Source: a virus. Taken from it: a DNA stretch of 64,000 nucleotides. The stretch lies in IMG/VR virus record IMGVR_UViG_3300044591_002420, positions 61,004 through 125,003 of that record; one strand, written 5' to 3'. Below, piece after piece: positions 1 to 64,000 of this stretch. Numbering within the stretch: the stretch's first letter is position 1; every line of letters starts with the position of its first letter. The translations under genes were made by a program, and so were the position numbers. Below the pieces are notes generated by a model. The model saw only the letters and a program-made list of their open reading frames with translations, was not told the DNA's origin and ran no database searches.

Positions 1-69
1 CTGATTGGTTAGGTGTTAGACAGTTTCTTAATAATCCACCAAAATAACATTTCTTTAAATCTTATTATT

Positions 70-552
70 GTGGACAAATTTGAACAAGCTAGAGATCCAA
101 ACGCTCCAACGAATGTACTAGAACAACTAGCGACCGATGTGGATCCTGATGTTCGTTGGTATGTAGCACAAAATCCAAACACACCACCAAAAGTTCTAGA
201 ACAACTAGCGACCGATGAGGATTCTGATGTTTGTTATCGGGTAGCAGAAAACCCAAACACTCCACCAAAAGTCCTAGAACAACTAGCGACTGATGGGAAT
301 TCTGATGTTCGTTCGTGTGCAGCACGAAATTCAAACACACCACCAAAAGTTCTAGAACAATTAGCGACCGATAAGTATTCTAGTGTTCGTTATGACGTAG
401 CAAATAATCCAAACACACCACCAAAAGTACTAAAGCTTCTAGCGACCGATGAGTATTATGGTGTTCGTTATTGTGTAGCAAAAAATCCAAACACTCCACA
501 TTACATCAAGAGGTATCTTAAAATTCAAGAACAACTTAGGACACTTCTTTAA
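70..552 (+). CDS. LRV/HEAT-like repeat protein (5 repeats + C-cap)
   Basis: 26-aa repeats NPNTPPKVLEQLATDxxxxVRxxVAx and C-cap PHYIKRYLKIQEQL; GTG at 70 is the likelier start (ORF open from 13). Confidence 0.85.
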   Translation: MDKFEQARDPNAPTNVLEQLATDVDPDVRWYVAQNPNTPPKVLEQLATDEDSDVCYRVAENPNTPPKVLEQLATDGNSDVRSCAARNSNTPPKVLEQLATDKYSSVRYDVANNPNTPPKVLKLLATDEYYGVRYCVAKNPNTPHYIKRYLKIQEQLRTLL

Positions 553-605
553 CTGTCACAACAAAATACCCAGACCATCCAAAAACCCACTACCATAAAA
601 AGACA

Positions 606-917
606 ATGAGTTACGAACACTATGTGAAACAACTTAAACCATGTTCTGAATGTGGTGAACCCCATGATCTTCGTTGGTGTGGCATCAGTGTCAGACCTTA
701 TTGTGGAAATTGTAAAAATTGGGGAGCCGTTAATTATAAAGCCGCCGAGGATGCAATTGCTTCTTGGAATGCATCTTATGAGCGAGCAGAAAAACGGTGG
801 CGAAATGAGGACCAAATTCGGAATCTTGAAAAGTATTCAAGGCAAATCGGTATTGATCTATCCATTCAAGATCTTATTGATTTCCATCGCGCCCATTCTT
901 CACATCTATTTTCTTAG
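606..917 (+). CDS. Lar-like (restriction alleviation) zinc-finger protein
   Basis: LKPCSECG...CGNC...AEDAIASWN matches the Lar-family pattern LKPCxxCG..CxxC..AIxAWN. Confidence 0.55.
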   Translation: MSYEHYVKQLKPCSECGEPHDLRWCGISVRPYCGNCKNWGAVNYKAAEDAIASWNASYERAEKRWRNEDQIRNLEKYSRQIGIDLSIQDLIDFHRAHSSHLFS

Positions 918-928
918 GAGGTTTTATT

Positions 929-1159
929 ATGAAAAATGTTGACGTTGAATTGTCTATTTTTCTTATTGGAGTGTTTCTTTGTGTTATTGTTGCAATCATT
1001 GGGGATTATTATAATGATTTGATGACCAAAAAACAATATACAAATAATCTCGAAATCGTTATTAACTGCCGTAAGTCTCATGCACCTAATATTCTGGTTG
1101 CAGATCGGATTTGTGGTCCTGTTCCTCAATGGGCAACTCATAACAGGGAGGCCGAATGA
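929..1159 (+). CDS. Small membrane protein
   Basis: AGGAGG RBS upstream; N-terminal hydrophobic helix. Confidence 0.7.
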   Translation: MKNVDVELSIFLIGVFLCVIVAIIGDYYNDLMTKKQYTNNLEIVINCRKSHAPNILVADRICGPVPQWATHNREAE

Positions 1160-1554
1160 TGAAACCATTTGATTATTACTCAAACAACACTGAAGTTTAT
1201 CCAGAAAGACGGGAATATACAGGAGTCTTTGTTTATGATAAAGGCAAATTAATCTGGCAAGGAAGTTTAAATGTTTATAGTCAGGTATTAGAATCTCTTA
1301 AACGAAATCACCCCAATTATGTAATTCAAAAATTTGTTCATGAGGATGCTTACAAAGAGCAGAGAACAAAATGGAATATTGAAAATACTCGGCTCTATAA
1401 TGAATTTAAAAGGGATCTCTTTGAAGAGTTTGGAGTTGAAAATCACCCTAAACGAGAAAAAGTTTTTGAGATGGCATGGGAACGTGCGCACTCTTCAGGA
1501 TACTATGAAGTTTACTTAGCCTTTGAAGATCTTGTTGAACTTATTAAGGATTAA
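1156..1554 (+). CDS. Hypothetical phage protein
   Basis: ATGA overlap with the previous gene, co-directional. Confidence 0.75.
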   Translation: MMKPFDYYSNNTEVYPERREYTGVFVYDKGKLIWQGSLNVYSQVLESLKRNHPNYVIQKFVHEDAYKEQRTKWNIENTRLYNEFKRDLFEEFGVENHPKREKVFEMAWERAHSSGYYEVYLAFEDLVELIKD

Positions 1555-1556
1555 TT

Positions 1557-1844
1557 ATGACAAATCTCTTTGAATACCCGAATAGTTGGAATTCTCCAAG
1601 ATTTTTCTTTCAGAAGAATATTGGGGATATCATCAATGAGCTATCTTTGGCTCACGGATTGGATCTAAAAACATTCACCGAAAATAGAGGTTTCTTTAAT
1701 AGATCTGGAACCTTTACTGTTGTAGGTGAGTTTTCCGATGTTCGCGCCTTTGGTGAATTTCTGGAATCTACCTATAACAACTATCTCACCCACAATAATA
1801 CTGACTGGGATCTCTACCAAAATTACGATTACACAGAACAATGA
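1557..1844 (+). CDS. Hypothetical protein
   Basis: Tightly packed + strand ORF. Confidence 0.7.
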   Translation: MTNLFEYPNSWNSPRFFFQKNIGDIINELSLAHGLDLKTFTENRGFFNRSGTFTVVGEFSDVRAFGEFLESTYNNYLTHNNTDWDLYQNYDYTEQ

Positions 1845-2482
1845 TTTTTGAATCTCTTCTTTCTCTGGCTCTGATTCACAATCAACCAGTTGTTACACCT
1901 CGTCTATATACTCCTCCGATTATTTTGGCGGCTCGGAGTAATAGGGGTTATCGTCCATCCACTTCAATTCGCCCAACTTCTTCATCACCGTCTATTAGTC
2001 GGCCTATTCGTTCTTCTGGTGGTAATATTGTTATTAATCAACAAAGGGGATTTAAGCCTTCTAATACTCCCTTGAACGTAACTCGGTCTTCCGCTGGTAA
2101 TGTTGTTATTAATCGACAACGAACTTCTCCACCAGTTATTCGCACAGCTCCCGTTATTCGTTCTACGCCTTCGTCTAGCACAGCTCCCGTTATTCGTTCT
2201 CCACGAGTTTATACATCTCGTCCCATCGTGAGAGAGAGGATTATTGAACGGGAATCCGGTGGCGGTTTTCTCGGTAATCCATTCTTTTGGCTTTATATGA
2301 GTCAACAAAACAATAATTCTCAACCACGACAGGTTATTGTTCAGACACCTTCACAACCACAAAATACAACAGTTCAACCGATTATCCAAAAAAATGATTA
2401 TAATCCTGGACGAGAATTTGCTACATTCGCTCTAGGTTCCGGTCTTACTGTTCTGGCTATGCGTTCTCTCGCTCGTTCTTGA
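1841..2482 (+). CDS. Low-complexity R/S/P-rich protein with hydrophobic termini
   Basis: Internal duplications (GNxVINxQR twice, TAPVIRS twice); hydrophobic N- and C-termini. Confidence 0.7.
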   Translation: MIFESLLSLALIHNQPVVTPRLYTPPIILAARSNRGYRPSTSIRPTSSSPSISRPIRSSGGNIVINQQRGFKPSNTPLNVTRSSAGNVVINRQRTSPPVIRTAPVIRSTPSSSTAPVIRSPRVYTSRPIVRERIIERESGGGFLGNPFFWLYMSQQNNNSQPRQVIVQTPSQPQNTTVQPIIQKNDYNPGREFATFALGSGLTVLAMRSLARS

Positions 2483-2485
2483 ATT

Positions 2486-2725
2486 ATGGCATTCACTTTT
2501 GAAGGCACAATTGATATTCCCCTGAAGAGTTTTTATTCTTGGGCAGAGGCTAATTATGGTCTCGGTGGAGGTTATGAGCGCTGTTATGGTGTTCCCACAG
2601 TCAACAAAGACAATCATACAATAGAAATTAGTGTTGCCGGCTCTGATGTATCTAATCCTACAGAATGGCGAGAAAAACCAAAAGCTGTTTTAGAATGGAA
2701 AGAAAAGGGTATCCCTAATTATTAA
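2486..2725 (+). CDS. Hypothetical protein
   Basis: Packed ORF. Confidence 0.7.
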   Translation: MAFTFEGTIDIPLKSFYSWAEANYGLGGGYERCYGVPTVNKDNHTIEISVAGSDVSNPTEWREKPKAVLEWKEKGIPNY

Positions 2726-2733
2726 ATTTGATT

Positions 2734-3090
2734 ATGTGTCATTATCTCCAATCATGGAATCCAAACACACCACCAAAAACACTGGAACAACTAGCAACCG
2801 ATGAATATTATTTGGTTCGTTGGAACGTAGCAAATAATCCAAACACACCACCAAAAACACTGGAACAACTAGCAACCGATGAATATTATTTGGTTCGTTG
2901 GAACGTAGCAAATAATCCAAACACACCACCAAAAGTTCTAGAAATTCTAGCGACCGATAAGGAGTATCGGGTTCGTTATGGGGTAGCAATAAATCCAAAC
3001 ACTCCACACTACATCAAAAAGTATCTTAAAATTCAAGAACATCTTAGGACACTCCACAAACTGTCACATCCTCAACACCATACCACCTAA
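2734..3090 (+). CDS. LRV repeat protein (3 repeats, two identical 78-bp units)
   Basis: Exact 78-bp tandem duplication; C-cap PHYIKKYLKIQEHL. Confidence 0.8.
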   Translation: MCHYLQSWNPNTPPKTLEQLATDEYYLVRWNVANNPNTPPKTLEQLATDEYYLVRWNVANNPNTPPKVLEILATDKEYRVRYGVAINPNTPHYIKKYLKIQEHLRTLHKLSHPQHHTT

Positions 3091-3132
3091 ATTCTCGCTA
3101 TTCTAGTTTTGTTAACCAAGGAGGATTCAACC

Positions 3133-3426
3133 ATGTCCGCTCAAGTTATTGATCGCCCCGTTATTCAAGATGCTGGTGTAGAAAAGAAGCCTTCACCTCG
3201 GTATCGGGTGCTTCTCCATAACGATGAATTTAATATCCCTCAAAATGTAGTAAGGTGGTTGATGGAAGTTGTGCAACTCGGTGAACAAACTGCGACTGAT
3301 ATTATGTTGAATGCTCATTATAGAGGAGTAGGCCTTGTTAAAGTGTGTGACATTGAAATGGCCGAGTTCTATGTGGAACAACTGAAATCAAAGGGTCTCA
3401 CTATGAGTATGGAACCTGAGGAGTGA
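3133..3426 (+). CDS. clpS: ATP-dependent Clp protease adaptor ClpS
   Basis: PRYRVLLHNDEFN...IMLNAHYRGVGLV...AEFYVEQLKSKGLTMSMEPEE; GGAGG RBS before ATG 3133. Confidence 0.85.
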   Translation: MSAQVIDRPVIQDAGVEKKPSPRYRVLLHNDEFNIPQNVVRWLMEVVQLGEQTATDIMLNAHYRGVGLVKVCDIEMAEFYVEQLKSKGLTMSMEPEE

Positions 3427-3460
3427 ATTCATATTATCAATTTTACCAAGAGGAATTAAC

Positions 3461-4051
3461 ATGATTAATTTGGAAGATTATGTAGATCAGGAAGTGATTA
3501 TTATTAATAGTGAAAGACTATCACGATTTAACTATCATTCTATCTGCTATAAGGTAGGGAAAGTCACCAGAAAACATCATGATTCTACCAGTATTAATCA
3601 TTTTATTATCGGTAAAGACTCTTACACAAAAGAGGGTCGTCTTTTTGGGGGCGAGGGTGTGCAGAAGATTATATATATTCACCGCATTGTTCCGAAACTT
3701 ATTGGTTTGGCTCAGAAGGCACCCAATATTGAACTGGAGCAATTTGTGGGTAAGAAAGTTCTTGTTAAGTATAATGATAACACCGTTTATATTGGTAGAG
3801 TAGAAAAAAATGACAATGGAATTCTCTGCAGTTTTAATATCGGTAGTACTTCCTTCACTCATAAGGGATGTGTATATGGATGCTCTGATCCAAAATCTAT
3901 TCTAGAAATTTATGAAGAAGGCGCATATCAACTCTTCACTTCATCTATTCCCGAACCTGAAAATAAAAAGATGAATGAATTAGCTGAACAGATTAAGGAA
4001 CTCAATGAAACAGAACTAGTGGAATTGTTTAAGATTATTAAGGAACCTTGA
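3461..4051 (+). CDS. Hypothetical protein with internal two-fold repeat
   Basis: INLEDYVDQEV / IELEQFVGKKV duplicated domain. Confidence 0.7.
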   Translation: MINLEDYVDQEVIIINSERLSRFNYHSICYKVGKVTRKHHDSTSINHFIIGKDSYTKEGRLFGGEGVQKIIYIHRIVPKLIGLAQKAPNIELEQFVGKKVLVKYNDNTVYIGRVEKNDNGILCSFNIGSTSFTHKGCVYGCSDPKSILEIYEEGAYQLFTSSIPEPENKKMNELAEQIKELNETELVELFKIIKEP

Positions 4052-4599
4052 TGGATTTGTCTATTGATTCCTATGTTTCACCAGAAGTTCTTGCTGATCT
4101 CGCGGGGAACGATAGCCGTAAGATTCGGTGTGATGTGGCGTGTCATCCCAACACGCCATTGGAAGCCTTAGAACTTCTAGCTACTGATTGTGATCCTGAT
4201 GTTCGTTATTACGTAGCATTAAATGATAATACCCCATCGGGTACACTAGAACAATTAGCTAAAGATACAGATTTTGATGTTCGCTGTGAAGTAGCATGTC
4301 ATCTAAACACACCGACAGAAATCCTAGAACAACTAGCGACCGATAAAGTGTCTCCTGTTCGTTGGGGAGTAGCAAGAAATCCAAACACACCACCAAAAGC
4401 CCTAGAACAACTAGCGACCGATGAGAATCATAATGTTCGTTGTGGGGTGGCAGAAAATCCAAACACTCCACCAAAAGCCCTAGAGCTTCTAGCGACCGAT
4501 AAGAACTCTGATGTTCGTTATTGGGTAGCAAGAAATCCAAACACTCCACACTACATCAAAAAGTATCTTAAAATTCAAGAACATTTAGCTAGATTATGA
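4051..4599 (+). CDS. LRV repeat protein (6 repeats + C-cap)
   Basis: Repeat consensus and C-cap as above. Confidence 0.85.
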   Translation: MDLSIDSYVSPEVLADLAGNDSRKIRCDVACHPNTPLEALELLATDCDPDVRYYVALNDNTPSGTLEQLAKDTDFDVRCEVACHLNTPTEILEQLATDKVSPVRWGVARNPNTPPKALEQLATDENHNVRCGVAENPNTPPKALELLATDKNSDVRYWVARNPNTPHYIKKYLKIQEHLARL

Positions 4600-4997
4600 A
4601 CAAATTTAGAACATCAAAAAGCCGACGTACTTCACCAAAAGTCTTAGAAATTCTAGTGACCGATGAGGATCGTAATGTTCGTTCCAAAGTAGCACGAAAT
4701 CCAAACACACCACCAGAAGTCCTAGAACAACTGGCAACAGATCAGGATTATGTTGTTCGTTATGCTGTAGCAACACATCTAAACACTCCACCGAAAGTTC
4801 TAGAACAACTATCGACCGATGATATATTGGATGTTCGTTGGGATATTGCAGAAAATCCAAACACTCCACCAAAAGCTCTAGAACAACTAGCGAGCGATGA
4901 GGATTTTTCTGTTCGTTGTAGCGTAGCAGAAAATCCAAACACACCACACTTCATCAAGAAGTATCTTAAACTTCAAGAACATCTAAAAACATTATGA
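4596..4997 (+). CDS. LRV repeat protein (4 repeats + C-cap)
   Basis: Repeat consensus; ATGA-coupled to the upstream LRV gene. Confidence 0.85.
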   Translation: MNKFRTSKSRRTSPKVLEILVTDEDRNVRSKVARNPNTPPEVLEQLATDQDYVVRYAVATHLNTPPKVLEQLSTDDILDVRWDIAENPNTPPKALEQLASDEDFSVRCSVAENPNTPHFIKKYLKLQEHLKTL

Positions 4998-5479
4998 AAT
5001 ACTTAATGCTCTCGGGAATCCCAACTAGCGGAAAATCCACTTATGTAAATAAGCTCCGGGAAAATCCTTATTGGCAATCTGCAGTAATCTTATCTACCGA
5101 TAATTATATTACTAAGATAGCAGAAGAGTCCGATACCACTTATGATGATGTTTTTGAAGAACATATTACTGAAGCAACAAGACAGCTACACTTAGATTTA
5201 CAAGAAGCAATCAAACACAATAAACCAATTATTCATGATCAGACTAATCTAACAATCAAAACTAGAGCAAAAAAACTTAGCAATATTCCTGAACGTTATC
5301 AGAAGATTGTTGTTCATTTTGAAGTTCCGCTAGAAGAAGCACTGAGAAGAAATAAATGTCGTCCAGGAAAGTTTATTTCTGAAGATATTATCAAAAGAAT
5401 GTTTTATACTTTTGAACCACCGACTTCAGACGAAGGATTCAATCTAGTCTTGAGGTCAGATCAAGAACTACTAATTTGA
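4994..5479 (+). CDS. AAA_33-type P-loop kinase (polynucleotide kinase-like)
   Basis: Walker A GIPTSGKST, LSTD, IIHDQTNL, ALRRN lid. Confidence 0.8.
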   Translation: MKYLMLSGIPTSGKSTYVNKLRENPYWQSAVILSTDNYITKIAEESDTTYDDVFEEHITEATRQLHLDLQEAIKHNKPIIHDQTNLTIKTRAKKLSNIPERYQKIVVHFEVPLEEALRRNKCRPGKFISEDIIKRMFYTFEPPTSDEGFNLVLRSDQELLI

Positions 5480-5485
5480 AATTTT

Positions 5486-6949
5486 ATGGAAACCCGAGAA
5501 TCACGTTTAAATAAAATCAATAACATAAATTGTCCATATGCTGTTAAATTTAATCCTAGCAGTAGAGTGATTTATTTACAAGAAAACCATAAACACTTGG
5601 CACCCGGAGCCGAATGTCAAACAGAAGTTAGTATAGCGGGGAGAGTTATATCAAAAAGAGTTTTTGGTAAACTAGCCTTTTTTACATTATTGGACGAAAC
5701 AGGAACAATTCAAGCTTATATTGATAAAGGTTACCTAGACAGTTTTAATAATTTATATTTTTCTGAATTAACAACATTGGTTGATATCGGTGACTGGATT
5801 GGCCTTAGCGGACATCTTAAAGGAACCGAAAAAGGAGAATTATCAGTAAAGGTTAGAACTTGGCAGATGCTTTCTAAGGCACTTCAATCTTTACCTGATA
5901 AATGGCATGGATTAATTGACGTTGAAAAACGTTACAGACAAAGATATCTTGATTTAATTAGTAATCCGAAAAATAAAGAAATCTTTTATAAGAGATCTAA
6001 AATCATAAAGACTATCCGAAATTTTTTAGATGAACAGAATTTCTTAGAAGTAGAAACTCCTATTCTTCAAACTGAAACGGGTGGAGCAGATGCTAGACCC
6101 TTTCTGACGCATCATAACACTTTAGATATCCCTCTTAATTTGAGGATTGCGACGGAACTTCACCTGAAAATGATGATTGTTGGGGGATTTGAAAGAATTT
6201 ATGAAATTGGTAGAATTTTTAGAAATGAAGGAATAAGTACAAAACACAATCCAGAATTCACCTCTATTGAAATTTATAGTGCTTTTTCTGATTATTACGA
6301 CATGATGGATTTAGTACAAAAACTTATCTCTGAATGTTGTAAACAAGTATGTGATTCTGAGATTATTGAATATCAAGGCAACTTAATAGATTTTTCCTTT
6401 GGATTTCGTCGTGTTTCAATGCATGAAATTGTAGAGGAAAAAACAGGTTTAAATTTTAATAATTTCAATACTTGCCAAGAAGCTATTATTGAATTGAATA
6501 AAATGGGAATTGAACCTAGATCAAGTGATTCTTTGGGGCGACTTCTTAATGATGTTTTTGAGCAAAAAGTGGAAAATGAATTAATTCAACCGACAATTGT
6601 TATGGATTATCCGATAGAGATATCTCCTCTTGCCCGGCCTCATAGAAGCAAATCTGGTTTGGTTGAAAGATTTGAACTTTTTGTTGCAGGAAGAGAATTG
6701 GCGAATGCATTTAGTGAATTGATTGATCCGATAGACCAAAGAGCCAGATTTGAAGAACAACAACAAAGAAAAATAAATGGAGATTTAGAGGCACAAAATA
6801 TAAATGAATTATTCTTAGAAGCACTTGAGGTAGGAATGCCGCCAACTGGAGGACTAGGTATAGGAATCGATAGATTAGTTATGTTACTAACTGATAGTGC
6901 ATCAATTCGTGAAGTTATCGCTTTCCCTTTATTGAAACCCACCAATTGA
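5486..6949 (+). CDS. lysS: Lysyl-tRNA synthetase (class II)
   Basis: OB fold (FGKLAFFTL), [59 protein letters not shown]. Confidence 0.97.
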
Positions 6950-7163
6950 GGACAGATCAAGAACTGTCCATCTGACAAGCATTCCCACATCATAAAAGAG
7001 TAGACTTAAAACCCTATGTCCAAAAATAAATCAAATGGTGAGTTTTTATTAAACTATATGAAGACGAGAAGGTGAAAATTATTACTAAGGGAGAAAAAGG
7101 AAAAGATCCATCTAGTTTTGCTTCTACCACTGTTATACTTAAAGATACCAAAGATTCTGAAAA

Positions 7164-7955
7164 ATGAAAATTAAACTATTATCGGATCTACATCTAGATC
7201 AGGCGAAAGATCTTTCAATAATTGATTATTACACCGAAACGATTCTTGCGTCCGGTGATCTTCTCATATTGGCCGGTGATATTTTATCATCCAAACATCT
7301 TTCTTCTGATGGATTTCTGAAGAACATTTATATCTCTTTCTTCCGAGAATGCTCTAAACGGTACGATAAGATTATCTATGTAATGGGTAATCATGAGCAT
7401 TTTGGATATAATTGTAGTCGTACAAAAAATAAGATACAAGAATTTCTGCCGAATAACTTCTATCTGCTAGAGAATCAAACTCTTCAAATTGATAATTGGA
7501 ATTTCATTGGTTTTACCTTATGGACTGATTTCAATAGAGCAAATCCGTTAGATATGATAAATGCATCGTCTTATATGAATGATTATAAGACAATTAGAAT
7601 TACTGAGCGTTATCGTAAACTCAGACCCGAAGACTCACTCGCATTTCATCGCGGAAGTTTGCACTTTCTAAAAGAGCAACTCAATTTGATGAGCGATAAT
7701 GTTTTCGTGATCAGTCATCATACTCCGAGTTATCGTTCGGTTCCACCTAAATTTATCAGCAATCTTCATAATTCGGCTTATTGTACTTCACTAGATGAGC
7801 TTATTATGGATTCTCCACAGATTAAGTATTGGGCTCACGGTCATACACATTGGCAACAAGATTATTATATTGAACAATGTAGAGTATTATGTAATCCTCA
7901 TGGTTATTATGGAGAAACTACTGGATTCAATCCTAATTTTGAATTGGAAATCTAA
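7164..7955 (+). CDS. Calcineurin-like metallophosphoesterase
   Basis: SDLH, AGD, GNHE, HH, HGHTH and CNPHGY motifs. Confidence 0.92.
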   Translation: MKIKLLSDLHLDQAKDLSIIDYYTETILASGDLLILAGDILSSKHLSSDGFLKNIYISFFRECSKRYDKIIYVMGNHEHFGYNCSRTKNKIQEFLPNNFYLLENQTLQIDNWNFIGFTLWTDFNRANPLDMINASSYMNDYKTIRITERYRKLRPEDSLAFHRGSLHFLKEQLNLMSDNVFVISHHTPSYRSVPPKFISNLHNSAYCTSLDELIMDSPQIKYWAHGHTHWQQDYYIEQCRVLCNPHGYYGETTGFNPNFELEI

Positions 7956-8047
7956 TTAAAATGTCGTGCCACTCACACAACTGTCCACCGAAATCCACTT
8001 CTTCTTTCACCATCTGCTAAACTGAATTCACAAACAACGGAGTAATT

Positions 8048-8401
8048 ATGGGCTATCTCACGACCTTTACTGTCTATAATGATTTTGCACATGATATCAA
8101 AAAGGATCCCAAGCAATTTGGTGAAAAAGTTTATGAACATATCTGTGAAATGGAGACTGGCGATGTTAGTCTGGAAATCGGCAATTATTGCGCGACGGTT
8201 GCTATTGGTCAACATTCTCGTCATGCCGATGATCTCACAATCTATGTTCACATGGGAAATTGTGTGACCGAAGTGAATCCATATTCGCGCTCTTTTCAGG
8301 AATTAGTCAATAAAAATCCTCAGTTTGCAGATAAATTGATTAATTTTATTGAGGCAGAATTGGAGGAATTGAAAAAATTCAAACAAACAAAAAATAATTG
8401 A
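8048..8401 (+). CDS. Hypothetical protein
   Basis: Follows palindrome promoter 7966; GGAG RBS. Confidence 0.75.
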   Translation: MGYLTTFTVYNDFAHDIKKDPKQFGEKVYEHICEMETGDVSLEIGNYCATVAIGQHSRHADDLTIYVHMGNCVTEVNPYSRSFQELVNKNPQFADKLINFIEAELEELKKFKQTKNN

Positions 8402-8410
8402 GGTATTATC

Positions 8411-9259
8411 ATGGGCTGCTGGAACAAAACTTGTGGATTTTCGGGTCTTTCTATTATGGTGGGAGACCCGGTTTATGTCTTTGTTTTGAAGAAAAGCGAT
8501 TATTATGATCCATGCTCTTCAACTTCAGAATATACACCATTTCTTGCACCATTTGAGAGTTTTTATAATGATTATGGAAGTGGTGAAAATTCTAGAGGAG
8601 TCTGGCTACCATATATTATGGAAGCTCTTAAGAAGAAACTTATTGAAATGGAGGTCGGGGAAAATAAATGTCATGACATTGCAGTAAAACGCGATGATTT
8701 TGATGTGGATCTTTTCTTCTCGGCAATTAAAGAAGATCGGTTGTTTATTAATAAACATCAACCGAGTAATGCTATTCGTTTTACGATGATGCATAAAAGT
8801 ATCATTGATAAAATGTTAGAAGAATTTGAGTTCCGCCATTATGATTTTTTTAGGGAAATGGGGAAATGGGATTATAAATTTGCCGATATTATCACAAGAG
8901 TTGAAAATTATTGGAATAATATTAAATCATTTTATAACATCCATCAATTAATTGATTTTAATTATGATTCAATCATTGGGTCTTATATTTTCCATTATAT
9001 GTCAACCATCAATTTTATACCGATAAGAGAAGTTATCGGCGAATGCCTACAAAATAACACCGAAGATGAAGTTGCTATTAATCTCATTAAAGAATATCTC
9101 AAAGGATTACACGTTGAGATAATGATGAATCATCTTCGCAAAACTTGGCTACCTGGAGGATTTGAAGGTTCACAGGATTGTGAGTATGATGCATATAAAC
9201 TATTAGTCAATATTACACTAGAACATATTAAAGAAAAAGAAGAAGAATTGGATTATTAA
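8411..9259 (+). CDS. Hypothetical phage protein
   Basis: Long ORF with GAGG RBS. Confidence 0.8.
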   Translation: MGCWNKTCGFSGLSIMVGDPVYVFVLKKSDYYDPCSSTSEYTPFLAPFESFYNDYGSGENSRGVWLPYIMEALKKKLIEMEVGENKCHDIAVKRDDFDVDLFFSAIKEDRLFINKHQPSNAIRFTMMHKSIIDKMLEEFEFRHYDFFREMGKWDYKFADIITRVENYWNNIKSFYNIHQLIDFNYDSIIGSYIFHYMSTINFIPIREVIGECLQNNTEDEVAINLIKEYLKGLHVEIMMNHLRKTWLPGGFEGSQDCEYDAYKLLVNITLEHIKEKEEELDY

Positions 9260-9475
9260 ATGTCAAGAACACACCGAAGACAACCAGAAGAAAAGACTTG
9301 GTTTAAGCGCAATTATCGCCGACCGAGAACCTTTAATGAGAAAAAACAAATTGAAGATCTTATTCACGATGAAGATGTGAAACTAAGCAATCGTGAAAAA
9401 TCAAAACTCAATAATCTTCCAACCGCCTGGGATGACATCCGTAAAAGTTCCACTTATGAACAAGATTACCATTAA
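9260..9475 (+). CDS. Small basic hypothetical protein
   Basis: Packed ORF, RRPRT...LPTAWDD. Confidence 0.65.
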   Translation: MSRTHRRQPEEKTWFKRNYRRPRTFNEKKQIEDLIHDEDVKLSNREKSKLNNLPTAWDDIRKSSTYEQDYH

Positions 9476-10139
9476 GTATCCAAGAACATTACATCTTCCA
9501 TGGTCGGAAGGAATAACCTCAGATGATAAGAAAATAAAAACATTGAATAATTTTCATGGTAGAAGTGTCATTATAACAGAAAAGATGGATGGTGAAAACA
9601 CTACAATGTATAGGAATAATATACATGCGCGTTCATTAGACAGTCGCGGAGGAGAAGACCGCGCATGGATAAAGAATTTTTGGTCAACTTTTTCATATAA
9701 AATTCCAGAAAACTATAGAATTTGTGGTGAAAATCTTTGGGCTAAACATAGCATTTATTATCAACATTTGAAGTCTTATTTTTACGGATTTAGTGTCTGG
9801 AATGGAAATCTCTGTCTTAGTTGGGAAGAGACTAAACTGTTCTTTGAAGATCTAGGAATTTATTCTGTTCCGATTCTTTATGAGGGAATCTGGAATGAAG
9901 ATCTGATTCGTAATCTACAGAATACTATTAATTTACAAGAAGTTGAAGGGTATGTTGTAAGATTAGCAGATGAATTCTCTTGTGAAAATTTTGATTGCAG
10001 TGTTGCTAAATTTGTAAGAACCAATCATGTCCAAACGAATAATCATTGGCGCAGTGATAATTTCATACCAAATCGGCTATCAAATGATATTTCTCAAGAA
10101 GAATCTCTCATTACAACAATAGGAGAAAACGCAAAATGA
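9456..10139 (+). CDS. ATP-dependent RNA ligase (Rnl2-like nucleotidyltransferase)
   Basis: KYPRTLHLPWS, motif I TEKMDGEN, GENL, FYGF, EGYVVR, VAKFVR; ATG 9456 preferred. Confidence 0.88.
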   Translation: MNKITIKYPRTLHLPWSEGITSDDKKIKTLNNFHGRSVIITEKMDGENTTMYRNNIHARSLDSRGGEDRAWIKNFWSTFSYKIPENYRICGENLWAKHSIYYQHLKSYFYGFSVWNGNLCLSWEETKLFFEDLGIYSVPILYEGIWNEDLIRNLQNTINLQEVEGYVVRLADEFSCENFDCSVAKFVRTNHVQTNNHWRSDNFIPNRLSNDISQEESLITTIGENAK

Positions 10140-10492
10140 AGATTGAAGACATGGTTCAAGATATTGTCAGGGAAGGAATTCCAGTGACAATTAAATATAA
10201 TAAAGAGACAGATGAAATTCGTTATTATATTCCGGGATTTTATAAGTCCGATGGATCAGTTTATTTGGTAGAGGAAGAGGGTTGTAGAATTTTCTGCTAT
10301 CAAAGATATGGCGAAAAAACAGAATTGTACGATAATAACTTTATGGACAGTCTTGTTGGTGTGAATTATTATTGGTGGTCGGTAACAAAAGAAAGAAATC
10401 CAGGTTCCACAATTCTTCCAGATGATTATTGGAAAGAACATCTAATAAAATCTGGACGTATTAAAGTTGTAACTAAAACTGAATACGTGTGA
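10136..10492 (+). CDS. Hypothetical protein
   Basis: AGGAG RBS, ATGA overlap. Confidence 0.75.
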   Translation: MKIEDMVQDIVREGIPVTIKYNKETDEIRYYIPGFYKSDGSVYLVEEEGCRIFCYQRYGEKTELYDNNFMDSLVGVNYYWWSVTKERNPGSTILPDDYWKEHLIKSGRIKVVTKTEYV

Positions 10493-11019
10493 ATAAAGAA
10501 CTTATTGATCATCTAAAATCAAGACATCTAAATTTAGAACTTCATCGTCCAATTCTTGATGAAGAACTTTCAATAGCAACCTTTCTTTTTTATAATCTAT
10601 CAGAACAACTTGTTGGTTATCAACAATACAATCCCAATGGTGATAAAAAGATCTTCAACTCAAAATTAGGTGGTCGTTATTACACTTATCGTAAACAACC
10701 AACAATTGCTATTTGGGGCCTAGAATCATATTACATTTCAGATGGACCAATTTTTATCACTGAGGGTATTTTTGACGCAGCAAGATTTACTGAAAGAAAT
10801 CAGACTGCATTTGCTGTTTGTAGTAATGATCCACCGAAGGATTATAAAAATTGGTTTGATACATTACCGAGAAAAGTTATTGCGATTTGTGATAATGATC
10901 CTGCCGGTGAAGAACTGGCTAAGTTTGGAGATTATTATGAAATTGTTCCCGACAACAAAGATGTAGGAGAATCTTCTGAAGAATATGTTCGTTATCTTAT
11001 TGAGAAATACACAAAATGA
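10489..11019 (+). CDS. Toprim-domain (DnaG primase-like) protein
   Basis: IFITEGIFDA and ICDNDPAG Toprim motifs, KDVGE. Confidence 0.8.
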   Translation: MNKELIDHLKSRHLNLELHRPILDEELSIATFLFYNLSEQLVGYQQYNPNGDKKIFNSKLGGRYYTYRKQPTIAIWGLESYYISDGPIFITEGIFDAARFTERNQTAFAVCSNDPPKDYKNWFDTLPRKVIAICDNDPAGEELAKFGDYYEIVPDNKDVGESSEEYVRYLIEKYTK

Positions 11020-12791
11020 CTATTATTAAAAACTATCGCACTCATAATTGCGGTCAATTGACATCTAAAAATGTTAATGAGATCGTGACACTTTCTGGAT
11101 GGATTGATCGTAGACGCGATCATGGTAAATTGATTTTTATTGATCTTCGTGATAGCAGCGGAGTGATTCAATTAGTTTTATCTAATGAAAATTCTGAACG
11201 TCTGAGAGTTGAGACTGTTATTCTGATTACAGGTAATGTTATTTCCAGACCGATTGAGAATATCAATAATGAAATTTCAACAGGAGAGATAGAAGTAGAA
11301 GTGAGCGATTTAATTATTCTAAACGAGGTTAAACACGTTCTACCATTTTCTGTTTCAAGAAATGAAAGAACTGTTGTGAATGAAGAGTTACGTTTACAGA
11401 ATCGTTATCTTGATCTTAGAAGTAAACGCATGAGTGATAATATACGAATGCGCCATAAAGTAACAAGATCCATTCGTAATTTCTTAGAATCGGAAAATTT
11501 TATTGAAGTTGAAACACCTATTCTTAATCGTTCAACTCCAGAAGGTGCAAGAGAATACTTGGTACCAAGTAGAATCTATAAAGGAGAATGGTTCTCTCTT
11601 TCTCAATCACCACAACTGTTTAAACAGATGCTGATGGTGGGTGGAATTGAAAGATATTATCAAATTGCACGATGCTTCAGAGATGAATCTTTAAGAGTTG
11701 ATCGACAACCAGAATTTACACAAATTGATTTAGAGATGAGCTTCATGTCTCAAGATGAAATTCTTTCTCTTAGTGAGAGAATGATTTCTACTATCTGGAA
11801 AGAAGCAAAAGGAGAAGAATTGTCCATTCCTTTTTCTAGAATGAGTTGGAAAGAATCAATGGAGAGATATGGAACAGATCGGCCAGATATTCGCTATGGA
11901 TTAGAATTATCCGATGTTTCAAAGATCTTTTCTGATTGTGGTTTTAAGGTATTTTCCAATGTGATTAAAAGTGGTGGAGTTGTTAAATGTATTACCATCA
12001 ATTCTAACAACGAATCAATTACAAAATCTCGTCTTAAAATTGGAGGAGATTTAAATGATTTGGCGATAAATTTGGGTTCCGGTGGACTCGCATATATCAA
12101 AATAAATGACGACCATGAATTTGATTGTATCAATGCCATTAAAGACAATTTAACAGAATTCCAAAAAACTGAACTGTTAGAAATAACAGAAGCTACATCT
12201 GGAAGCTTGATTATATTTTGCGCTGGTACTTCTGATGTCGTCAATAAAACACTAGGCAAAATTCGTCAAGTTCTCGCAGAGGAATTGAATCTCATTACGA
12301 ATATGAATTCCTTTTTGTGGATTGTTGATTTTCCTATGTTTGAATATAATCCAATTGAGAATAAATTGTGTTCACTCCATCATCCTTTTTGTGCTCCAAA
12401 TGAAGACGATTTAGGAACCGAACCCGATTTATGGTCTGAGCGAATTGTTCACTGCCGAGCACAATCTTATGATTTGGTTCTCAATGGATACGAATTGGGT
12501 GGTGGATCATTACGAATTCATGATTCCGAATTACAGAGAAAAGTTTTACAGATTCTCGGTCTTTCTGAAGAAAAGATTGATGATCAATTTGGATTTCTTT
12601 TAAATGCATTGGATTCTGGCGCTCCTCCTCATGGCGGATTGGCTTTTGGTTTAGATAGAATTGTTATGCTTCTTTTGAATGAAGAATCCATTCGTGATGT
12701 TATTGCCTTTCCGAAAAGCTCACAAACTAGATGTCTACTAACGGGTGCTCCTTCAACTGTTTCAGATAATCAACTTCTTGAATTTGAATAG
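11016..12791 (+). CDS. aspS: Aspartyl-tRNA synthetase (probably non-discriminating Asp/Asn type)
   Basis: RTHNCG, RRDHGKLIFIDLRD, TPEGARE, QSPQLFKQ, CFRDE..RQPEFTQ, GAD insert, HHPF, ELGGGSLRI, GAPPHGGLAFGLDR. Confidence 0.97.
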   Translation: MTIIKNYRTHNCGQLTSKNVNEIVTLSGWIDRRRDHGKLIFIDLRDSSGVIQLVLSNENSERLRVETVILITGNVISRPIENINNEISTGEIEVEVSDLIILNEVKHVLPFSVSRNERTVVNEELRLQNRYLDLRSKRMSDNIRMRHKVTRSIRNFLESENFIEVETPILNRSTPEGAREYLVPSRIYKGEWFSLSQSPQLFKQMLMVGGIERYYQIARCFRDESLRVDRQPEFTQIDLEMSFMSQDEILSLSERMISTIWKEAKGEELSIPFSRMSWKESMERYGTDRPDIRYGLELSDVSKIFSDCGFKVFSNVIKSGGVVKCITINSNNESITKSRLKIGGDLNDLAINLGSGGLAYIKINDDHEFDCINAIKDNLTEFQKTELLEITEATSGSLIIFCAGTSDVVNKTLGKIRQVLAEELNLITNMNSFLWIVDFPMFEYNPIENKLCSLHHPFCAPNEDDLGTEPDLWSERIVHCRAQSYDLVLNGYELGGGSLRIHDSELQRKVLQILGLSEEKIDDQFGFLLNALDSGAPPHGGLAFGLDRIVMLLLNEESIRDVIAFPKSSQTRCLLTGAPSTVSDNQLLEFE

Positions 12792-12956
12792 AGTTTATGG
12801 ATAACAAAAAAGGACAGTCTAAAATCCGTCCACCTCCGGCTCCACACTCTCCGATCTATGCTATGTTGATTAGGTCGGTGAGAGATCAATAATCCACCAA
12901 CCATCCACAACCACGTTCACTCCTGTTAGTATTCACACTGTCGTACTGAACCAACC

Positions 12957-14207
12957 ATGACCAAAGAAGCAACTTTTGAGACTGCCGATTTCTTTATTGT
13001 TCCCGAAGAAGTTTCTTACTTCTCTACTCCAAACTTTACCTCATACTATAATAACATGCGTACAGATTATGAGGCAAAAGAACATACTTTCAAAAAAGCA
13101 GTCATTGCTGGAGCTGTTATTCTGGCTGCTTCAAAGGCACAACGTCTTCATACAGTTTGGCCCGATATTCCTAATGACTATTTTCGGAATTATTGGCCTC
13201 TTCTTGAACTTCCGATTGAGCTTGAACTACTTAATGATGAGCTGGTCGCCAACTGGTTTCGGGAGAACATGAGCTATCGTACATTTTTCAATATGATTTA
13301 TCGTCATGCTCGTCGTTATGGAAAGGCTCTTTATCAAGAAGATGAGATTCCAAATAAATTGACCGAGATTAACTTTGATGATATTCTTAAATCTGGTACA
13401 GGTACAGTAGAAAGTATTTTGGATCAGTTGGCACTCAAAGAAGAAGCGATTTATGATAATTATATTAATGGAAATATGGAAGATTCTGATTCAAATCAAG
13501 AATCTTTCCGTGCAATCAGCATTCTTTATCATATCGCGGGACATCCTAACACTTCCTCTGAGACATTGGCGCGGTTGGCATCCAATGACGATTATCCATC
13601 ATATGTGTATCGGCAGGTTGTATTGAATCCGAACACACCAGAAGATATTCGGCTCAGTCTTATTATTGAACGGGGTGTTGAAGATGTGAATTCTCAGCTC
13701 AAAGATACACTTAGTCAGCTCCAAAAAATGCTAAAAGCTGGCGATACCATTGTTCCAGAAACTCGTAAAGATGATGGAACAATTAAGAAGTGGCGTTGGC
13801 GTCTTATTGATTTTCACGATAACATCAGCTATCTTTATCTGATGCGAGAGATTAAAAATGTTGAGTTTACCAACAATACCATCAAAAATCAGTATCAAGA
13901 AGGCTCCTGGAATGTATATCAACCCAAAGATAGCGTGGCTCTAGCAATGTGGGCACAAAAAGTCAAGAATTGTATTCGTTCACGAGAAGATAATGTTCAC
14001 AGTGGGGATTCAGAAATCGTATTCATTGAGCGTAATGGTGTTCCCGCTTATACTGTTGAAGTTCGTCCGGGAGCACCTAAACGTCGCAATCTCTCAGAAC
14101 TTAATATCAAAGAGATTCAGGCATTTGGTGCTCGCACCGGCACCACTCGTGACAATCAAGGAGAGATCTTGAATATGATTAAGCGTGCGATGGAAGCAAA
14201 TGTATGA
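12957..14207 (+). CDS. PcfJ-like protein with inserted LRV repeats
   Basis: HPNTSSETLARLASND..VVLNPNTP insert; C-terminal WAQKVKNCIRS...YTVEV resembles PcfJ domains. Confidence 0.55.
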   Translation: MTKEATFETADFFIVPEEVSYFSTPNFTSYYNNMRTDYEAKEHTFKKAVIAGAVILAASKAQRLHTVWPDIPNDYFRNYWPLLELPIELELLNDELVANWFRENMSYRTFFNMIYRHARRYGKALYQEDEIPNKLTEINFDDILKSGTGTVESILDQLALKEEAIYDNYINGNMEDSDSNQESFRAISILYHIAGHPNTSSETLARLASNDDYPSYVYRQVVLNPNTPEDIRLSLIIERGVEDVNSQLKDTLSQLQKMLKAGDTIVPETRKDDGTIKKWRWRLIDFHDNISYLYLMREIKNVEFTNNTIKNQYQEGSWNVYQPKDSVALAMWAQKVKNCIRSREDNVHSGDSEIVFIERNGVPAYTVEVRPGAPKRRNLSELNIKEIQAFGARTGTTRDNQGEILNMIKRAMEANV

Positions 14208-14407
14208 ACTACAAGCTACTGCTTTATTTTCTACTCTTTGAGATTGGAGAGTTCACCGCATTTTGGCTGATCGCCGATTACATTCCACTAGCATTTACAC
14301 AACTACAGATCTTTATTGGTCTTATTGTTATTGATGTGGTAGTAACCGAAATCGTATTTCCTGGTGCATTTGTGACTCTTTACCGGAACATCTTTAACAA
14401 ACACTAA
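14204..14407 (+). CDS. Small two-TM membrane protein
   Basis: Two hydrophobic helices. Confidence 0.7.
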   Translation: MNYKLLLYFLLFEIGEFTAFWLIADYIPLAFTQLQIFIGLIVIDVVVTEIVFPGAFVTLYRNIFNKH

Positions 14408-14422
14408 TTGGAAATTTCTTAA

Positions 14423-14842
14423 ATGACAAAAAATGACGATTCGGTAATTTTTACTTTTTTCGCCTGGTGTGGATTGATTCTCGGCATTATCATTCTCGTT
14501 TTAGCGATCTTCGGTCCCTATTATTCTGTATGGCAACAGGGACTTGAGGGTAAATCAGAATTGATGAAAGCTGAATACACTAGACAGATCGCTGTTCTTG
14601 AATCCAAGGCTAAATTTGAAAGCGCAAAAGCACTAGCACAAGCTGAAGTAGAACGTGCAAAAGGAGTTTCACAAGCGAATCAGATTATCGCCAGCTCATT
14701 GAAAGATAATCCCGAATATCTTTCTTATCTTTGGATCACTGGACTTCAAGAAGGGGCTGATCATGGTAACAAAACCATTTACATGATCCCTTCACAGACA
14801 GCCATTCCCGCGCCAGTTTTTAATCTAGACAAAACCGCATGA
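14423..14842 (+). CDS. Membrane-anchored SPFH/band-7-like coiled-coil protein
   Basis: TM helix then AQAEVERAKGVSQANQIIASSL..YLSYLWI. Confidence 0.65.
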   Translation: MTKNDDSVIFTFFAWCGLILGIIILVLAIFGPYYSVWQQGLEGKSELMKAEYTRQIAVLESKAKFESAKALAQAEVERAKGVSQANQIIASSLKDNPEYLSYLWITGLQEGADHGNKTIYMIPSQTAIPAPVFNLDKTA

Positions 14843-14879
14843 TCCAATTTGGGTGCCTTTAATGGCGCCCATTCTTATT

Positions 14880-15125
14880 ATGAGCAAACTTGACCGGGCA
14901 AGAAATCCGAACACCCCACCAAAAGCACTAGAACAACTAGCATCCGATGAGCATTATCTTGTTCGGTATTATGTAGCAGAAAACCCAAATACTCCACCAA
15001 AAGCCCTAGAAATTCTAGCAAATGATGTGGATTATTGGATTCGTCGTTGGGTAGCAATAAACCCGAACACACCTCACTATCTCAAAAAGTATCTTAAAAT
15101 TCAAGAACAGCTTATCAAATTATGA
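14880..15125 (+). CDS. LRV repeat protein (2 repeats + C-cap)
   Basis: Repeat consensus and cap. Confidence 0.8.
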   Translation: MSKLDRARNPNTPPKALEQLASDEHYLVRYYVAENPNTPPKALEILANDVDYWIRRWVAINPNTPHYLKKYLKIQEQLIKL

Positions 15126-15433
15126 GAATTCTATCTATTTCATTAAATGCCATTATATTAGTCATTGACATTATCATTGTTTTGATTATCAATATCTTTG
15201 AGTTTGTCATTGCATTCTTAGCTATTTTATTGTTCAATAATCCAGACTATGAACCACTGATCAGTCAAGAAAGGCGGCTTAATTTCATAGATCAAATGAA
15301 TGATTCTTATCTAAAACTAAGTGAATTTAAACCTGAGAATTTTAAAACCGAGAATGATGCATTGGATTTCATAAATCAATATCTGAAAGACGCCAACCGA
15401 CTGTACTGGACAATGATCCTAGGTGACTCCTGA
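15122..15433 (+). CDS. Membrane protein
   Basis: Long hydrophobic N-terminus; ATGA overlap. Confidence 0.65.
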   Translation: MRILSISLNAIILVIDIIIVLIINIFEFVIAFLAILLFNNPDYEPLISQERRLNFIDQMNDSYLKLSEFKPENFKTENDALDFINQYLKDANRLYWTMILGDS

Positions 15434-15571
15434 GAGACCCTAGAAGGCGGCTCTAGTCCGTTTGCCGTGCTCCAGATCAAAGGACAATTCTTCAACTGTC
15501 CATTTTTGTACCCTTTCTTCGGATATGTGCTCTAGCATGGAGAGGTCAACAACACCCACAATAATGGAGAA

Positions 15572-16084
15572 ATGACATCACCTTCCATCGAAAATCTTTC
15601 CATTGAAGAAATTAATGCTCTTCTTCCACAACTTCAACGAGCACTAGAAGTTGCTGAGCGACCACCCATTGATGAGTTGGTTAGTAAAAAATTTGAGGAT
15701 GAGTGGGAAATTATTGAGCTTAGTCTAAATCAAGCACACGAAGATGATTTGGAGCGAACCAAAGAACACCTTTTTCTCTTTACTTCACTTGAAGCCGTTC
15801 TGACTTCATCCATTGGAGAAGAAAACACTAAGCTTTTTCTTAATATCGCCAATAAATGTGTTCAAGAAAATTCTTTTCGGAATACATTCTCGTTTTATAA
15901 TAAAGTTAGTGATTCCACTATTCGCACAATTGCCCGCCTATCTTTCTGTGTTCTTCAACTCAAATTGGGTACACGCAAATCTTACGACATTAAATCAAAA
16001 GTCAACGAATGTTTACTGAATTGCCCAGAATTGGTTCAAAAAACCTTTGACATCTATCAACAACTCGGTCTCATCTCTCTTTGA
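15572..16084 (+). CDS. Hypothetical helical protein
   Basis: Follows palindrome 15481; GGAG RBS. Confidence 0.75.
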   Translation: MTSPSIENLSIEEINALLPQLQRALEVAERPPIDELVSKKFEDEWEIIELSLNQAHEDDLERTKEHLFLFTSLEAVLTSSIGEENTKLFLNIANKCVQENSFRNTFSFYNKVSDSTIRTIARLSFCVLQLKLGTRKSYDIKSKVNECLLNCPELVQKTFDIYQQLGLISL

Positions 16085-16093
16085 TTATACATT

Positions 16094-16642
16094 ATGATTA
16101 ATCTTGAAAATCCACAAAAACTGAAGAATACGATTGAAATGCTTCTTGCTCGTAGACAAGAGCTTGAAAACACCCGAAGTATTTCTGACATTATTAATGA
16201 CACATTCACACAACGATGGAGTGTTATTGAAGAAACTAAACAGTCGGAGTTTTCCAAAAAGGTAACAAAAGCCCGTTTGGTTGTCCGACTTGAAGTGGCA
16301 CTCGTTAATGCAATTTCTGATTATGTTTCACCTGAGTTTATTGAAGAACTTAATGTAGGTCTGGCAAGAGTTAGAATGACCGAGGATCTAAAATCTCTTA
16401 AGGGTGTCTACCATAAGTACCGAGATGATGTAAAACATCGCCAAGTTATTAAGCTGATTAGTAGCATTTATCGCTATAACATTCTTCTTAGTGAAGATAA
16501 CAAAAGCTGTTATTTTTACGCTACTAGGATCAATTTGAAATCGGTAATTCGTTATGCGACTCTTTGTCCTCATTGTGGTGAAATTGCAAAACAGATTCTT
16601 CAAAATATTCAGCGGACTAAAGTAGTGGAGCTTCCAGAATGA
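16094..16642 (+). CDS. Hypothetical protein, distant paralog of 15572..16084
   Basis: SISDIINDTFTQRWSVIE vs PIDELVSKKFEDEWEIIE; CP near both C-termini. Confidence 0.7.
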   Translation: MINLENPQKLKNTIEMLLARRQELENTRSISDIINDTFTQRWSVIEETKQSEFSKKVTKARLVVRLEVALVNAISDYVSPEFIEELNVGLARVRMTEDLKSLKGVYHKYRDDVKHRQVIKLISSIYRYNILLSEDNKSCYFYATRINLKSVIRYATLCPHCGEIAKQILQNIQRTKVVELPE

Positions 16643-16720
16643 CCACTTTCTGAACTGTCCACTAAGACCTCTTAGCTCTCTAGAGATATGTTATTCTTTA
16701 GATGAGCTAGGAGGTTTTTC

Positions 16721-16987
16721 TTGACCACAACACTCTACCACGCAACAACACCAAAAAAGGTACAAAAATACCATCAAACTGGTCACATTATCAAACCAGT
16801 TCGTGGATTTACAACTCTTGAAGCAGCCATGGCATGGGCAATGAAAACTCAACGATCGGTAATTCTTGAAATCTCAGGGAATGATTGTCATAAACTTCCA
16901 GATCATCACAATAAATTCGGAGAAGCGTGGTGGTTTGATGAAAATATCTCCACTTGGAAATGTATTGTTTCACCAGGAAAAGTTTAA
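16721..16987 (+). CDS. Small protein, possible ADP-ribosyltransferase-like fold
   Basis: N-terminal LYHATT motif; AGGAGG RBS. Confidence 0.45.
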   Translation: MTTTLYHATTPKKVQKYHQTGHIIKPVRGFTTLEAAMAWAMKTQRSVILEISGNDCHKLPDHHNKFGEAWWFDENISTWKCIVSPGKV

Positions 16988-16993
16988 TTGATT

Positions 16994-17359
16994 ATGAAAT
17001 ACTGTTATTTTTTGTATGCTAGATCAAACAAAACTTTTACATTTAATCAAATTTCAACATTAGACCATGAAATTTCTGCTACGGACATTAGGGAATGGGA
17101 AAAATATCTTGATACAGAACACCCCGAAAGAGGTGAGTGGATGGTTGTTTCAATAACTCTTCTGTCAAAAACGAATGAGAATTCAGACGAGACGAATCCT
17201 TATGTTGTTCATAATGTCTCGCGTAATGAGAAAACATATTTTCCTTTCCGAAGTGATGCTGAAGCTTATTTTGATCTTCTTAAGGATGAATTGGGTTCTG
17301 GTTGTGAAATTGAGATGTGTATGATTATTAAGAAGCATGTCCCACCAGAAAGATTGTGA
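16994..17359 (+). CDS. Hypothetical protein
   Basis: Packed ORF. Confidence 0.7.
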   Translation: MKYCYFLYARSNKTFTFNQISTLDHEISATDIREWEKYLDTEHPERGEWMVVSITLLSKTNENSDETNPYVVHNVSRNEKTYFPFRSDAEAYFDLLKDELGSGCEIEMCMIIKKHVPPERL

Positions 17360-17437
17360 CGGTTTTTGATCTGACACACATCTTGATCCCTGTCGCCGTT
17401 CTATCCATTATTCTTGATTAGTTATTGGAGAAAAACC

Positions 17438-17947
17438 ATGAACATTTTTGCAACTTCATCTTGCCCCGAACAATCAGCAATCGTTCTTCCTGATAAGCAC
17501 ATCAATAAGATGCCAACTGAATGTTGTCAGATGTTGGCATATGCCGCATCATCTTCTTACAATAACTACGGAACAATTCCAAAAATCAACGGTGAACCAT
17601 ATAAGACCACAAATATCGCTCATCTTAAGCATCCATGTACAAAATGGGCAGCAGAATCAATTCATAATGCTTCCTGGTTGATTTATCATGCGTTTATGTT
17701 GTGTGAAGAATTTGAGCGCCGATTTGGTCATAAACATGGAACTTATAATACTCTCATGGCAGCTTATGTGTTGTTTCCAGAAGGTCAATTTTCGTTGATA
17801 ACTCCATTTGTTCGCTCAATGGATGAAGTTTTTAAGTTTGATACTACCATTGATACGTTTATGGCATATAAGCTCTATCTTGCGAGTAAGCCATGGATTC
17901 AGGATAATTATATTCGTTTGCCCGAAAGGAAGCCGGAATGGATTTAA
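17438..17947 (+). CDS. Pyrimidine-dimer DNA glycosylase-like (DenV-related) phage protein
   Basis: MNIF..DKHINKMPTECCQML..HLKHPCTKWA..RKPEW, a family common in T4-like phages. Confidence 0.6.
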   Translation: MNIFATSSCPEQSAIVLPDKHINKMPTECCQMLAYAASSSYNNYGTIPKINGEPYKTTNIAHLKHPCTKWAAESIHNASWLIYHAFMLCEEFERRFGHKHGTYNTLMAAYVLFPEGQFSLITPFVRSMDEVFKFDTTIDTFMAYKLYLASKPWIQDNYIRLPERKPEWI

Positions 17948-18351
17948 ATTCTAAAATAATACAATCTAATAACCCAAACACTTCACCCGAAATCCTAGAT
18001 CAACTAGCAGCAGATCCGAGATATTGTGTTCGTATGGGTGTAGCAGAAAATCCAAACACATCGCCAGAAGTCTTAGAACAACTAGCGACCGATGATGATC
18101 TTTGGGTTCGTCGTGGTGTAGCACGAAATCCAAACACATCACCACATATTCTGGAATTATTGGCGACCGATAATTATTATATTGTTCTTTGGAACGTAGC
18201 ACTACATCCAAACACCTCACCAAAAGCACTAGAAATTCTAGCGACCGATATGGATTATTCTATCTGCCATAAAGTAACAGAAAATCCAAACACTCCACAA
18301 TACATTAAGAATTATATTAAAATTCAAGAACAGCTTAAGACACTTTCATAA
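17938..18351 (+). CDS. LRV repeat protein (4 repeats + C-cap)
   Basis: Repeat consensus and cap. Confidence 0.85.
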   Translation: MDLNSKIIQSNNPNTSPEILDQLAADPRYCVRMGVAENPNTSPEVLEQLATDDDLWVRRGVARNPNTSPHILELLATDNYYIVLWNVALHPNTSPKALEILATDMDYSICHKVTENPNTPQYIKNYIKIQEQLKTLS

Positions 18352-18416
18352 CTGTCACAATAACCACCCATTTCCACAATCCATCCGTTAAACCACAAAC
18401 TGTATCTGAGATTACC

Positions 18417-19097
18417 ATGAATTCTTCTGAAATCACAACCGCTGTTAGTGAAGCGCTTCAACGACATATCCCTCTTATTGTTGAAGAAGTAACAACAAAG
18501 CTAATCAAGAAAGAAAAATGGGAAGATTATAGTGTTGAGAAACTATCTGCGATGGCAGTGAGTGAAGATTACAAGCAAAGATGTTCTGCCGCAGCACATC
18601 CAAGAACACCCATGGAAATCATTTATAAGCTGCTTGAGGATCCGAATCATAATGTTAGGTTAGCAGTAGGACGAAATCCTAATATTCCACTCATCACTCT
18701 TAGCTCACTTTCATTATATCCATCTTTAATCAAAAGACTTAAAACTGAGGGGAATTTAAATCAAATTATGGAGTTTTTTGATGAAGCTAAAGCCAATAAA
18801 AGCACCCGACGAAGCTTTAGAATGTTGATTGAAGAAAGAATTATGAATGGTGATTTTGATGACGAGCTTAACAACGGTGTTGACGGATCGCGTGGAATTT
18901 TTAACTTGAATACACCAGCCAAATCACTTATTAATTGGACTAAAAATACTTCAGATTTTTATTATGATTTTAGATTTTTATGTAAACTCATGATTAAATA
19001 TCGGTTCAAAAGATTCCTCCAAACTGCAACGCCAGACGAAAAAGAGTTATTGATCCATCTTATGCCAACATTAGCAAGTTTTATGACCACTCCATAA
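18417..19097 (+). CDS. Hypothetical protein with 2 degenerate LRV repeats
   Basis: AAHPRTP..EDPNHNVRLAVGRNPNIP. Confidence 0.75.
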   Translation: MNSSEITTAVSEALQRHIPLIVEEVTTKLIKKEKWEDYSVEKLSAMAVSEDYKQRCSAAAHPRTPMEIIYKLLEDPNHNVRLAVGRNPNIPLITLSSLSLYPSLIKRLKTEGNLNQIMEFFDEAKANKSTRRSFRMLIEERIMNGDFDDELNNGVDGSRGIFNLNTPAKSLINWTKNTSDFYYDFRFLCKLMIKYRFKRFLQTATPDEKELLIHLMPTLASFMTTP

Positions 19098-19166
19098 ACT
19101 GTCACACCACAAACAGAAGATCAGCGTTTCCTGACTTACACTGTATGAGTCTTCAACCAGCTTCGT

Positions 19167-20335
19167 ATGACCTTCTCAGAATTCCGCCGAAACGCAAAAA
19201 ACTCTGCAATCCATAATCCTTCGCGTTCTTATGGGCAAGCTATTATGGATTATCTTTGTGGTGTTTCGCCTAATCTTTATGATCAAATTCCCGATGAGGC
19301 AAATCCCACTCAAGATGATTCACGATCTGATGCCTTTTTTGATTTTGTTAAGGACAATTGGGGTCAAGATCTGAGTTAAAGTAAATTCATTCAATTTCAC
19401 GGTATTTGATTATGTACAATGTAACATCGCGCCAAGTAACAACCAAAGTTATTAATCTTTCTCTTGATGGTGAACTAGCAAGAAATTTGGCTAGACTTAT
19501 TGAAACTCATTTTGATTTCGTTAAGGATTTGGGATTTGATCCTAAAATACGTCTTGAACTTGAAAATCTCGCTAATTCTCTCAAGGGACATCTTTAATCA
19601 TGAATCTCTCTGGCTACATGATCTTTAATGATTATAACATGCTCGTACAACCAGAGCGATGTTATCTCGTGAAAGCTTCTGATATTATTGATGAAGGGCC
19701 TTGTTCTCCCGGAATCAATGAAGCCAAACAAAAAGGCATTAAACTATCCACACTTTTTGATCTTCTTCCCAACATTCAACAATGATTCAAACTACCGTAC
19801 AAAAAACAGAATACTGGATTCTTGGAGCAATTCAACGTTTTAAATTTCTTGGTATTATCAAGGGCACCTTTTTTGACAATAAACTGTCTACACTACCAGA
19901 AGATCTTGACTGGTGGGAACTTGATGGTACACGAGAGGAATGGTGTGATTCAGATATCCTCAAAAGAAAAATGAATGAGTTTTTTAATGAGCTTTATCCG
20001 ATAGAAAAGGTTATTATGATTAATAATTTGGGTTATTTCTTTATTGGTGGGGAAGTAAGAACTCAATTTATGAGATCTGCATTTTCTAATCTTTATGATG
20101 GTAAATCATGAGCACAACATTTTTAAAAAGTAATCAAATCACGATCGGTTCAAAATGGAAGCGTGTTGATGGTTCTAAACAAATTGTAACAATTGACAAT
20201 ATTAAGAATTATCCAGCTTCCGATCACGAATTAAGCAATTGGTGTTATGTTTATTATTCCTGGGAAGAAAATGAACAGACTATGAGTGATCATAGAGATC
20301 ATCTCAGTTTTCAATGTCGCTATTGTCCATTATGA
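19167..20335 (+). other. Run of five small hypothetical early genes (19167, 19412, 19600, 19782, 20108)
   Basis: Contiguous co-directional ORFs between palindromes 19084 and 20520. Confidence 0.65.
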
Positions 20336-20600
20336 CCCAAGCACAATATAGGCGTTTCTGTTATTAAAGCCCGTTCTTTCGTTAATAATCTTCTCAAAAA
20401 GTATCATCAACAACGTATTGATTTAGAGATTGTTAAAGTCTGGTGTTATCGGAAACATCATCCGAGACATAAGACTTTTTATGCCTGTTATCCCGATGAA
20501 CCGAACAGATGGATCAAGTGTGACGGTTATTGAACTGTCCACTCACCCATCAGTTTTTCTCTGTTCCCCGTTAGTATATTACTAATTCCACGAAACCACC

Positions 20601-20885
20601 ATGAACCCGATCACAGCAAAGGAGCCAACCATGAACCCGATCACCGCAGAAGAAGCACGATCCTTGGCAGAGGATGTTGTTGAGACACTAGACAAAATTT
20701 ATGATCATATTCGTGAATACGCCAAAAAACATGATAACACTGGTTATTTTGTAAAATGTTTTCAAGCTAAACGGATTAAAGCTGAATTAGAAAGAAATGG
20801 TTACTACGTTAGTGCATCAGAGAAGCAAACAGAATGTGATGGCCGTATGATTTATTTGTATATTAGCTGGGATAAAGAAACATGA
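20601..20885 (+). CDS. Hypothetical protein with duplicated N-terminus
   Basis: MNPITA twice, 30 bp apart. Confidence 0.7.
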   Translation: MNPITAKEPTMNPITAEEARSLAEDVVETLDKIYDHIREYAKKHDNTGYFVKCFQAKRIKAELERNGYYVSASEKQTECDGRMIYLYISWDKET

Positions 20886-20996
20886 AAAAACAAGATCTCA
20901 TTGAAATTCTAAGCCGACTTCCTGACGATTTGGAATAATGGAAAATCTACTTTTTGTAGTGATCTCAACATCACCCTCATTGAATTCACCAAACCA

Positions 20997-21473
20997 ATGA
21001 ACCAAAAACAACAACTGATTCAACAAATCCAATCTCTTGAAGAACAACTGAAGACTACAAAAGAGCAACTGAAGAATCTCAAAGTCAAACCAGAAGACGC
21101 TGATATTGGTGACGTACTAGAAGACGGTTCAATCGTTTTTCTACGAGGTGATAATTTTATTATCGTTATGGCTAATCCAGAATTTGACTTATTTTGTCAA
21201 TATGACGACTCAATGGCGAATTATTTTGCATCTAAAGTGTGGAATGATCGTTCCATCGCCGAATGGTTTCTTCCTGATGTCAATCTTATGAAACGGGCGA
21301 TGCTTGTGCTACCAAATATGTTTAAAAACGAATATTATTGGACATCAAGTAAAGGTAAAGTGGATTTTAATCGTCAAAAGATTTTATGGTGCAATGGAGT
21401 TGTTCGGGGTTCAGAATCTACCGCTGGGGCTGATCTTTTTTATATGCGAGCCTTCAGGGTAATTCATTTTTGA
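20997..21473 (+). CDS. Coiled-coil + DUF1566/Lcl (C-type lectin-like) domain protein
   Basis: WFLP...YYWTSS...G...MRAFR pattern typical of DUF1566. Confidence 0.55.
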   Translation: MNQKQQLIQQIQSLEEQLKTTKEQLKNLKVKPEDADIGDVLEDGSIVFLRGDNFIIVMANPEFDLFCQYDDSMANYFASKVWNDRSIAEWFLPDVNLMKRAMLVLPNMFKNEYYWTSSKGKVDFNRQKILWCNGVVRGSESTAGADLFYMRAFRVIHF

Positions 21474-21477
21474 TAAC

Positions 21478-22518
21478 ATGGCTAAGAGTGATCAGCTTAT
21501 TCCAAAAATTCCCGAAGAAGCGTCTTCTGCGATTGATCTAGCCAAGAAAACAACAGACAGAGCTGTTCTTATCGCTCTTTCAAAACATAGTAATAATGAT
21601 GTAAGATTCTTTGTTGCTGAAAATCGTTACACTCCTATTGAGGTTCTCAGAGAACTTTCAAAGGATTGTTATTTTACTGTTCGGCTTAAAGTTGCGGGAA
21701 ATCCTTCAACTCCTTCGGATGTTTTAGAGAATATTATGGAAAATGATATTTCTCTTAAGGCAGCAGTGGAAAATAATCTTTCTTATAAAAGTAAAGATAA
21801 AGAAGAAGTTCAGGCTTTTCTTAAGAACATTAGTATAACTGATGCCAAAAATTTAGCGGAAAATATTAATACTCCTCCTGAGACACTTATTAAACTTGCC
21901 GGGCATAAAAATTCATATGTTACTCTTCTGCTATCTCGTAATCCCAATACTCCAGCAGAAGCTCTTAAAATTCTTGCAACCCTTGATGACCGTATTGTAA
22001 GAAATTATGTGTTTGATCATAATAATTCGTCAGCAGAAACCTTAGCTATTATTGATTGTATAGACGGTTTTACTACAGGAGAATATAGGATTCTTTACGA
22101 TAAACAGGCCCGTATTATTGAAAAATACAAAAGAGAAGAAACACAAAGAGTTACACAACGAGAACAAGAACAGAAACAACTAAAAGAAAAAGAAGAAAAA
22201 CTCCAGAGTGAATTAGAACATAGGCAAGAATCTCAAAGAATTCTCGCAATTATTAGTAATCCCGAAACACCTATTGAAGAATTATTAAAATACAGCTATC
22301 GTGAAGAAATCATTAACAACCCAACCTATAGGAGATACCTAAATCTCAATAAGACAGACCCAACTGATTTAGAAATTCTAGATTTTTTAGATTGGGTCTA
22401 TAATGCAGACACAGAAAAACTAGAAGCCTTTGCTGCACTAGATTTATCTAAGAAATTATCATTGTGGGAAAAACTAATTCTGTTCTTTAAAAATCTCTTT
22501 AACGGAAAAACATTATGA
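21478..22518 (+). CDS. Divergent LRV repeat protein with coiled coil
   Basis: Several NPxTPxExL repeats and a Q/E/K coiled coil. Confidence 0.8.
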   Translation: MAKSDQLIPKIPEEASSAIDLAKKTTDRAVLIALSKHSNNDVRFFVAENRYTPIEVLRELSKDCYFTVRLKVAGNPSTPSDVLENIMENDISLKAAVENNLSYKSKDKEEVQAFLKNISITDAKNLAENINTPPETLIKLAGHKNSYVTLLLSRNPNTPAEALKILATLDDRIVRNYVFDHNNSSAETLAIIDCIDGFTTGEYRILYDKQARIIEKYKREETQRVTQREQEQKQLKEKEEKLQSELEHRQESQRILAIISNPETPIEELLKYSYREEIINNPTYRRYLNLNKTDPTDLEILDFLDWVYNADTEKLEAFAALDLSKKLSLWEKLILFFKNLFNGKTL

Positions 22519-22796
22519 ATCGTTTTGAAAATCTTCTACTTGGTTTAGGTATTGCTGCTTTTATAGGATTGATTATTGCGATGGTCGTTCTCAACTATAA
22601 TTTCGAAAAGAATTATGTTGCAACGAATGATTGCCATCTCACCGGAAATACTAAAACCGAAGAATACTCATATTGGGTTACTACAGATGTAGATACCGGA
22701 GCTGGTTTTGTTGATTATGGCGAATACTCCACTTATGAGTATTATTGTAATGTCACCGGAAGCAATAAATGGTTTATGTATCGGTTTGACGACTGA
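22515..22796 (+). CDS. Small membrane-anchored protein
   Basis: N-terminal TM helix. Confidence 0.7.
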   Translation: MNRFENLLLGLGIAAFIGLIIAMVVLNYNFEKNYVATNDCHLTGNTKTEEYSYWVTTDVDTGAGFVDYGEYSTYEYYCNVTGSNKWFMYRFDD

Positions 22797-22878
22797 TGCC
22801 ACTTTGAAAGCTGTCCACCACTGAGTTCTCAGCCACGTTATTGGTGCTATAGTACATTCTACCAACAAGGAGTTTTTA

Positions 22879-23283
22879 ATGTCAATCACAACTGAACAAC
22901 TAAAAGAGATTTTCAATAAAGTTCTTTCGGAAATTGAAAATCTAAATGTTGCGAACCTTTCTTATTTTGAAAAGAAATCGCTAGCTTGTGATCCCAAAAC
23001 CTCACCGGAAATCTTAGCAGTTCTGGCTACCGATGAGGATTCTCTTGTTCGTTATTTGGTAGCAAGAAATCCAAACACACCACCAAAAGTCCTAGAACAA
23101 CTAGCGACCGATGTGGAATATTGGATTCGTTGTTGTGTAGCAAAACATCCAAACTATGAAAAAGCTACTGTAAGGGTTCCAGATCTATCTGTGGCTGAAT
23201 ATAATGCCCTAAAAGAACTACTCAAAAATACACAAAATCAAAGTCTAAAATCTCTTTCCATCAAACTAGGAGTCATTCAATGA
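22879..23283 (+). CDS. LRV repeat fusion protein (2 repeats)
   Basis: Canonical repeats flanked by unrelated helices; AAGGAG RBS. Confidence 0.8.
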   Translation: MSITTEQLKEIFNKVLSEIENLNVANLSYFEKKSLACDPKTSPEILAVLATDEDSLVRYLVARNPNTPPKVLEQLATDVEYWIRCCVAKHPNYEKATVRVPDLSVAEYNALKELLKNTQNQSLKSLSIKLGVIQ

Positions 23284-23540
23284 TCAAACGAATTATTGCA
23301 ATTTCAATCTGTGCTCTGCTTCTTACTTCATGCACACAGCTCGACCGAACAACTCGCATTCTGGAAGATCAAGGTTATTCAAATATTCAGACACACAGTT
23401 TCGGATTTATGCAACTGTTTCAGTGTTCTGAAGATGACACTTTTAGAACACCCTTTACTGCTGAATCATCCACAGGTCGGCAAGTTACCGGAGTTGTCTG
23501 TTCCGGTATTCTTAAAGGTGCCACCGTTCGTTTTGGTTGA
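23280..23540 (+). CDS. Putative lipoprotein
   Basis: Signal peptide with lipobox LLTSC. Confidence 0.7.
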   Translation: MIKRIIAISICALLLTSCTQLDRTTRILEDQGYSNIQTHSFGFMQLFQCSEDDTFRTPFTAESSTGRQVTGVVCSGILKGATVRFG

Positions 23541-23549
23541 GGAACTATT

Positions 23550-23930
23550 ATGAACATCACTGAGCACATTCAAAAAGCAAACGAAAACTTTATCAAACAA
23601 AGAGAAGCCTATTATCAGGAGATGAGAGTTATTGCTGAAGAATACACAAAAGAAGTTATTACTCCTTTCTGTGAACGTTATAATTTGACTTATGATTTTT
23701 CCGATCATCCTTTCGCAGCAGAACGAGGATTTTGGTATAATGGTGGTGCTAAGAATTATTACGTCAATAGAAAAGAGTACGCTCTAGAACGATATCCTAA
23801 AATCTTCTCAGGGTTTCCTGATTCATTTTGGGATGAATTGCATCAGATTTATGATACGACTTATTCGGGATGTCCAGACCGAGGAAGTGATACTATTTTT
23901 GATAATTTTTGCTCTTCTGTTTCAAAATGA
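23550..23930 (+). CDS. Hypothetical protein
   Basis: GAGG RBS. Confidence 0.7.
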   Translation: MNITEHIQKANENFIKQREAYYQEMRVIAEEYTKEVITPFCERYNLTYDFSDHPFAAERGFWYNGGAKNYYVNRKEYALERYPKIFSGFPDSFWDELHQIYDTTYSGCPDRGSDTIFDNFCSSVSK

Positions 23931-24160
23931 TAATCCCTCTAGGATCAAACCAAAACGAAAAAATTCTATCCAACGGCAATAAGATTCTCTTTTCTTATTC
24001 AAAACCTGTTGCCGCTTTTGTTGTTGGAGAAGGCTATGTGAGAACTTATGATCCATGTTCTTATACAACGAATTCTCACATCAATAAATGGACAGAAAAC
24101 AATGCCTGTGCTCTCGTACCACAAAAACGGATTGACGAGATCCTACATGCCGGTTCATAA
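23927..24160 (+). CDS. Conserved-type early phage protein
   Basis: ILFSYSKPVAA...TTNSHINKW motif typical of small early phage proteins. Confidence 0.7.
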   Translation: MIIPLGSNQNEKILSNGNKILFSYSKPVAAFVVGEGYVRTYDPCSYTTNSHINKWTENNACALVPQKRIDEILHAGS

Positions 24161-24231
24161 ACTGTCACATCTATCAGTCAAACATAATCATTCATAGTCT
24201 ACAATAAAAACATCCATTCCACTATTCGGAA

Positions 24232-24846
24232 ATGAAACCTCAATTCTTCTCTGCTCAAATTCCATTTATGGGATTTTATGCTTCCATTCATTCTGATGCT
24301 ATTGATCACGAAGAAGAACAACTGTTCACTTCTGATACAGGAAAATTCTATGATGCACTTTATGATGACTTTTTTCTTCATGTGAATTGGGAACAAGTTT
24401 ATCAGAAGTATGCAACAGTTTATTGCGATGAATTCGCTAAGACTTTTGGTATCACTCTTGATTTTGAAGAGTTAGTTTCTCCGAGAGAATATAACTTCCA
24501 AACCGATCGGATTTTCGCAAAGATCTCAAGGAATGATCTTGCAAAGATTCTTAAAAAAGTTCGCGGGGAGAAACTGAAGAATACAACCAATAAGCTCTTT
24601 TCTTCTCGGTCTGGTTTCGTTTCTTATTATTCCAATAACATCAGAGATTGGGGTAAAATTTCTACTTGGGACCACAATCAAATCTATGCAATTTTAGTTG
24701 CGTTCACTGAATCTTCTTTCTCGGAAGATGAGATCTTGTCTAGTATTTTTGAAAACAATAATGTTGGTGATTGGATTTATGAATCCGCAGATTATAAAGG
24801 TAAACTGGCCATAAAATTTGCCGATATTATGAGGAGAGTTTATTGA
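24232..24846 (+). CDS. Hypothetical early phage protein
   Basis: IPFMGFY...SPREYNFQTDRIF motif. Confidence 0.8.
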   Translation: MKPQFFSAQIPFMGFYASIHSDAIDHEEEQLFTSDTGKFYDALYDDFFLHVNWEQVYQKYATVYCDEFAKTFGITLDFEELVSPREYNFQTDRIFAKISRNDLAKILKKVRGEKLKNTTNKLFSSRSGFVSYYSNNIRDWGKISTWDHNQIYAILVAFTESSFSEDEILSSIFENNNVGDWIYESADYKGKLAIKFADIMRRVY

Positions 24847-25190
24847 TGGTCTACCTAAAAACAACAGAATCAAGAGAATCTGCTGCACGAAATCCAAACA
24901 CACCGCCAAAAACTCTAGAGCAACTAGCGACCGATGATGATTGGAATGTTCGTTGGAACGTAGCAGAAAATCCAAACACACCACCAAAAGCCCTAGAGAT
25001 TCTAGCGAGCGATGAGAATTCTCTTGTTCGTTGGAAGGTAGCAAGAAATCCAAACACCCCACCAAAAGTCTTAGAACAACTAGCGTCTGATGAGGATTGG
25101 ATGGTTCGTTATCGTGTAAAACATAATCCAAACACACCACACTACATCAAAAAGTATCTTAAAATTCAAGAACAACTAGCTAGATTATGA
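24846..25190 (+). CDS. LRV repeat protein (3 repeats + C-cap)
   Basis: Repeat consensus and cap. Confidence 0.85.
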   Translation: MVYLKTTESRESAARNPNTPPKTLEQLATDDDWNVRWNVAENPNTPPKALEILASDENSLVRWKVARNPNTPPKVLEQLASDEDWMVRYRVKHNPNTPHYIKKYLKIQEQLARL

Positions 25191-25357
25191 ACAAATATTA
25201 CCTTGCTATAGACCCAAACACTTCAACAGAAATCCTAGAACAACTGGCAACCGATGAGAGTCCTTCCGTTCGCTGTAATGTAGCAGAAAATCCAAACACT
25301 CAACATTACATCAAGAGGTATCTTAAAATTCAAGAACATCTTAGGACACTTCCATAA
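25187..25357 (+). CDS. Minimal LRV protein (1 repeat + C-cap), not in the ORF track
   Basis: Translated by hand: MNKYYLAIDPNTSTEILEQLATDESPSVRCNVAENPNTQHYIKRYLKIQEHLRTLP. Confidence 0.75.
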   Translation: MNKYYLAIDPNTSTEILEQLATDESPSVRCNVAENPNTQHYIKRYLKIQEHLRTLP

Positions 25358-25574
25358 CTGACCACCAACCCGCATCTGCTCCACAATATTTCTGCTATTA
25401 TGATAAAGCCAACGGAGATTTTCAATGAATTCTTCTGAACTGATTCAAGGACAAATTGAAGCACTAATGCCATCTTATCTTCGTGCCAAAGAAGATGCGA
25501 TTAAAACAGGTAAAGCCGAAGAAAAAATCGGTTCAGATTCACTTAATTTTTATCTCAATTAAACCAAAATTAAA

Positions 25575-25913
25575 ATGGAAAACTACATTCAAGACAATCA
25601 ATTAGGATTCAATGTACCACGAAAAAGTTGGGTTGAAGGGCCATTCTCTATCCTCGTTAATACAATAAAAGAAAAATTAGGAGAAGAAACACTAGATTTT
25701 TCCAATGACTTCTTTAGTCTTAGAAGTTATCATTGGGGTGATGACGAGGATATATTGGGGGAACCCAATTTTGAAATTCCGAGTGAGAATTTTAAACTAG
25801 ACTGGTACAAATATCCGTTTAGATGTTCCTATTCATCAGAAAAACTTACACCCAAACGTTGGAACGATCTCATCCAAAAATGTATTAAAAGTCTTGGCGA
25901 GGACAATCAGTAA
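25575..25913 (+). CDS. Hypothetical protein
   Basis: ORF with YHWGD..PNF..WYKY motif. Confidence 0.7.
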   Translation: MENYIQDNQLGFNVPRKSWVEGPFSILVNTIKEKLGEETLDFSNDFFSLRSYHWGDDEDILGEPNFEIPSENFKLDWYKYPFRCSYSSEKLTPKRWNDLIQKCIKSLGEDNQ

Positions 25914-25980
25914 ACTGGAACAGTAACCCACTGCTGATCCAGACTCTTTGATATATTATGATAGTTCGCAATCATTTCTC

Positions 25981-26457
25981 ATGCACATCTTTGAATTCGG
26001 TGTCACCACCTTTATTGGTTGGCGAAATGTTGAAACTGTTTATGTGAAAGCAGCATCTTCATCTGATGCAATAAAATTCATGCGCACTCTGGCAGATGAA
26101 GATGATGAGACGAAACCTTATGCTGATTTCAGGTTTCGTACTTCGGTTCCTGAATGTTGTCTTCCTGTAGATCCAGAAATTTTGGATGCAACAGAATCTC
26201 CATCTTTTGTGCTTGTTATCAGTGAAGAGAAACAAGAATTTGAATGGTTGGAATGGTATTCTGTTCGTATGGACAATAAAATTATTGGTGACATTGGCCG
26301 AAACCAAAATGTCCAAGAAAATTATTACTTTAGCGCATACGAAAGTTCTTATTGTGATCGTGCAAGACTTGATCTGGATTTTAGCGGATCTTTTGATACA
26401 TTGGAAGAAGCCAAAACTAGAGCTTATGAGTATGCGGAATATCTCAATTTTTCGTGA
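25981..26457 (+). CDS. Hypothetical protein
   Basis: ATG after the -10 of palindrome 25900. Confidence 0.7.
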   Translation: MHIFEFGVTTFIGWRNVETVYVKAASSSDAIKFMRTLADEDDETKPYADFRFRTSVPECCLPVDPEILDATESPSFVLVISEEKQEFEWLEWYSVRMDNKIIGDIGRNQNVQENYYFSAYESSYCDRARLDLDFSGSFDTLEEAKTRAYEYAEYLNFS

Positions 26458-26498
26458 TAATCTGCGCCTTATTCCAACACTCAAAAAATTCTAAAATC

Positions 26499-26711
26499 AT
26501 GACACAACTCAATCTCACATCTGGACAAATTCTTGATATTATTGCTTCTCTACGTTGTAGTCGGCAATGGGCACATAAAAATCGTGAACAGTATGGACAC
26601 TTGGCTGTTTATTATGACAACATGATTAAACAATTTGAGGATGTTTATGATAAGTTACAGGAGCTTCCTGGTGAAAAGAGAGAAGCTCATCTGATTCTGG
26701 CGATGAATTAG
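26499..26711 (+). CDS. Hypothetical protein
   Basis: Packed ORF. Confidence 0.6.
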   Translation: MTQLNLTSGQILDIIASLRCSRQWAHKNREQYGHLAVYYDNMIKQFEDVYDKLQELPGEKREAHLILAMN

Positions 26712-26815
26712 GACGGTTCATAAGGTGGCACAATAACTCAGCGCGACCGGCAAGAAGGCGTTATCTTATAAAAGTCAACCGACAACAACCACAACACACC
26801 GGAGGAAACACAATC

Positions 26816-27091
26816 ATGGCTCGTAAATCTGTTACTACCGATTCCAGCGTTCAATCTTTCGCAACCGCCGAAGATCTGAAAGGTTATCTTCAGACTCTGG
26901 AAGATTCCACCACTAAAGCTGCCACGGAATCGGCCCAGAAAATGGAGACTACCGTAACCATCAACGGTAGGCCCGTTCGCTGCACCGTCACTCCGCCCGC
27001 TAAGGCCGGCCGCAAGCCCTACACGCTCTTTTATGTGGGCGATAAGCGTCAGGCCAAAAAGACCATTCCCACTGCTATTCTGGTGGTCTGA
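26816..27091 (+). CDS. Small basic protein with GC-rich codon usage
   Basis: Strong GGAGG RBS, own palindrome promoter (26710). Confidence 0.75.
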   Translation: MARKSVTTDSSVQSFATAEDLKGYLQTLEDSTTKAATESAQKMETTVTINGRPVRCTVTPPAKAGRKPYTLFYVGDKRQAKKTIPTAILVV

Positions 27092-27533
27092 ACGGCGAAG
27101 TGGCACAGTCAATATCGGGGAGAAAACAAGACTCCCCGATATTTTTCATTCATCTAAAAATTCCCAAAATGTCTGAAAAAGAAGCAGCAACACGTGCCGA
27201 TAGTCTTGCTAAAATTCCATTGCCGAAGATTAATAACACCACTAGACCCGATCTAAGTCGGTCATTTAATCATCAAAATACCGCTCCAGATTCTTCAAAA
27301 GAAAGATCTCGCCGATGGAATAATAAGAAACCTTTGTATGAATTTTTTAACACGCTCAGACAAGTTCCATGAAAATCCTAATCTATTTGATGGTCGCGCT
27401 AGGTGTTTATGCTGGTTTCGTTGATGCTGGCGCCAAACAAGATGTATCTCTCAACAACGCAATATTTTGGCCAGTATCACTTCCTTATATGATAACCAAG
27501 GACTATCTACAACACAACAAATGAGGAAAACCC

Positions 27534-27875
27534 ATGCTTTTTTCTAATGATGCTTTTAGTGGAGAAGGAGAATATAGTGGAACATTTCTTCATCATTTTC
27601 TGATTGAATGTGCAGCAAAACATGGCGAAACAAATCCAGGTTTTATTGAACGAATCGCGGAAAAAGAACAAACTGATGTCACATTGACTATTGATGGAGA
27701 AGAAGTTGATATAAGCGAAACTCTTCAATTTTTCTGGTCACAAATGGATAACATGATTAAAGAGCGAGCATGCAAACTAATGCGCGACAAATTTGTTGAT
27801 ATTAGTGATAATTTACAGATTATTGAAAATGAAGTTCTTCATAAGATGAAGGATGAACTCGGGTTTGATTATTAA
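27534..27875 (+). CDS. Hypothetical protein
   Basis: GAGG RBS. Confidence 0.7.
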   Translation: MLFSNDAFSGEGEYSGTFLHHFLIECAAKHGETNPGFIERIAEKEQTDVTLTIDGEEVDISETLQFFWSQMDNMIKERACKLMRDKFVDISDNLQIIENEVLHKMKDELGFDY

Positions 27876-28243
27876 TGATTATGTCAAAGAATGAAGATAT
27901 TACGAAGCTAACACTTAATGAAAAATGTAATCAAGCTAGAGATCCAAACACTCCACCAAAAACTCTAGTACAACTAGCTACCGATGAGGAATGGTATGTT
28001 CGTTATTGGGTAGCACTAAACCCAAACACTCCACTAAAAGTTCTAGAACATCTAGCAGCCGATGAAAATTATTGGGTTCGTGATGAAGTAGCAAATAATC
28101 TAAACACACCAATAAAAACACTAGAACAACTAGCGAGCGATGAGTATATTAGTGTTCGTCTTGAAGTGGCAAGAAATCCAAACACACCACACTACATCAA
28201 GAAGTTCATTACCATTCAAGAACAGCTTAGGTCACTTCCATAA
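27875..28243 (+). CDS. LRV repeat protein (3 repeats + C-cap)
   Basis: Repeat consensus and cap. Confidence 0.85.
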   Translation: MIMSKNEDITKLTLNEKCNQARDPNTPPKTLVQLATDEEWYVRYWVALNPNTPLKVLEHLAADENYWVRDEVANNLNTPIKTLEQLASDEYISVRLEVARNPNTPHYIKKFITIQEQLRSLP

Positions 28244-28309
28244 CTGTCACAATAACCACCAATAACACCATAGAAATCTGCTAGTATTCAACTACAAACC
28301 GATCTTCTC

Positions 28310-28573
28310 ATGTCAACACGAATTATTACCCACTACAATCCACCACCACATCGCCGTTCTTTTGGTGGATTTATTCGCTTTCTTCGTAGCGTTATTAATA
28401 TTTTGTTGTTGTTAATTGGCTTTATCATCGCATTTTATCTCGCAGTCGCTATTTTGTCATTTTTTGTGGTTTCAATAATTAAAGGAAATGTTATTGGAAT
28501 TATTGGCAGTATTGTAATCGCACTCATCGTAATCATCGTCACTTATCTAGTGGAAGCATATAAAAACTACTAA
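28310..28573 (+). CDS. Membrane protein
   Basis: Two TM helices. Confidence 0.7.
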   Translation: MSTRIITHYNPPPHRRSFGGFIRFLRSVINILLLLIGFIIAFYLAVAILSFFVVSIIKGNVIGIIGSIVIALIVIIVTYLVEAYKNY

Positions 28574-29018
28574 TTTATGATAAGTCTAGTAATTTATGTC
28601 ATTTCGTTTCTTCTACTGACCCTCTTATATTGTGCAGGATCATTAATGATTTTTTTGATTATTGAAATCCTAAATGAATGATGTGTCAGTTGAGCTAGTG
28701 TCCACTCCGACAGTGGTTATTCTGTTGAAGGAGTTATACTTAAAAAGTCTTCAAATCTTCAGTGAAACTCATGTTTGGCAACACGCTCATAATCTACATG
28801 AAAAGTGGCAACAAAATTGTGTTGCCCTTTATTTCCGAATATGCCTTTAGAGCAGATGGTGAATCTATCACTTATATTAAAATCACGAGAATTTGGTGGC
28901 TTGAATGGTTGTCACGTCAAAAGTTAATCGTTGAAACAATCAATCTGTCTCAGATTGAAGCGGTCTGTGTAAAATAATAATTATCAAACTGATTAAACAC
29001 TCCACCCCTTTACCATCC

Positions 29019-29864
29019 ATGAAACTTCAAGAAATCATTGCCCATCTGAACACCAAAGAAGAACCCTATTCCGGTGAAGATCTTCAAAGGAAACTTGGTC
29101 ACCAAAATCCAGTGGATCTTTCAATCCATGGATTCTCTTTACGTGTGATCCAGAAATATAGCACATCCGTAAGAGCTGCTTATCATCTCATTTACCATAA
29201 TGGTGTTCCAATTTGTATTGCTCATTTTTATCAATCATTTCAATATTTATTGGCTGAATACTGTTGGATCAGTGAAGAAATCTATTGGAATATCCTGAAA
29301 ATTATTAAAAATATTCACTCTCAAGATATTCGTCTTATTGTTCAAAATGAAGAATGGGATCCCGTTGATATTGAACTGAAACCAATTAGTGAAATTATTC
29401 TGTCCGAAAAACAGAAACTTGAACTGGCAAAAAATCCAGATACTTCTTCTGGATTGTTGGAGTTTCTTGCATCCGATGAGAATGAAGAGGTTCGTCGTCG
29501 TGTAGCAGAAAATATAAACACTCCACCAGAAATTCTTGAACAACTAGCGACCGATAAGGATCCTTATGTTCGTTGGTTTGTAGCACGAAATCCAAACACA
29601 CAATCAGAAGCCTTAGAACTTCTAGCAATCAATAATGATTTTGGTGAGTATCATTGGGGAATTCACTGTGGAGTGGCAAATAATCCAAACACTCCATTAA
29701 AAACTTTAGAACTTTTTGTGACCCATAATAATGGCGCAGTTCGTTATTGTGTGGCAGGAAATCCAAACACACCAACAAAAATTCTAGAAGTGTTGGTTAA
29801 TGATGAGTTTCCTAATGTTCGGGAACGAGCGGCAGAAAATCTTAAATCAAGGACGGTTGCTTAA
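29019..29864 (+). CDS. Fusion of unknown N-domain with 5 LRV repeats
   Basis: Canonical repeats in the C-terminal half. Confidence 0.85.
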   Translation: MKLQEIIAHLNTKEEPYSGEDLQRKLGHQNPVDLSIHGFSLRVIQKYSTSVRAAYHLIYHNGVPICIAHFYQSFQYLLAEYCWISEEIYWNILKIIKNIHSQDIRLIVQNEEWDPVDIELKPISEIILSEKQKLELAKNPDTSSGLLEFLASDENEEVRRRVAENINTPPEILEQLATDKDPYVRWFVARNPNTQSEALELLAINNDFGEYHWGIHCGVANNPNTPLKTLELFVTHNNGAVRYCVAGNPNTPTKILEVLVNDEFPNVRERAAENLKSRTVA

Positions 29865-29931
29865 CTGTCCACTGATGCCACCAGTGACTCGGTAACCATC
29901 TTATATTGATTCTGTTCCCAGAGAATTTCTC

Positions 29932-30904
29932 ATGTCACTCACACCAGAAGAGATGGAAACGTTGGATCTTCGTTCGCCACGATGGCTTGAAGATCCTATT
30001 TCTTTCGTTGATAAGTATCATACGGATAATGAGATTGTTGATCTCTTGATGAGTGATAGAGGAGTTCTTAAGAATTTTCTTTCTACACTCGGTTGTAGTC
30101 TGTCTAATCGTCAAGTAAGAGAAAGTGCTAATTCCGCTACAAGATGGATTAATGATCTCAACTCTTGTGAAGAGAAAGAAGGACTTACCGATGATATGAA
30201 ACTATGGAGAATGGGCCACAAGGCTATGCTGGCATGGTTGCATTCTCATAGAGCCAAGCGATCAACTTATAGCACAACAAATCCGAATCAATATCGCAGA
30301 CAATAATAACATCAATTTCATTCATTTTTCAACAAAATCATGATCTTCACACAAGAGGATGTTTTCAAACTCACTAATCTTCTTAATGAAAAATTGGGAG
30401 ACTTTGGGTATTTTAAAGTTTCCTACACTGCTCTAGGTGGTGCAGATCGGGCATCACTGTTTGTTCATTCTTCAAGACAAAAACAAAAAGAATGGCTCTA
30501 TGGCATTTATCATAACAGTGATTATGCGATCTTTTGTCTGGATTATCTTGGTAAAATGGAGATCATCAGCAGACATCATCAGATGCCAAAGATGCGCAAA
30601 TGTAACATCAAATCTCTTGAAGATGCCGCCGATAGAATTGCCAAATATCTTCTTAGTGTCTCATAATAACATCATGTATCTTTATACAGTTGAAATTCAT
30701 TTCCGATATAACGACGAGATTATACAACTTGTTTGTATTAACGATGCTTTGTCTTATCTTATATACACCTTTGATAAATCAGAAGATATTCTTGAATATA
30801 CAATTAGTTGTGGCGCAAATACGTTATTGACCAAAGAATTTTTTAGTTTTCCTTGCGACAAACTTGTAACAGAATTTCATTTTGAAGATCCTTATGCAGT
30901 GTGA
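29932..30904 (+). other. Three hypothetical early genes (29932..30306, 30340..30666, 30674..30904)
   Basis: Co-directional ORFs between palindromes 29850 and 30901. Confidence 0.7.
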
Positions 30905-30983
30905 CACTTAAACAACTGACACATAACCACTACCATTCCGTCAGAAGAACGGTTATTGTTCATTTATTCCCGACTTTCACACC

Positions 30984-31619
30984 ATGAAGTATCGGCTCCA
31001 AATTAAAGAACATGAAGAATATGGTAATCTCGGTGCAATCATTTTAGGGCCACGATCACGTTCTTATCATGATCCATTTTCGGGTCTGACAATAGCTCAT
31101 GATATTTTGGAGCATCCGACTAAAATTCATCCAGATCCCTTTATTGATGAATTGTTGGCGCTTGGTGGAATAATTGCTGGACGGCGTTGGAATACTTATA
31201 CCGTGAACCAAGAATCATTAAAAGGTGTTCTTCGTGATTTGATGGAACAAACACCCGTAGCTTTTATGATGAATAGTTCTTTTTCTAATAACAAAACTCT
31301 TAAGAATCAAGATCAGTTTGAGGAAATTCGGACTATTGTAGCGAATGCTGGAACAGAATTGTATAGAGATCATTATTCAGATGAAATTTGTCCCGTTTTT
31401 AATGAGCCTCTTATCGTTTCCTGGATCTGCGAAGGTTATTCAAGATTCAAGAAAAGATTTAGGCGTTACGATCTTTATGACATTTCAAATCACATGTTTG
31501 ACTCAATAAAATACAAGGTAGATCGGTGGATTGAACAAGCCGAGATAGGAGATACTGCCGATTTATATGTGAATTTTAATCGTTGTGGTGTATATTTGAT
31601 TCCATCTCATCAAAGGTAA
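30984..31619 (+). CDS. Hypothetical protein (AHDILEH, possible metal-binding motif)
   Basis: Long ORF after palindrome 30901. Confidence 0.75.
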   Translation: MKYRLQIKEHEEYGNLGAIILGPRSRSYHDPFSGLTIAHDILEHPTKIHPDPFIDELLALGGIIAGRRWNTYTVNQESLKGVLRDLMEQTPVAFMMNSSFSNNKTLKNQDQFEEIRTIVANAGTELYRDHYSDEICPVFNEPLIVSWICEGYSRFKKRFRRYDLYDISNHMFDSIKYKVDRWIEQAEIGDTADLYVNFNRCGVYLIPSHQR

Positions 31620-31806
31620 CCAAATCATGACCCATAAGGATCCTTGGAATAGGAGAAAGGTGAAAATGCACCCTAATTATAAGACTTCTCGTTGGAATTT
31701 TTTCAAATTTCTGTTCGGGTGAATGGACGGTTCAAGAAGTGGCACAGTCCGAACGTTGCTGACCCATAAGAGTTGCTATATTGATTCTGTTCCCAAAGGA
31801 GATTCC

Positions 31807-32091
31807 ATGTCACTCTCACCAGAATGGACTAATGTTCTTGAGGCTCATTGCAAAAGAGTTGTAAACGAAATGAGTATTGATGAACTGAAGGCTTATGCCC
31901 GACAAATGATGTGTTCTTCGCTTTTTGGTGGTGGTCGTGATTTTCTGGATACTCGGGAAGATCTTGTAGAAGATATTGTAGAACATTGTTATGCACAGGA
32001 AGAAAATGGTGTTTTGGTAGCTAGAAAATTTATTATCGGTTGTGGTGTTTCTGAAGTAGATGCCGATTATGCCTTGATTGATTATAATTAA
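31807..32091 (+). CDS. Hypothetical protein
   Basis: AAGGAG RBS before ATG 31807. Confidence 0.7.
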   Translation: MSLSPEWTNVLEAHCKRVVNEMSIDELKAYARQMMCSSLFGGGRDFLDTREDLVEDIVEHCYAQEENGVLVARKFIIGCGVSEVDADYALIDYN

Positions 32092-32128
32092 TCTTACATC
32101 ACTAATTCCTTTCTTTTTCTTTACCAAC

Positions 32129-32359
32129 ATGGACACGAAGAGTTTTGAGAGCCTTGATCTAAGGATATATCAACCACTACTTAATGGAATCACAGAAATT
32201 GCTGATGCTGAGGGTAGATCCGTTGAAGAGGTAATAAGAAGGGCTCTGGGTCTTTATGATCTTTGTCGAAAAGAAGAGGCCGAAGGTAGAACGATTGTGA
32301 TTGCAAATCTTGATAATGGTATAGTTGTCGAAGCAGTAAAGGGCATTAGACTTAATTAA
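32129..32359 (+). CDS. Ribbon-helix-helix (CopG-like) DNA-binding protein
   Basis: SLDLRI..ITEIADAEGRSVEEVIRRALGLY. Confidence 0.65.
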   Translation: MDTKSFESLDLRIYQPLLNGITEIADAEGRSVEEVIRRALGLYDLCRKEEAEGRTIVIANLDNGIVVEAVKGIRLN

Positions 32360-32534
32360 TCCACCACATTTCTTAAATCCATGACCGGATACACCAAAAT
32401 CACCGAACAAAAATTCTATGAAGTTGGTGGTTTCTCAAATCCTCGCTGTGTGAGAGTGGAGCGAGGAGGCTGCTGGGCTTACTTTTATGAAAACTCACTG
32501 TAACGATAATTAATCCACCACGTTTCTTAAATCC

Positions 32535-33610
32535 ATGAAAATCGCAAAAGTTGCTCACGTCACCAAAAATCAGATCTATCAAATCCCCGGAGAGATTTAT
32601 GATGAAGATCGCCCCGAATTTGATTGTTATATGCCAGAATATACGGGACATTTCTGGATTGTTGATTGTTTGATCTGCGATAAAAATGGAAATCTCCATC
32701 CCGACATTCAAAAAGGAGTTCCCGTTTACACCGAACACATGAAGCGAGTCTGAATTTAATCATGAACATCACCACCGATGGTTACACCAAACTTTATTTG
32801 TCATCTAGCGAAACAAATGAATTCCTTTCCGATCTTCGACATCTTCCTTCGAGATTGAGCGTATCCACAACCTTTTATCTTGAACATCTTAAAGATGCTT
32901 CCCGAAAAAATGGAGGAAGTGAAATAATGATGAGTGGTAAACACTGCATCAGCGAACTTCTAGCTGATCTTTATAGACTTCAGAAATTGAAAATTAAACT
33001 TAGGCCAATAACTAAACTTATTATTCATCACTTGGAATATATCTCACCATATTATTGATCACTTTTTTAATTTTCATCATGAGCAAAAATTACACAAATT
33101 CTCAACTGAGAGATCCTTGGGTAGCAGGAGAAGACAAAATTCCACGGCCACTGAGAACAGAAGATGGAAGACTAGAACAATTCATGTTTCGGAATTATCA
33201 GCTTTCCGGGCAGAGTTTTTATTGTGAGTGTGGATGTAATGTATTTCATAGGCCCGTTCACAAGAATCTAGATTTATATCAATGTAATTGTTGTGAGCGA
33301 CAATTTGAGGCTTATGACTAATCCCCTGATCGCTCTGGCGGAGGCTCAGAGAGCCCTAAGTTTGGCCGCTGATAGAATTCACAGCCACGAAGGCTGCAGC
33401 TCAGCCTGGCGCGATGCCACAAACGCTTCTGATCGCGCTCGTGATCTTCTGGTGATAAAATTTTGGTGTGCGATGATGAATACACATTGTATTCATACTA
33501 TAACGATATTGGTGCGGCACTTCAGGCTAAATTGGATTATCTTGAAGGGTTCTGTCTTAATCTCAATCGACGATGCTAATGATGCGATTTTCAATAAGAT
33601 CCTCCTCTAA
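32535..33610 (+). other. Four small hypothetical genes (32535, 32762, 33079 zinc ribbon, 33314)
   Basis: Packed ORFs; CECGC..CNCC in 33079..33321. Confidence 0.6.
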
Positions 33611-33627
33611 TCCAGGAGGATTTTTTA
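33599..33627. terminator. Intrinsic terminator between convergent genes
   Basis: ATCCTCCT-loop-AGGAGGAT followed by a T run. Confidence 0.75.
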
Positions 33628-33646
33628 TTGTCCAAAAATGTAAAAA

Positions 33647-34153
33647 TCACCCATTCTCCATCTGATAAAGAATCTTTCTTAGACCACGAGTGTTGATATA
33701 ATTTTCCATGGCCTCTTTTAGAAATTGATTCAAAAACTCTGTAGAAGTAGGAACAGAATAACCTTTCAGTTTAACCGCCTTGTAGAGCATTTTGAAATCT
33801 TTTATTATCTTTTTATCCATCAATAAGATTTCGTCTTTTTTAGCTTTCTCCCATGTAACATTATTAACAGAACAATCCATTCTGTCTTTACTTTTATACT
33901 TGATTCTTTTTGAATTGGAAATGTTAGGAAGAAATGCTTTTGCAACTAAATTACCAACAAGAATACATCTTCTACGGTGAGTTTTATCATAAATCCAGAC
34001 AGCCTTATTTGTCTTTACTCTTCCATCTTTTAGTTTAATGAGAGTGTTATTTCTTTTCATTGACCATATTTCACCAGAGTCAGAGACGAAATACCCCTCA
34101 AAGTCCTCGTAGCCGGAAATGCTATTTATTGCCGTCAAATTGGTTGGTATCAC
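33647..34153 (-). CDS. NUMOD4-HNH homing-endonuclease-derived protein with degenerate active site
   Basis: ISGYEDFEGYFVSDSGEIWS (NUMOD4) and LVAKAFLPN...VNNVTW (HNH_3 scaffold) without the catalytic His. Confidence 0.7.
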   Translation of the reverse strand: MIPTNLTAINSISGYEDFEGYFVSDSGEIWSMKRNNTLIKLKDGRVKTNKAVWIYDKTHRRRCILVGNLVAKAFLPNISNSKRIKYKSKDRMDCSVNNVTWEKAKKDEILLMDKKIIKDFKMLYKAVKLKGYSVPTSTEFLNQFLKEAMENYINTRGLRKILYQMENG

Positions 34154-34177
34154 TGGGCTTATTTGGACAGAGATAAT

Positions 34178-34183
34178 TATTTA
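34178..34183 (-). promoter_or_regulatory. T4-type late promoter TAAATA
   Basis: TAAATA 25 nt upstream of the 34153 start. Confidence 0.55.
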
Positions 34184-34239
34184 AGCATTCTGTATGAAAG
34201 TTAGTATTTTTTAAGGGTTTTCTTGTCATAGTATAGGAA

Positions 34240-34790
34240 TCGTGAATTGATAATGATTGTTATTGATTAGAATTCGTATCGTTTATTGTTGTTATTGATG
34301 TGGTTTGTTATTGTGTTTGATCTGGTTATTGTGGTTATTGTAATTCGTATCGTTTATTGTGTTTGAGACCCTTATTGATAATAATTCGTATCGTTTATTG
34401 TTATTATTGTGGTTAGGGCTCTTATTGTGTTTGAAACTCTTATTGTGTTTATTGTGGTTATCGTGTTTGATCTGGTTATTGTTGTTATTGTGTTTGAGAC
34501 CCTTATTGATAATAATTCGTATCGGTTGTTGTTATTGTGTTTGAAACTCTTATTGTGTTTATTGTGGTTATCGTGTTTGATCTGGTTATTGTTGTTATTG
34601 TGTTTGAGACCCTTATTATTCTTAGTAATCTCGGGCTTCCTGTGATAACAACACCACTAACAAAAGAAACAACACCAACCAACAACAATAACAAAAGAGA
34701 CACCAATAACCAATACGAATTAATATCAATAACAAACCACATCAATAACAATAACCGATACGAATTATTATCAACATAACCCATAAGAGA
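34240..34790. repeat. Low-complexity direct/inverted repeat block (origin- or pac-like)
   Basis: 86-bp exact direct repeat 34422-34507/34532-34617; AATTCGTATCG four times; ~40-bp inverted repeat 34271-34313/34727-34766; GT-rich to AC-rich switch near 34635. Confidence 0.8.
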
Positions 34791-34807
34791 TCCTAATACC
34801 CCAACCA

Positions 34808-34837
34808 TTGACAAGGATCCTCACAACCGCCTATATT
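34808..34837 (+). promoter_or_regulatory. sigma70-like promoter
   Basis: TTGACA-N18-TATATT upstream of 34863. Confidence 0.65.
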
Positions 34838-34862
34838 ACTCATGTATCCCAGAGGTTCTCCA

Positions 34863-35426
34863 ATGCCCATCACCAAAACAATCACTCTCTATAAGTTTGA
34901 TGAATTGAGCGAAGAAGCCCAGAAGTTTGCAATCTCCAATCTGTACGATTGGTGCTGCACAAACCACATAAATGCAGATCACGATTGGTCGGATCCCATT
35001 TATGAAGATGCCAAAACTATCGGTCTTAAGATTGAAGAATTTCATCTTGAACACAAGAAAATCAATGGAGCATTGACCGAATATCTTCTTGATTGTTGTC
35101 GTTCAATCCGACATAATCACGGTAAAGACAGTGATACATTCAATACTGCTCATCAATATCTACAAGAATACATTCAGGCATTTGTTAAATGGAAAGAAGA
35201 GAATAAAGATGATGATAACAAAGATTGGAAACCCGCTGATTGGTTATATGAATTCAAATATACTGACGAAGCCGATGAGATTACAAATGAATTCAGGAAA
35301 GCTCTGCTACAAGATTATCTTATCATGTTGGATAAAGAATATGATTATTTGACTAGCGAAGAAGCAATTAAACAATCAATGGAAGCCAATGAATGTCTTT
35401 TTCATGAGGATGGCACACTAGAATAA
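34863..35426 (+). CDS. Acidic early phage protein
   Basis: LYKFDELSEEAQ...LDKEYDYLTSEEAI..EANE.LF.EDG family motif. Confidence 0.8.
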   Translation: MPITKTITLYKFDELSEEAQKFAISNLYDWCCTNHINADHDWSDPIYEDAKTIGLKIEEFHLEHKKINGALTEYLLDCCRSIRHNHGKDSDTFNTAHQYLQEYIQAFVKWKEENKDDDNKDWKPADWLYEFKYTDEADEITNEFRKALLQDYLIMLDKEYDYLTSEEAIKQSMEANECLFHEDGTLE

Positions 35427-35444
35427 AACTCTTCCATTAACTAA

Positions 35445-35522
35445 CATCTGCTTCGGTATTATTATATCGGAGCATTTGTTATATCTTTACATTTAGCCTT
35501 AATAACAGCTTATAGTGTCCGT
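35445..35522 (-). ncRNA. Putative ACGG-leader small RNA, copy 1
   Basis: Minus-strand TATAAT (35530-35535) 30 nt from palindrome 35566; ACGG start; hairpin 35449-35474. Confidence 0.45.
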
Positions 35523-35647
35523 AAGAGTTATTATACACGATACAATGCACTAATGGTCCATGAGTGTTCCAGTTTATCAAGTGTCCACTGCTGCTGTTAT
35601 TCCTCCATAATATGGGTTATTGTTATTAAGTCTTCAGGGAAACAACA

Positions 35648-35815
35648 ATGTTTGATTTCATCAACGATCGCAATCTGATTATCATTGCACTTCTTTGTAT
35701 TGCTGGAGTAGGATCAATTCTTTACGGTCTTTATGCCCTCTTTGGTCTTTATGGAATCGTTATTCCTATTGGAGTCTTAGCATCATTGGTTCTTTTCTAT
35801 AACACTCGCTACTGA
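35648..35815 (+). CDS. Small membrane protein (not in track)
   Basis: Hand-translated 55-aa hydrophobic ORF after palindrome 35566. Confidence 0.6.
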   Translation: MFDFINDRNLIIIALLCIAGVGSILYGLYALFGLYGIVIPIGVLASLVLFYNTRY

Positions 35816-36020
35816 TAACACTATGGATAAAGTGAACATGGTATTTCTTATTATCCAAACCACTGTAGCTTTATATTTCACCTTCTTTCTTGATAATCTC
35901 ACTCATAAGGCATTTAAGGAACTGGATGTAGACAAAAGGCGTCTTATTTCATGGGGAATGTTCTTTCTTATGCTCATCTCTCTCAATACTTTTAACTGAA
36001 CTCAAAGGTTTCTTCATATA

Positions 36021-36047
36021 GCTAGGACTAATAATCCTAGCTTTTTA
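36021..36047 (+). terminator. Intrinsic terminator
   Basis: GCTAGGA-loop-TCCTAGC followed by TTTTT. Confidence 0.75.
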
Positions 36048-36781
36048 TTGTCTAATAATCTAATAACATAAATAATAACAGGTAATAACAATCCTCTTAC
36101 ACCTCCGGCCTCTGTAGTCACTGTCTCAAAGAGATCAAATTACACACCACTAAGGTTCTTAAAGATTAAAAATCCTACTTCCAACCGAATAACAAAAAAC
36201 AGTAATAAAACTGATTATATTTTATTGCTTATAATAATTCAAGTAGAAAGCGTTAGCGCGATCTACGATTTTTTAGTATCTGCGTGTACCAGTTTATCAA
36301 GTGTCCACTCGTGGTTGCTTGATCTTTTAATACCTGTTATATTGTTAATGACCTAAAAGAATTCCACTCATCATGCTAATGATTTTTATCATTTACTTCT
36401 ACATGGTCACTTGCACATATTGGGCTCTTGTTGCATTACGAACTCCGAGTAATTTTTCCGAACGACTTCTTGTACTACGGGATGATATAAGTCCTTATCA
36501 ATGCTTTGGTTATTATGTTGACGATGTGACAGAAGAGGATCTGGCACAGTCTCCACTCCAACCGATTCAATGATCTGTTATTCTAGTTTCAGCGGTTGAA
36601 CAACTGGCACAGTCTAGCGAGCATACAGATTGCATTATGGTGGCCGGTATTGATTCCAAGTGTTTTTATTGCTAAAATCCTAAAGGATTTGGATTCTTTA
36701 TGACACTCCATAAGCTGTCCACTCAACTCCAATAATCCCAGCACTATCCGCTAACATGATTACTGTTATTGGAATTCTTCA

Positions 36782-37109
36782 ATGAAAATCAACTGGCTTA
36801 ATATTCTTATTTGTTTGATAGGAATTATTAGTAACATTATTCTTTTTAATTTGCTTTTCGGGCCAGGTCCCCATCTTTCTGCAATGGTACTTGGTATTGT
36901 ATGGGGACTGTTTTTCCCATTTATTGATATTGAGTGATCCAATGAAAATCAACTGGCTTAATTTCTTTTATTGGCACCTTGTCAATCAGGTTTCATTAAC
37001 AGTGTTTACTGTGTTCTTTGGTCCTGTAGACATTTTGACAGCAATAATAACTGGTACTTTCTGGGGTGTAGTATCAAATTACACTCTTCCGATTTTTTAT
37101 TACGAATGA
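36782..37109 (+). other. Tandem paralogous small membrane genes (36782..36937, 36942..37109)
   Basis: Both start MKINWLN from identical DNA and share FGP..G..WG. Confidence 0.65.
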
Positions 37110-37341
37110 TGCCACACCACAAGTACATTGTTGAAGTTAGGAACATTGATGGTTCCTTGGCAAGTTTTTCAGAACAGGAAAAGAAAAGACAAGAACATCC
37201 ATATCTCTTTTCAAAAGAAGAATTTACAATAGATGAACTTTGTTATTATGCGTCATTTGGACAGAAGAGAAATTTTCCAATTGGTCCTGTAGGTTTGCCC
37301 AAATTTATGCAAGATATTGGTATTTCTTATCGGCTTAAAAC

Positions 37342-37551
37342 ATGGTAACAACCCATTCATTATTAGAAAGTTATGAAATCCATCTTAAACGTTGTTATAC
37401 CGCAATAAGTTTAGACACACCAATAAAAGATCTATTGTTATTAGTAACTGACGAGAATTATTTTATTTGGGATTTGGTAGCAGAAAATCCAAACTGCCCA
37501 CATTATATTAAAAGATACATTGTAATTAAAAAGTATCTAATGAGACTGTGA
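37342..37551 (+). CDS. Degenerate LRV protein (1 repeat + cap)
   Basis: TDENYFIWDLVAENPNCPHYIKRYI. Confidence 0.7.
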   Translation: MVTTHSLLESYEIHLKRCYTAISLDTPIKDLLLLVTDENYFIWDLVAENPNCPHYIKRYIVIKKYLMRL

Positions 37552-37630
37552 CACTTCATAAGCTGTCCACCGGGACCACCGATTCCCAATAATCCGCTGT
37601 ATTGTTATTAAGTCCACAAAAGGAATTTCA

Positions 37631-38368
37631 ATGTCTTCTCTCACTCCTGAACAACTGTCCGACCTTCTTGACGATACCTTTGACGGTTATTGTGAACATA
37701 TTCTTGATAATGTAGATCAAAATACGGTCGTTGGAGTTAAGATTACCACAGAGGTAACACATTCCGATGGTTCCATTACGGAATTTGTTGATATTCACAC
37801 TCCAACAGAAGAATCATCTAGTGTCAACAAGAAACCCGCTCAACAAGAAAATAGACCCTATCGTAGCAACTGTTTTCCTGACGACAAATAATAACCACTA
37901 ACCCACCCACATCTCTTTTCTTCCAATGACAAAATCAAACAACGTCAAGCTAACTCTCACGGTTCAACTTGAAGTGGATCTTGGAAAAAATGGTCTCACA
38001 ATTGAAGATTTTGTTTCTGAATTGAAAAGTGGTTATCAATCATTCCATCCACAAGGAGCTTATATCATTTCCGAGAAAATTGTCCGACACGATGTTAATG
38101 GTACCCATCCAGATTTTGACCAATGAGCACCACCAATCAGGCAATTTTTGAGAATCATCTGAAGAATGCTTATGAGGATCTCTTTGCTAACAATCCAGAG
38201 TATTCTTATGCTGCTAGCAGAACAACTCCTGTAGAACTCGCTCATAAAATGACAGAATCTCTTGTAACTGGGCAAGGAAATAAAGACGGTGATGGTATCA
38301 AAAGAGCATGTAAAGCTGTAGGAATTAAACACACTTATAAAGCGATCAAAGAATATCTTAACCAATAA
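37631..38368 (+). other. Three hypothetical genes (37631, 37926, 38123)
   Basis: Co-directional ORFs after palindrome 37548. Confidence 0.7.
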
Positions 38369-38390
38369 CAATACAATTCCAATAACATTT

Positions 38391-38563
38391 GCTGAGGTAT
38401 AACAATACTTCAGCTTTTGTTATATTCTTATTTTTTGTCTTAAAAATAGAATAGGCTTCCCGTATCTGTATTCTACTGATGGCGTTGGTATCTGTCAAGC
38501 ATTCTTCCATAAGCACTTCTGATCGGTTGAGAGGTTGACTTAAGCGGTTCCAGGGTCTATATT
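38391..38563. promoter_or_regulatory. Cassette A: hairpin + reverse sigma70 promoter + central operator + forward sigma70 promoter
   Basis: Minus TTGACA(38493-98)-N17-TAGAAT(38470-75), ACGG at 38463; plus TTGACT(38535)-N17-TATATT(38558). Confidence 0.85.
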
Positions 38564-38590
38564 ATGGAAGTCACTCAGACAAGCCTTCTC

Positions 38591-38974
38591 ATGTCCCGGA
38601 ATCCCGCTCCCGAACTGAAGCACGACATTGTAGTTCATGAGGGTTTCGTAACCCTATCTAATAACAATGATGGTTTCTATACACAATACTTCAATAATCG
38701 GGAAGAGGTTGAGCAATTCATCGCTGAACTTCGTGAGGCAATGGATAACATTTGGCCGGATGGTGTTGATCCTCAAAAACTACAGGAAGAATGTTATCAA
38801 AAACGAGAGGAAGAGCGTCAAGAATACTTGCGCAATAATCCTCCTCGGCCACTAACACCAGAAGATATTGAACGTAATAAAAGGTTAGTGGAACTTCTCA
38901 ATAAACTGGCTAATGATGATTCCTATTATATTCGTTCTCATGTTGCGGAAAATCCCGGATTCATCACACCATAA
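38591..38974 (+). CDS. Hypothetical protein with C-terminal LRV fragment
   Basis: LANDDSYYIRSHVAENP at the C-terminus. Confidence 0.7.
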   Translation: MSRNPAPELKHDIVVHEGFVTLSNNNDGFYTQYFNNREEVEQFIAELREAMDNIWPDGVDPQKLQEECYQKREEERQEYLRNNPPRPLTPEDIERNKRLVELLNKLANDDSYYIRSHVAENPGFITP

Positions 38975-39286
38975 GAACCTATCCACAACATAATGCGATA
39001 ACAACCCACTCTACCACTACCTTTTCAGCGACATTATTGTGCTCAGTGAGTCCTTTATCCTTGAGCACATTTTTGTAGCTGAGATCCAAGATGATATAAA
39101 TAAATCTAAAAAACCTTTTATCGGGAATTTCGGTCTGAAGGTGCTACGGGTCATTCCGTCAAATAAGATCACCGATAATTTCATTGTTATAATAAATGTT
39201 ATGTGTCAGTCCATAAGCTGTCCACCGATACTCTCATGTTCCCATAATCTGCTGTATTGTTAAGAAGTCTCCAGAGAATGTTTCTC

Positions 39287-39673
39287 ATGGCTCACTATTT
39301 CAGTCTTGCTGAAAATCCTCACACAGATCTTAGAACTCTCGTACGTCTGGCTCATGATGGTGATAATCCTCTTACGGATGCGGAATGTGATAAAATCATC
39401 GCTGAGAATAACGAGCGTGCTCGGCAGCTAGAAGAGGCCAGGCTTAATAGGCCCATTCTTCCACAAACATGGACAGATAGATATGATATTATTGAGAAAT
39501 CTATTCCCTACGGTGGAACTGTTGGAAATCCTGTAACAGAGGGTATCCAAAAGGTCGTCACACTTAGGATTATTGACGAAGTTGATTATTCTGTTCATGT
39601 TAATTTCTACAACAGAAAAGAACTGAATAAATTTATTTCAGAATTGCTACAAGTCTCAGATCATCTTGATTGA
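39287..39673 (+). CDS. Hypothetical protein with N-terminal LRV fragment
   Basis: LAENPHTDLRTLVRLAHD at the N-terminus. Confidence 0.7.
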   Translation: MAHYFSLAENPHTDLRTLVRLAHDGDNPLTDAECDKIIAENNERARQLEEARLNRPILPQTWTDRYDIIEKSIPYGGTVGNPVTEGIQKVVTLRIIDEVDYSVHVNFYNRKELNKFISELLQVSDHLD

Positions 39674-39701
39674 ATACGAGACAATAACAATTCAATTTAC
39701 G

Positions 39702-39728
39702 AGAGGTGGAGTTTTCTACCTCTTTTTT
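39702..39728 (+). terminator. Intrinsic terminator
   Basis: AGAGGTGGA-loop-TCTACCTCT followed by a T run. Confidence 0.75.
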
Positions 39729-39830
39729 ATATGAACTATAGATCGTGTGCCAGTCCATAAGCTGTCCACCATTATCCCCACCCGACGAGATTTCTGGTTA
39801 TTGTTAAGAAGTCTTCAGAGAATGTTTCTC

Positions 39831-40265
39831 ATGGCCCCCAACATCAGCAGTTTTCATCCATTGTGGTTGATCCATCTTTTTAGTTGGCGAGATATTGCAG
39901 CGCTTATTGGCAGTAGAGCTATCTATGGACGGAATGCTAGCCATGAAAGTGATTTTGATTATATTTTTCCTGAGGGAACAAAGAATGCTGCAATCAATGT
40001 TCTCAATAAAAATAACGTTCAATTTACAACTAACAATTTCGGAACTATTAAAATTGTTGTTGAAGTTCGTGATTATGCTATACCTTTTTGTTTTAACATT
40101 ATTTTTCTTGACGAATGTAATTTCGCGGCATGGTCTAAAGCGACTAAGTTGTTAAAAGTTATTCTTAACGAGGTAAATATCAATAAAACGGATAGACTGA
40201 AAATGTTCAATTCTCTGGTGCAAGAATTTGGTGGAGCTGCAATCACCAATACACCAAGTTTCTGA
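39831..40265 (+). CDS. Minimal nucleotidyltransferase (pol-beta superfamily)-like protein
   Basis: LIGSRA...ESDFDYI = GS..DxD motif. Confidence 0.6.
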   Translation: MAPNISSFHPLWLIHLFSWRDIAALIGSRAIYGRNASHESDFDYIFPEGTKNAAINVLNKNNVQFTTNNFGTIKIVVEVRDYAIPFCFNIIFLDECNFAAWSKATKLLKVILNEVNINKTDRLKMFNSLVQEFGGAAITNTPSF

Positions 40266-40287
40266 TCCTGATCCTGATAACAATAAT

Positions 40288-40457
40288 AACCCTAGAGTAA
40301 TTCTGGGGGTTTTTATTGTTTATATTTTGATAAGAAAAATAGAATAGGTTTCCCGTATCTGTATTCTACTCATGATCCAACAGTTTGTCAAGGTCCGGAA
40401 TGATAAAATGTTCTTATCGGTTGTGGCCTTGACAAATTCCTAAAAGAGGTTTATTGT
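40288..40457. promoter_or_regulatory. Cassette B (divergent sigma70 promoters, ACGG RNA start 40356)
   Basis: Minus TTGACA(40386-91)-N17-TAGAAT(40363-68); plus TTGACA(40429)-N17-TATTGT(40452); terminator 40288-40314. Confidence 0.85.
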
Positions 40458-40482
40458 ATGAAAGACGAATCTCACAGGATCC

Positions 40483-40782
40483 ATGATCACCCGTCAGCAG
40501 TATCTTTCTTCCCCATCTTCTCTTCATCACGAGTATTTTCTTCAATTTTCTAATCCTGTTATTCGTGGTATTCTTAAGAGATCAATTTTTGATTCTGATA
40601 AAAAGTTGAAAGAAAGCACTGATCCACATTTTAATGATATTCCACTGAAATGGTGGGATGATATTGCAAATTTTATTGCCCCGTATATCAATAACACCAA
40701 ACTCGTTGAGTTGGGTGAAATCAATTCACTAAGCACAAGAGTTTGTATTTTGAAAGCTATTGCCCAAGAAATGATCAAATAG
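40483..40782 (+). CDS. Hypothetical early protein
   Basis: Follows cassette B; DPHFNDIPLKWWD. Confidence 0.75.
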   Translation: MITRQQYLSSPSSLHHEYFLQFSNPVIRGILKRSIFDSDKKLKESTDPHFNDIPLKWWDDIANFIAPYINNTKLVELGEINSLSTRVCILKAIAQEMIK

Positions 40783-40801
40783 GATTGTTTTCAAATGAGT
40801 A

Positions 40802-40977
40802 ATGAGTCAGGTATTCTTATACTTGGCTCATTTTTATATTCTTATTTTTAAGAAGAAAAATAGAGTAGTATGTCCGTAAGATTATTCTAGTCGTTATATT
40901 CAGAAAATGGTCTGCTCCCGTGCCAGTTTGAGAAGTGTCACAACCTATGAGAACGGCGATCAAAATTCCACTATTAT
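40802..40977. promoter_or_regulatory. Cassette C (palindrome-driven divergent promoters, ACGG RNA start 40877)
   Basis: Palindrome 40920-40941 with minus TAGAAT (40884-89) and plus TATTAT (40972-77), each exactly 30 nt away. Confidence 0.75.
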
Positions 40978-41001
40978 GGTATGAACCACGGAATTTCTCA
41001 C

Positions 41002-41247
41002 ATGAGTATCCCTGATCCTTCTCAGGCAACCGCCATTCTTAACCGTTGCGACTGCCAAACTGTCGCCGCTGCTACTCTCCCGGTTTGGAATAAGTTTCTG
41101 AATGACCTTAGTCTCCCCGCAGACCTTTATGATAATGTTGAGGATATGATTAACATTCTTGAATATATCAAAGATTGGCAACCTTCCGATGCTGACATAA
41201 TTAAAAACAATTCTTGTGGTACTGCATGGCATGATGGATGCCTTTGA
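41002..41247 (+). CDS. Hypothetical protein
   Basis: ATG after cassette C. Confidence 0.6.
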   Translation: MSIPDPSQATAILNRCDCQTVAAATLPVWNKFLNDLSLPADLYDNVEDMINILEYIKDWQPSDADIIKNNSCGTAWHDGCL

Positions 41248-41384
41248 TTGATTATACATGAAATAATCAGTATAGTATAAAGATCGGAAATAGTATGCTC
41301 CTGTGCCAGTTTGAGAAGTGTCCACTGACTCACTGAAATGGTGTGTTTATCCGCCATAATACAAAGGTAATCGCAATTCTTCTC

Positions 41385-41834
41385 ATGCGACTTGAAACCG
41401 TCAATCGTCATCTGGGAGAGATTGAGTGTATTATTCAATCGGTTTATAGTGCCGCGAAGTGTCATCTCCTCTCATCAGAACAGATCAACGCTGAAATTTA
41501 TCGGAGAGTTCTTGATACAAATAAGTATAAAAATCTTCCCATGTGGGCAAAAGATAAGGTGTATGATATTATCAAACATTTCAGGAAAAAAACAATAGAT
41601 ATGTATGTTCGGTTGTTTTATATTGGTCTGGATGATAGAAAGATTCCCACTCACAAAGCATGGGATCTTTTCACCGAAGAAGAGAAAGAATTGTGCCGAA
41701 CACCTAATGGCTTAGTAATCCATCATATTTGGATGAGAGAAACAATCCAAAGAAACGATGATGGAAGTGAGATTATCACTCTCAATCCTACTGATAAAGT
41801 ATATTGGTGTTCTAAGATTAAAGAAACAGAATAA
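41385..41834 (+). CDS. Hypothetical protein
   Basis: ATG after palindrome 41303 and a TTCTC leader. Confidence 0.7.
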   Translation: MRLETVNRHLGEIECIIQSVYSAAKCHLLSSEQINAEIYRRVLDTNKYKNLPMWAKDKVYDIIKHFRKKTIDMYVRLFYIGLDDRKIPTHKAWDLFTEEEKELCRTPNGLVIHHIWMRETIQRNDDGSEIITLNPTDKVYWCSKIKETE

Positions 41835-41841
41835 TAACATC

Positions 41842-42004
41842 AGCCAGGTTTAATCCCTGGCTATAAACTTATATTTTCTCTTAAAAATAGAATAGGTTTC
41901 CCGTATCTGTATTCTACTCATGATCCAACATCCTGTCAAGCATTCTTCCATAAGCATTCCTGATCGGTTAAGGGCTTGACGTGGGCATCAATCCGGTCCA
42001 TACT
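41842..42004. promoter_or_regulatory. Cassette D (ACGG RNA start 41904)
   Basis: Minus TTGACA(41934-39)-N17-TAGAAT(41911-16); plus TTGACG(41976)-N17-CATACT(41999). Confidence 0.85.
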
Positions 42005-42190
42005 ATGGAAGTCAACCGGAACCGAACCGATGGCCCAAACATTCCGCCCTGTCTGCGACATTCAGAGCAGAAATCCGTTCATGGTAGCGGTAGTCAAAGA
42101 TGATAAGAATCTTCTCATCGACAGTGAGCCTTCAGTGGTTCCGATGTCGTGGATTGCCGCTGAGTACGCTAAACAATATGGAAAAGTGAA

Positions 42191-42775
42191 ATGAGCAATA
42201 ATAAATTCCGAATCGTTAAGTATAACGGTTCCTTTGAAGAATGTGAAGTTCTTCAAGTCTGTCACTCGTATGAGGAAGCAGACCAAAGATTCCAATACTG
42301 GGATGATAAATATACGAACGATTATATTGAGAACGATTATATTGAGATTCTCACTCCAGAAGACTGGAGAAATTTTCAATTAGGTTCTAATCCCTTAGGT
42401 TCTAATCCATCATTGATGTTCCAAACAAGTTACACGATCACCGGCCGTCTTCAACGCCAATTAGCGGCAGTTGCTACTCCAATTGTCGAGGATTGGTTCA
42501 CAGATGTATTGATTCACGATACTGCCGCTGTCAAAGATATGGAAATTGGCGAAGTTCGTTTATGGGCACTTCGCAAAACGGGTACATGGTTGTGTACTCT
42601 GAAGCAAGATATTTCTGAGTATAACGAATTTTCTGGACTTATCACCAAAATTATGAAAAGACCCGATGAATATAATGACGGATATTATCATCTTTTTCTA
42701 TTGCATAAGATCTCAGCAGATAAGCTGAAGATCACACCGACAACTTATGAAGAAATGTCCTATGTGAATGTGTGA
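42191..42775 (+). CDS. Hypothetical protein
   Basis: Long co-directional ORF. Confidence 0.7.
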   Translation: MSNNKFRIVKYNGSFEECEVLQVCHSYEEADQRFQYWDDKYTNDYIENDYIEILTPEDWRNFQLGSNPLGSNPSLMFQTSYTITGRLQRQLAAVATPIVEDWFTDVLIHDTAAVKDMEIGEVRLWALRKTGTWLCTLKQDISEYNEFSGLITKIMKRPDEYNDGYYHLFLLHKISADKLKITPTTYEEMSYVNV

Positions 42776-42785
42776 GATAATAAAT

Positions 42786-42953
42786 GCCCCGGAGAAATCT
42801 GGGGTTTTTTATTGTTTATATTTTGATAAGAAAAATAGAATAGGATCTCCGTATCTGTATTCTAGTCATATTTTTATCGGTTGTCAAGGTCTGAACTGAT
42901 AAAATGTTCTTATCGGTTAAAGGGTTGACAGATTCCTAAAAGCGGTTTATTGT
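42786..42953. promoter_or_regulatory. Cassette E (ACGG RNA start 42852)
   Basis: Minus TTGACA(42882-87)-N17-TAGAAT(42859-64); plus TTGACA(42925)-N17-TATTGT(42948); terminator 42786-42810. Confidence 0.85.
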
Positions 42954-42983
42954 ATGAGAGTCAATCCATCAAGGCTCTCTCTC

Positions 42984-43523
42984 ATGTATAGTTCTCTCCG
43001 CGAAAAATGCAGGAATTATACTGGCAATGTTTCTCTCAGAAGGGAACGTCTTAATAATGGCGGATACACTAAAGATGGTGTATATTTTGGTGTCGGTGAT
43101 CGTCTATATTATATGGCAGATGAAGATGGAATTTATGATCATTATTTTCGTGCAACATGCCGAGAAGAAGCTATTGAAATCGGAAAGGTAACGTATCCTA
43201 ATGGCAAGTTTCGCAAATAATACTTTGTTACCGTAATTCATCCAATCGCATTTAATTCAATGTCAATTCGCTACACAATTCAACGATTCGCTGATTCTGG
43301 AAACTGGGCTGATCCAGAAGGAAACGAAGTGCGTCATTATTCCAATAAGAAAGAAGTCAATGATGATCTAGATTATTGGGCTGATGTAGTTGAACGTCAT
43401 GATGATCGGCGGGATGCTTATCTTATGGTTTGGTGTGGAGAATTGGAAGATGTAACCGATCAGTATCCAGATTTTAAGGTAACAATCGGCCCCCGTGGGG
43501 GTATCAATTGGGAATCATGTTGA
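42984..43523 (+). other. Two small early genes (42984..43220, 43260..43523)
   Basis: RLNNGGY..G.YFG and GPRGGI motifs. Confidence 0.7.
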
Positions 43524-43550
43524 ATTGAATAACAAATACAAACACATTTG

Positions 43551-43723
43551 CTAGGGTATAACAATACCTGACCTTATCTTATAGCCTTATATTTTGTTGA
43601 AAAAATGAGATAGTCTGTCCGTATCTCTATTCTACTGGTAATAATCCAGGTTGTCAAGGTCTGGAGTGATAAGCATTTCTGATCGGTTGAAGGCTTGACG
43701 TTTGCCGCTGGTGGGTCCATACT
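43551..43723. promoter_or_regulatory. Cassette F (ACGG RNA start 43622)
   Basis: Minus TTGACA(43652-57)-N17-TAGAAT(43629-34); plus TTGACG(43695)-N17-CATACT(43718). Confidence 0.85.
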
Positions 43724-43753
43724 ATAGAAGTCAACCAAACCGGAAGGTTTCCG

Positions 43754-44427
43754 ATGGACGCCACTAACCATCCCGAACCGCTTGATAATGTTTATGTGGA
43801 AGAAGAATTTGGTCATTATGAAATGACATTGCGGAGATTTTCGAGAGAGGATCTTATTCTTTTCTGCACTATTCTCGAAAATGCTGAACATAGGGGAGAA
43901 TCTAATGAATTCATCAATGGAACAAGACTTGAAATTGAATCTTTTATTATGGAGGTGAATTGATCTGTTTTCTTATTCTTATTCCATCGCAATTCTCATC
44001 ATGGCAATGTACATCAACAACGAAGAATTTTCCCAAACCACGTACTATGTTGGTGAATACCTATCTTTAGGTGATGTGAAGATCAATCAAGTCCAGGCAG
44101 ATGGGGACGAATTGTTGCTTTGTATGAGAATTTTAAGAATTGAAAAGATAGACAATAGAGTACACATATTTGTGGGTGATGAAGCCCGCGAAATTATTTC
44201 CAATTGGAATAACTATCAAAAGCTATATTCTTAACAATAACCATTCCATCGCAATTCTTCTCATGAACGCTTACAGCCTTTCCGCATCACAAGCTAGAGA
44301 AAAGATCATTGAATGGGGAGAAGAAATCTCTTTTGAGACTGTCTGTCGTGAAATTGTGTCACGAATGAGCGGCGATGAAGCCCGCGAATTTGTGGAGTAT
44401 TTTCATGATAATGTCCTGAACAACTGA
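43754..44427 (+). other. Three small early genes (43754, 44001, 44263)
   Basis: Packed ORFs; 44001 and 44263 have repeated GCAATTCT(C) leaders. Confidence 0.65.
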
Positions 44428-44635
44428 TCTAATTTCTTATTCCTTTGCAATTCTCATCATGACTTACATTCTCACAGGTGTTGATCGTTCGGGCAAGCGA
44501 TTCAGGAAAGAATCAACAAATTGTTATTATCTTTCCTGTCATAATGTATGGCGAGGAAACTTATGGGAGCAAGATCCCGTTACAGGAAAAAGAAAGAAAA
44601 TCAAATCTTGGTACAATTGAGTAACAAATACAAAC

Positions 44636-44815
44636 ACATTTGCTAGGGTATAACAATACTCTAGCATTTGTTATAGTCTTATATTTTGTTGAAAAAATAG
44701 AGTAGGCTTCCCGTATCTGTATTCTACTGACAATAATCCAGTTTGTCAAGATCTGGAGTGATAAAATGTTCTTATCGGTTAAAGGCTTGACGGTGGCCGC
44801 TGGTGGCTGTATATT
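44636..44815. promoter_or_regulatory. Cassette G (ACGG RNA start 44714)
   Basis: Minus TTGACA(44744-49)-N17-TAGAAT(44721-26); plus TTGACG(44787)-N17-TATATT(44810). Confidence 0.85.
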
Positions 44816-44840
44816 ATGAGAGTCCCGATGGATTCCTTCC

Positions 44841-45152
44841 ATGCGAAAGATTGAAAAAGAGATGAATCTTGCCATCGCTGAATATCGCAACTGGCAAGAA
44901 GGAAACACAAGAGTAGAGCATTTTCAGGAGAAAGTTTCAGTCTTTCTGTACAATCATCTTATTGCAGAAATCGGCGATAATTATATCATTCTCTATGATG
45001 GTGGTCACCGGACGGCAACAACAAAAAGCAGGCTTAACGCTATTCTTTCTGGGAATGGAAAAGGTGATGAAAAGGTATATCAAAAAGATCGTGAGTGGCG
45101 CATTTCTTATGATAAAAAGGATGAACCTTTCGTATCTGGAATGACAATCTAA
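44841..45152 (+). CDS. Conserved-type cyanophage early protein
   Basis: MRKIEKEM..AI...LYNHLIA...DGG..TATTKSRLNAIL. Confidence 0.8.
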   Translation: MRKIEKEMNLAIAEYRNWQEGNTRVEHFQEKVSVFLYNHLIAEIGDNYIILYDGGHRTATTKSRLNAILSGNGKGDEKVYQKDREWRISYDKKDEPFVSGMTI

Positions 45153-45174
45153 TTATTCTACATTCTCTACATCG

Positions 45175-45384
45175 GCTCCGGGAATATCTCGGAGCTTTTT
45201 TATTGTTTATATTTTCCTCTTAAAAACAGCATAAGTTCTCCGTAGTTATATTCTAGCTGATCCATAAATTCAGTCTGTATCAACCGATACAGTTTGAGGA
45301 ATTTTCATAATCAGCAGATCTTATGGATCAGATTCCTGAAATGGTATCAACCGATACAGACAGGATCTGTGAGCCGATTATGAT
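45175..45384. promoter_or_regulatory. Cassette H: divergent promoters with two NtcA-type boxes (ACGG RNA start 45243)
   Basis: GTA-N8-TAC at 45277-90 and 45344-57; each is 21 nt from a -10 box (minus TAGAAT 45250-55; plus TATGAT 45379-84). Confidence 0.65.
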
Positions 45385-45531
45385 TGATCCACGCCAACCC
45401 TAGGCTCTTTTTTGATATAGTAAATTGAATTGATTATTAGTTTGTTATTTGTTATATTATTATGGCTCCATAACCCCGCACCCATAGGGTGGAACCGTGC
45501 TAGGATCTGAGAGAACCTCAGGGAATCCCCT

Positions 45532-47097
45532 ATGACTCGCATCCTCTCCCCCCAGCAGGCCGCCGCCATCGCAGCCGCGATTAAATCAGCGCAACACCAG
45601 ATCATCCCGTCTGTGGCTGGGAGCGGGAAGACTACCGTATTGGTAGAGATTCCGCGTCTTATTCCTACAACAAAGACTGTAGCATTTTGCGCATTCAACA
45701 AGAATATCGTACAAGAGATTGAGTCCCGAATTGCACAGGAGATTAAATCAAGAATTGAACAATACAATAACGAGCAGGAATTTATGAACCCAATTGCAGA
45801 GTGTAATCTAGAGAATGTTAAGGTCGGAACCTTACACTCTTTCGGATTCGGCGCGATCCGTCGCGCTGTCTCCCGCGTCAAGGTTGACGGCAATAAGCTA
45901 AAGAATCTTGCCAGACAGGAATTTACCGGAGAGTATGAAAATCTCCAACAGTTTGTTATTCCTGCCGTCGCAATGGCGAAGGAAATCGGAATAGGTGCAA
46001 TCGTAGAAGATAATATAAAGAATTGGTCCGATATGTTGGATCACCACAATCTCTGGGATTCTCTGCCCGATAAGGTATCACCAGAACAGGGTATTGATGC
46101 GGCGCAATACCTTTTGCGATATAATAACAGTATTAAAAATGTTATTGATTATTCGGATATGATCTACTTTCCTGTTCTTTTTGGAATGAGAATCTGGCAG
46201 TATGATTATGTACTTTTAGATGAAGCACAGGATACTAATGGCCCCCGGCGGGCGTTAGTTAAAATGATGCTGAAGAAAGGCGGCAAACTTATAGCGGTGG
46301 GTGATCCACACCAAGCCATTTATGGCTTTACAGGGGCAGATAATAGGTCGTTAGATATTATTAAGGAAGAATTTAATGCTATTGTTACACCTTTGAGTGT
46401 TACATTCCGCTGTCCTAAAAAGATCGTATCACTCGCTCAATCATGGGTGAGTCACATTGAAGCCCACGGGGAGGCGCCAGATGGGATCGTTGACCGTTGC
46501 GAATTAGCTGAGATTGTTAAACTCACCAATCCTAAAGATGCGATCATTTGTCGCAACACCAAACCACTTGTGGAGCTTGCGTATAGCTTTCTCCGCAATT
46601 CTGTTGCATGTAAGGTAGAAGGTCGTGCAATCGGGGAAGGTTTAGTTAAACTCGCCCAGCGTTGGAAAACGCTAAAGAGTGTCGGAGAATTGAGTGCAAA
46701 AATATCTCAGTGGGCAGAAAGTGAGATTGAAAAGAATAAAGTTAAAGGTAACGATTCCCGTTGCCAAGTTATTGACGATCAGGCGAAAACGTTAGAGGTT
46801 TTTATTGATCAGTGTGACAGTTCCGATCCTATTAGCGTACTTGTGGAGAAGATTCGGTCTCTCTTCAGCGATACAGAAGGGGAGCAGAAAGTGCTCACAT
46901 TATCAACGATTCACAAGGCGAAAGGTAAGGAATGGGATAGAGTATTTGCGCTGGGGATGGATACTTATTCTCCATCAAAGTGGGCAAGGAAAGAATGGGA
47001 AGTGGAGCAGGAATATAATCTCTGTTATGTGCAAGTTACCAGATCAAAGCATCATCTCACTCTCGTCAATGTTCCAGTGAAAGTGAAGAAGTCATAA
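45532..47097 (+). CDS. UvrD/Rep-like superfamily 1 helicase
   Basis: AGSGKTT, AFN, GTLHS, LDEAQD, VGDPHQAIYGFTGA, TFRCP, STIHKAKGKEW, YVQVTRSK. Confidence 0.93.
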   Translation: MTRILSPQQAAAIAAAIKSAQHQIIPSVAGSGKTTVLVEIPRLIPTTKTVAFCAFNKNIVQEIESRIAQEIKSRIEQYNNEQEFMNPIAECNLENVKVGTLHSFGFGAIRRAVSRVKVDGNKLKNLARQEFTGEYENLQQFVIPAVAMAKEIGIGAIVEDNIKNWSDMLDHHNLWDSLPDKVSPEQGIDAAQYLLRYNNSIKNVIDYSDMIYFPVLFGMRIWQYDYVLLDEAQDTNGPRRALVKMMLKKGGKLIAVGDPHQAIYGFTGADNRSLDIIKEEFNAIVTPLSVTFRCPKKIVSLAQSWVSHIEAHGEAPDGIVDRCELAEIVKLTNPKDAIICRNTKPLVELAYSFLRNSVACKVEGRAIGEGLVKLAQRWKTLKSVGELSAKISQWAESEIEKNKVKGNDSRCQVIDDQAKTLEVFIDQCDSSDPISVLVEKIRSLFSDTEGEQKVLTLSTIHKAKGKEWDRVFALGMDTYSPSKWARKEWEVEQEYNLCYVQVTRSKHHLTLVNVPVKVKKS

Positions 47098-47122
47098 ATC
47101 ATACGAACAATTAGCTATTCTT

Positions 47123-47317
47123 TATCCCCGACTTAATTGTTGGGGATATTTTTATATCGGATGATGTGTTTGTTATATTATTATACTTTATGAAAAAACA
47201 GTACAGGGCTCCCGTTGATTTAATTATACAGCCGAGGCTGGCCATAGTCAAGGTCTGGAGTGATAAGCATTCCTGATCGGGTAAAGGCTTGACGGTGGCC
47301 GATGGTGGCTGTATATT
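47123..47317. promoter_or_regulatory. Cassette I (ACGG RNA start 47215)
   Basis: Minus TTGACT(47246-51)-N17-TATAAT(47223-28); plus TTGACG(47289)-N17-TATATT(47312); hairpin 47123-47147. Confidence 0.85.
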
Positions 47318-47554
47318 ATGGGTGTTCTAGACATTCCTGGCAGGTTGCCGGCTCCACCGATGCGATTCTCAACCCCACAAAAGATCTCCAAATTTTTCTA
47401 TCTGGGATTGAATCCTAATTCTTATGATGAGATTTTCGGATTCTCATTATTCAATTTCTACGTCGGATTCTACTACGAATCTGGCTGGTGTGCGGGATTT
47501 CTTGACGCGAACGGGTGCCTCTGAAAGTATTACAATCCTCTCGCAGTCTTTCTC

Positions 47555-47920
47555 ATGAAATCTCTCACTCTTCCCGTTGTTCTCACCACAACAAAAATAA
47601 CTGAAGATCAGTGGAAAGAGTTTATTTCTGATACAATCGGTGACATTTCTGGTGAAATGGTTACAGTTGGGCCATGGCAAGTTCCGGTTAAGTTTGTGGC
47701 TCTAGCAGCATCTTATAATTGGAAAAATAATTGTTACGGTGACTTTATTGAATCTGTTACGCTATATGGAAAGCGCACGCTATGCAGAGTAAAAGAAAGC
47801 GACTATAAGTTGGAGGGTATCGTTAGCATTAAAGGTGTGAAGAGGAGAGCCTATACTTCTTCCATTATGTTTGAACTTCCCGATGGTCGGCTATATAATG
47901 TGTCGACAATTCAGGTATGA
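47555..47920 (+). CDS. Hypothetical protein
   Basis: TTCTC-ATG leader; followed by a terminator. Confidence 0.7.
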   Translation: MKSLTLPVVLTTTKITEDQWKEFISDTIGDISGEMVTVGPWQVPVKFVALAASYNWKNNCYGDFIESVTLYGKRTLCRVKESDYKLEGIVSIKGVKRRAYTSSIMFELPDGRLYNVSTIQV

Positions 47921-47937
47921 AATAGCAAACACAAAGG

Positions 47938-47963
47938 CCCCGGTTTAATCGCCGGGGTTTTTT
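47938..47963 (+). terminator. Intrinsic terminator ending the early region
   Basis: CCCCGG-loop-CCGGGG followed by TTTTTT. Confidence 0.8.
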
Positions 47964-47964
47964 A

Positions 47965-48300
47965 TTGTCTTCTAATCTATTTGTTATTCTCTATAACAGT
48001 TTGTAGCATTTGATTGTATTGTTATATCGGTTGATGTGTTTGTTATGGTTATAACAAGTAATCTGTGTTTAATTGTTATTATTAACAGTGTCTAATGACA
48101 GTTGATTTGTTATTTTGTATGCTTATCGGCCCCGCCTAGCGATAATAATCCATAAGCCCCCCATAAGCCCCCAATAACCCCCAATAATAATCTGACCCTT
48201 TGAAATAATATATCAAATATCCATGGGTCCCCTACATCACCTTAAAATATACCGATACCATTTTTTCAAAAAATTTCCGCCGGCAAAAATTTTCCCAAAA
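47965..48300. repeat. Second non-coding GT-to-AC skew-switch block with short tandem repeats
   Basis: GT-rich tract, TTATCG..CGATAA hairpin, CCATAAGCCC/CCAATAACCC repeats, AAAAAATTT-CCGCCGGC-AAAAATTTT. Confidence 0.6.
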
Positions 48301-48463
48301 GGGTCAACTCGTTTCCATCACATAAGACAGATTAACATTCAATCCGATCCATAAATCAACAGAAAAATATAAATCCGTCTCTGGATCCGAAAGCATCATA
48401 TCAAGCCAGTATTCAAAATTTGTACCTACTTGATACCAGCCCCAATATATCTTCTCAAAGAAA

Positions 48464-48664
48464 TTATGTCTCATCTTTATTCTCCTTATCAACACATAAA
48501 AATTCTTGTCCTCTGGCCTCGGCATCCAATAACCGTTCAAATAAATCAAGTCCAGCTAGAATAACTTCCATTTTTGTTAATCCTGATCTATAAGCAGCGG
48601 AGGTCCATTTATTCATAGCTTCGTCGTTGAAAGTGATTATGAACTGATGTTTATACTTTGTCAT
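48464..48664 (-). CDS. Ribbon-helix-helix-like protein
   Basis: QFIITFNDEAM..AAYRSGLTKMEVILAGLDLF, similar to 32129..32359. Confidence 0.55.
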   Translation of the reverse strand: MTKYKHQFIITFNDEAMNKWTSAAYRSGLTKMEVILAGLDLFERLLDAEARGQEFLCVDKENKDET

Positions 48665-49008
48665 GATTGGTTTTGTTGATAATAATTTTTCGATAAATTC
48701 TCTAATTTCATTTTTGATAACTCCCGCCATTCGGAATCAAAAATTTCATAAAACTGTACCATTGGTGTACCATTAGAATCAAGAACACACCAATCAAAAA
48801 TTTTATAATCGTGATGTAATTCTCTGATACTCATTTCTTCATCTGTAACGATCATACTATACATATCACCATAATTACGAGAAGTCACATATACTGTAAT
48901 CTCATAATCTTCTGGAGATCTTCCTTCATAAGTAAAATTGTATTCACGATAATCTTTAAATTTTACCTTAACATCTCCAAATGTCTCAACAAATTCTTTA
49001 AGTTTCAT
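48661..49008 (-). CDS. Hypothetical protein
   Basis: Follows the minus-strand promoter TTGACA-N17-TATGGT at 49031-49059. Confidence 0.7.
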   Translation of the reverse strand: MKLKEFVETFGDVKVKFKDYREYNFTYEGRSPEDYEITVYVTSRNYGDMYSMIVTDEEMSIRELHHDYKIFDWCVLDSNGTPMVQFYEIFDSEWRELSKMKLENLSKNYYQQNQS

Positions 49009-49130
49009 TTTTGTCTTTTCGCCAAATACCACCATAACACGAAAACCTCTTTCTGTCAAGAGGTCCAGTGAACGAACTGACACACAGATTTTCTACATAG
49101 ATTGATTCAGTAAAAATCGTCTTTAATCTT

Positions 49131-49328
49131 ATGAAGGAAACCAAATATCACATCTATCTCAATAATAAATGTGTTAATTATAATCTATCTGAAGATGAAT
49201 TTAATAAAATCTGGAACGATTATCTACACATGGCGTCCATTCATAAAAATCTCAACAGAGAAGACCTATCTTATGAAGAGGTGGTGTTTGATAAATCAAC
49301 CTACTCTCTTCAAGGTACTATATACTGA
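49131..49328 (+). CDS. Small hypothetical cyanophage protein
   Basis: KYHIY...NLSEDEF...LSYEEV. Confidence 0.7.
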   Translation: MKETKYHIYLNNKCVNYNLSEDEFNKIWNDYLHMASIHKNLNREDLSYEEVVFDKSTYSLQGTIY

Positions 49329-49353
49329 GCACTGAAGTTTATAAAGGTGAAAC

Positions 49354-50238
49354 ATGAAAGGTTTTAAAGTGAAAGCGGTAGAACCGGTTCAAGAGGATAT
49401 GGACACTCTTATTGAACGAGCGAAGAATAAACTAAAAGGAAAGACGATCGTATTCTGTCTTCCCGGTAGATCGGTTTCTTATACATTCTTGAAGAATTTT
49501 GTTCAGTTATGTTTTGATCTTGCTGGTAATGGTACTGCATTTGCCATTCAACAAGATTATTCTTCCATGGTGAATTTTGCTCGTTGTAAATGTCTTGGAT
49601 ATAATGTAACCAGAGGTAAGTTTCAGATTCCTTGGGACGGTAGATTACATTATGATTATCAAATGTGGATTGATAGTGATATCGTCTTTAACAGTTCCGT
49701 TTTTTGGAAATTGGTTGATACTGCCATTTTTAACGAAGAGAAAGCCGATAACAGAAATTCAGAACAATGGCCGCTAATGAATAAGACAGAAGAGGAATTA
49801 GATTCCATCGGTCGTTGGAATGAAGCTGTTCGTAAAGAAAGAATTCAACGACTCAATCTAAAATGTAATCCTGTTACCAGTGGTTATTATGCCACCGAAG
49901 ATCGCACCACCGTTCCCGTTGCACACTGGATCTACGATGGTGAAGAATTTATTCGCAATGGTGGTATGATGAAATCAGAAACACTAGAATCAATGGCCGC
50001 TCGTAAAAAACCATTTACTTGCGATTACGTTGGTTTTGGATTCGTATTAGTGGCTCATGGTGTTTTTGAAAATATGATCTATCCGGTCTTTGGCCCTAAA
50101 TTACAAGCCTACGATAATGGTATTGAAGACTTCTGTGGTGAAGACGTTGGTTTCTGTCTAGATGCAAAGGAACTCGGAGTTGAGATTGTTGTAGATCCCG
50201 CTGTACGAGTTGGTCACGAGAAAATGGTTGTGCTCTGA
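49354..50238 (+). CDS. GT-A fold glycosyltransferase-like protein
   Basis: WIDSD (DxD), GFGFVLV, GEDVGFC, VRVGHEK. Confidence 0.75.
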   Translation: MKGFKVKAVEPVQEDMDTLIERAKNKLKGKTIVFCLPGRSVSYTFLKNFVQLCFDLAGNGTAFAIQQDYSSMVNFARCKCLGYNVTRGKFQIPWDGRLHYDYQMWIDSDIVFNSSVFWKLVDTAIFNEEKADNRNSEQWPLMNKTEEELDSIGRWNEAVRKERIQRLNLKCNPVTSGYYATEDRTTVPVAHWIYDGEEFIRNGGMMKSETLESMAARKKPFTCDYVGFGFVLVAHGVFENMIYPVFGPKLQAYDNGIEDFCGEDVGFCLDAKELGVEIVVDPAVRVGHEKMVVL

Positions 50239-50377
50239 TGTACTGGAACATTTATTACGACAATAAGCTTCTTCACGAAAGAGTAACAGACGAAGAACGC
50301 AAAACGATACAGCTAGCATTAATGGAAAAAGTCACAGATGGAGAAATGAACGTTACACTTATTAAAATGGAGGTAGT

Positions 50378-50515
50378 ATGAAAAAGAATTTATCGGGAGG
50401 AAGAATTATTGAATCCCAGCCCAAAAAATCTCGTCAAGGAGATGGCAAACACACCAAAAACTCTGCAACCAGTAGAAATGCAAAACGCAAACCCACTCGC
50501 GGTCAAGGCCGTTGA
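50378..50515 (+). CDS. Small basic protein (not in track)
   Basis: GGAGG RBS; MKKNLSGGRIIESQPKKSRQGDGKHTK...RGQGR. Confidence 0.7.
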   Translation: MKKNLSGGRIIESQPKKSRQGDGKHTKNSATSRNAKRKPTRGQGR

Positions 50516-50918
50516 AGAATGGATTCAAAGAGTCTCTCAGTCTCGTTCAGAGCTGGGAGGCTTTTCTGTATGTCCTTATGCATCTAAAGCATCTTATAAG
50601 ATCGTTGAATGTGACATTGATAAACTAGAACCAATAACAGGTTATGATATTCTAATTTACATCGTCAATGAGTCTTCACTGGAAGAAATCAATAAATGGA
50701 TAGAACATTATAACGAAGAGTATTCTGATTGGATCTTTCTAGAAGACTGTGCTACCTATGACACCTTTATTAATGGTGTTCAGACCAATAACGGAAGTCT
50801 CAATTTAATACTCGCTCAGCCCAAGAAAGATTTACTAAAAGCCCGAGAAGCATTAAAAAAGACCAGTTACTATTCGTTCTGGTCCGATGAGTATTATAAT
50901 GAAATCGTTGGAGATTAA
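50478..50918 (+). CDS. Hypothetical protein (DUF1415-like VCPYA motif)
   Basis: EEWI...LGGFSVCPYA; start uncertain. Confidence 0.6.
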   Translation: MQNANPLAVKAVEEWIQRVSQSRSELGGFSVCPYASKASYKIVECDIDKLEPITGYDILIYIVNESSLEEINKWIEHYNEEYSDWIFLEDCATYDTFINGVQTNNGSLNLILAQPKKDLLKAREALKKTSYYSFWSDEYYNEIVGD

Positions 50919-51526
50919 CGAAGTCTTACATTAGCAAGATTGGTTGTTCTTTTTCTTTTCTCTTCTTGTGATGCCTGAGGCTTTTCGTTTCTAATCTTTT
51001 CTTGAGTATCGGCAAGATTTCTTAATGCAACTGCATAACGCTCTCTTTGTTTTGGAGTAACTTGCTTCATCTGCCAATCAAGAAGAATAGAATGTTTCCA
51101 ATCTTCGCTCATTACACTCATAATATTTCTGGCAGCATCTTCACTATCAACAAAACCCCCATCAATCAGATATTCAAGAACGAGATCATAAACATCCATT
51201 TCTTCCTTGAAACCACTGTCCCTCATGTCTCGTTCTGCATCAGCTTTTGCCATTCTAGGGCCGGGGCCTCTTTGAATGTTTCTTGCCGATCTGGCGATTG
51301 CCTTCTTTGATCCTTGTGCATTAGCAGCATGAATCTTGTCACCGCGTTTAACGTCTTCGGGGTTATCACTATTGATGAGTTTATTCACTTTGGCTCTTAT
51401 TCTATTGCCACGTTCATATGGTGCCCGATAATTCTTGTCTGCTTTTGCGAGCGCAGAACGTCGTTCTTCATTTTCTTCATAAACACCCAAATAAGCCTCG
51501 TGAAGACTATAATACTTACCGTTCAT
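50915..51526 (-). CDS. Putative internal virion protein
   Basis: YLIDGGFVDSEDAARNIMSVMSEDW motif shared with 53520..53882; late promoter TAAATA at 51549-54. Confidence 0.65.
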   Translation of the reverse strand: MNGKYYSLHEAYLGVYEENEERRSALAKADKNYRAPYERGNRIRAKVNKLINSDNPEDVKRGDKIHAANAQGSKKAIARSARNIQRGPGPRMAKADAERDMRDSGFKEEMDVYDLVLEYLIDGGFVDSEDAARNIMSVMSEDWKHSILLDWQMKQVTPKQRERYAVALRNLADTQEKIRNEKPQASQEEKRKRTTNLANVRLR

Positions 51527-51564
51527 TGTTGTTAGTTTGAATATAAGTTATTTAGAATTTATTG

Positions 51565-52203
51565 CTAAAATGGTAGTAATGCACCTAGAGTAGTCTTAAC
51601 AAGAAAATCTTTAGCTTTTCTCACAGGTTTTGATCTAGCTATTCTTCTACCAGAATTTCTTGATTGTTTTGTTAGAACTCTATTTGCCTTTCTTGTGACG
51701 GATTTTATTTTGCGATCTCTTTCTCTTACTCTTTTTAGTTTATCTCGTAATGCTTTCTTTGTGTTTTTATCAGTGGTGTTTTTAATTTGTTTCTGGATTC
51801 TTTGTACTTGACCAAAAAGCTCCATGATCAATTCTTCGCTCAATTTTGGATTTCTAATTCTACTATCTGATACACTAAAATCTTTATTTCTTCCACTATT
51901 TTTGTTAAATCCAAAAGACTTATAGAATTTTTCTAGCTTTCCTTTCTTTCCCTTATCGGCTTGTGGTGTGAGTGTAACTCTTTTGTTTTGTTTATCGGCA
52001 TAACGAGTCAGACCCTTAATTGCTCTTGAGCCGATTCCTTGATTTCTTTTTTCTTTTGGTACTTCTATAGCATGAAGCCTAACATCACCACTATTACTAA
52101 GAGTAGAATGAAACTTCATTCCTGGATATTTTCTTCGCCAGGCGGAGCCTATTTTATCTAAGGATTCTTGTGATTCGGTAATAAACTGGCGAAAGGTTTT
52201 CAT
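51565..52203 (-). CDS. GNAT acetyltransferase with capsid-targeting-like N-terminus
   Basis: MKTFRQFITE; VPKEKRNQGIGS (motif A) and KFYKSFGF (motif B). Confidence 0.75.
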   Translation of the reverse strand: MKTFRQFITESQESLDKIGSAWRRKYPGMKFHSTLSNSGDVRLHAIEVPKEKRNQGIGSRAIKGLTRYADKQNKRVTLTPQADKGKKGKLEKFYKSFGFNKNSGRNKDFSVSDSRIRNPKLSEELIMELFGQVQRIQKQIKNTTDKNTKKALRDKLKRVRERDRKIKSVTRKANRVLTKQSRNSGRRIARSKPVRKAKDFLVKTTLGALLPF

Positions 52204-52748
52204 CTTCTTTTTGGTTGAGTTTTCGTTCTTTGTGGTTTATCTTTTGCTCTTATTGTTGGTGGTGCATTTTTGCTGATGTTCTTGTTAGCGGTATCTATGT
52301 CAACCATAATATAACTCCCCTTACCAGCTTTTGCACCCGCATTATGAGCATCTGGTACCCGAACTATTTTATGACCTTTCTTAATGTATTCTCTAGATTG
52401 TTGTATAGGACTCACTTTCTTTGCTCTTTTCATGAGTTCTTCACCTTCATATTTTTGTAACAACTCCTTTTTCTTTTCTCTTGATTTTTTATGTGATATT
52501 GTATTTTTTACTTTAGGATTAACAAATTTAAGATTCACTCTAGAATAACCATAATCATTACCCACTCTAGGTGTAGGAGTTGTATATACAGTTTTATTAG
52601 TTTTTTCTGGATGATAAGTTCCTGATGACGGAGATTCTTTGAAGCCTGATTTTAAAATAGAGTTTTTATTTTCTCTAGAAGTGTAATGAGCGGTTCTCAA
52701 AACTCTCATTCTTTTGGCTTCGGTTATAAACTGGCGAAAGGTCTTCAT
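52200..52748 (-). CDS. ADP-ribosyltransferase-like protein with capsid-targeting-like N-terminus
   Basis: MKTFRQFITE; HYTS..SILKSGFK..VYTT..YG pattern. Confidence 0.55.
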   Translation of the reverse strand: MKTFRQFITEAKRMRVLRTAHYTSRENKNSILKSGFKESPSSGTYHPEKTNKTVYTTPTPRVGNDYGYSRVNLKFVNPKVKNTISHKKSREKKKELLQKYEGEELMKRAKKVSPIQQSREYIKKGHKIVRVPDAHNAGAKAGKGSYIMVDIDTANKNISKNAPPTIRAKDKPQRTKTQPKRR

Positions 52749-53158
52749 CTTCCAAATTTTCTAATATTACTTTTTGTATTACCAACTTCAATATATTTTT
52801 TTGTTTTTCGGTTTTCTATATCACGTTTCATCTCTCTTGATTCGGGATGACTTAAATCACCACGAACCATTCTAGAAAACATTCTTCCCTGCCTATAACC
52901 TTTTAGTTTATCAATTCTAGTCCTAACCTCTTTTTTAGTGTTGGGTAAATTACCACTGTCTGTTCTATAATCATCCCGGGATTTTTTATCATATTTGGCG
53001 CCTCTGTTTGCAGAATGAAACATGCGCCTGATTCCAGTTTGTCGATCTCTTAATAAAGTTGATCCTGTTGCTCTTTTGTTTCTTATGTCCTCTTTTTCTA
53101 AAGGACTAAGATTTTTTTCTTGTTTGGCCTCGGCCATAAACTCTCTATAAGTCTTCAT
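52745..53158 (-). CDS. Basic internal-head-like protein
   Basis: MKTYREFMAE N-terminus. Confidence 0.65.
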   Translation of the reverse strand: MKTYREFMAEAKQEKNLSPLEKEDIRNKRATGSTLLRDRQTGIRRMFHSANRGAKYDKKSRDDYRTDSGNLPNTKKEVRTRIDKLKGYRQGRMFSRMVRGDLSHPESREMKRDIENRKTKKYIEVGNTKSNIRKFGR

Positions 53159-53161
53159 AGT

Positions 53162-53536
53162 TCAATAACCGTGTTTTGGAATTTGATGTGAATATTGACG
53201 TAGTATAACAGCAGCAGTAGCATTAGCCTCATTTTCAATATCGCTGCCATCACCACCATCCATCTCTTTACCACTCGCTTTTTGTTTATAATGAACCAAC
53301 TCATGAGCCAGTGTGCGATAAATGTCCATAGGATGACGTTCTGCAATCTGAATTCTTATCGTATCGTCAGAAAGATTATACATCCCAAAGGTCTTATGTT
53401 TCGCTGAAAATTCAGGATTATCAATAATAATAACATTAGGAGTTTCTTCTATTTCAAGATGATCACAAGCAAACTTAAGAAAGTCTTTGACTTGCGATCT
53501 TTTTGATTCAGTAAGAAATTCAGTGTACTTCTTCAT
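53162..53536 (-). CDS. HEXXH zinc metallopeptidase with capsid-targeting-like N-terminus
   Basis: MKKYTEFLTE; RTLAHELVH...ENEA. Confidence 0.75.
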   Translation of the reverse strand: MKKYTEFLTESKRSQVKDFLKFACDHLEIEETPNVIIIDNPEFSAKHKTFGMYNLSDDTIRIQIAERHPMDIYRTLAHELVHYKQKASGKEMDGGDGSDIENEANATAAVILRQYSHQIPKHGY

Positions 53537-53882
53537 CTAGAATACTTTGAATCCAGTTTTCACTCATCGCTTCCATAATATTTCTTGCAGCTTTTTCGGT
53601 TTTTGCAAAATTATTGTCCACCAAATAAGCAATAATGGTATCAACTTCTTCTTTCACTAATTTTCTGACAGTTTCGCGTCTTTTATTGTGAAGATGTTCT
53701 ACATCCTTTCTTGTGAATTTTGGATCTGCAGCTTTTTTGGCACCCTTCTCAATATTTTTCTTCACTGCTTCAATATCAACAGCTTCACTAATACGATAGC
53801 GAATTCTTTCTGCATAAGGAAAGACTTCTCTCGTGACAGTACAACCATACATGTCATAATAAGAATCCAGTAATTCGTCCAT
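53520..53882 (-). CDS. Putative internal virion protein
   Basis: YLVDNNFAKTEKAARNIMEAMSENW motif; TAAATA at 53906-11. Confidence 0.65.
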   Translation of the reverse strand: MDELLDSYYDMYGCTVTREVFPYAERIRYRISEAVDIEAVKKNIEKGAKKAADPKFTRKDVEHLHNKRRETVRKLVKEEVDTIIAYLVDNNFAKTEKAARNIMEAMSENWIQSILDEEVH

Positions 53883-53905
53883 CGGGTGCGACTAGTAGAT
53901 AATCC

Positions 53906-53930
53906 TATTTAGAATTTTGACACCTAAATA
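53906..53930. promoter_or_regulatory. Divergent T4-type late promoters
   Basis: TAAATA on minus (53906-11) and plus (53925-30); another at 54192-97. Confidence 0.7.
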
Positions 53931-53993
53931 ACCTTGGTGATTAAGGAACCACCTTAAAAGTTTCTCTTAATCCAAATTTAGGAGAATAGACTA

Positions 53994-54194
53994 ATGCCTG
54001 CTGTAGACCGCGATGTGATGTATATGCAAGAGACATTTGGTACCACTTGTCTCGCAACTGATTATGGTGCTCTTGAACTCCGGGAAGTAATTCACGATCG
54101 CAAAGATAAAAAAGTTAAAACTGAAGATAAAGAACTGTTTTCTCTAGAATCTTCTTGGGATTATGGTCTTGAACCGAATGTTATTAACGGCTAA
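53994..54194 (+). CDS. Small hypothetical late protein
   Basis: AGGAG RBS; VDRD..YM.E.FGT..L.TDY. Confidence 0.75.
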   Translation: MPAVDRDVMYMQETFGTTCLATDYGALELREVIHDRKDKKVKTEDKELFSLESSWDYGLEPNVING

Positions 54195-54216
54195 ATAACT
54201 CTTAATTTAGTATAAA

Positions 54217-54615
54217 ATGCCAGTAGAGCGGATAAGTCGTTCTTTTAAGGATATAAGTATTTCATTTGATGTTAATCCATTAACTCGTGATCTTATCGTA
54301 CTTAAAAACGAAACGGCCATTGTCCGCTCTATTCGCAATTTAATCTCAACAATAAAAGGAGAGATCCCTTATTCAGATAAAGGTAGTAATATTACTAATC
54401 TTTTATTTGAAAATATGAATTCCATAACTTCGTCGCTGATTGAAAGTGAAGTCACTGATACCATTACTCGCTATGAGCCTAGAGTGTCTCTTATAAGCGT
54501 AGTTGTGAATCCCGATTACGATAATAACACTTATGATATTGTAATTACATATACGATCGTAGGAATAGATGTTCCACCACAACAACTAACTCTGGTTCTT
54601 AATACCGTCCGATAA
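54217..54615 (+). CDS. gp25: Baseplate wedge subunit (T4 gp25-like)
   Basis: FKDISISF..NE.AI.RSIRNL..GE.P..YEPRV. Confidence 0.92.
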   Translation: MPVERISRSFKDISISFDVNPLTRDLIVLKNETAIVRSIRNLISTIKGEIPYSDKGSNITNLLFENMNSITSSLIESEVTDTITRYEPRVSLISVVVNPDYDNNTYDIVITYTIVGIDVPPQQLTLVLNTVR

Positions 54616-56513
54616 TGGCCATAGTCAATCTCACTTCACTAGATTTCAATGAAATAAAAGCCTCTTTAAGAGATTATCTTAGAGCCAATTCAAACTTTAG
54701 TGATTATGATTTTGAGGGTTCTAACTTTTCTACTATTATTGATATTCTTGCCTATAATACTTACATCTCCTCATATAATACCAACATGGTATCTAATGAG
54801 GTTTTTCTTGATTCGGCAACATTAAGAGAGAATGTTGTATCAAGAGCCAAAGAAATCGGTTACACTCCAAGATCCCGAACTGCCGCAAGAGCAAATATTA
54901 GTTTTACCGTTGATACCACCAATCTACCCATTAATCCAATCACACTGACTCTGAAAAAAGGAGTTGTCGTTACGAGTGATTCTTTTAACGGTGCTAGTTA
55001 CACTTTTTCTATACTTGAAGATATTATCGCACCAGTTATCAATAACATTGCAACCTTCAATAACATTTCAGTTTATGAAGGATCTTTTATTGTTCAGAAT
55101 TTTACCGTAGTTGATGATAATTCAAGATTTCGTCTTGATAACGAGGGAATTGATACTTCGCTTATTAATGTTCTTATTCGTGAGAGTAATCTAACAAACG
55201 TAACACAAAAATATAATCTTACTAAAAATCTTTTTAATGTAACGTCCACTTCTAAAGTTTTCTTTGTACAAGAAGTAGAAGACGAAAGATATGAACTTCT
55301 TTTTGGTGATGATATTTTTGGTAAGAAATTGGAGTCCAATACTCTTATTGATGTCTCTTATATTATTACAAGTGGTGAAGATGGTAATGGCATCGGAACA
55401 TTTAATTTCAATGGTAGAATTGTTGATAATAATGGTAGAATCGTAAATTCCGATATTTCTAAAATCACTACCAACACTCATGCTTTTGGTGGTAAGGCTA
55501 TTGAGTCTCTTTCTTCAATCAAAAAGTTTGCACCATTAAATTACTCCACACAACAAAGAGCCGTAACCGCCGCTGATTATGAGGCTATTATTCCTCAGAT
55601 CTATCCAGAAGCAGAATCGGTATCAGCTTTTGGTGGCGAAACATTAACACCACCCAAGTATGGAAAGGTTTATATTTCAATTAAGCCAATCAATGGACCA
55701 TTCGTTTCTAATGGTGTAAAAGATAATATCAAGACGCTACTTCGCAAATATTCTGTTGGCGGTATTGTTCCTGAAATTATTGATCTCAAATATCTTTACA
55801 TTGAATTTGAGTCTGCTGTTTATTATAATTCTAATTTTTCAACATCACCCGAAACTCTTAAAACCACAATTACCAATAACATAGAGTCTTACGCTAATTC
55901 TTCTGAATTGAATCGCTATGGTGCGAGATTTAAGTATAGCAAGTTTCTTAAAATTATTGACGAAAGCGATAGTGCAATAACATCAAATATTACAAAAATC
56001 ACAATCCGCCGTGGAATGAAGGCGGAGATCAATAAATTCGCGTTCTATGAAATTTGTTTTGGTAATGCAATTCATATCAACAAACAGACTGGTTATAATA
56101 TTAAGTCTACCGCATTTAGGATCGCGGGTTCAAGTTATGATGTTTATTTTTCAGATAGACCATCTAATGATGAAACTGGAACAATTTTCATCTTCCGCCT
56201 TGATGCATCTCAACAACCAGTTGTTATTAGAAACAACGTCGGAACAATAAATTACAAAAAAGGAGAGATTCTTCTTAACCCCATAAATATTACATCTACT
56301 CAAAAAACAGTAGGTTTTGATAATATTATTGATCTTAAAGTGACACCCAAATCAAACGATGTTATTGGTCTACAAGATCTATATTTACAACTGATTACAA
56401 GTTCAAGTACAGTAAATATGCTTTCTGATACTATCTCTTCTGGTTATGATATTTCAGGTGTCAATTATGTTTCAACTTCTAGCTATTTTAACGGAGAATT
56501 AATCATCAAGTAA
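54615..56513 (+). CDS. gp6: Baseplate wedge subunit (T4 gp6-like)
   Basis: LDFNEIK..FSDYDFEGSN..FLDSATLRENVVS..GYTPRS; FGD; RAVTAADY. Confidence 0.95.
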   Translation: MAIVNLTSLDFNEIKASLRDYLRANSNFSDYDFEGSNFSTIIDILAYNTYISSYNTNMVSNEVFLDSATLRENVVSRAKEIGYTPRSRTAARANISFTVDTTNLPINPITLTLKKGVVVTSDSFNGASYTFSILEDIIAPVINNIATFNNISVYEGSFIVQNFTVVDDNSRFRLDNEGIDTSLINVLIRESNLTNVTQKYNLTKNLFNVTSTSKVFFVQEVEDERYELLFGDDIFGKKLESNTLIDVSYIITSGEDGNGIGTFNFNGRIVDNNGRIVNSDISKITTNTHAFGGKAIESLSSIKKFAPLNYSTQQRAVTAADYEAIIPQIYPEAESVSAFGGETLTPPKYGKVYISIKPINGPFVSNGVKDNIKTLLRKYSVGGIVPEIIDLKYLYIEFESAVYYNSNFSTSPETLKTTITNNIESYANSSELNRYGARFKYSKFLKIIDESDSAITSNITKITIRRGMKAEINKFAFYEICFGNAIHINKQTGYNIKSTAFRIAGSSYDVYFSDRPSNDETGTIFIFRLDASQQPVVIRNNVGTINYKKGEILLNPINITSTQKTVGFDNIIDLKVTPKSNDVIGLQDLYLQLITSSSTVNMLSDTISSGYDISGVNYVSTSSYFNGELIIK

Positions 56514-56514
56514 T

Positions 56515-59500
56515 ATGAAAATTGAACTCTCATCTATTGTAGAAAATCAACTACCTCTCTATGTTAGAGAAGAATATCCTTTAGCTGCAGAGTTTATTAA
56601 GCAATATTACATATCAGATAATGCCAATAAGATCGTTCAAAATATTGATGAATATTTGGATCTTGATGTAATTTTTGATATTCCCGAAAGCACAATTCTT
56701 TTAAATTCAATTGATTTTGACGATGATGTTATTAATGTATCATCAACAAAAGGATTTCCTGAGACTTATGGTCTTCTAAAGATTGATAATGAAATAATTA
56801 CATATATCTCAAAAACTGATACCTCTTTTAATGGATGTATTAGAGGCTTCAGTGCAGTAGAAAGAGCAGCTTCTTCGCAACTTGTTTTTACTGATTCCAA
56901 CGCAGCAATTCATAATTCAGAATCAAAAGTTTATAATCTTAGTTCATTTTTTCTTAAAGAATTCTTTTTCAAGATCAAACAGAAAATTGCTCCGGGTTTT
57001 GAGAATCGCAATCTGTATTCTTCTCTTAACCAAGCTAATTTTCTAAAGCATCTTAAAGACTTTTATCAATCAAAAGGTACCGAAGAATCTTTTCGTCTAC
57101 TCTTTGCCGCTCTTTATGGAACCGATGTAAAACTCATTCTACCACGAGATCGGCTATTTTCAGCTTCCAATGCACAATATAGAGTTACAAAGAAACTTGT
57201 TGTTGAAGCACTTCAAGGAAATCCGAAGGAATTAGTTAATGGTACTATCTACCAAGATTCTGATGGTTTTATTCCGGAAGCAAGAGGAACAATTACCTAT
57301 ATTGAGCAGATTATCCGCAACAATAAGCCATATTTTATTATCAGTCTAGACTACGATTATGATAAAGATATTGATGTATCAGGTTCCCTAAAGAGTGAAT
57401 TCACCGTTCATCCACAAACACTAACTCTTTCTACATCAGAAGCTGGATCTTCATTTATTGATGTTGATTCCACAGTTGGATTTCCTGATAGTGGAACTCT
57501 CATCACGAAGAAAATAGATGATACCGATCTTGTTATTCAATATACTACCAAGAACTTAAATCAATTTCTTGGTTGTAGTGGAATAACTTCTCAAATTAAA
57601 CAAGGTTCTTCAATTCGGCTTGATTCTTTCGCCTACGGCTACAATTCTAATCAAGAAATTGTAAAGTTGAGAGTCACAGGTGTTCTTGATGAGCCTCAAT
57701 TTATTGATAACACAAATTCTTATAATCCAAAAGAAGAGTTTGAAATTGAAACATTAGGATTTCCTTCAGAAGATTTAAGAGCTAATAATTGGAATTTTAA
57801 TATTCCCCTGTCTTTTAATATCTCTAGTATTGAATTGCTTGATTATAGTGATCTTTCTTATAAAGTGGAGACCATTGATAATTGCGTATTTTCTGTTGGT
57901 GATAATTGCGTATTAGTATCACCATCTTCAAATGAGAATCCTGGAACAGTTTCCAATATTCTTAATAACAACACAATCGTCGCCAGTTTTGATTCTCTTG
58001 TTAATCTAGAACTAACTCACGTACTTAAAAAGATTATCACAAAAACTAGATTTCAAGATGCACCTGAACTTGACATTTATAATGCCAATGCACAAAATAC
58101 TTATATTGATTCCAATAAAAATGTCTACGTTCTTTCTCCTTCTTTACCCTCCTATCTATTCGCAGAACTTACAACCAATACCGGAAAAATAACATTCTCC
58201 GGAACATTCAATAATCAAATTAATCTACCAGACAATCATCCATTCTTTACTGGTGATATTGTCGTTTACCGACCTGAGAATTCAGCAAATAAGCTACTCA
58301 GTGAAGGAATCTATTTTATTAAAAAGATTGACGAGAAAACAATTAAACTCGCGCTCAGCAGAGAAAATCTTTACAATCAAACTTATGTTGAATTTTCCGG
58401 TACCATTACAAATAGCACTTTAGAATTCTTTGAGTTTACCGGATTGAATCTCACACCGAAGAGCATCCAACCCCAAAATCTGATTAGAGAGCTAGTCACA
58501 CCAAGGCTTTCCGGGCAGAGAAATGAGACTCCCTTAGCTGCTGTTGGTATTCTCAAAAATGGCGTTGAGATTATGAATTATAAATCTCAGCATCAAATTT
58601 TTTATGGTCCAATAACAAAAGTTGTTGCCACAGCTCCTGGTAGCGATTACGATATTATCAATCCTCCAACTTTAACACTAACAGATCAAAGTGGTTCGGG
58701 TGCAATTCTTCATCCGGCAATAACAGGATCACTAAAGAGAATTGATCTTTTATATTCGGGATTTGACTATATTGATGAACCTTCAATTACCATAAAAGGT
58801 GGCAATGGTAAAAATGCCTCGGCTAAGGCCAATCTTATTGAGTTTGAGCATATTGAATTTTTCAATGCGATTACTGATATTTCTTTAACTCAAGAGAATA
58901 TTGGGTTTTCAACTTATCACAAATTCCGACGTGGAGAAGAAATTGTTTATAATTCTAATGGTCAAATCCCAATCGGAGGATTAATTTCAAGCGAAAAATA
59001 TTTTATTAATGCCAAAAATGGTCAGAATGTATCTCTACATAAGAGTCAGTCTGATGCAATCTCAGGCATAAACAGTATTAATTTAACAGCTAAGAGCACA
59101 GGTTTACATTCATTAAAAACAATCAATAAGAAAAAGAAAATTGGTTCTATTTCAGTTTTAAGTGAAGGAGAAAATTATAAGTACCGGAAGAACCTGATTA
59201 CTGGTATTAACACTTCTACTGGTATTATTGAAGTAAAAGATCATAAATTTGAAAGTGGTGAATTAGTATTTTACAATACTACAACTACTCCATCAGTAGG
59301 TTTATCTAACAATACTCAGTATTATGTTAATATTATTGATAAAGATCATGTAATGTTAGCAGGAATCAATACTATCAAAACGGCTGATTTTAATTATGCC
59401 AGTAACCAATATGTTGGTATCACATCTTTTAGTTCTTCTATTCAATATCTTTCTTATCCCCCTATTGAAGTTGAAGTAAAGGGGAGAATTGGTGTAACGA

Positions 59501-62500
59501 CTTTTGATTCCACAACTTTTAATTCAGAAATTATTCCGATTTTCAGAGGTGGAATTGTAGATGTAACATTAGAGTCAGGAGGTGATTCTTATGGTTCTCA
59601 AGATATTTTAGATTACTCAATTGAACCAAAAATCACAATAACAAAAGGTAGTGGAGCGCAGCTAAAACCTATAATTAATAAAGGAAAAATTATAGGAGTT
59701 ATTATTCAATATGCTGGATCTAATTATATTTCAAATCCCGACATAATCGTTCAAGGGGATGGATATAACGCAGTTCTTGCACCAATTATTCAAAATGGTC
59801 TTATTGTTGATGTAGAAGTTATTTCTGGTGGATTTGGTTATACACCAGAAAAAACATTCATTACAATAAATTCTCCAGGTGAAGGTGCTCAGTTCAAAAC
59901 CGCGATTAGATCATGGAGGATCAATAATTTTGAAAAACTTTATATCTCAAATTATTTTAGTGAAGATGATGGAGTTATTGCTAATGCACTCAATCCCAAT
60001 AATGGATTACAATATTATCATCTTTTTGCACCAAGAAAGCTAAGATCGTCAACATATTCAAAGAATATCTTAAATGGTGTTACTGTTTTCCAAAAAGATC
60101 TTCAGGTAGACCAAAACAACAAAGAAATAGATTCCACCGCACACTCACCTATTTTAGGTTGGGCATATGATGGCAATCCGATTTATGGTCCTTATGGTTA
60201 CACAACAAGCTTTAATTCAACGAATATAAAACAGTTAAAAAGTGGTTACACATTAAAAACAAATTTACAACTTGGAAGTGAAAATAGACCAGATCAAAGC
60301 ATCTACGCTGCGGGAATGTTTGTTGAGGATTATGAATACACCGCTGCTGGGGATCTAGATGAACATAACGGTCGTTATTGTGTAACTCCAGAGTTCCCCA
60401 ATGGCGTTTATGCATATTTTACCACCTTTGAAGATGTTGCGTCAACTTCTGGTGCATTTGTGAACTACAAAAAGCCGAAGTTTCCTTATGTTATAGGTAA
60501 TTCTTTCTATTCTAAGGCAATTGATTTTAACTTTGATCCAAAATCAAACCAATCCCAAGTCAATTTTAGTGATTTAGGATTACTAAGAAATACTTTACCA
60601 TATAATTTGAAATCTAACAACACTAATTATGAAGGACTATTGTTACCTTATGAAGTAAAAAAAGCTATTTTTACTATAAAAACAGTAAATCCGTCAAATA
60701 TTAATAAAATTGACGTACTTTATGGTGGAGATGGATATAAGGTCAACGATACTATTGAACTGGAGAGCAATAATTTAGCAAAAATCTCAAAAATTAGAGG
60801 AAAATCAGTAACCGGAGTTGCCTGTTCTGAGAATTTCGTAGAAAATCTAGAACTCCTGTCTAAAAATAGTGAATTAATAGCTTATTCTGCCACGCCCCAT
60901 CCATTTAAAGATGGCGATTCCCTATTTTTTAGTTCTTATGGTGGTAAAAATACAAAACAAAAGGTAAAAATTAGAGAAAATCAGCTTATTTTATCAGTTG
61001 GAGTACAATCAAGTAGTATTACCGGAATTGTTACTCATTTTAATGTCTATGGAAATCTTTCAGAAGACGATATAAAACCAAATGATGTCTATAAAGTCGG
61101 AAATGAAGAAATAAAAATTCTAACGGTTGATAATATTGGGTCAAGAGTCTGGATAGAAAGACAATATAATGGAACATCGGGGATAAACTCTTTTCCTGTG
61201 GGATTTGCTTTCACTGAAAAATCAAGAAAGTTGATTTTTTCCAATAATATTGGAATTAGTAGCAATATAATCAACAACCAGTATTATTTTAAGCCTTCTG
61301 AATCTGTGGGCTTAGGTACTACCACTACTAATAGAGTTTTTATTGGTTCCCCTGGTGTTGGAGCAACTTTTATTGATATTCCAGCAAGATCAATTTATCT
61401 TGAAAATCATAATTTACAAACTAATACAAAACTATCTTATAGTGCTCATGGAAATCAACCAATTTCAGTTTTAATTAATGGTGTAACTGGAGCGCTTCTT
61501 AACACATTTTCAAGTCTTTATGTTGCAAGATATAATGATAATTTAATTGGTCTTTCAACAACTCCCATCGGAATTGGATCTACTGGATCTTTTATTGGTA
61601 TTGGTACAACCACATCTCTTTTGAGTTTTACAAATTTTGGTGACGGTTCGTACCATAGTTTTAACACACAATATACATCATTAAAAGGTGATGTGATTAA
61701 ACAGGATATTATTGTATCAGCCGCCTCAAGTCACAATTTAAGTCTTGAAGATAATATTAATCTTTCTGTAATTTCTGGAATAACAACTCATATTAGACTA
61801 AAATATTCCGATTATAATAGAAGAATTACATCAAAAGAAGTATCAATTCAAAATGTTGACATTGACAATAATATACTAAAATTCAACGAACATTCTTTTA
61901 AAACCGGTGAAAGGGTAATCTATACTACAACATCAAGTATTTCAGGACTCAATAACAACGGAATTTATTATGTCATATCTATAAACAAATTTAAGTTAAA
62001 ACTTGCAACCTCAAAATATAATGCAGAAAATCTTATTGGAGTAGATTTACAATCTGGTGGTTCGGGTTCACTTTCGTCTATCAATCCACCTTTGAGACTT
62101 GAAAGAAATTCCACTATCGTTTTTGATCTCTCTGATTCTTCTCTTGGTTATGTGAAAAATGGTTTTTCATATTCGGCATTTTCTTTTGATGTATATTATG
62201 ATCCGGAATTAAATTTCTCCTATTTTAATAATGGAAAATCTCCCCAATTAAATCTAACTTTTTCTGGTAGTATTGGAGTTAATACTGATGCAAGAGCAAC
62301 TCTTAAAATAGATGTATTTACTCCTTCATTTCTTTATTATGATCTAAAGCCCCTCAATAGGGAAGTGCCTACAGTCAAATATGAAAAAGTTATTGATATT
62401 AATCAAATCAATTATAACACTCTTCGGATTGAAGAATCATCACTCAGCGGGAATTATAAAATTAAGTCCTTCGGAGAAGATACTTTTGTTCTAGAGCCTA

Positions 62501-64000
62501 GAAATCTTATTGATAATAAATCTTATCTGAATTCCGATAACAATCTTACATATACTACAGATTCAAAAAGCAGTTCTGGTGCCATTGCAGAAATTCAACT
62601 CACCAAAAATAATAATAACAATTATAGACTTCCGAATATCACAAAAATTAATTCGGTAAACGGTTCGGATGCGAATCTAGAAGTATCACGAGTTGGTATT
62701 GGTTCTATTAAAACGATAACACTTAATGATATTGGTTTTGATTATTCTTCAGATTACACTGTTAGACCAAAATTAAATCTTCCAAAAATTCTAAAGTCTG
62801 AACCTCTTTATACTATTGATAAAGTTGAAGTCGTCAGTACACCTGTCACATACTACGTTCCCCCAAAACTGGTTCTTATTGATAATCACAATAATAAACC
62901 TATACTGGATGCGGTATTCAGTTATAATGCACAACAAGGAACTGTTGATATTATTAAAAACACAAAGAATATTATTGGGACAAATCCATATATTGTTCCC
63001 ACCAATAATTCTTTTGGTCTTGAGATCAGCAATATCAGTTTCAATTCAACCACTAAAGATGTTACGGTTCAATTAAATCAAGAATTTAATGAATTATCGG
63101 AATTCCCATTTGAAGTGGGTGAAGGTGTTCTAATTGAAAATGTGATCGTAGGAGAAAATGAGAAGGGTTATAATTCGTCTGGATACGATTATACACTCTT
63201 CACGATTAAAAATATTGATCCGAATATTGGTGGTATCGGTGCCACATTTGGATATAGTATGTCAGACATTCTTGAACAAAATGAAGTCTTAGGAATTTAT
63301 ACTGGACAAACACTAAAAGGGAATGCTGTACCAGAAAAATACTTACCAACTTTTAATGTTTCTGTTAATCAAACAGAATTTGTTATTGGTGAGAATATCC
63401 ATTGCGATGGTTCTAGTGGTATTATCGTTGATCAAAATTTAAGCAATAATTTTATCAAAGTTCTAACCAAAGATGAACTAAAAATTGGAAGTAAATTAAC
63501 AGGACAAACTTCTAAGACTAATATTATTATTTCCGATATTGTAGACTTTGAAGGTTATTTAAATGTCAAATCAACTTCTACCGTTATTGATGGTTGGAAA
63601 AGAGAAACAGGTTTCTTTAATAATAATTTACAGCGTATCCACGATAATGATTATTACCAGTATTTTTCATATTCTTTAAGTTCTGATGTTGAATACTCTA
63701 AGTGGAATGAAGTTGTTAGCGATCTGGTGCATCCAGCAGGATTCAAGAAATTTAGTGATTTAACTGTTTATTGTGAATCACCAGAAACCGAGTTCGCTAG
63801 TACACTTGATGTTGAAGTTACACCTATTGTTGATATTGAAATTGATCTAAATCTTAATTGTGTTGATAATTTTGATCTAGTTAGAGAAAATTCATTTACT
63901 ATTGATGATGAATTAGCGTCCAATGAGATATACTTTAATTCAACATTATTGCAAGATTATGTGGAATCCATTGGTAATAGAGTTATAAGTATTGATGACT
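56515..64000 (+). CDS. Giant baseplate wedge initiator (gp7-like), truncated by the window end
   Basis: Starts MKIELSSIVENQLPLYVREEY, has FYQSKGTEESF and YYQYFSYSL..HPAGFK; the same frame is still open at 64000 (>2490 aa); missing from the ORF track. Confidence 0.85.
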   Translation, partial: MKIELSSIVENQLPLYVREEYPLAAEFIKQYYISDNANKIVQNIDEYLDLDVIFDIPESTILLNSIDFDDDVINVSSTKGFPETYGLLKIDNEIITYISKTDTSFNGCIRGFSAVERAASSQLVFTDSNAAIHNSESKVYNLSSFFLKEFFFKIKQKIAPGFENRNLYSSLNQANFLKHLKDFYQSKGTEESFRLLFAALYGTDVKLILPRDRLFSASNAQYRVTKKLVVEALQGNPKELVNGTIYQDSDGFIPEARGTITYIEQIIRNNKPYFIISLDYDYDKDIDVSGSLKSEFTVHPQTLTLSTSEAGSSFIDVDSTVGFPDSGTLITKKIDDTDLVIQYTTKNLNQFLGCSGITSQIKQGSSIRLDSFAYGYNSNQEIVKLRVTGVLDEPQFIDNTNSYNPKEEFEIETLGFPSEDLRANNWNFNIPLSFNISSIELLDYSDLSYKVETIDNCVFSVGDNCVLVSPSSNENPGTVSNILNNNTIVASFDSLVNLELTHVLKKIITKTRFQDAPELDIYNANAQNTYIDSNKNVYVLSPSLPSYLFAELTTNTGKITFSGTFNNQINLPDNHPFFTGDIVVYRPENSANKLLSEGIYFIKKIDEKTIKLALSRENLYNQTYVEFSGTITNSTLEFFEFTGLNLTPKSIQPQNLIRELVTPRLSGQRNETPLAAVGILKNGVEIMNYKSQHQIFYGPITKVVATAPGSDYDIINPPTLTLTDQSGSGAILHPAITGSLKRIDLLYSGFDYIDEPSITIKGGNGKNASAKANLIEFEHIEFFNAITDISLTQENIGFSTYHKFRRGEEIVYNSNGQIPIGGLISSEKYFINAKNGQNVSLHKSQSDAISGINSINLTAKSTGLHSLKTINKKKKIGSISVLSEGENYKYRKNLITGINTSTGIIEVKDHKFESGELVFYNTTTTPSVGLSNNTQYYVNIIDKDHVMLAGINTIKTADFNYASNQYVGITSFSSSIQYLSYPPIEVEVKGRIGVTTFDSTTFNSEIIPIFRGGIVDVTLESGGDSYGSQDILDYSIEPKITITKGSGAQLKPIINKGKIIGVIIQYAGSNYISNPDIIVQGDGYNAVLAPIIQNGLIVDVEVISGGFGYTPEKTFITINSPGEGAQFKTAIRSWRINNFEKLYISNYFSEDDGVIANALNPNNGLQYYHLFAPRKLRSSTYSKNILNGVTVFQKDLQVDQNNKEIDSTAHSPILGWAYDGNPIYGPYGYTTSFNSTNIKQLKSGYTLKTNLQLGSENRPDQSIYAAGMFVEDYEYTAAGDLDEHNGRYCVTPEFPNGVYAYFTTFEDVASTSGAFVNYKKPKFPYVIGNSFYSKAIDFNFDPKSNQSQVNFSDLGLLRNTLPYNLKSNNTNYEGLLLPYEVKKAIFTIKTVNPSNINKIDVLYGGDGYKVNDTIELESNNLAKISKIRGKSVTGVACSENFVENLELLSKNSELIAYSATPHPFKDGDSLFFSSYGGKNTKQKVKIRENQLILSVGVQSSSITGIVTHFNVYGNLSEDDIKPNDVYKVGNEEIKILTVDNIGSRVWIERQYNGTSGINSFPVGFAFTEKSRKLIFSNNIGISSNIINNQYYFKPSESVGLGTTTTNRVFIGSPGVGATFIDIPARSIYLENHNLQTNTKLSYSAHGNQPISVLINGVTGALLNTFSSLYVARYNDNLIGLSTTPIGIGSTGSFIGIGTTTSLLSFTNFGDGSYHSFNTQYTSLKGDVIKQDIIVSAASSHNLSLEDNINLSVISGITTHIRLKYSDYNRRITSKEVSIQNVDIDNNILKFNEHSFKTGERVIYTTTSSISGLNNNGIYYVISINKFKLKLATSKYNAENLIGVDLQSGGSGSLSSINPPLRLERNSTIVFDLSDSSLGYVKNGFSYSAFSFDVYYDPELNFSYFNNGKSPQLNLTFSGSIGVNTDARATLKIDVFTPSFLYYDLKPLNREVPTVKYEKVIDINQINYNTLRIEESSLSGNYKIKSFGEDTFVLEPRNLIDNKSYLNSDNNLTYTTDSKSSSGAIAEIQLTKNNNNNYRLPNITKINSVNGSDANLEVSRVGIGSIKTITLNDIGFDYSSDYTVRPKLNLPKILKSEPLYTIDKVEVVSTPVTYYVPPKLVLIDNHNNKPILDAVFSYNAQQGTVDIIKNTKNIIGTNPYIVPTNNSFGLEISNISFNSTTKDVTVQLNQEFNELSEFPFEVGEGVLIENVIVGENEKGYNSSGYDYTLFTIKNIDPNIGGIGATFGYSMSDILEQNEVLGIYTGQTLKGNAVPEKYLPTFNVSVNQTEFVIGENIHCDGSSGIIVDQNLSNNFIKVLTKDELKIGSKLTGQTSKTNIIISDIVDFEGYLNVKSTSTVIDGWKRETGFFNNNLQRIHDNDYYQYFSYSLSSDVEYSKWNEVVSDLVHPAGFKKFSDLTVYCESPETEFASTLDVEVTPIVDIEIDLNLNCVDNFDLVRENSFTIDDELASNEIYFNSTLLQDYVESIGNRVISIDD

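Follow-up and report, generated by a model that had tools for sequence, protein, structure and literature searches.

The nearest described relative of the phage proteins analyzed here is the leucine-rich repeat variant protein of Azotobacter vinelandii (1LRV; Pfam LRV PF01816/LRV_2 PF25591), which belongs to the same sequence family as the phage units. To our knowledge, 1LRV itself has no known function. Its units have 24 residues, compared with 26 in the phage, where NPNTP replaces a shorter turn; moreover, the phage proteins lack the other domain of 1LRV and are stand-alone, 56–183 aa long, with a common C-cap and dozens of paralogs per genome. The best longer relatives (E down to 1e-133), LRV proteins of 900–1600 aa, come from filamentous cyanobacteria such as Nostoc, Calothrix, Tolypothrix and Microcoleus, and share the 26-residue unit NPNTP...L..LA.D....VR..VA. 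with the phage. These, however, are single giant proteins with units more diverged from one another than those of the phage, and Tyr, Trp, Phe and Cys make up 4–16% of the sites equivalent to the variable ones (counted in the 11, out of 16 proteins, in which at least five units were detected), against 27–28% in the phage.

The alphaRep artificial binders (HEAT-like; PDB 3LTJ, 4JW2) likewise combine a fixed scaffold and N- and C-caps with variable second-helix positions 18, 19, 22, 23 and 26. According to their description, positions 18, 19, 22, 23, 26 and 30 were randomised, the variable second-helix positions form the binding face, and the N-cap codon at positions 18–19 was chosen to exclude Cys, Trp, Tyr and Phe (PMC3754942). 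AlphaRep is an artificial design with a unit of 31 residues, whereas the phage library is natural, has extra variable loop sites (16 and 17) and is rich in Trp and Cys. Concerted evolution of units is described for the fungal repeats with high internal conservation (HIC; the WD40 repeats of the het-d, het-e as well as het-r NOD-like receptors of Podospora), the number and order of which vary between strains, as stated in a preprint (PMC11761791); the phage family shares these features. The fungal repeats form a beta-propeller rather than an alpha solenoid, and serve as the sensor domain of one large cellular NTPase receptor, whereas the phage proteins are small, stand alone and are spread over more than 100 kb of virus. 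Poxviruses have expanded families of ankyrin-repeat proteins with a C-terminal PRANC/F-box. The likeness to the phage family, many viral paralogs with a variable repeat array and a constant C-terminal motif, would be one of analogy only: the repeat type differs, the phage host is a bacterium, and in the phage C-cap no F-box or other known docking domain was found, with nothing beyond LRV in Pfam. A literature search found no publication on this phage LRV family.

The LRV genes of the phage

The window is the final 64 kb of a 125-kb IMG/VR contig (G0) from a large, uncultured, T4-like lake-water phage, the gp6 of which is 64% identical to that of Synechococcus phages B3/B23. G0 was compared with a sister phage (G1), two further records (G2 and G5) and a more distant lineage (c99981). 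G0 and G1 jointly span about one 240-kb genome, and psbA was found in neither.

A reading of the sequence alone had described ten genes built from a 78-bp unit and a shared C-cap. Translation recovers all ten at the claimed starts, with 1–6 units and the common C-cap NPNTP[HQ]Y[IL]KKYLKIQEQL in each, the ATG/GTG starts at 70, 2734, 4051, 14880 and 24846 falling within longer mechanical ORFs. The repeat observation is thus confirmed, but the family is larger than claimed, as three LRV genes were omitted (21478–22518, 22879–23283 and 29019–29864) and it continues upstream. The window holds 13 LRV genes, as follows:

70..552, + strand: 5 units and C-cap; likely GTG start at 70, mechanical ORF 13–552; units at 94, 172, 250, 328 and 406; PF01816 E 1.3e-29
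2734..3090, + strand: 3 units and C-cap with a short extension (translation, Pfam, unit map); units 1 and 2 (2758/2836) show 0 nt differences across 78 nt
4051..4599, + strand: 6 units and C-cap; PF01816 E 2.4e-38; stop overlaps the next LRV start (TTATGA)
4596..4997, + strand: 4 units and C-cap, the protein chosen for modelling; PF01816 E 4.1e-28; AF2 pLDDT 96.4
14880..15125, + strand: 2 units and C-cap (translation, units); stop overlaps the following ORF
17938..18351, + strand: 4 units and C-cap, scaffold DNA more diverged (NPNTSP); PF01816 E 8e-26; covered by a Logan contig with zero differences
21478..22518, + strand: 346 aa long, with several LRV-like but degenerate units (mapped at 21622 and 21940), without cap; no PHROG or PADLOC match
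22879..23283, + strand: second architecture, comprising an N-terminal helix, 2 LRV units and a C-terminal two-helix tail (NPNY...ALK.L; alignment); PF01816 E 2.8e-9; 4 paralogs of this type in the contig; AF2 pLDDT 79.9 (core >90, ends 52–79)
24846..25190, + strand: 3 units and C-cap; PF01816 E 2.7e-24; stop overlaps the next LRV gene
25187..25357, + strand: smallest LRV gene, 1 unit and C-cap, 56 aa (translation, unit map)
27875..28243, + strand: 3 units and C-cap; PF01816 E 4e-20
29019..29864, + strand: 281-aa fusion of an N-terminal domain of ~140 aa, with no match to a known family, and ~5 LRV units, without cap; PF01816 E 6.2e-21 at residues 157–181
37342..37551, + strand: degenerate member with one decayed unit and a recognisable C-cap (translation); no Pfam match

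Across the whole contig there are ~27 LRV genes with 85–89 units of 78 bp (PF01816), about 9% of the contig, or close to a tenth. A 21-base scaffold word matches the window 26 times at no more than 3 mismatches (0.01 expected in shuffles) and the contig 71 times, and nine of the ten window proteins tested match PF01816, with E-values from 2.8e-9 to 2.4e-38. The reading frames of the LRV genes are all open. The genes adjoin tail and baseplate genes, and also replication genes; a promoter scan returned 73 sites against 71.3 expected, which is chance level, and their proposed early expression is putative.

Constant scaffold and variable face

The AF2 model of the 4596..4997 protein is a confident solenoid of ten helices (pLDDT 96.4), in which helix B corresponds to unit positions 18–26, so that variable sites 18, 19, 22, 23 and 26 lie on one helical face. 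With this model, Foldseek gave its best TM scores with alphaRep structures (0.70–0.73) and its best E-value with 1LRV, which was also the sole strong match of a PDB sequence search (E 2.3e-12), next to one marginal second match, a PP2A HEAT-repeat subunit (E 0.008). The predicted fold, the single face, the top TM scores and the identically numbered positions all bear out the proposal that a constant scaffold carries a variable face, as in alphaRep. By likeness to alphaRep, the variable sites may be placed on the concave side.

That seven codons vary in each unit also holds: positions 16–19, 22, 23 and 26 carry 2.6–3.7 bits of amino acid entropy, against 0–1.5 bits at most scaffold positions, with positions 8 and 11 intermediate (~2 bits). 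Among 239 units from four contigs there are 213 distinct seven-residue signatures. The richness in Tyr, Trp and Cys noted from the sequence is real (12.9%, 7.9% and 5.4% at variable sites, versus 4.5%, 1.2% and 1.2% in other ORFs). Relative to base composition, Trp is found at 7.1, Glu at 3.9, Asp at 3.1, Tyr at 2.4 and Cys at 1.8 times expectation, while Thr (0.08 times), Phe (0.23 times) and Ala (0.24 times) are depleted; the alphabets differ position by position.

The scaffold DNA had been called almost invariant even at synonymous sites. This is too strong, because scaffold pS over all pairs is 0.34–0.36; what stands is that codon choice is position-specific and far from codon usage (p down to 1e-43). 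Thus, N3 is AAC in 71 of 79 units (background share 0.19), L12 is CTA in 69 of 88 (0.14), R21 is CGT in 71 of 79 (0.18) and V24 is GTA in 75 of 82 (0.24); N1 is AAT in 55 of 63 units and V20 is GTT in 79 of 81. Judged from these sequences, the scaffold codons are fixed by descent and not by codon bias. Every unit retains K7 and R21.

Rates of change and turnover of units

The variable codons change faster in amino acid than silent sites do. When every pair of units is compared, the ratio of variable dN to scaffold dS comes to 2.25 in G0, 2.66 in G1, 2.15 in G2 and 4.08 in c99981, but these large ratios overstate selection, because dN/dS assumptions are broken by near-saturated sites, by pairs with common history and by gene conversion, which lowers scaffold dS. 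In 19 G0 pairs with 0–2 scaffold differences, 4.95 of the 7 variable residues still differ (variable pN 0.42 versus scaffold pS 0.046). In independent nearest-scaffold pairs, variable pN exceeds scaffold pS in G0 (n = 42; 0.498 versus 0.180; Fisher p 2e-36) and in G1 (n = 49; 0.422 versus 0.145; p 9e-36). The fairer contrast lies inside the variable codons, where pN again exceeds pS (0.498 versus 0.381, p 0.011, in G0; 0.422 versus 0.254, p 4e-5, in G1), with a pN/pS of only 1.3–1.7. One of four syntenic pairs is reversed, pair G having a variable pN of 0.242, below its own pS of 0.315, and several identical signatures ride on scaffolds 9–16 nt apart, so that conservation, not diversification, holds for some units.

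Between the sister phages, 16 flanking orthologs show a pS of 0.150 and a pN of 0.021 (flanking dS ~0.17), and flanking proteins are mostly 85–100% identical. LRV slots find best matches of only 50–87%, often in non-syntenic genes, and unit and gene numbers differ. In syntenic LRV genes, variable pN is 0.367, compared with the flank pS of 0.150. Only 3 of 45 G0 unit signatures are kept in place in G1, and 34 of the 45 G0 units in the region common to both differ from all 98 G1 units at 3 or more of the 7 variable residues. In c99981, LRV genes occupy the same slots between flanks 46–77% identical in protein, with scaffold codons of their own: CCC at P2 (33 of 55), TTA at L9 (53 of 55), CTG at L12 (41 of 55), GCT at A13 (47 of 55) and GTT at V24 (50 of 55), where G0 and G1 have CCA, CTA, CTA, GCG and GTA. 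Scaffold pS is 0.21–0.34 within lineages and 0.51–0.53 between them. At the level of sequence, concerted evolution of the scaffold is thereby demonstrated, and scaffold dS is consequently an underestimate. The sequence-only reading had proposed a recombination-shuffled library. Its scaffold and face design, the excess of pN over silent change and recombination itself stand, the last through lineage-specific scaffold codons in syntenic slots, units common to non-syntenic genes, half-unit mosaics and copy-number differences; the shuffling of a fixed library, however, cannot account for most of the variety, because those 34 G0 units have no counterpart in G1. Five pairs of LRV loci, the two of each pair taken from different IMG/VR records, show 99.97–100% identity over 3.6–6.6 kb, and with loci identical in different samples no variation is seen on a short time scale.

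A putative repertoire of binding modules and its alternatives

The dispersed LRV (HEAT-like) family looks like a natural set of putative binding proteins: its product is likely a repertoire of protein-binding modules, and it is probable, though by no means secure, that this repertoire is germline-encoded, acts inside the cell and is directed against variable proteins of the host or of rivals. A T4-like phage of ~240 kb would thus carry small LRV solenoid proteins that stand alone and are encoded by many dispersed genes of one family; each of their 26-residue units is predicted to fold as helix A, turn and helix B. In each unit, nineteen codons would form a framework, the copies of which are kept alike within a genome by ectopic recombination and gene conversion. 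Of the remaining seven, two lie in the loop that leads into helix B and five on the exposed arc of that helix; they may diversify through rapid amino acid substitutions drawn from a limited set of interface-type residues (W, Y, C, R, D, E, N, S, G), and further variety could arise as whole and half units are gained, lost, duplicated or exchanged. The variable stripe would be the putative binding surface of modules that the phage makes intracellularly against variable proteins of its host (or of rivals), with host or defence proteins as candidate targets.

The seven sites could instead be unconstrained surface residues of an old protein family with one common role, for example as a structural or chaperone-like scaffold. 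They would then appear fast only since gene conversion resets the silent sites of the scaffold, and neither diversifying selection nor a repertoire function would be at work. This account agrees with the concerted evolution of the scaffold, with a pS of 0.25–0.40 in the variable codons themselves and with signature differences over all pairs that match column-shuffle expectation, barring an excess of identical pairs. We nevertheless consider it unlikely, since composition is non-neutral (Trp 7 times expectation; Thr, Ala, Phe, Ile and Val 0.08–0.30 times; position-specific alphabets), pN exceeds pS within the variable codons themselves, syntenic variable pN is well over flank pS, and the family is kept, at about 9% of the contig, in syntenic slots across lineages; we infer that selection, and not relaxed constraint, drives the variable sites. 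Less probable still is that the proteins bind nucleic acids, as HEAT-like AlkC/AlkD-type proteins, or are associated with the virion, rather than binding host proteins. In its favour are the label "AlkC" given by one source to some homologs, the conservation of K7 and R21, and the position of several genes beside genes for the tail and baseplate, together with their translational coupling to adjacent genes. The label is an automatic name, however, Pfam giving only LRV and HEAT repeats, and the conserved D15...R21 would correspond to the pair that is usually structural in HEAT-type repeats. In addition, a face with abundant W, Y, C, D and E is atypical of a nucleic acid surface, and the MNK[LF]EQA starts lack the N-terminal L/I-x-E motif that targets T4 proteins to the capsid.

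Two further accounts have very little probability. Restriction of the variation to fixed codons, many of them NNT, as an AAY template would yield, recalls a diversity-generating retroelement (DGR) or similar hypermutation machine; the absence of RVT_1 (PF00078) from all four records searched (G0, G1, G2 and G5) makes this unlikely, and TGG ranks with the most frequent variable codons, third positions vary too, and loci are identical across samples. We know of no DGR with at least 85 targets in ~27 genes. The other account is that short-read metagenome assemblers stitched units into chimeric genes. In its favour, Logan contigs built with k = 31 are interrupted at each LRV gene, two LRV clusters separated by 107 kb in G1 are united in a single IMG/VR contig of 8.9 kb, and the preprint on fungi states that Illumina assemblies do not allow such repeats to be reconstructed (PMC11761791). 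In the phage, however, interruption by variable codons limits exact repeats to about 45 nt or less, the five locus pairs from different records agree across LRV genes, reading frames are open throughout, and syntenic units of G0 and G1 differ by 0–2 nt.

Membership, unit and gene layout of the LRV family

The window carries a family of repeat proteins in which a constant scaffold frames hypervariable positions, as a sequence-only reading had described, and the observation is confirmed by the count of a 21-base scaffold word (26 occurrences at up to three mismatches versus 0.01 expected), by matches to Pfam LRV (PF01816) in nine of the ten window proteins tested (E 2.8e-9 to 2.4e-38; 37-128 bits, with a gathering cut-off of 21.6) and by amino-acid entropy, which is 2.6-3.7 bits at sites 16-19, 22, 23 and 26 of the unit, about 2 at positions 8 and 11 and 0-1.5 elsewhere. 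By sequence, the family is a member of Pfam LRV. The ten genes that had been listed are all present, together with three more.

LRV genes additional to the ten listed (window coordinates)
21478-22518, + strand, LRV gene
22879-23283, + strand, LRV gene
29019-29864, + strand, LRV gene

The whole 125,003-bp contig (G0) gives 71 PF01816 matches and holds about 27 LRV genes, every one on the + strand, which take up 9.1% of its length. They comprise 89 units if at least 10 of the 19 scaffold residues are to match, or 85 if at least 12 are, counts that omit stretches with fewer than 12 (in some counts fewer than 10) such residues; two 27-residue units of the sister phage contig, G1 (G001), entered the counts shifted by one residue. 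The unit has the consensus NPNTPPKVLEQLATDxxxxVRxxVAx, and the repeat period is 78 bp, that is, 26 residues and not the 24 of the 1LRV repeat; HMMER alignment against 1LRV requires 2-residue gaps at NPNTP, and the Pfam LRV model is itself 26 long. Seventeen of the contig's genes that bear a cap, a common segment following the last unit, end in NPNTP[HQRC]Y[IL]KKY[IL]KIQ..L..L, and the cap helix (HYIKKYLKIQEQL..L) is kept even between lineages with diverged scaffolds. In LRV proteins of 56-183 aa, the sole Pfam matches past the curated cut-off are LRV, LRV_2 and overlapping HEAT-type repeats; none of the five LRV proteins tested matched a PADLOC defence family, and PHROGs returned nothing beyond a weak match to the unnamed phrog_20647 in two of the six tested.

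The motif (T/C)TATGA ends 11 of the 17 cap-bearing genes, and in eight of these its ATG starts the next ORF, which is often another LRV gene beginning MNK[LF]EQA. The words TTATGAACAAAC persist where no gene follows the cap (G0 50785-51132); apparently the cap moves together with the following start as a single module. Downstream of LRV genes with a TAA stop lies a common intergenic element of ~60 nt, (GACACTT..)TAACTGTCCAC...CCACC...GCTATT.T.ATAA, which is present after the cap-less gene 29019-29864 as well and could be a regulatory or recombination signal.

Junctions and intergenic elements (window coordinates)
4594-4599, TATGA junction
15120-15125, TATGA junction
25185-25190, TATGA junction
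552-620, ~60-nt element
18351-18420, ~60-nt element
25357-25430, ~60-nt element
28243-28310, ~60-nt element
29864-29935, ~60-nt element
37551-37630, ~60-nt element

A second LRV architecture has a conserved N-terminal helix, M..s.E.l.EIf.KVL.E, and the C-terminal tail NPNY....L.vt..q..ALK.LI..sqd..LK.i; it occurs also in an unrelated 4.4-kb metagenome contig (P0001), and in a G0/G1 pair the signature of its first unit (the seven variable residues) is kept and the remaining signatures are changed. The AF2 model of this architecture is of low confidence in its N- and C-terminal parts (pLDDT 52-79). An LRV protein of 739 aa with at least 15 units is encoded on a related 46-kb contig (L032 16917-19136, which is G002 36917-39136), indicating that long arrays and small stand-alone genes coexist in this phage group.

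Genes of the second architecture
window 22879-23283
contig 39712-40326
contig 47368-47820
contig 58683-59270

Descent of the scaffold and divergence of the variable sites

Scaffold codon identity is by descent. Codon bias is rejected as its source, since one amino acid has different fixed codons at different positions of the unit, and the position-specific choice departs from the background with p down to 1e-43. The earlier description of a scaffold almost invariant even at synonymous sites holds in so far as codons are fixed by position; it was too strong, the scaffold pS over all pairs being 0.34-0.36.

Fixed scaffold codons (position, codon, occurrences, background share)
N1, AAT, 55/63, 0.81
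N3, AAC, 71/79, 0.19
L9, CTA, 60/89, 0.14
L12, CTA, 69/88, 0.14
V20, GTT, 79/81, 0.53
R21, CGT, 71/79, 0.18
V24, GTA, 75/82, 0.24

Over all pairs of units, dN at the variable sites relative to dS of the scaffold is 2.25 in G0, 2.66 in G1, 2.15 in a further related record (G2) and 4.08 in c99981, a contig of 99,981 bp from a more distant lineage, and scaffold dN/dS is 0.41-0.59, all of these being rough figures because the sites are near saturation and recombination breaks the model. Units that share a scaffold differ extensively at the variable sites: in the 19 G0 pairs with 0-2 differences in 57 scaffold bases, 4.95 of the 7 variable residues differ (variable pN 0.42, scaffold pS 0.046). When each unit enters once only, paired by nearest scaffold, variable pN exceeds scaffold pS both in G0 (42 pairs; 0.498 versus 0.180, Fisher p 2e-36) and in G1 (49 pairs; 0.422 versus 0.145, p 9e-36), and it also exceeds the pS of the variable codons themselves (0.381, p 0.011 in G0; 0.254, p 4e-5 in G1). 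The latter contrast, a pN/pS of 1.3-1.7 inside the variable codons, is the fairer one because conversion lowers scaffold dS, and it bears out, at these codons, the excess of nonsynonymous over synonymous change characteristic of high-internal-conservation (HIC) repeats, with saturation and recombination as caveats. The richness in Y, W and C noticed from the sequence is likewise upheld: relative to base-composition expectation, W is enriched 7.1x, E 3.9x, D 3.1x, Y 2.4x and C 1.8x at the variable sites, and T (0.08x), F (0.23x), A (0.24x) and I and V (0.30x) are depleted (chi-square 733 versus a neutral draw). The alphabet differs site by site, with, for example, Y/W/C at site 22.

Comparison with G1 (179.5 kb) reveals how fast these genes turn over. 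G0 1-52.9 kb aligns to G1 126.9-178.3 kb and G0 113.3-125 kb to G1 1-11.9 kb, at 84-98% nucleotide identity, and the two contigs overlap like pieces of one ~240-kb genome; window 1-52300 (contig 53-113 kb) is without a sequenced G1 counterpart because the G1 contig ends on both sides, and may be either variable or simply unassembled in G1. The 16 flanking orthologs have a pS of 0.150 and a pN of 0.021, with proteins mostly 85-100% identical, and the genes in the LRV slots between them find best matches of only 50-87%, usually in a non-syntenic gene. One slot holds three genes in G0 (1+5+5 units) and one gene of 7 units in G1; in others a gene is present in one phage only, or gene and unit numbers differ, so that these close relatives show the polymorphism in repeat number and order typical of HIC repeats. 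Four syntenic G0/G1 pairs give a variable pN of 0.367, a scaffold pS of 0.231 and a scaffold pN of 0.094; in syntenic pair G, variable pN is below its own pS. Among the 45 G0 units in the region common with G1, three keep an identical signature in place, two have two site differences in place, six match a G1 unit elsewhere with at most two differences, and 34 differ at three or more of the seven sites from all 98 G1 units. For all 85 G0 units, this last class numbers 69, versus 72.6 expected by column shuffle. The four contigs together hold 239 units with 213 distinct signatures; 33 pairs of identical signatures are found versus 0.1 expected, and the remaining distribution is that of independent columns.

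Some genes contain identical tandem units (for example window 2758/2836, 0 differences), identical signatures recur in non-syntenic genes, and other identical signatures sit on scaffolds that are 9-16 bases apart, mainly in the helix-A half. In c99981, LRV genes occupy the same slots as in G0/G1, between flanking proteins 46-77% identical to theirs, and are built on the scaffold NPNTPPETLERLANDxDxxVRxxVAx, which has silent choices of its own. Units of one lineage have a scaffold pS of 0.21-0.34 and units of different lineages one of 0.51-0.53, the silent-site pattern of HIC repeats; variable pN is 0.51-0.57 everywhere. Lineage-specific scaffolds in syntenic slots imply that the slots are old and that their contents have been homogenised within each genome; this is concerted evolution, which the variable codons escape.

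Scaffold codons that differ between lineages
P2, c99981 CCC (33/55), G0/G1 CCA
L9, c99981 TTA (53/55), G0/G1 CTA
L12, c99981 CTG (41/55), G0/G1 CTA
A13, c99981 GCT (47/55), G0/G1 GCG
V24, c99981 GTT (50/55), G0/G1 GTA

A DGR acting on the variable codons is rejected: a reverse transcriptase (PF00078) is absent from all four records searched (G0, G1, G2 and the related G5), the control genomes having given matches, and TGG codons and third-position changes speak against adenine-only differences from a template. Assembly chimeras are unlikely, because LRV loci compared between IMG/VR records share 99.97-100% identity across 3.6-6.6 kb and exact repeats reach at most ~45 bases; the same near-identity indicates that the genes are stable on the sampled time scale. 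Contigs built from lake-water runs at k=31 show no difference from the window in its unique stretches and stop at the LRV genes, and the many "joints" in this mapping are not readable as shuffling, since paralogs and relatives map onto one another. In an 8,935-bp IMG/VR contig, L007, G1 160.0-157.2 kb is fused to G1 50.7-56.8 kb within LRV genes (junction near base 2804; both LRV clusters in the same orientation); the fusion may be an assembly chimera or a genuine rearrangement that LRV genes mediated.

Predicted fold and possible roles

For a protein of four units (window 4596-4994), AF2 worked from a family alignment of 10 sequences and returned a model with a pLDDT of 96.4 and a pTM of 0.87. 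Each 26-residue unit is predicted to form helix A at 6-12 and helix B at 18-26, a two-helix solenoid as in 1LRV, and a 15-residue terminal cap helix follows the last unit. Sites 18, 19, 22, 23 and 26 are on helix B with a spacing of i, i+1, i+4, i+5, i+8, which places these five on one arc of the helix; V20 and V24 face the opposite way, and sites 16 and 17 are in the loop before helix B. 1LRV is the sole strong PDB sequence match (E 2.3e-12; the next, a PP2A HEAT subunit, has E 0.008) and has the best Foldseek E-value against the model, yet its TMq is just 0.39; the best TM scores belong to the alphaRep structures 3LTJ, 4JW2, 3LTM and 8AW4 (TMq 0.70-0.73). In alphaRep libraries positions 18, 19, 22, 23, 26 and 30 are randomised, and in two complexes of known structure the randomised residues make up the concave face used for binding (PMC3754942). 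By analogy, the variable sites of the phage proteins would form one concave surface; in predicted fold and in design, the family parallels alphaRep.

Most likely, these small solenoid proteins are a family that evolves in concert while a stripe of its surface diversifies, and the simplest reading is that of a repertoire of putative intracellular binding modules, whose function, targets and timing we infer. Hypervariable HIC repeats are a known kind; what they now form in a phage is a family of free-standing, binder-like proteins. The evolutionary mode parallels that of the HIC repeats of fungal NLRs (PMC11761791); in fungi these repeats serve as the sensor domain of a NOD/STAND NTPase, which the phage proteins lack. 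In its evolution the phage family resembles these hypervariable sensors of fungal immunity, but it belongs to the virus and has no mutator enzyme. It offers a clean system in which to study the coexistence of concerted evolution and diversifying selection in one gene family. Phages are known to use retroelements to diversify receptor-binding proteins, and the anti-defence proteins they are known to carry are single ones; dozens of solenoid binders hard-wired as one family would be unlike either and would amount to a separate way of meeting host variability. The family would also be a natural scaffold library for binder engineering, small, with a confident predicted fold and with W/Y/C-rich, paratope-like stripes.

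A bolder proposal, which we regard as improbable, is that of a phage germline "recognition repertoire" acting as adaptors, in which the variable face would capture a target, the cap would dock a common partner and the scaffold would be recombinogenic. The helix-B face of each paralog would capture a different fast-evolving host protein, be it a defence-sensor variant or a surface or regulatory protein of a different host strain, and through the constant C-terminal helix every paralog would dock onto the same partner, which would inactivate or relocate the captured target, as with poxvirus ankyrin/F-box proteins. On this view the scaffold's concerted evolution would itself have evolved as a means of staying recombinogenic, such that new specificities arise quickly.

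The phage, its relatives and the neighbouring genes

Exact matches to the scaffold word lie in 21 IMG/VR stretches, and a profile search finds 39 loci in at least 25 of its contigs; tblastn of a family member against 50,697 sequenced phage records gave one distant match, in a Moorella phage. With this recurrence in the former and near-absence from the latter, the family marks an unstudied freshwater phage group. No description of LRV/HEAT-repeat gene expansions in phages was found in the main text of open-access papers, PMC7824862 among them. The closest cellular relatives are giant LRV proteins of filamentous cyanobacteria, in which Y/W/F/C make up 4-16% at the equivalents of the variable sites (11 of 16 proteins being scorable), versus 27-28% in the phage.

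The window covers bases 61004-125003 of an IMG/VR virus record whose completeness CheckV puts at ~51%; GC content is 36% and nearly all ORFs are on the + strand. Identity of the gp6 homolog is 64% with its counterparts in Synechococcus phages B3 and B23 (~244 kb), in which tblastn found no LRV family, and 53-55% with those of marine cyanomyoviruses, a similarity that makes the phage T4-like and related to cyanomyoviruses. Its relatives and the cyanobacterial LRV homologs suggest that it may be a cyanophage; psbA was not found in G0 or G1, no tRNA was found in the window, and a near-identity search of the window against cultured phages gave no match.

Virion and replication-type genes of the window
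right end of window, gp6-type baseplate wedge (phrog_219, E 7.7e-195)
right end of window, giant baseplate/virion protein, >2,495 aa, open-ended
further left than the baseplate genes, DNA helicase, RNA-ligase-like protein and metallophosphoesterase

LRV genes are scattered among genes for baseplate, tail, helicase and nucleotide metabolism and are frequently coupled in translation to their neighbours, which leaves "early" expression unsupported; the interpretation in the sequence-only reading, of early-expressed binders on the alphaRep plan, is supported in part. Scans for sigma-70 promoters (73 sites versus 71.3 expected) and terminators (10 versus 11.1) were at chance. A weak sigma-70-like pair, TCCACA-N18-TAAAAT (9/12), lies at the same place in the cap-coding DNA of three genes and is probably explained by conservation of the coding sequence alone. 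A pair of large paralogs, both phrog_19509 proteins, is encoded 4 kb apart among the LRV genes.

Other features among the LRV genes (window coordinates)
495-524, TCCACA-N18-TAAAAT pair
3003-3032, TCCACA-N18-TAAAAT pair
4545-4574, TCCACA-N18-TAAAAT pair
5486-6949, phrog_19509 protein (E 4.5e-37)
11016-12791, phrog_19509 protein (E 1.3e-173)

Follow-up and report, generated by a model that had tools for sequence, protein, structure and literature searches.

The aminoacyl-tRNA synthetase genes of a lake-water cyanophage lie among genes for RNA repair. With a probability of roughly 0.55, we read the stretch as two neighbouring translation-protecting functions, an RNA-repair kit and a pair of captured synthetases, rather than as one conserved machine. 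That reading, at the same overall probability, places the five genes in a shuffled accessory-gene region of a phage of freshwater picocyanobacteria. It also holds that both synthetases stem from an old capture from the host lineage and have become fully adapted to phage base composition.

In the proposed mechanism, the Pnk-like kinase would phosphorylate 5'-OH RNA ends, while the sealing of 3'-OH/5'-PO4 ends would fall to the small Rnl2-family adenylyltransferase. The metallophosphoesterase is a candidate 3'-end healing enzyme that may strip 2',3'-cyclic or 3'-phosphates, a role suggested by its position alone. LysRS would charge host tRNA-Lys, while AspRS would charge host tRNA-Asp and probably tRNA-Asn, after which host GatCAB would convert the Asn-tRNA-bound product. 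Between them, the synthetases would increase or secure the amounts of Lys-, Asp- and Asn-tRNA available to an Asn/Lys-rich phage proteome.

Phage and gene content

The window is a 64,000-nucleotide stretch of IMG/VR record IMGVR_UViG_3300044591_002420 (positions 61,004 to 125,003). The contig represents about half of a T4-like jumbo cyanophage genome of ~245 kb, and the 125 kb examined correspond to 51% of that genome. Baseplate genes of T4 type occupy positions 54615-63999 of the window, and the gp6 homologue shares 64% identity with gp6 of Synechococcus phages B3 and B23 (MN695334, MN695335), the nearest named genomes. Profile matches bear out the identities and intactness of all five genes named in the initial annotation, which lie on the plus strand within 7.8 kb (Table 1).

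Table 1. Genes and open reading frames of the five-gene stretch, in window coordinates
Position	Strand	Length (aa)	Assignment	Basis
4994-5479	+	161	Pnk/PSTK-like P-loop kinase, stand-alone	AAA_33 9e-18; KTI12 8e-10
5486-6949	+	487	Class II (IIb) LysRS, full length	NF001756 655 bits (cut-off 468); TIGR00499 610 (cut-off 428)
7164-7955	+	263	Calcineurin-like metallophosphoesterase	PF00149 2.4e-13; phrog_1649 1e-54
8048-8401	+	117	Hypothetical protein	phrog_7147 1e-7
8411-9259	+	282	Hypothetical protein (o282), homologue of B3 gp216	phrog_5960 4.5e-11
9260-9475	+	71	Hypothetical protein	ORF list; weak phrog_12793 match 2.8e-4
9456-10139	+	227	Rnl2-family (PF09414) ATP-dependent RNA-ligase nucleotidyltransferase, stand-alone	PF09414 110 bits (cut-off 27)
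10136-10492	+	118	Hypothetical protein (o118)	ORF list; start overlaps ligase stop by 4 nt
10489-11019	+	176	Toprim-like protein (o176), homologue of B3 gp218	phrog_849 'DNA primase' 1.7e-30
11016-12791	+	591	Bacterial-type AspRS with GAD insertion	NF001750 769 bits (cut-off 443); TIGR00459 733 (cut-off 374)

Five additional small ORFs, unmentioned in that annotation, also lie in the span. The 117-aa ORF matches no Pfam family above cut-off, and o118 matches no Pfam or PHROG family. The 71-aa ORF overlaps the ligase start (9456) by 20 nt. For o282, the search returned no Pfam family and only Atlas matches below 0.9; it is 34% identical to B3 gp216 at 101479-102384. The o176 protein aligns to positions 147-330 of the 435 in phrog_849, gives weak Toprim matches in Pfam (12-14 bits, under the cut-off) and shares 60.6% identity with B3 at 102700-103209. 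The block from o282 to o176 is common to the window and B3/B23 at 67% DNA identity.

RNA-repair genes

Searches against PDB sequences relate the kinase to PSTK (4e-7), Pnkp1 (2e-4) and T4 Pnk (3e-3), with the P-loop, the Asp and the R-N-x-x-R lid all lining up. An Ile at the position aligned with R38 of T4 Pnk counts against the repair-kit reading. The closest phage kinases are those of B23 and B3, at 46% identity. In B3, the Rnl1-family ligase gp129 (PF09511, 114.6 bits, plus a T4_Rnl1_C domain) lies upstream of kinase gp131 with a single 57-aa gene between them; in the complete relative G128, the kinase is preceded by a 514-aa RNA ligase (PF09414 plus a PHA02142 OB fold), which ends 0.8 kb before it. 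Because the kinase adjoins an RNA ligase in both phages, a role in RNA repair is supported, and it is the likely 5'-OH RNA kinase in end healing. Of 48 viral records with the ligase, 23 also encode an AAA_33 kinase; among the 14 of these records with a completeness of at least 90%, 11 do so.

The longest ligase ORF spans 9393-10139 from a GTG at 9393; since homology starts at the ATG at 9456, the shorter gene is more likely. Its KMDGEN, GEN, EG and K-x-V-R residues are invariant across 29 homologues, and the structure model (pLDDT 86) best matches the folds of NgrRnl, P. pacificus Rnl and T4 Rnl2 (TMq 0.47-0.52). It lacks the accessory domains on which substrate specificity depends in Rnl1, Rnl2, Rnl3 and Rnl5, a point against the repair-kit reading. 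The predicted fold, together with a distinct ATP-dependent DNA-ligase-like gene 3 kb upstream of the window, suggests that this small ligase probably acts on RNA. IMG/VR holds 158 relatives. The 31 phage records with the ligase are nearly all jumbo phages and include no cyanophage; the nearest named relatives are RsoM2USA (54%) and XacN1 (50%), followed by SCTP-2, Atu_ph07 and CcrSC.

The phosphoesterase family is far commoner, occurring in 190 phage records versus 31 for the ligase. Its metal-site motifs are invariant across 36 homologues, and the B3 and B23 homologues, at 47.5% identity, are not linked to the kinase. The modelled fold (pLDDT 92) is generic, with PptH, Dbr1, Mre11 and Rv0805 as nearest neighbours (TMq 0.5-0.66). 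The wide distribution, the distance from the kinase and the generic fold all weigh against the repair-kit reading.

These genes resemble T4 Pnk and Rnl1, the counter to PrrC, in pairing a Pnk-type kinase (P-loop, catalytic Asp, R-x-x-x-R lid) with an ATP-dependent RNA ligase in a T4-like phage, and in B3 the orthologue of the kinase neighbours a true Rnl1-family ligase. Unlike T4 Pnk, the window kinase stands alone without a HAD phosphatase domain; unlike T4 Rnl1, the ligase is a bare PF09414 nucleotidyltransferase. No Rnl1 (PF09511) was found in the 125-kb contig. Bacterial Pnkp, acting with Hen1, unites in a single polypeptide the three chemistries that the window encodes within 5 kb, and its phosphoesterase is likewise of calcineurin type. 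In the window, however, the genes are separate, the ligase family is different and the modelled phosphoesterase fold bears no special likeness to the Pnkp phosphatase. The TIGR04075 Pnkp model reached 21 bits against a cut-off of 750.

In their 2021 paper on RNA repair in jumbo phages, Iyer, Anantharaman, Krishnan, Burroughs and Aravind describe Rnl1/Rnl2 ligases that act together with polynucleotide kinases and, in a small number of these phages, with calcineurin-like phosphatases (PMC7824862). The window matches this description with its Rnl2-family ligase, polynucleotide kinase and calcineurin-like phosphatase, and differs from it in its cyanobacterial host and in the two synthetases among the repair genes. 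The RNA-repair genes are best read as a kit of a kind already known from jumbo phages.

Lysyl- and aspartyl-tRNA synthetases

Both synthetases are full-length with intact motifs, as originally described, and class II motifs 2 and 3 are present in each. LysRS combines an OB-fold with a tRNA-synt_2 domain, carries FRNEG and GIDR, and retains 171 of the 182 columns invariant among 41 cyanobacterial references. AspRS carries FRDE, QSPQ and GLDR and retains 172 of 193 such columns among 43 references. Its anticodon-binding loop has two changes at host-invariant positions, from DHGG(V) to DHGKL.

The best matches of both enzymes are from Synechococcus and Prochlorococcus, at 61-65% identity for LysRS and 58-61% for AspRS. 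The phylogeny that had been suggested as a check places LysRS as sister to the picocyanobacterial family (SH-aLRT 96, end branch 0.75), and AspRS, together with its 81% identical relative P0122, in the same position on a long branch (SH-aLRT 99). These long-branched sister positions indicate an old capture from the host lineage. Third-position GC content is 0.21 for LysRS and 0.23 for AspRS, compared with 0.24 for phage gp6. In named phage records, the closest matches reach 52% (LysRS) and 46% (AspRS), and the majority of such matches are unannotated, host-like contigs.

The study of huge phages (>200 kb) by Al-Shayeb et al. (2020, PMC7162821) describes synthetases that are host-related but distinct and proposes that they support phage translation. 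The window LysRS and AspRS fit this description in both relatedness and genome size. They differ from it in belonging to a T4-like, Kyanoviridae-like cyanophage, in numbering only two, both class IIb (PF00152 was the sole search for synthetase genes), and in having no cognate tRNAs in the 125 kb.

Translation supply and codon demand

The search for tRNA-Lys, -Asp and -Asn genes elsewhere in the genome, also suggested earlier, found none in the 125-kb contig (51% of the genome) or in complete G128. Compared with host-family ORFs of at least 55% GC, phage proteins are enriched 3.8-fold in Asn and 3.2-fold in Lys, more than in any other of the 20 residues, with Tyr (3.1-fold) and Ile (2.1-fold) also enriched; the host figures come from a small, biased set of ~73,000 aa encoded by ORFs next to the host synthetase genes. 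Against host loci below 40% GC, Lys is not enriched (6.65 vs 6.53). AsnRS scored above cut-off in none of 41 host-family genomes, so AspRS probably also serves Asn and would be non-discriminating. The enrichment over GC-rich ORFs and the AsnRS result fit the alternative that the initial annotation had offered, namely support for Lys, Asn and Asp codons. However, B3 is equally rich in both residues (K 6.8%, N 6.0%) yet has no class IIb synthetase, so composition alone does not require synthetase genes.

Conservation and alternative explanations

The initial annotation had favoured a single unit, in which nuclease-cut tRNA-Lys and tRNA-Asp/Asn are repaired and then recharged by phage LysRS and AspRS, the tRNAs possibly being hypomodified. 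PrrC cuts tRNA-Lys and colicin E5 cuts tRNA-Asp/Asn, so the cognate tRNAs of these two class IIb enzymes are nuclease targets. The tight single-strand cluster, the tRNA-acting relatives of the kinase (PSTK, Pnkp1, T4 Pnk), the B3 pairing of kinase and Rnl1 ligase and the altered AspRS anticodon-binding loop all speak for such a unit. Additionally, the ligase, o118, o176 and AspRS genes follow one another with 4-nt overlaps; with the single-strand clustering, this could reflect selection for co-expression and would count against separate kits.

The distribution of the genes argues the other way. None of 80 ligase loci and none of 80 phosphoesterase loci has a synthetase nearby, and of 48 whole viral records with the ligase, 2 contain a synthetase. 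B3, which repairs without synthetases, has in their place an Rnl1 ligase and a CCA-adding enzyme; HMM searches of B3 detected neither a class IIb synthetase nor anything strongly matching the small PF09414 ligase. In B23, tblastn, the only search type applied there, gave no synthetase or small-ligase match, and in both phages the kinase and phosphoesterase are 15 kb apart. In G128, the kinase, phosphoesterase, ligase and AspRS genes are scattered over more than 200 kb: AspRS and the small ligase are 59 kb apart, AspRS and the kinase 93 kb, and the phosphoesterase and the kinase 70 kb, and LysRS is missing from this complete genome. The five genes therefore do not co-occur in relatives, an outcome named beforehand as telling against the proposal, and a conserved repair-and-recharge cluster finds no support. 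Because close relatives scatter or lack the genes, two neighbouring helper kits are preferred to one machine. With no host anticodon nuclease identified and no cognate tRNA genes found, a single unit is unlikely.

Alternatively, the synthetases might serve as insurance, sustaining charging if the host's own LysRS or AspRS were to suffer degradation, inhibition or phosphorylation, through abortive-infection toxins or in the course of host takeover, whatever the proteome composition. HipA-type kinases target synthetases, LysS among them. At 58-65% identity to host enzymes, the phage synthetases keep their catalytic columns, as expected if they escape host-specific inhibitors. The huge-phage study also proposes that synthetases help to redirect translation (Al-Shayeb et al. 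2020, PMC7162821). This explanation is nevertheless improbable: no such host toxin was identified, the retention of these two synthetases in particular is left unexplained, and B3 and B23 manage without either.

There is a slim chance that the genes are neutral cargo of a recombination hot spot, clustered without joint benefit and with synthetases of little use. Synteny with B3 and G128 is patchy, gene order is shuffled and gene presence varies between relatives, as cargo would predict. Against this, both synthetases are intact and retain 89-94% of invariant columns despite branch lengths of ~0.75, and AspRS relatives at 81% and at least 90% identity on other contigs argue for purifying selection.

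Assembly integrity

Host synthetase DNA fused to a phage contig, a concern raised earlier, might be suspected from the host-lineage origin of the genes and the 'provirus' label of G128 in IMG/VR, but this reading is close to refuted: no host protein exceeds 65% (LysRS) or 61% (AspRS) identity, third-position GC is phage-like and both AspRS junctions are independently bridged. In an independent run (X2), Logan contigs cover 9706-11411 and 11484-14300 without a single difference, and 4969-7169 is covered by an X1 contig. Over the synthetases and their neighbours, word depth stays even (4.4-8.7 in most bins), and the AspRS cluster is found on 6 contigs, the longest of 244,489 bases.

Genomic setting and gene content

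The window forms the terminal 64 kb of a viral record of 125,003 bases, whose completeness CheckV puts at 51%. It carries two T4-type baseplate genes and a gp6 homologue that is 64% identical to those of the Synechococcus phages B23 and B3, both 244-kb Kyanoviridae. This homologue matches 636 phage records, of which 374 bear the name Synechococcus, 61 Cyanophage and 24 Prochlorococcus. Lake-water metagenomes of many different studies contain the stretch, with no RNA run among the sequencing runs listed as containing it. Baseplate genes, gp6 kinship and lake-water occurrence together indicate that the record is about half of a T4-like freshwater cyanophage of roughly 245 kb.

Positions 4994-12791 hold ten head-to-tail ORFs, all on the plus strand. 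The initial annotation had named five of them as a kinase, a LysRS, a phosphoesterase, an RNA ligase and an AspRS, and family matches found for all five confirm these identities (see the table). The remaining five ORFs match no Pfam family, apart from sub-threshold matches of a Toprim-like protein that is 60.6% identical to B3 gp218 and could be a nuclease or primase fragment. In G128, a complete jumbo-cyanophage relative from IMG/VR, an off-frame tblastn match suggests that a Toprim-like homologue lies downstream of the kinase at a distance of about 1 kb. The 282-aa protein encoded at 8411-9259 yields nothing but matches below 0.9 in the Protein Atlas. Scans of promoters (51 vs 46.3 in shuffles) and terminators (6 vs 6.8) show no enrichment. 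Across 8001-12000, the ligase-AspRS part, GC skew reaches up to +0.14 to +0.15 against about 0 in the flanks, with GC steady at 0.335.

Features of the window and of the sequence just upstream, with supporting family matches
Feature	Position	Strand	Family evidence
ATP-dependent DNA-ligase-like protein, 293 aa	57724-58605 of the whole record (G000:C1), 3 kb upstream of the window		PF14743 30.6 bits; PF01068 weak
Kinase	4994-5479	+	AAA_33 9e-18; KTI12 8e-10
LysRS	5486-6949	+	NF001756 655.4 bits (cut-off 468); TIGR00499 609.9 bits (cut-off 427.6)
Phosphoesterase	7164-7955	+	PF00149; phrog_1649
RNA ligase	9456-10139	+	PF09414 110.1 bits (cut-off 27)
Toprim-like stand-alone protein, 176 aa	10489-11019	+	Toprim part of phrog_849; Toprim Pfam matches below threshold
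AspRS	11016-12791	+	NF001750 768.8 bits (cut-off 443); TIGR00459 733.2 bits (cut-off 373.85)
T4-type baseplate gene	54615-56513		phrog_219
Giant protein, T4-type baseplate gene	extends past window end		phrog_2885

Two aminoacyl-tRNA synthetases

Curated models cover residues 2-486 of the LysRS, and both the N-terminal, anticodon-binding OB domain (PF01336) and the class II core (PF00152) are matched. Catalytic motifs 2 and 3 are present as FRNEG at residue 245 and GIDR at 460, and of the 182 columns that do not vary among 41 cyanobacterial LysRS, 171 are retained. On sequence, the product is classified as a class II lysyl-tRNA synthetase. The AspRS matches the OB (PF01336), GAD insertion (PF02938) and class II core (PF00152) domains, contains FRDE, QSPQ and GLDR, and retains 172 of the 193 columns invariant in a reference set of 43 cyanobacterial AspRS; these marks identify it as a predicted full-length AspRS of bacterial type with a GAD insertion. 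At residues 36-39 it reads DHGKL, as do its close kin on other contigs (P0122 and P0241-P0243), where all 43 cyanobacterial references have DHGGV and G128 has DHGGF. Two host-invariant residues are thereby altered in the anticodon-binding loop.

Several observations contradict the notion that the synthetases are host DNA misassembled into the contig. Among 5.8 billion protein clusters, nothing exceeds 65% identity to the LysRS and, phage-like kin aside, nothing exceeds 61% to the AspRS. GC3 is 0.21 and 0.23 in the synthetases, compared with 0.24 in gp6 and 0.235 in the kinase. Logan contigs from run X2, which belongs to a different sample and study, cover 9706-11411 (ligase to AspRS) and 11484-14300 (AspRS into the next gene), each with 0 differences; a single contig from run X1, which may be the source sample, spans 4969-7169 and so includes the kinase, the LysRS and the start of the phosphoesterase. 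Word depth is uniform over the synthetases and neighbouring genes. Additionally, AspRS proteins at least 90% identical to the window copy occur on six contigs, of which the largest has 244,489 bases.

Phylogenies against cyanobacterial homologues, the check named with the initial annotation, place both synthetases beside the picocyanobacterial family. The host sample was drawn from the GTDB family, and the phylum, to which a Synechococcaceae single-cell genome (L084, G001) belongs. Within the family, 58 genomes have a LysRS-level match: 57 of them at 60-65% identity and one, a partial match, at 68%. The other 3 of the 61 genomes give weak cross-matches only. Other cyanobacteria reach 56-60%. 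For the AspRS, full-length family matches reach 53-61% and one partial match 64% (39 of 41 genomes matched), compared with 54-58% elsewhere in cyanobacteria. Quick maximum-likelihood trees (LG+G4, SH-aLRT support) place the LysRS outside the full set of 30 family rows as their sister (support 96), on an end branch of 0.75 against a median of 0.15 (69 rows; family rows are the best 30 of 58 matches). In the 63-row AspRS tree, the window enzyme groups with P0122, an 81% identical protein encoded on a 10.2-kb contig; on a stem of 0.74, the two together form the sister of the whole set of 30 family rows (support 99). Sister positions on such long branches indicate that both genes came from the picocyanobacterial lineage, either long ago or with fast evolution since.

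A single origin of the G128 and window AspRS was considered and set aside: their grouping has support 93, but was flagged as a place where long branches meet. Among named phage records, the best identities are 52% (LysRS) and 46% (AspRS), and most such records are unannotated, host-like contigs. The aspS of Microcystis phage MaAM05 was rejected as a comparator on account of its bacterial-looking neighbourhood (sasA, sigE, hppA, coaE, rnhC); the synthetase of this "jumbo phage" record (L217, MW495066 221934-235658) should be treated with caution. Single-protein scans of IMG/VR reveal no relatives of the LysRS or kinase and one distant relative (38%) of the AspRS. A metagenome scan with an AspRS alignment, for which generic motifs were picked, returned only ordinary bacterial AspRS at no more than 54% identity and missed the P0122 contig.

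A conserved kinase with changing RNA ligases

The solved relatives of the kinase are PSTK, Pnkp1 and T4 Pnk, which fits a role in 5'-end healing. Compared with the T4 Pnk structure 1ltq (E-value 3e-3 only), it conserves the P-loop (GxxxxGKST), the Asp and the R-N-x-x-R lid (RRNKCR), and has Ile at the T4 Arg38 position; the T4 Pnk active site comprises the P-loop Lys/Ser, a general-base Asp, Arg38 and Arg126. Unlike T4 Pnk, which has a fused C-terminal HAD-type 3'-phosphatase domain, the window protein (161 aa) is all kinase domain, and a search for longer fused relatives, weak as evidence, found none at E<=1e-8.

Comparison with relatives clarifies this assignment. In B3, gp129 is a T4 Rnl1-family ligase (PF09511 114.6 bits, plus T4_Rnl1_C, the C-terminal domain for tRNA specificity) that lies upstream of the kinase orthologue gp131, with a single 57-aa gene in between. 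By their domains, the two appear to be a T4-style pair for tRNA repair that has gone unannotated in this cultured cyanophage. The kinase of G128 is preceded, at a distance of 0.8 kb, by the end of a 514-aa ligase (PF09414 plus a PHA02142 OB fold). Both ligases are absent from the 125,003-base record, in which gp129 has no tblastn match. T4 Rnl1 combines PF09511 with T4_Rnl1_C, whereas the record has no PF09511 match, in a search whose control also matched nowhere. One conserved kinase thus has three ligase families as partners in three related phages. This pairing is good associative evidence for the kinase as the putative 5'-end healing enzyme of an RNA-repair pathway, and the three jumbo cyanophages show non-orthologous displacement of the RNA ligase beside one Pnk-like kinase. 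It is also useful for annotating related genomes: gp129 and gp131 (L379 2546-4432; MN695334 69789-71675) are still labelled hypothetical. G128 contains three PF09414-type ligase genes.

The window ligase is predicted, from sequence and structural model, to be an Rnl2-family (PF09414) RNA ligase with a covalent nucleotidyltransferase domain that has the motif I lysine and motifs III, IV and V. All 29 sequences compared share residues K43, D45, G46, N48, G91, E92, N93, E164, G165, K185 and R188. The alignment with homologues sets in at the ATG at 9456, and a GTG start at 9393 is therefore probably unused. The structural model of the ligase (pLDDT 86) matches the nucleotidyltransferase domains of NgrRnl, P. 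pacificus Rnl and T4 Rnl2 with TMq 0.47-0.52; these three enzymes have accessory domains, whereas the window ligase has none. T4 Rnl2 aligns through its nucleotidyltransferase domain only. The C-terminal domain of T4 Rnl2, which that enzyme requires for nick sealing, is not present in the window ligase, where only 40 residues follow motif V and residues 212-227 are modelled as disordered. The separate DNA-ligase-like gene upstream of the window encodes a protein 59% identical to B3 gp142, annotated "DNA ligase", so that another gene already provides for DNA sealing.

The phosphoesterase model (pLDDT 92) has a generic metallophosphoesterase fold, nearest to PptH, Dbr1, Mre11 and Rv0805, and it is the position of the gene alone that suggests a role in 3'-end healing. 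PDB sequence searches with the ligase and the phosphoesterase matched nothing. Bacterial Pnkp (TIGR04075) unites kinase, metallophosphoesterase and ligase in a single polypeptide, whereas here they are three separate genes; the TIGR04075 model scores 21.2 bits against a cut-off of 750, in the kinase part only. Iyer et al. (2021; PMC7824862) describe RNA-repair kits in jumbo phages, occasionally with calcineurin-like phosphatases.

Linkage of the five genes

The initial annotation had treated the five genes as one tRNA repair-and-recharge unit, but their co-occurrence and linkage are not conserved. Across 80 IMG/VR loci with a related ligase (44-64% identity; flanks of up to 10 kb per side where the contig allows; tblastn 1e-5), LysRS and AspRS each appear at none, the kinase at 2 and the phosphoesterase at 10. 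Around the phosphoesterase, 0 of 80 loci contain any of the other four genes. From the 80 ligase loci, 48 whole records with a length of at least 46 kb were chosen; PF00152 is found in 2 of them, AAA_33 kinases in 23 and the phosphoesterase family in 12; for the 14 records at least 90% complete, the counts are 2, 11 and 6.

B3 has its phosphoesterase at 56 kb and its kinase at 71 kb, and the block corresponding to the window ORFs from 8411-9259 to 10489-11019 lies at 101-103 kb; HMM searches detect neither a class IIb synthetase nor a strong match to the small ligase. G128 is complete at 247,932 bases, with gp6 58% identical and 59 of its 259 ORFs common to both phages. There the families are spread over more than 200 kb, with the phosphoesterase at 18.8 kb, the kinase at 90.4 kb, the AspRS at 183.4-185.1 kb on the opposite strand and the small ligase at 244.3 kb; no LysRS is found. 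IMG/VR classes G128 as a provirus, yet it has 33% GC, is rated 100% complete and has a baseplate gene in common with the window phage; its host-like AspRS may have triggered the label.

Phage genes for tRNA-Lys, -Asp or -Asn are found neither in the 51%-complete record nor in G128. The record has only Arg-TCT, Met-CAT and Pro-TGG (37980-55617, upstream of the window), and G128 has two Met genes, Leu-TAA, Arg-TCT and Gly-TCC. The A-ending codons read by the phage Arg and Pro tRNAs are presumably rare in GC-rich hosts.

Amino acid demand and the proposed role of the synthetases

The AsnRS model TIGR00457 scores above its cut-off in 0 of 41 host-family genomes and in 6 of 14 control genomes. In the indirect pathway, AspRS also charges tRNA-Asn, and the product is then handled by GatCAB. 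Because AsnRS is undetected in the host family, a host-type AspRS would also have to charge tRNA-Asn for GatCAB, and the window AspRS is probably non-discriminating, serving both Asp and Asn. Phage ORFs (33,631 aa) exceed host-family loci of at least 55% GC (40,675 aa, a small sample centred on synthetase genes, from which the actual host may differ) in N by 3.8x, K by 3.2x, Y by 3.1x and I by 2.1x. Since N and K have the top ratios, LysRS and an Asp/Asn-charging AspRS would cover the two most over-demanded residues. K shows no enrichment relative to AT-rich family members, and B3 has the same composition with no class IIb synthetases.

Taken this way, tRNA repair is a reasonable role for the kinase and ligase and unproven for the phosphoesterase, and its proposed coupling to the synthetases is unsupported. 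The synthetases are better explained by Lys, Asp and Asn supply, or by insurance against host shut-off. We give roughly one chance in eight to the integrated reading, in which the cluster is a salvage line that repairs and recharges the class IIb tRNAs (Lys, Asp, Asn). In that reading as a whole, a picocyanobacterial nuclease would break tRNAs in the anticodon loop, the kinase, phosphoesterase and minimal ligase would reseal them, and the diverged LysRS and AspRS would accept mended, undermodified tRNAs that host enzymes handle poorly. The lineage-specific DHGG-to-DHGKL change would belong to this divergence, and the placement of five genes within 8 kb would be a recent step toward an operon. 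Were the integrated reading correct, this would be the first case of a repair pathway with recharging enzymes dedicated to it.

Both components, the repair kit and the captured synthetases, are of known kinds. Synthetases occur in huge phages and giant viruses; to our knowledge, their benefit has rarely been linked to measurable demand. The present T4-like cyanophage, a member of a well-studied group of ecological importance, carries two, for Lys and probably for Asp plus Asn, which offers a concrete, testable tie between compositional mismatch and synthetase capture. Among the entries listed by literature term searches, none is a synthetase of a Kyanoviridae-type cyanophage; the supplementary tables of PMC7162821 and PMC7824862, with their lists of synthetases and repair genes from phages, may hold comparable cases.

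Repeat-containing genes beside the cluster

Directly 5' of the kinase (4048-4997) lie two adjacent LRV proteins (PF01816, LRV/HEAT-like) with a repeated NPNTP motif, and a 416-aa ORF downstream of the AspRS (12957-14207) gives weak LRV matches. Logan word depth rises to 124 in the bin 4344-4687 and to about 30 in the adjoining bin, compared with about 8 elsewhere, and many skip and go-back joints occur there. This excess depth, together with the joints, marks the sequence as a repeat family, either of the phage itself or of the surrounding community.

What the first reader, a model, noticed from the sequence alone, without database searches (positions are those of the whole stretch)
35445..47317. 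Array of ten divergent-promoter cassettes, each firing an ORF-less conserved short RNA (ACGG-N13-U-run) backwards into a terminator
Seen: seven cassettes (38391, 40288, 41842, 42786, 43551, 44636, 47123) have a near-perfect minus-strand TTGAC(A/T)-N17-TA(G/T)AAT back-to-back, 36-37 nt apart, with the forward promoter. Three more (35445, 40802, 45175) keep the same reverse -10 box and downstream unit but use other upstream elements. In all ten, ACGG begins 6-7 nt after the -10 box, followed by exactly 13 nt (GAAGCCTATTCTA, GAAACCTATTCTA twice, ACATACTACTCTA, AGATCCTATTCTA, ACAGACTATCTCA, GAAGCCTACTCTA, AGAACTTATGCTG, GAGCCCTGTACTG, ACACTATAAGCTG), then a T-rich run, an AAAATATAA-like tract and the upstream gene's terminator hairpin (about 60-95 nt, no ORF). 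The promoter spacers diverge freely while the boxes, spacing and ACGG unit are kept, which implies selection. Inference: a multi-copy phage small-RNA system, e.g. decoy or anti-defence RNAs, R-loop replication primers like T4 transcription-primed origins, or RNAP traps. It resembles the mobile PeSL promoter/stem-loop cassettes of T4-type phages, but I do not know of a described reverse transcript like this.
Basis: partly seen in the sequence, partly recalled or inferred. Interest (0 to 1): 0.88.

Follow-up and report, generated by a model that had tools for sequence, protein, structure and literature searches.

The report
Backward promoters in cyanophage gene cassettes
A freshwater T4-like cyanophage separates its small early genes with repeated control cassettes of about 190 bp that carry the expected forward promoter plus an even better backward-pointing promoter, whose short non-coding transcript runs toward the previous gene's terminator hairpin; what this does is unknown but easy to test.

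Summary
All ten minus-strand units (TA[G/T]AAT, 6-7 nt, ACGG, 13 nt, then a T-run in 9 of 10) sit where stated and nowhere else on that strand of the 125-kb phage record. Seven have a near-consensus TTGAC(A/T)-N17 -35 box (7 matches, 0.19 expected). These seven make up 7 of only 12 sites scoring 11/12 or better in the whole record.

The window is a T4-like cyanomyovirus; gp6 is 64% identical to Synechococcus phage B3. The units belong to PeSL-like terminator/promoter cassettes that bound small early-gene modules.

Seven related contigs carry 24-26 more copies. In all of them the boxes, the 36-37 bp back-to-back spacing and the first ~23 transcribed bases are kept, while the spacers diverge.

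- ACGG is ACAG in about half the relatives' copies.
- Only 1 of 10 hairpins scores as a terminator in the backward direction.
- In three relatives the same unit faces forward, ahead of a helicase gene.
- One cassette replaces both -35 boxes with NtcA sites.

Best reading: real backward early promoters forming a two-way boundary module. A trans-acting RNA or R-loop role is not excluded. No RNA data could be obtained. The scan has noted similar backward promoters before in two other T4-like phages.

The parts
35449..35611 (.). Cassette A: hairpin 35449-35474, variant backward unit, class-B forward element CCAGTTTATCAAGTGTCCAC (35569) and CATAAT (35606-35611)
38391..38563 (.). Cassette B: hairpin 38391-38414, AT-rich linker, backward and forward promoters back-to-back (gap 36)
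40290..40457 (.). Cassette C: hairpin 40290-40308, two-way promoter (gap 37)
40801..40977 (.). Cassette D: hairpin 40801-40832, variant backward unit, class-B forward element (40923) and TATTAT (40972-40977)
41841..42004 (.). Cassette E: hairpin 41841-63 (the only one flagged as terminator-like on the minus strand), two-way promoter (gap 36)
42786..42953 (.). Cassette F: hairpin 42786-42805, two-way promoter (gap 37)
43551..43723 (.). Cassette G: degenerate hairpin (not flagged by the scan), two-way promoter (gap 37)
44641..44815 (.). Cassette I: hairpin 44641-44666, two-way promoter (gap 37)
45174..45384 (.). Cassette H: hairpin 45174-45196, backward unit and forward promoter, each served by a GTATCAACCGATAC (GTA-N8-TAC) site instead of a -35 box; lies before the helicase gene 45532-47097
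47123..47317 (.). Cassette J: hairpin 47123-47148, two-way promoter (gap 37); its backward start region can form a 5-bp hairpin followed by a T-run (47215-47203)
35500..35558 (-). Backward unit A: GACCAT-N17-TATAAT-N7-ACGG-ACACTATAAGCTG-TTATTA; +1 at 35522
38441..38498 (-). Backward unit B: TTGACA-N17-TAGAAT-ACAGAT-ACGG-N13-TTTTT; +1 at 38463
40334..40391 (-). Backward unit C; +1 at 40356
40855..40912 (-). Backward unit D: GACCAT-N17-TAGAAT-AATCTT-ACGG-N13-TTTTT; +1 at 40877
41882..41939 (-). Backward unit E; +1 at 41904
42830..42887 (-). Backward unit F; +1 at 42852
43600..43657 (-). Backward unit G; +1 at 43622
44692..44749 (-). Backward unit I; +1 at 44714
45221..45290 (-). Backward unit H: NtcA-type site (45277-45290)-N21-TAGAAT-ATAACT-ACGG-N13-TTTTT; +1 at 45243
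47193..47251 (-). Backward unit J: TTGACT-N17-TATAAT-N7-ACGG-N13-TTTTTT; +1 at 47215
38535..38563 (+). Forward promoter B: TTGACT-17-TATATT (10/12)
40429..40457 (+). Forward promoter C: TTGACA-17-TATTGT (10/12)
41976..42004 (+). Forward promoter E: TTGACG-17-CATACT (9/12)
42925..42953 (+). Forward promoter F: TTGACA-17-TATTGT (10/12)
43695..43723 (+). Forward promoter G: TTGACG-17-CATACT (9/12)
44787..44815 (+). Forward promoter I: TTGACG-17-TATATT (10/12)
47289..47317 (+). Forward promoter J: TTGACG-17-TATATT (10/12)
45344..45384 (+). Forward NtcA-type promoter of cassette H: GTA-N8-TAC-N21-TATGAT, facing the helicase gene

Best explanation
Each unit is a genuine early promoter for the host's primary-sigma RNA polymerase. 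It is built into a symmetric two-way promoter module that marks the boundary of an exchangeable early-gene cassette, a PeSL-like element. The layout on the + strand is: the previous gene's terminator hairpin, about 45 bp of very AT-rich DNA, the backward promoter, a 36-37 bp partly palindromic A/T-rich region shared by both promoters, and the forward promoter for the next small genes. The backward promoter is TTGACA-N17-TAGAAT and starts at A of ACRG. Polymerase starting there makes an ORF-less RNA that reaches the previous hairpin after 41-67 nt, which gives 64-93 nt if it ends there. I think the selected role acts in cis at the boundary. A frequently firing or occupied backward polymerase, together with its short RNA antisense to the previous message's 3' hairpin, would seal each cassette off from read-through. 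It may also help the weaker forward promoter, because the two polymerases sit four helical turns apart on the same DNA face and transcribe away from each other. I do not think a specific RNA sequence acting elsewhere is the main point. Shown: sequence architecture, conservation pattern, spacing, alternative activator sites, absence of an ORF. Inferred: that transcription starts there, the RNA ends, and all of the function.
For: 1. Promoter quality. The seven units score 11/12 and account for 7 of the 12 best sigma-70 matches in 125 kb. Their forward partners score only 9-10/12.
2. Signs of selection. The nhmmer profile was built from 7 of the 10 window cassettes and does not require the boxes. 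It finds 7 cassettes in the window, 7 in L007, 6 in L046, and 1, 2, 2, 2 and 3 in L138, L139, L143, L145 and L148. Every one has an intact backward promoter.
3. Conservation by segment among 28 distinct units: spacer identity 0.45 with 23 variants, -35 0.99, -10 0.93, +18 to +22 T in 27-28 of 28. The box values are inflated because the units were collected with a regex that requires the boxes.
4. Fixed geometry. The gap between the two -35 boxes is 36 (17 rows), 37 (12 rows) or 68 (3 rows) across 32 rows.
5. Initiation is the feature being kept. Cassette H retains the -10 and the ACGG unit but swaps the -35 box for GTA-N8-TAC at the canonical 21-nt distance. That full motif occurs only twice in 64 kb, both times in this cassette and once per strand (0.31 expected; 4 of 100 shuffles reach 2).
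6. Boundary role. The modules between cassettes differ among relatives that are 79-97% identical where they align. L007 has no HSP of 300 bp or more covering window 39300-41882 or 42930-47246, and L046 shares only 41349-41918 and 45810-47156 of the array.
7. The RNA varies from copy to copy: 19 variants of the 13-mer and several visibly different 3' hairpins. That does not fit one trans target.
8. The architecture recurs with unrelated sequence. Contig L065 has 7 back-to-back pairs in 8.9 kb, and in at least 3 of them the backward -10 lies within about 10 nt of a stop-codon-plus-hairpin. Two earlier notes from this scan describe the same layout in other T4-like phages (not checked by me).
Against: A pure insulator or coupling role does not explain why the discriminator and +1 to +23 are so constrained. 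The discriminator ACARAT has identity 0.78. A is at +7 in 28 of 28, C at +10 in 25, T at +11 in 27, and a T-run always sits at +18 to +22. This points to a role for the 5' RNA or for a DNA site there. In L046, L145 and L148 the same unit faces forward about 170 nt before the helicase ATG. The unit can therefore also be an ordinary gene promoter, and the T-run cannot be a full stop. A class-B forward element at 36289 stands without an ACGG unit, so forward promoters do not strictly need one. The statistic for breakpoints lying in cassettes is weak: 3 of 14 HSP ends for L007, where the cassettes cover 16% of the region. Read-through between same-strand early genes is normal in T4, so the need for insulation is not obvious (recalled knowledge). 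There is no transcript evidence of any kind.
Confidence: 0.4

Rival explanations
1. A multi-copy family of short early regulatory or decoy RNAs acting in trans. The conserved 5' 23 nt (ACRG-NNANCCURYYYWA-UUUUU) would be the working part, and the borrowed terminator hairpin would stabilise the RNA. Ten strong promoters would give a high dose early in infection.
For: The start region is constrained well beyond what a promoter needs. The predicted RNAs have a typical sRNA layout: a single-stranded AU-rich 5' part followed by a 3' hairpin, 64-93 nt in all. The unit is absent from one representative genome for each of 185,579 species; the 2 hits found both lack a -35 box. It is therefore phage-specific and not borrowed host DNA.
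Against: Positions +5, +6 and +8 are free and the 3' halves differ between copies. There is no Rfam match. The backward RNAs show no complementarity above shuffled controls to the forward mRNA leaders of 19 cassettes (mean z -0.34). The forward-facing copy before the helicase would make this 'RNA' merely an mRNA leader. Analogous backward promoters in L065 start within about 10 nt of the hairpin, leaving no room for a seed.
Confidence: 0.2
2. Long antisense transcription. Most backward hairpins leak, so the strong backward promoters transcribe the preceding early genes in antisense. This either shuts them off (interference, RNase III) or shields the messages from RNase E as duplexes.
For: Only 1 of 10 hairpins is terminator-like on the minus strand, and the 12 nt after the folded structures contain few U residues (1-7 of 12). 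The backward promoters are stronger than the forward ones. [quoted passage not shown]
Against: Strong constitutive antisense from a better promoter would cripple every early gene unless it were timed. No timing element was identified. The tightly fixed distance to the hairpin (41-49 nt in 8 of the 9 cassettes with a scored hairpin) suggests the hairpin is the intended end. Three hairpins (40290, 41841, 42786) do have U-rich tails in the backward direction.
Confidence: 0.2
3. Transcription-primed R-loops. The backward RNA stays hybridised in the AT-rich stretch and primes replication or stimulates recombination, which would also explain why cassettes are the places where modules are exchanged.
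For: A promoter followed by an easily unwound segment is the layout of the T4 oriF/oriG origins and the T7 primary origin (recalled knowledge). The 40 bp after the start rank in the top 0.1-10.7% for ease of melting, and 4 of the 30 least stable 40-mers in the window lie in cassettes. Module content differs between relatives at the cassettes.
Against: Ten origins within 12 kb is implausible. The AT-rich stretch is also simply the forward terminator's T-tract plus intergenic DNA, and 26 of the 30 least stable 40-mers lie elsewhere. The RNA start has only 2-3 G residues and is U-rich afterwards, which disfavours stable R-loops (general knowledge).
Confidence: 0.12
4. A relic without function. 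The two-way module arose by inverted duplication of one promoter and is copied around by recombination between cassettes, so the backward half merely hitch-hikes.
For: The module is pseudo-palindromic: the nhmmer profile hits its own reverse complement over positions ~75-129. In the helicase cassette of three relatives both halves are the same unit.
Against: Hitch-hiking would conserve spacers and boxes alike. Here the spacers have 23 variants at 0.45 identity while the boxes stay intact in every cassette found. Two cassettes keep the -10 and start region with a different -35 hexamer, and one replaces the -35 box with an NtcA site.
Confidence: 0.08

Closest known systems
PeSLs (promoter-early stem-loops) of T4-type phages RB49/phi1, T4/PST and KVP40/nt-1 (Arbiol et al. 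2010, PMC2839356; Comeau et al. 2014, PMC4122927)
   Same: Repeated composite elements with a sigma-70-like early promoter plus a stem-loop/terminator and an AT-rich part. They sit between small ORFan genes in a hyperplastic region, and close relatives differ by whole modules bounded by them.
   Different: PeSLs as described are 50-100 bp and one-directional. In passages found by term search, the two papers do not mention 'antisense' or 'bidirectional', and the hits for 'opposite' concern other matters. In RB49 bases 1-50,000 of 164,018 I found 27 sites at 11/12 or better on the gene strand, 0 on the other strand, and 0 back-to-back pairs. Here the cassettes are about 165-210 bp and carry a second, better promoter pointing backward with a constrained start region. 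PeSL density was reported to be low in cyanophage S-PM2 (PMC4503421, passage).
NtcA-activated promoters in cyanomyoviruses (Sullivan et al. 2010, PMC3037559, passages)
   Same: Cassette H has GTA-N8-TAC 21 nt upstream of a TAnnnT box on each strand. The paper reports 1-16 NtcA sites per genome in 16 cyanomyoviruses.
   Different: Here two identical sites form a divergent pair, and one of them drives the ORF-less backward unit and not a gene.
Lambda PR'-tR' '6S' transcript and Q antitermination (recalled, not checked in a paper here)
   Same: A strong constitutive promoter fires a short ORF-less RNA into a nearby terminator, and a -10-like TAnnnT element often lies in the initial transcribed region (for example TATTCT at +11 to +16).
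   Different: No Q-like gene or binding site was identified. There are ten copies, and nothing lies downstream on that strand to antiterminate into except antisense of early genes.
T4 oriF/oriG and T7 primary origin: a promoter followed by an unwinding element (recalled)
   Same: A promoter fires into about 45 bp of very AT-rich DNA.
   Different: The number of copies differs, no origin function has been shown, and the AT-rich stretch is not exceptional for this genome.
Backward-facing promoters at cassette boundaries noted earlier by this scan in two other T4-like phages (e1-5862173, e1-5341754; AI notes)
   Same: A terminator followed by a backward near-consensus promoter at exchangeable early-cassette boundaries, with the closest known element given as PeSL.
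   Different: The sequences differ: one has a TAAAGG -10 box. A look-up with a window cassette found no look-alike. I did not re-examine those genomes.

Membership tests
PeSL regulatory cassettes | Sigma-70-like early promoter co-directional with the downstream gene | tested here: met
   Seven forward TTGACN-17-TAnnnT sites scoring 9-10/12 lie directly before + strand ORFs.
PeSL regulatory cassettes | Adjacent stem-loop able to terminate upstream transcription | tested here: met
   Nine of 10 cassettes have a hairpin found by the scan: 8 on the + strand with a T-tail and 1 (41841-63) scored on the minus strand only. 43551 is degenerate.
PeSL regulatory cassettes | Repeated in a hyperplastic region among small ORFan genes | tested here: met
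   Ten copies lie within 12 kb between ORFs of 41-194 aa plus one helicase. Of the 8 array ORFs scanned against PHROGs, 3 hit a family (helicase, phrog_18883, phrog_554) and 5 hit none.
PeSL regulatory cassettes | Insertions, deletions or replacements between close relatives bounded by the elements | tested here: inconclusive
   Whole modules between cassettes are present or absent in L007 and L046. However, only 3 of 14 (L007) and 2 of 4 (L046) HSP ends fall within cassettes, which cover 16% of the region.
PeSL regulatory cassettes | Mini-circle formation by recombination between elements | not testable with these tools
   Requires inverse PCR on infected cells.
NtcA-activated (class II) cyanobacterial promoter | GTA-N8-TAC about 22 nt upstream of a TAnnnT -10 box | tested here: met
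   Two matches in 64 kb, both in cassette H and one per strand, against 0.31 expected. Binding was not tested.
Any curated RNA family (Rfam 15) | Covariance-model match | tested here: not met
   No hits at gathering score over 64 kb. At E of 1 or less over 35300-47450 the only hit was RsaF at 23.1 bits against a gathering score of 60, E 0.92.
Intrinsic terminator acting on the backward transcript | G+C-rich hairpin followed by a U-run on the minus strand | tested here: inconclusive
   One of 10 is flagged (41863), and by eye 40290 and 42786 also have U-rich tails. The rules for cyanobacterial terminators may differ.
Transcription-primed origin (T4 oriF/G type) | Promoter plus downstream DNA-unwinding element, and a persistent R-loop | tested here: inconclusive
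   The promoter is present. The downstream 40-mers rank in the top 0.1-10.7% for ease of melting but are not unique. R-loop formation cannot be tested here.

The most novel reading that the evidence does not exclude
The backward units form a dedicated phage system in which the conserved 23-nt start (ACRG..CCUR..U5) is the business end. Either about ten strongly expressed early RNAs act in trans, for example by soaking up a host RNA-binding factor, a nuclease or a defence sensor. Or the nascent RNAs stay on the AT-rich DNA as R-loops that prime replication and drive the recombination that shuffles cassettes. Either way, the strongest host-type promoters of this phage region would exist to make non-coding RNA and not protein.
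Probability: 0.2. Interest if true: 0.85.

Novelty: new variant of a known kind. Interest (0 to 1): 0.6.

Why it matters
T4-type phages are the textbook case of early transcription, and their hyperplastic regions are where new genes are tried out. In this lineage the best host-type promoters of that region point backward, away from every gene. They are kept intact in every copy across eight sequence sources, which means a layer of early-gene control or genome plasticity has not been described. If the module insulates or boosts cassettes, it explains how single genes can be swapped between phages and still be expressed correctly. It would also be a compact, portable two-way promoter part for cyanobacteria. 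If the RNA itself is active, it would be a new class of phage small RNA. The NtcA-driven copy further links one such unit to host nitrogen status.

Tried and rejected
RNA evidence: the look-up of sequencing runs (window 38300-47400, kind rna) listed no RNA holder. Read laying was therefore never used.

Close DNA relatives among cultured phages: megablast of window 38300-44700 and blastn of one cassette gave no match.

The inverted repeat TAGAATA-N15-TATTCTA, present in the window cassettes that end in TAYTCTA, was considered as an operator or as a terminator for incoming antisense RNA. It was rejected as the selected feature because the L046-type copies do not keep it.

A mini-hairpin within +1 to +13 followed by the T-run was considered as a very early terminator. 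It forms convincingly only in cassette J (5 bp) and in the ACAG...CUGU copies (4 bp). Elsewhere only 2 pairs are possible, with no compensatory changes, and the forward-facing copy before the helicase also argues against it.

Complementarity between backward RNAs and forward mRNA leaders was tested on 19 cassettes from 3 of the 8 sources. The mean z against mononucleotide shuffles was -0.34, so there is no signal.

Host origin of the unit: one scan of genome contigs gave 2 hits, both without a -35 box.

It was useful only for finding L046 and L065.

Phage B3, the nearest cultured relative, was checked over 42 kb around gp6. There were no back-to-back pairs at 10/12 or better and no nhmmer hit. 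It has its own five-copy cassette family.

Breakpoint statistics were weak.

The Syn9 start-site paper (Doron et al. 2016) is not held, so I could not check whether backward starts were reported there. I recall only its existence. Supplementary files were not consulted, and the PeSL lists in the supplements of PMC2839356 and PMC4122927 could bear on orientation.

Literature searches for a described backward promoter of this kind found none.

Full report
What the window is. The window is the last 64 kb of a 125,003-bp viral record that is about half complete. It contains T4-type baseplate genes, and its gp6 is 64% identical in protein to gp6 of Synechococcus phages B3 and B23. It is therefore an uncultured T4-like cyanomyovirus. 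The metagenome contigs that share its cassettes have sample names suggesting fresh water, which I did not pursue. From 34.8 to 48 kb the ORFs I take as genes are on the + strand and mostly small.

The observation. All ten units are present. The regex TA[GT]AAT-N6/7-ACGG-N13 has 12 matches in the whole record: ten on the minus strand at the stated sites and two on the + strand elsewhere. The full promoter-plus-start pattern has 7 matches against 0.19 expected. These seven score 11/12 against the sigma-70 consensus, whereas the forward promoters beside them score 9-10/12. Across the 125 kb only 12 sites reach 11/12, and seven of them are these. Aligning the ten cassettes shows that the whole intergenic element is repeated. 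Its order is: terminator hairpin, T-rich/AT-rich linker, an A-run, the backward unit, 36-37 bp, the forward TTGAC-N17-TAnnnT, and a conserved ATGRARGTC start region. I make two corrections. Cassette 35445 has TTATTA where the others have a T-run. Only one of the ten hairpins (41863) is scored as a terminator in the backward direction. The hairpin lies 41-49 nt from the start in eight of the nine cassettes with a scored hairpin and 67 nt in cassette J, giving RNAs of 64-93 nt if they end there (coordinates; folds).

Relatives and selection. An exact-pattern scan of IMG/VR found one close relative, L007, with several copies; the other 15 loci were single chance hits, mostly within a coding sequence. 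A second scan found L046. A metagenome scan returned 18 loci, five of which (L138, L139, L143, L145, L148) carry cassettes. The nhmmer profile was built from the seven canonical window cassettes and does not demand the boxes. It recovered 7 in the window plus 2 partial hits to the variant cassettes, 7 in L007, 6 in L046, and 10 in the five metagenome contigs. Every one of these has TTGAC(A/T/G)-N17-TAnnnT-N6/7-AC(G/A)G-N13-T-run on the expected strand. None had lost it.

Among 28 distinct units, the 17-nt spacer has 23 variants and 0.45 mean identity. The -35 box (0.99), the -10 box (0.93; TAGAAT in most), the discriminator ACARAT (0.78), the start ACRG, A at +7 (28 of 28), C at +10 (25), T at +11 (27), a purine at +12 (27) and the T-run at +18 to +22 (27-28 of 28) are all kept. 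The box values are inflated because those units were collected with a regex requiring them, but the nhmmer result shows that no cassette lacks them. The gap between the two -35 boxes is 36 or 37 bp in 29 of 32 rows. It is 68 bp in 3 rows, where a 32-bp insert carries a GTATC-N5-GATAC palindrome. A centre-to-centre distance of 42-43 bp is four helical turns, so two polymerases would sit on the same face of the DNA. This is the signature of a working promoter with a constrained start region. It is not the signature of a repeat copied passively.

Three further observations shape the reading. First, cassette H keeps the backward -10 box and ACGG unit but has GTATCAACCGATAC exactly 21 nt upstream in place of a -35 box, and a second identical site 21 nt before a + strand TATGAT that faces the helicase gene. 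The motif GTA-N8-TAC-N21-TAnnnT occurs nowhere else in the window. This is the known architecture of NtcA-activated promoters, which are common in cyanomyoviruses (PMC3037559, passages). Second, cassettes 35445 and 40802 share another hexamer, GACCAT, at the -35 position. They also share a forward element, CCAGTTT-N-AAGTGTC, that recurs at 36289 without an ACGG unit and, in similar form, in phage B3. Third, in L046, L145 and L148 the cassette before the helicase gene is fully symmetric, and its forward half is also TTGACA-N17-TAAAAT-ACCAAT-ACGG-N13-TTTTT, about 170 nt before the helicase ATG. The unit is thus a promoter-plus-leader module that can face either way, and the T-run cannot be an efficient stop.

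Context: exchangeable cassettes. L007 is 79-97% identical to the window where the two align, yet it lacks whole inter-cassette modules, including the helicase, and has others of its own. L046 shares only two pieces of the array. This matches the modular shuffling described for PeSLs (PMC2839356 abstract and passages; PMC4122927 abstract and introduction). My breakpoint count is too small to be significant: 3 of 14 ends fall in cassettes covering 16% of the region. The PeSL papers describe one-directional elements, and a term search in both found no mention of antisense or bidirectional promoters. As a control I scanned RB49, the type PeSL phage, over bases 1-50,000 of 164,018. There were 27 sites at 11/12 or better on the gene strand, none on the other strand, and no back-to-back pair. 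The backward promoter is therefore not a general PeSL property. It is not unique to this lineage either. An unrelated contig, L065, has seven back-to-back pairs in 8.9 kb, and in at least three the backward -10 box abuts a stop-codon-plus-hairpin. This scan has also twice noted backward promoters at cassette boundaries of other T4-like phages (unchecked notes).

How it most likely works. I read the element as a two-way promoter module at cassette boundaries. Host polymerase with the primary sigma factor would bind both halves early. The backward one makes a short ORF-less RNA toward the previous hairpin. I give 0.4 to a cis-acting boundary role: blocking or colliding with read-through, pairing with the 3' hairpin of the previous message, and possibly helping the weaker forward promoter through shared upstream DNA and divergent transcription. 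The points in its favour are the fixed geometry, the recurrence of the layout with unrelated sequences, and the variability of the RNA between copies. The main point against it is the strong constraint on +1 to +23, which this model does not explain.

The rivals are as follows. A trans-acting small-RNA family gets 0.2. It is favoured by the constrained start. It is disfavoured by the variable positions, the differing 3' halves, the forward-facing copy, and the lack of complementarity to the cassette mRNAs. Long antisense RNA through leaky hairpins gets 0.2, with the RNase E protection precedent in PMC3113571. R-loop priming gets 0.12; the AT-rich stretch melts easily but is not exceptional. 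A functionless relic gets 0.08 and is contradicted by the contrast between boxes and spacers.

Novelty. No Rfam family matches. The unit is absent from representative cellular genomes. I found no paper describing it, although the Syn9 start-site study could not be read. I class it as a new variant of a known kind, namely PeSL-type cassettes. The phenomenon is worth a direct test because the strongest host-type promoters of this phage region point away from every gene.

Noticed in passing
L017 (Synechococcus phage B3, MN695334) 11274-15340: B3's hyperplastic region has its own five-copy intergenic cassette family of about 250 bp. After the terminator comes a conserved module containing CTGCAGGAGAAGTGTCCTG, a TAnnAT-like box, and a small hairpin whose stem changes in a compensatory way (CGC/GCG, GAGC/GCTC, GCGG/CCGC) followed by a T-run. 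A CCAGTTTTCTAACTGTCCAC element and a -10 box follow. There are no back-to-back sigma-70 pairs. It shares TTTATTGTTTATA after the terminator and the CCAGTTT...GTCCAC element with the window.
   Followed up: partly
window 35569, 36289 (exact copies) and 40923 (variant): A second class of forward control element, CCAGTTTATCAAGTGTCCAC, lies 17-30 nt before a -10-like box. The copy at 36289 has no ACGG unit, but a 10/12 minus-strand promoter-like site (36242-36214) and a terminator (36020-36042) lie upstream of it.
   Followed up: partly
L046 4423-4570; L145 275-420; L148 (minus strand) about 999: In three cassettes the shared region between the two -35 boxes is 68 bp and not 36-37 bp, owing to a 32-bp insert carrying a GTATC-N5-GATAC palindrome. 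This resembles an NtcA site but with 9-nt spacing.
   Followed up: no
L065 (IMG/VR contig) 800-8600: An unrelated phage contig (GC 0.38, GGAGG ribosome sites) has seven back-to-back consensus promoter pairs in 8.9 kb. In at least three, a stop codon and hairpin are followed at once by a backward TTGACA-N17-TATACT and, 24-26 bp further on, a forward TTGACA promoter.
   Followed up: partly
window 45532-47097; L046 5530-7025: The helicase gene (PHROG 1967) is itself a cassette-bounded module. It is present in the window and in L046 and absent from L007. Its leader shares CCGTGCTAGGAT and a T-run with L046, but its promoter differs: NtcA-type here, the ACGG unit there.
   Followed up: partly
window 43735-43760 and relatives (L007 about 8290, L046 about 4555): Several forward transcripts begin with a small hairpin CCGGAAGGTTTCCG placed directly before the ATG, and no clear Shine-Dalgarno sequence is present.
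   Followed up: no
window 22857-22885, minus strand: A solitary TTGACA-18-TAGAAT (11/12) lies far from the array and has no ACGG unit. It may be a chance match.
   Followed up: no
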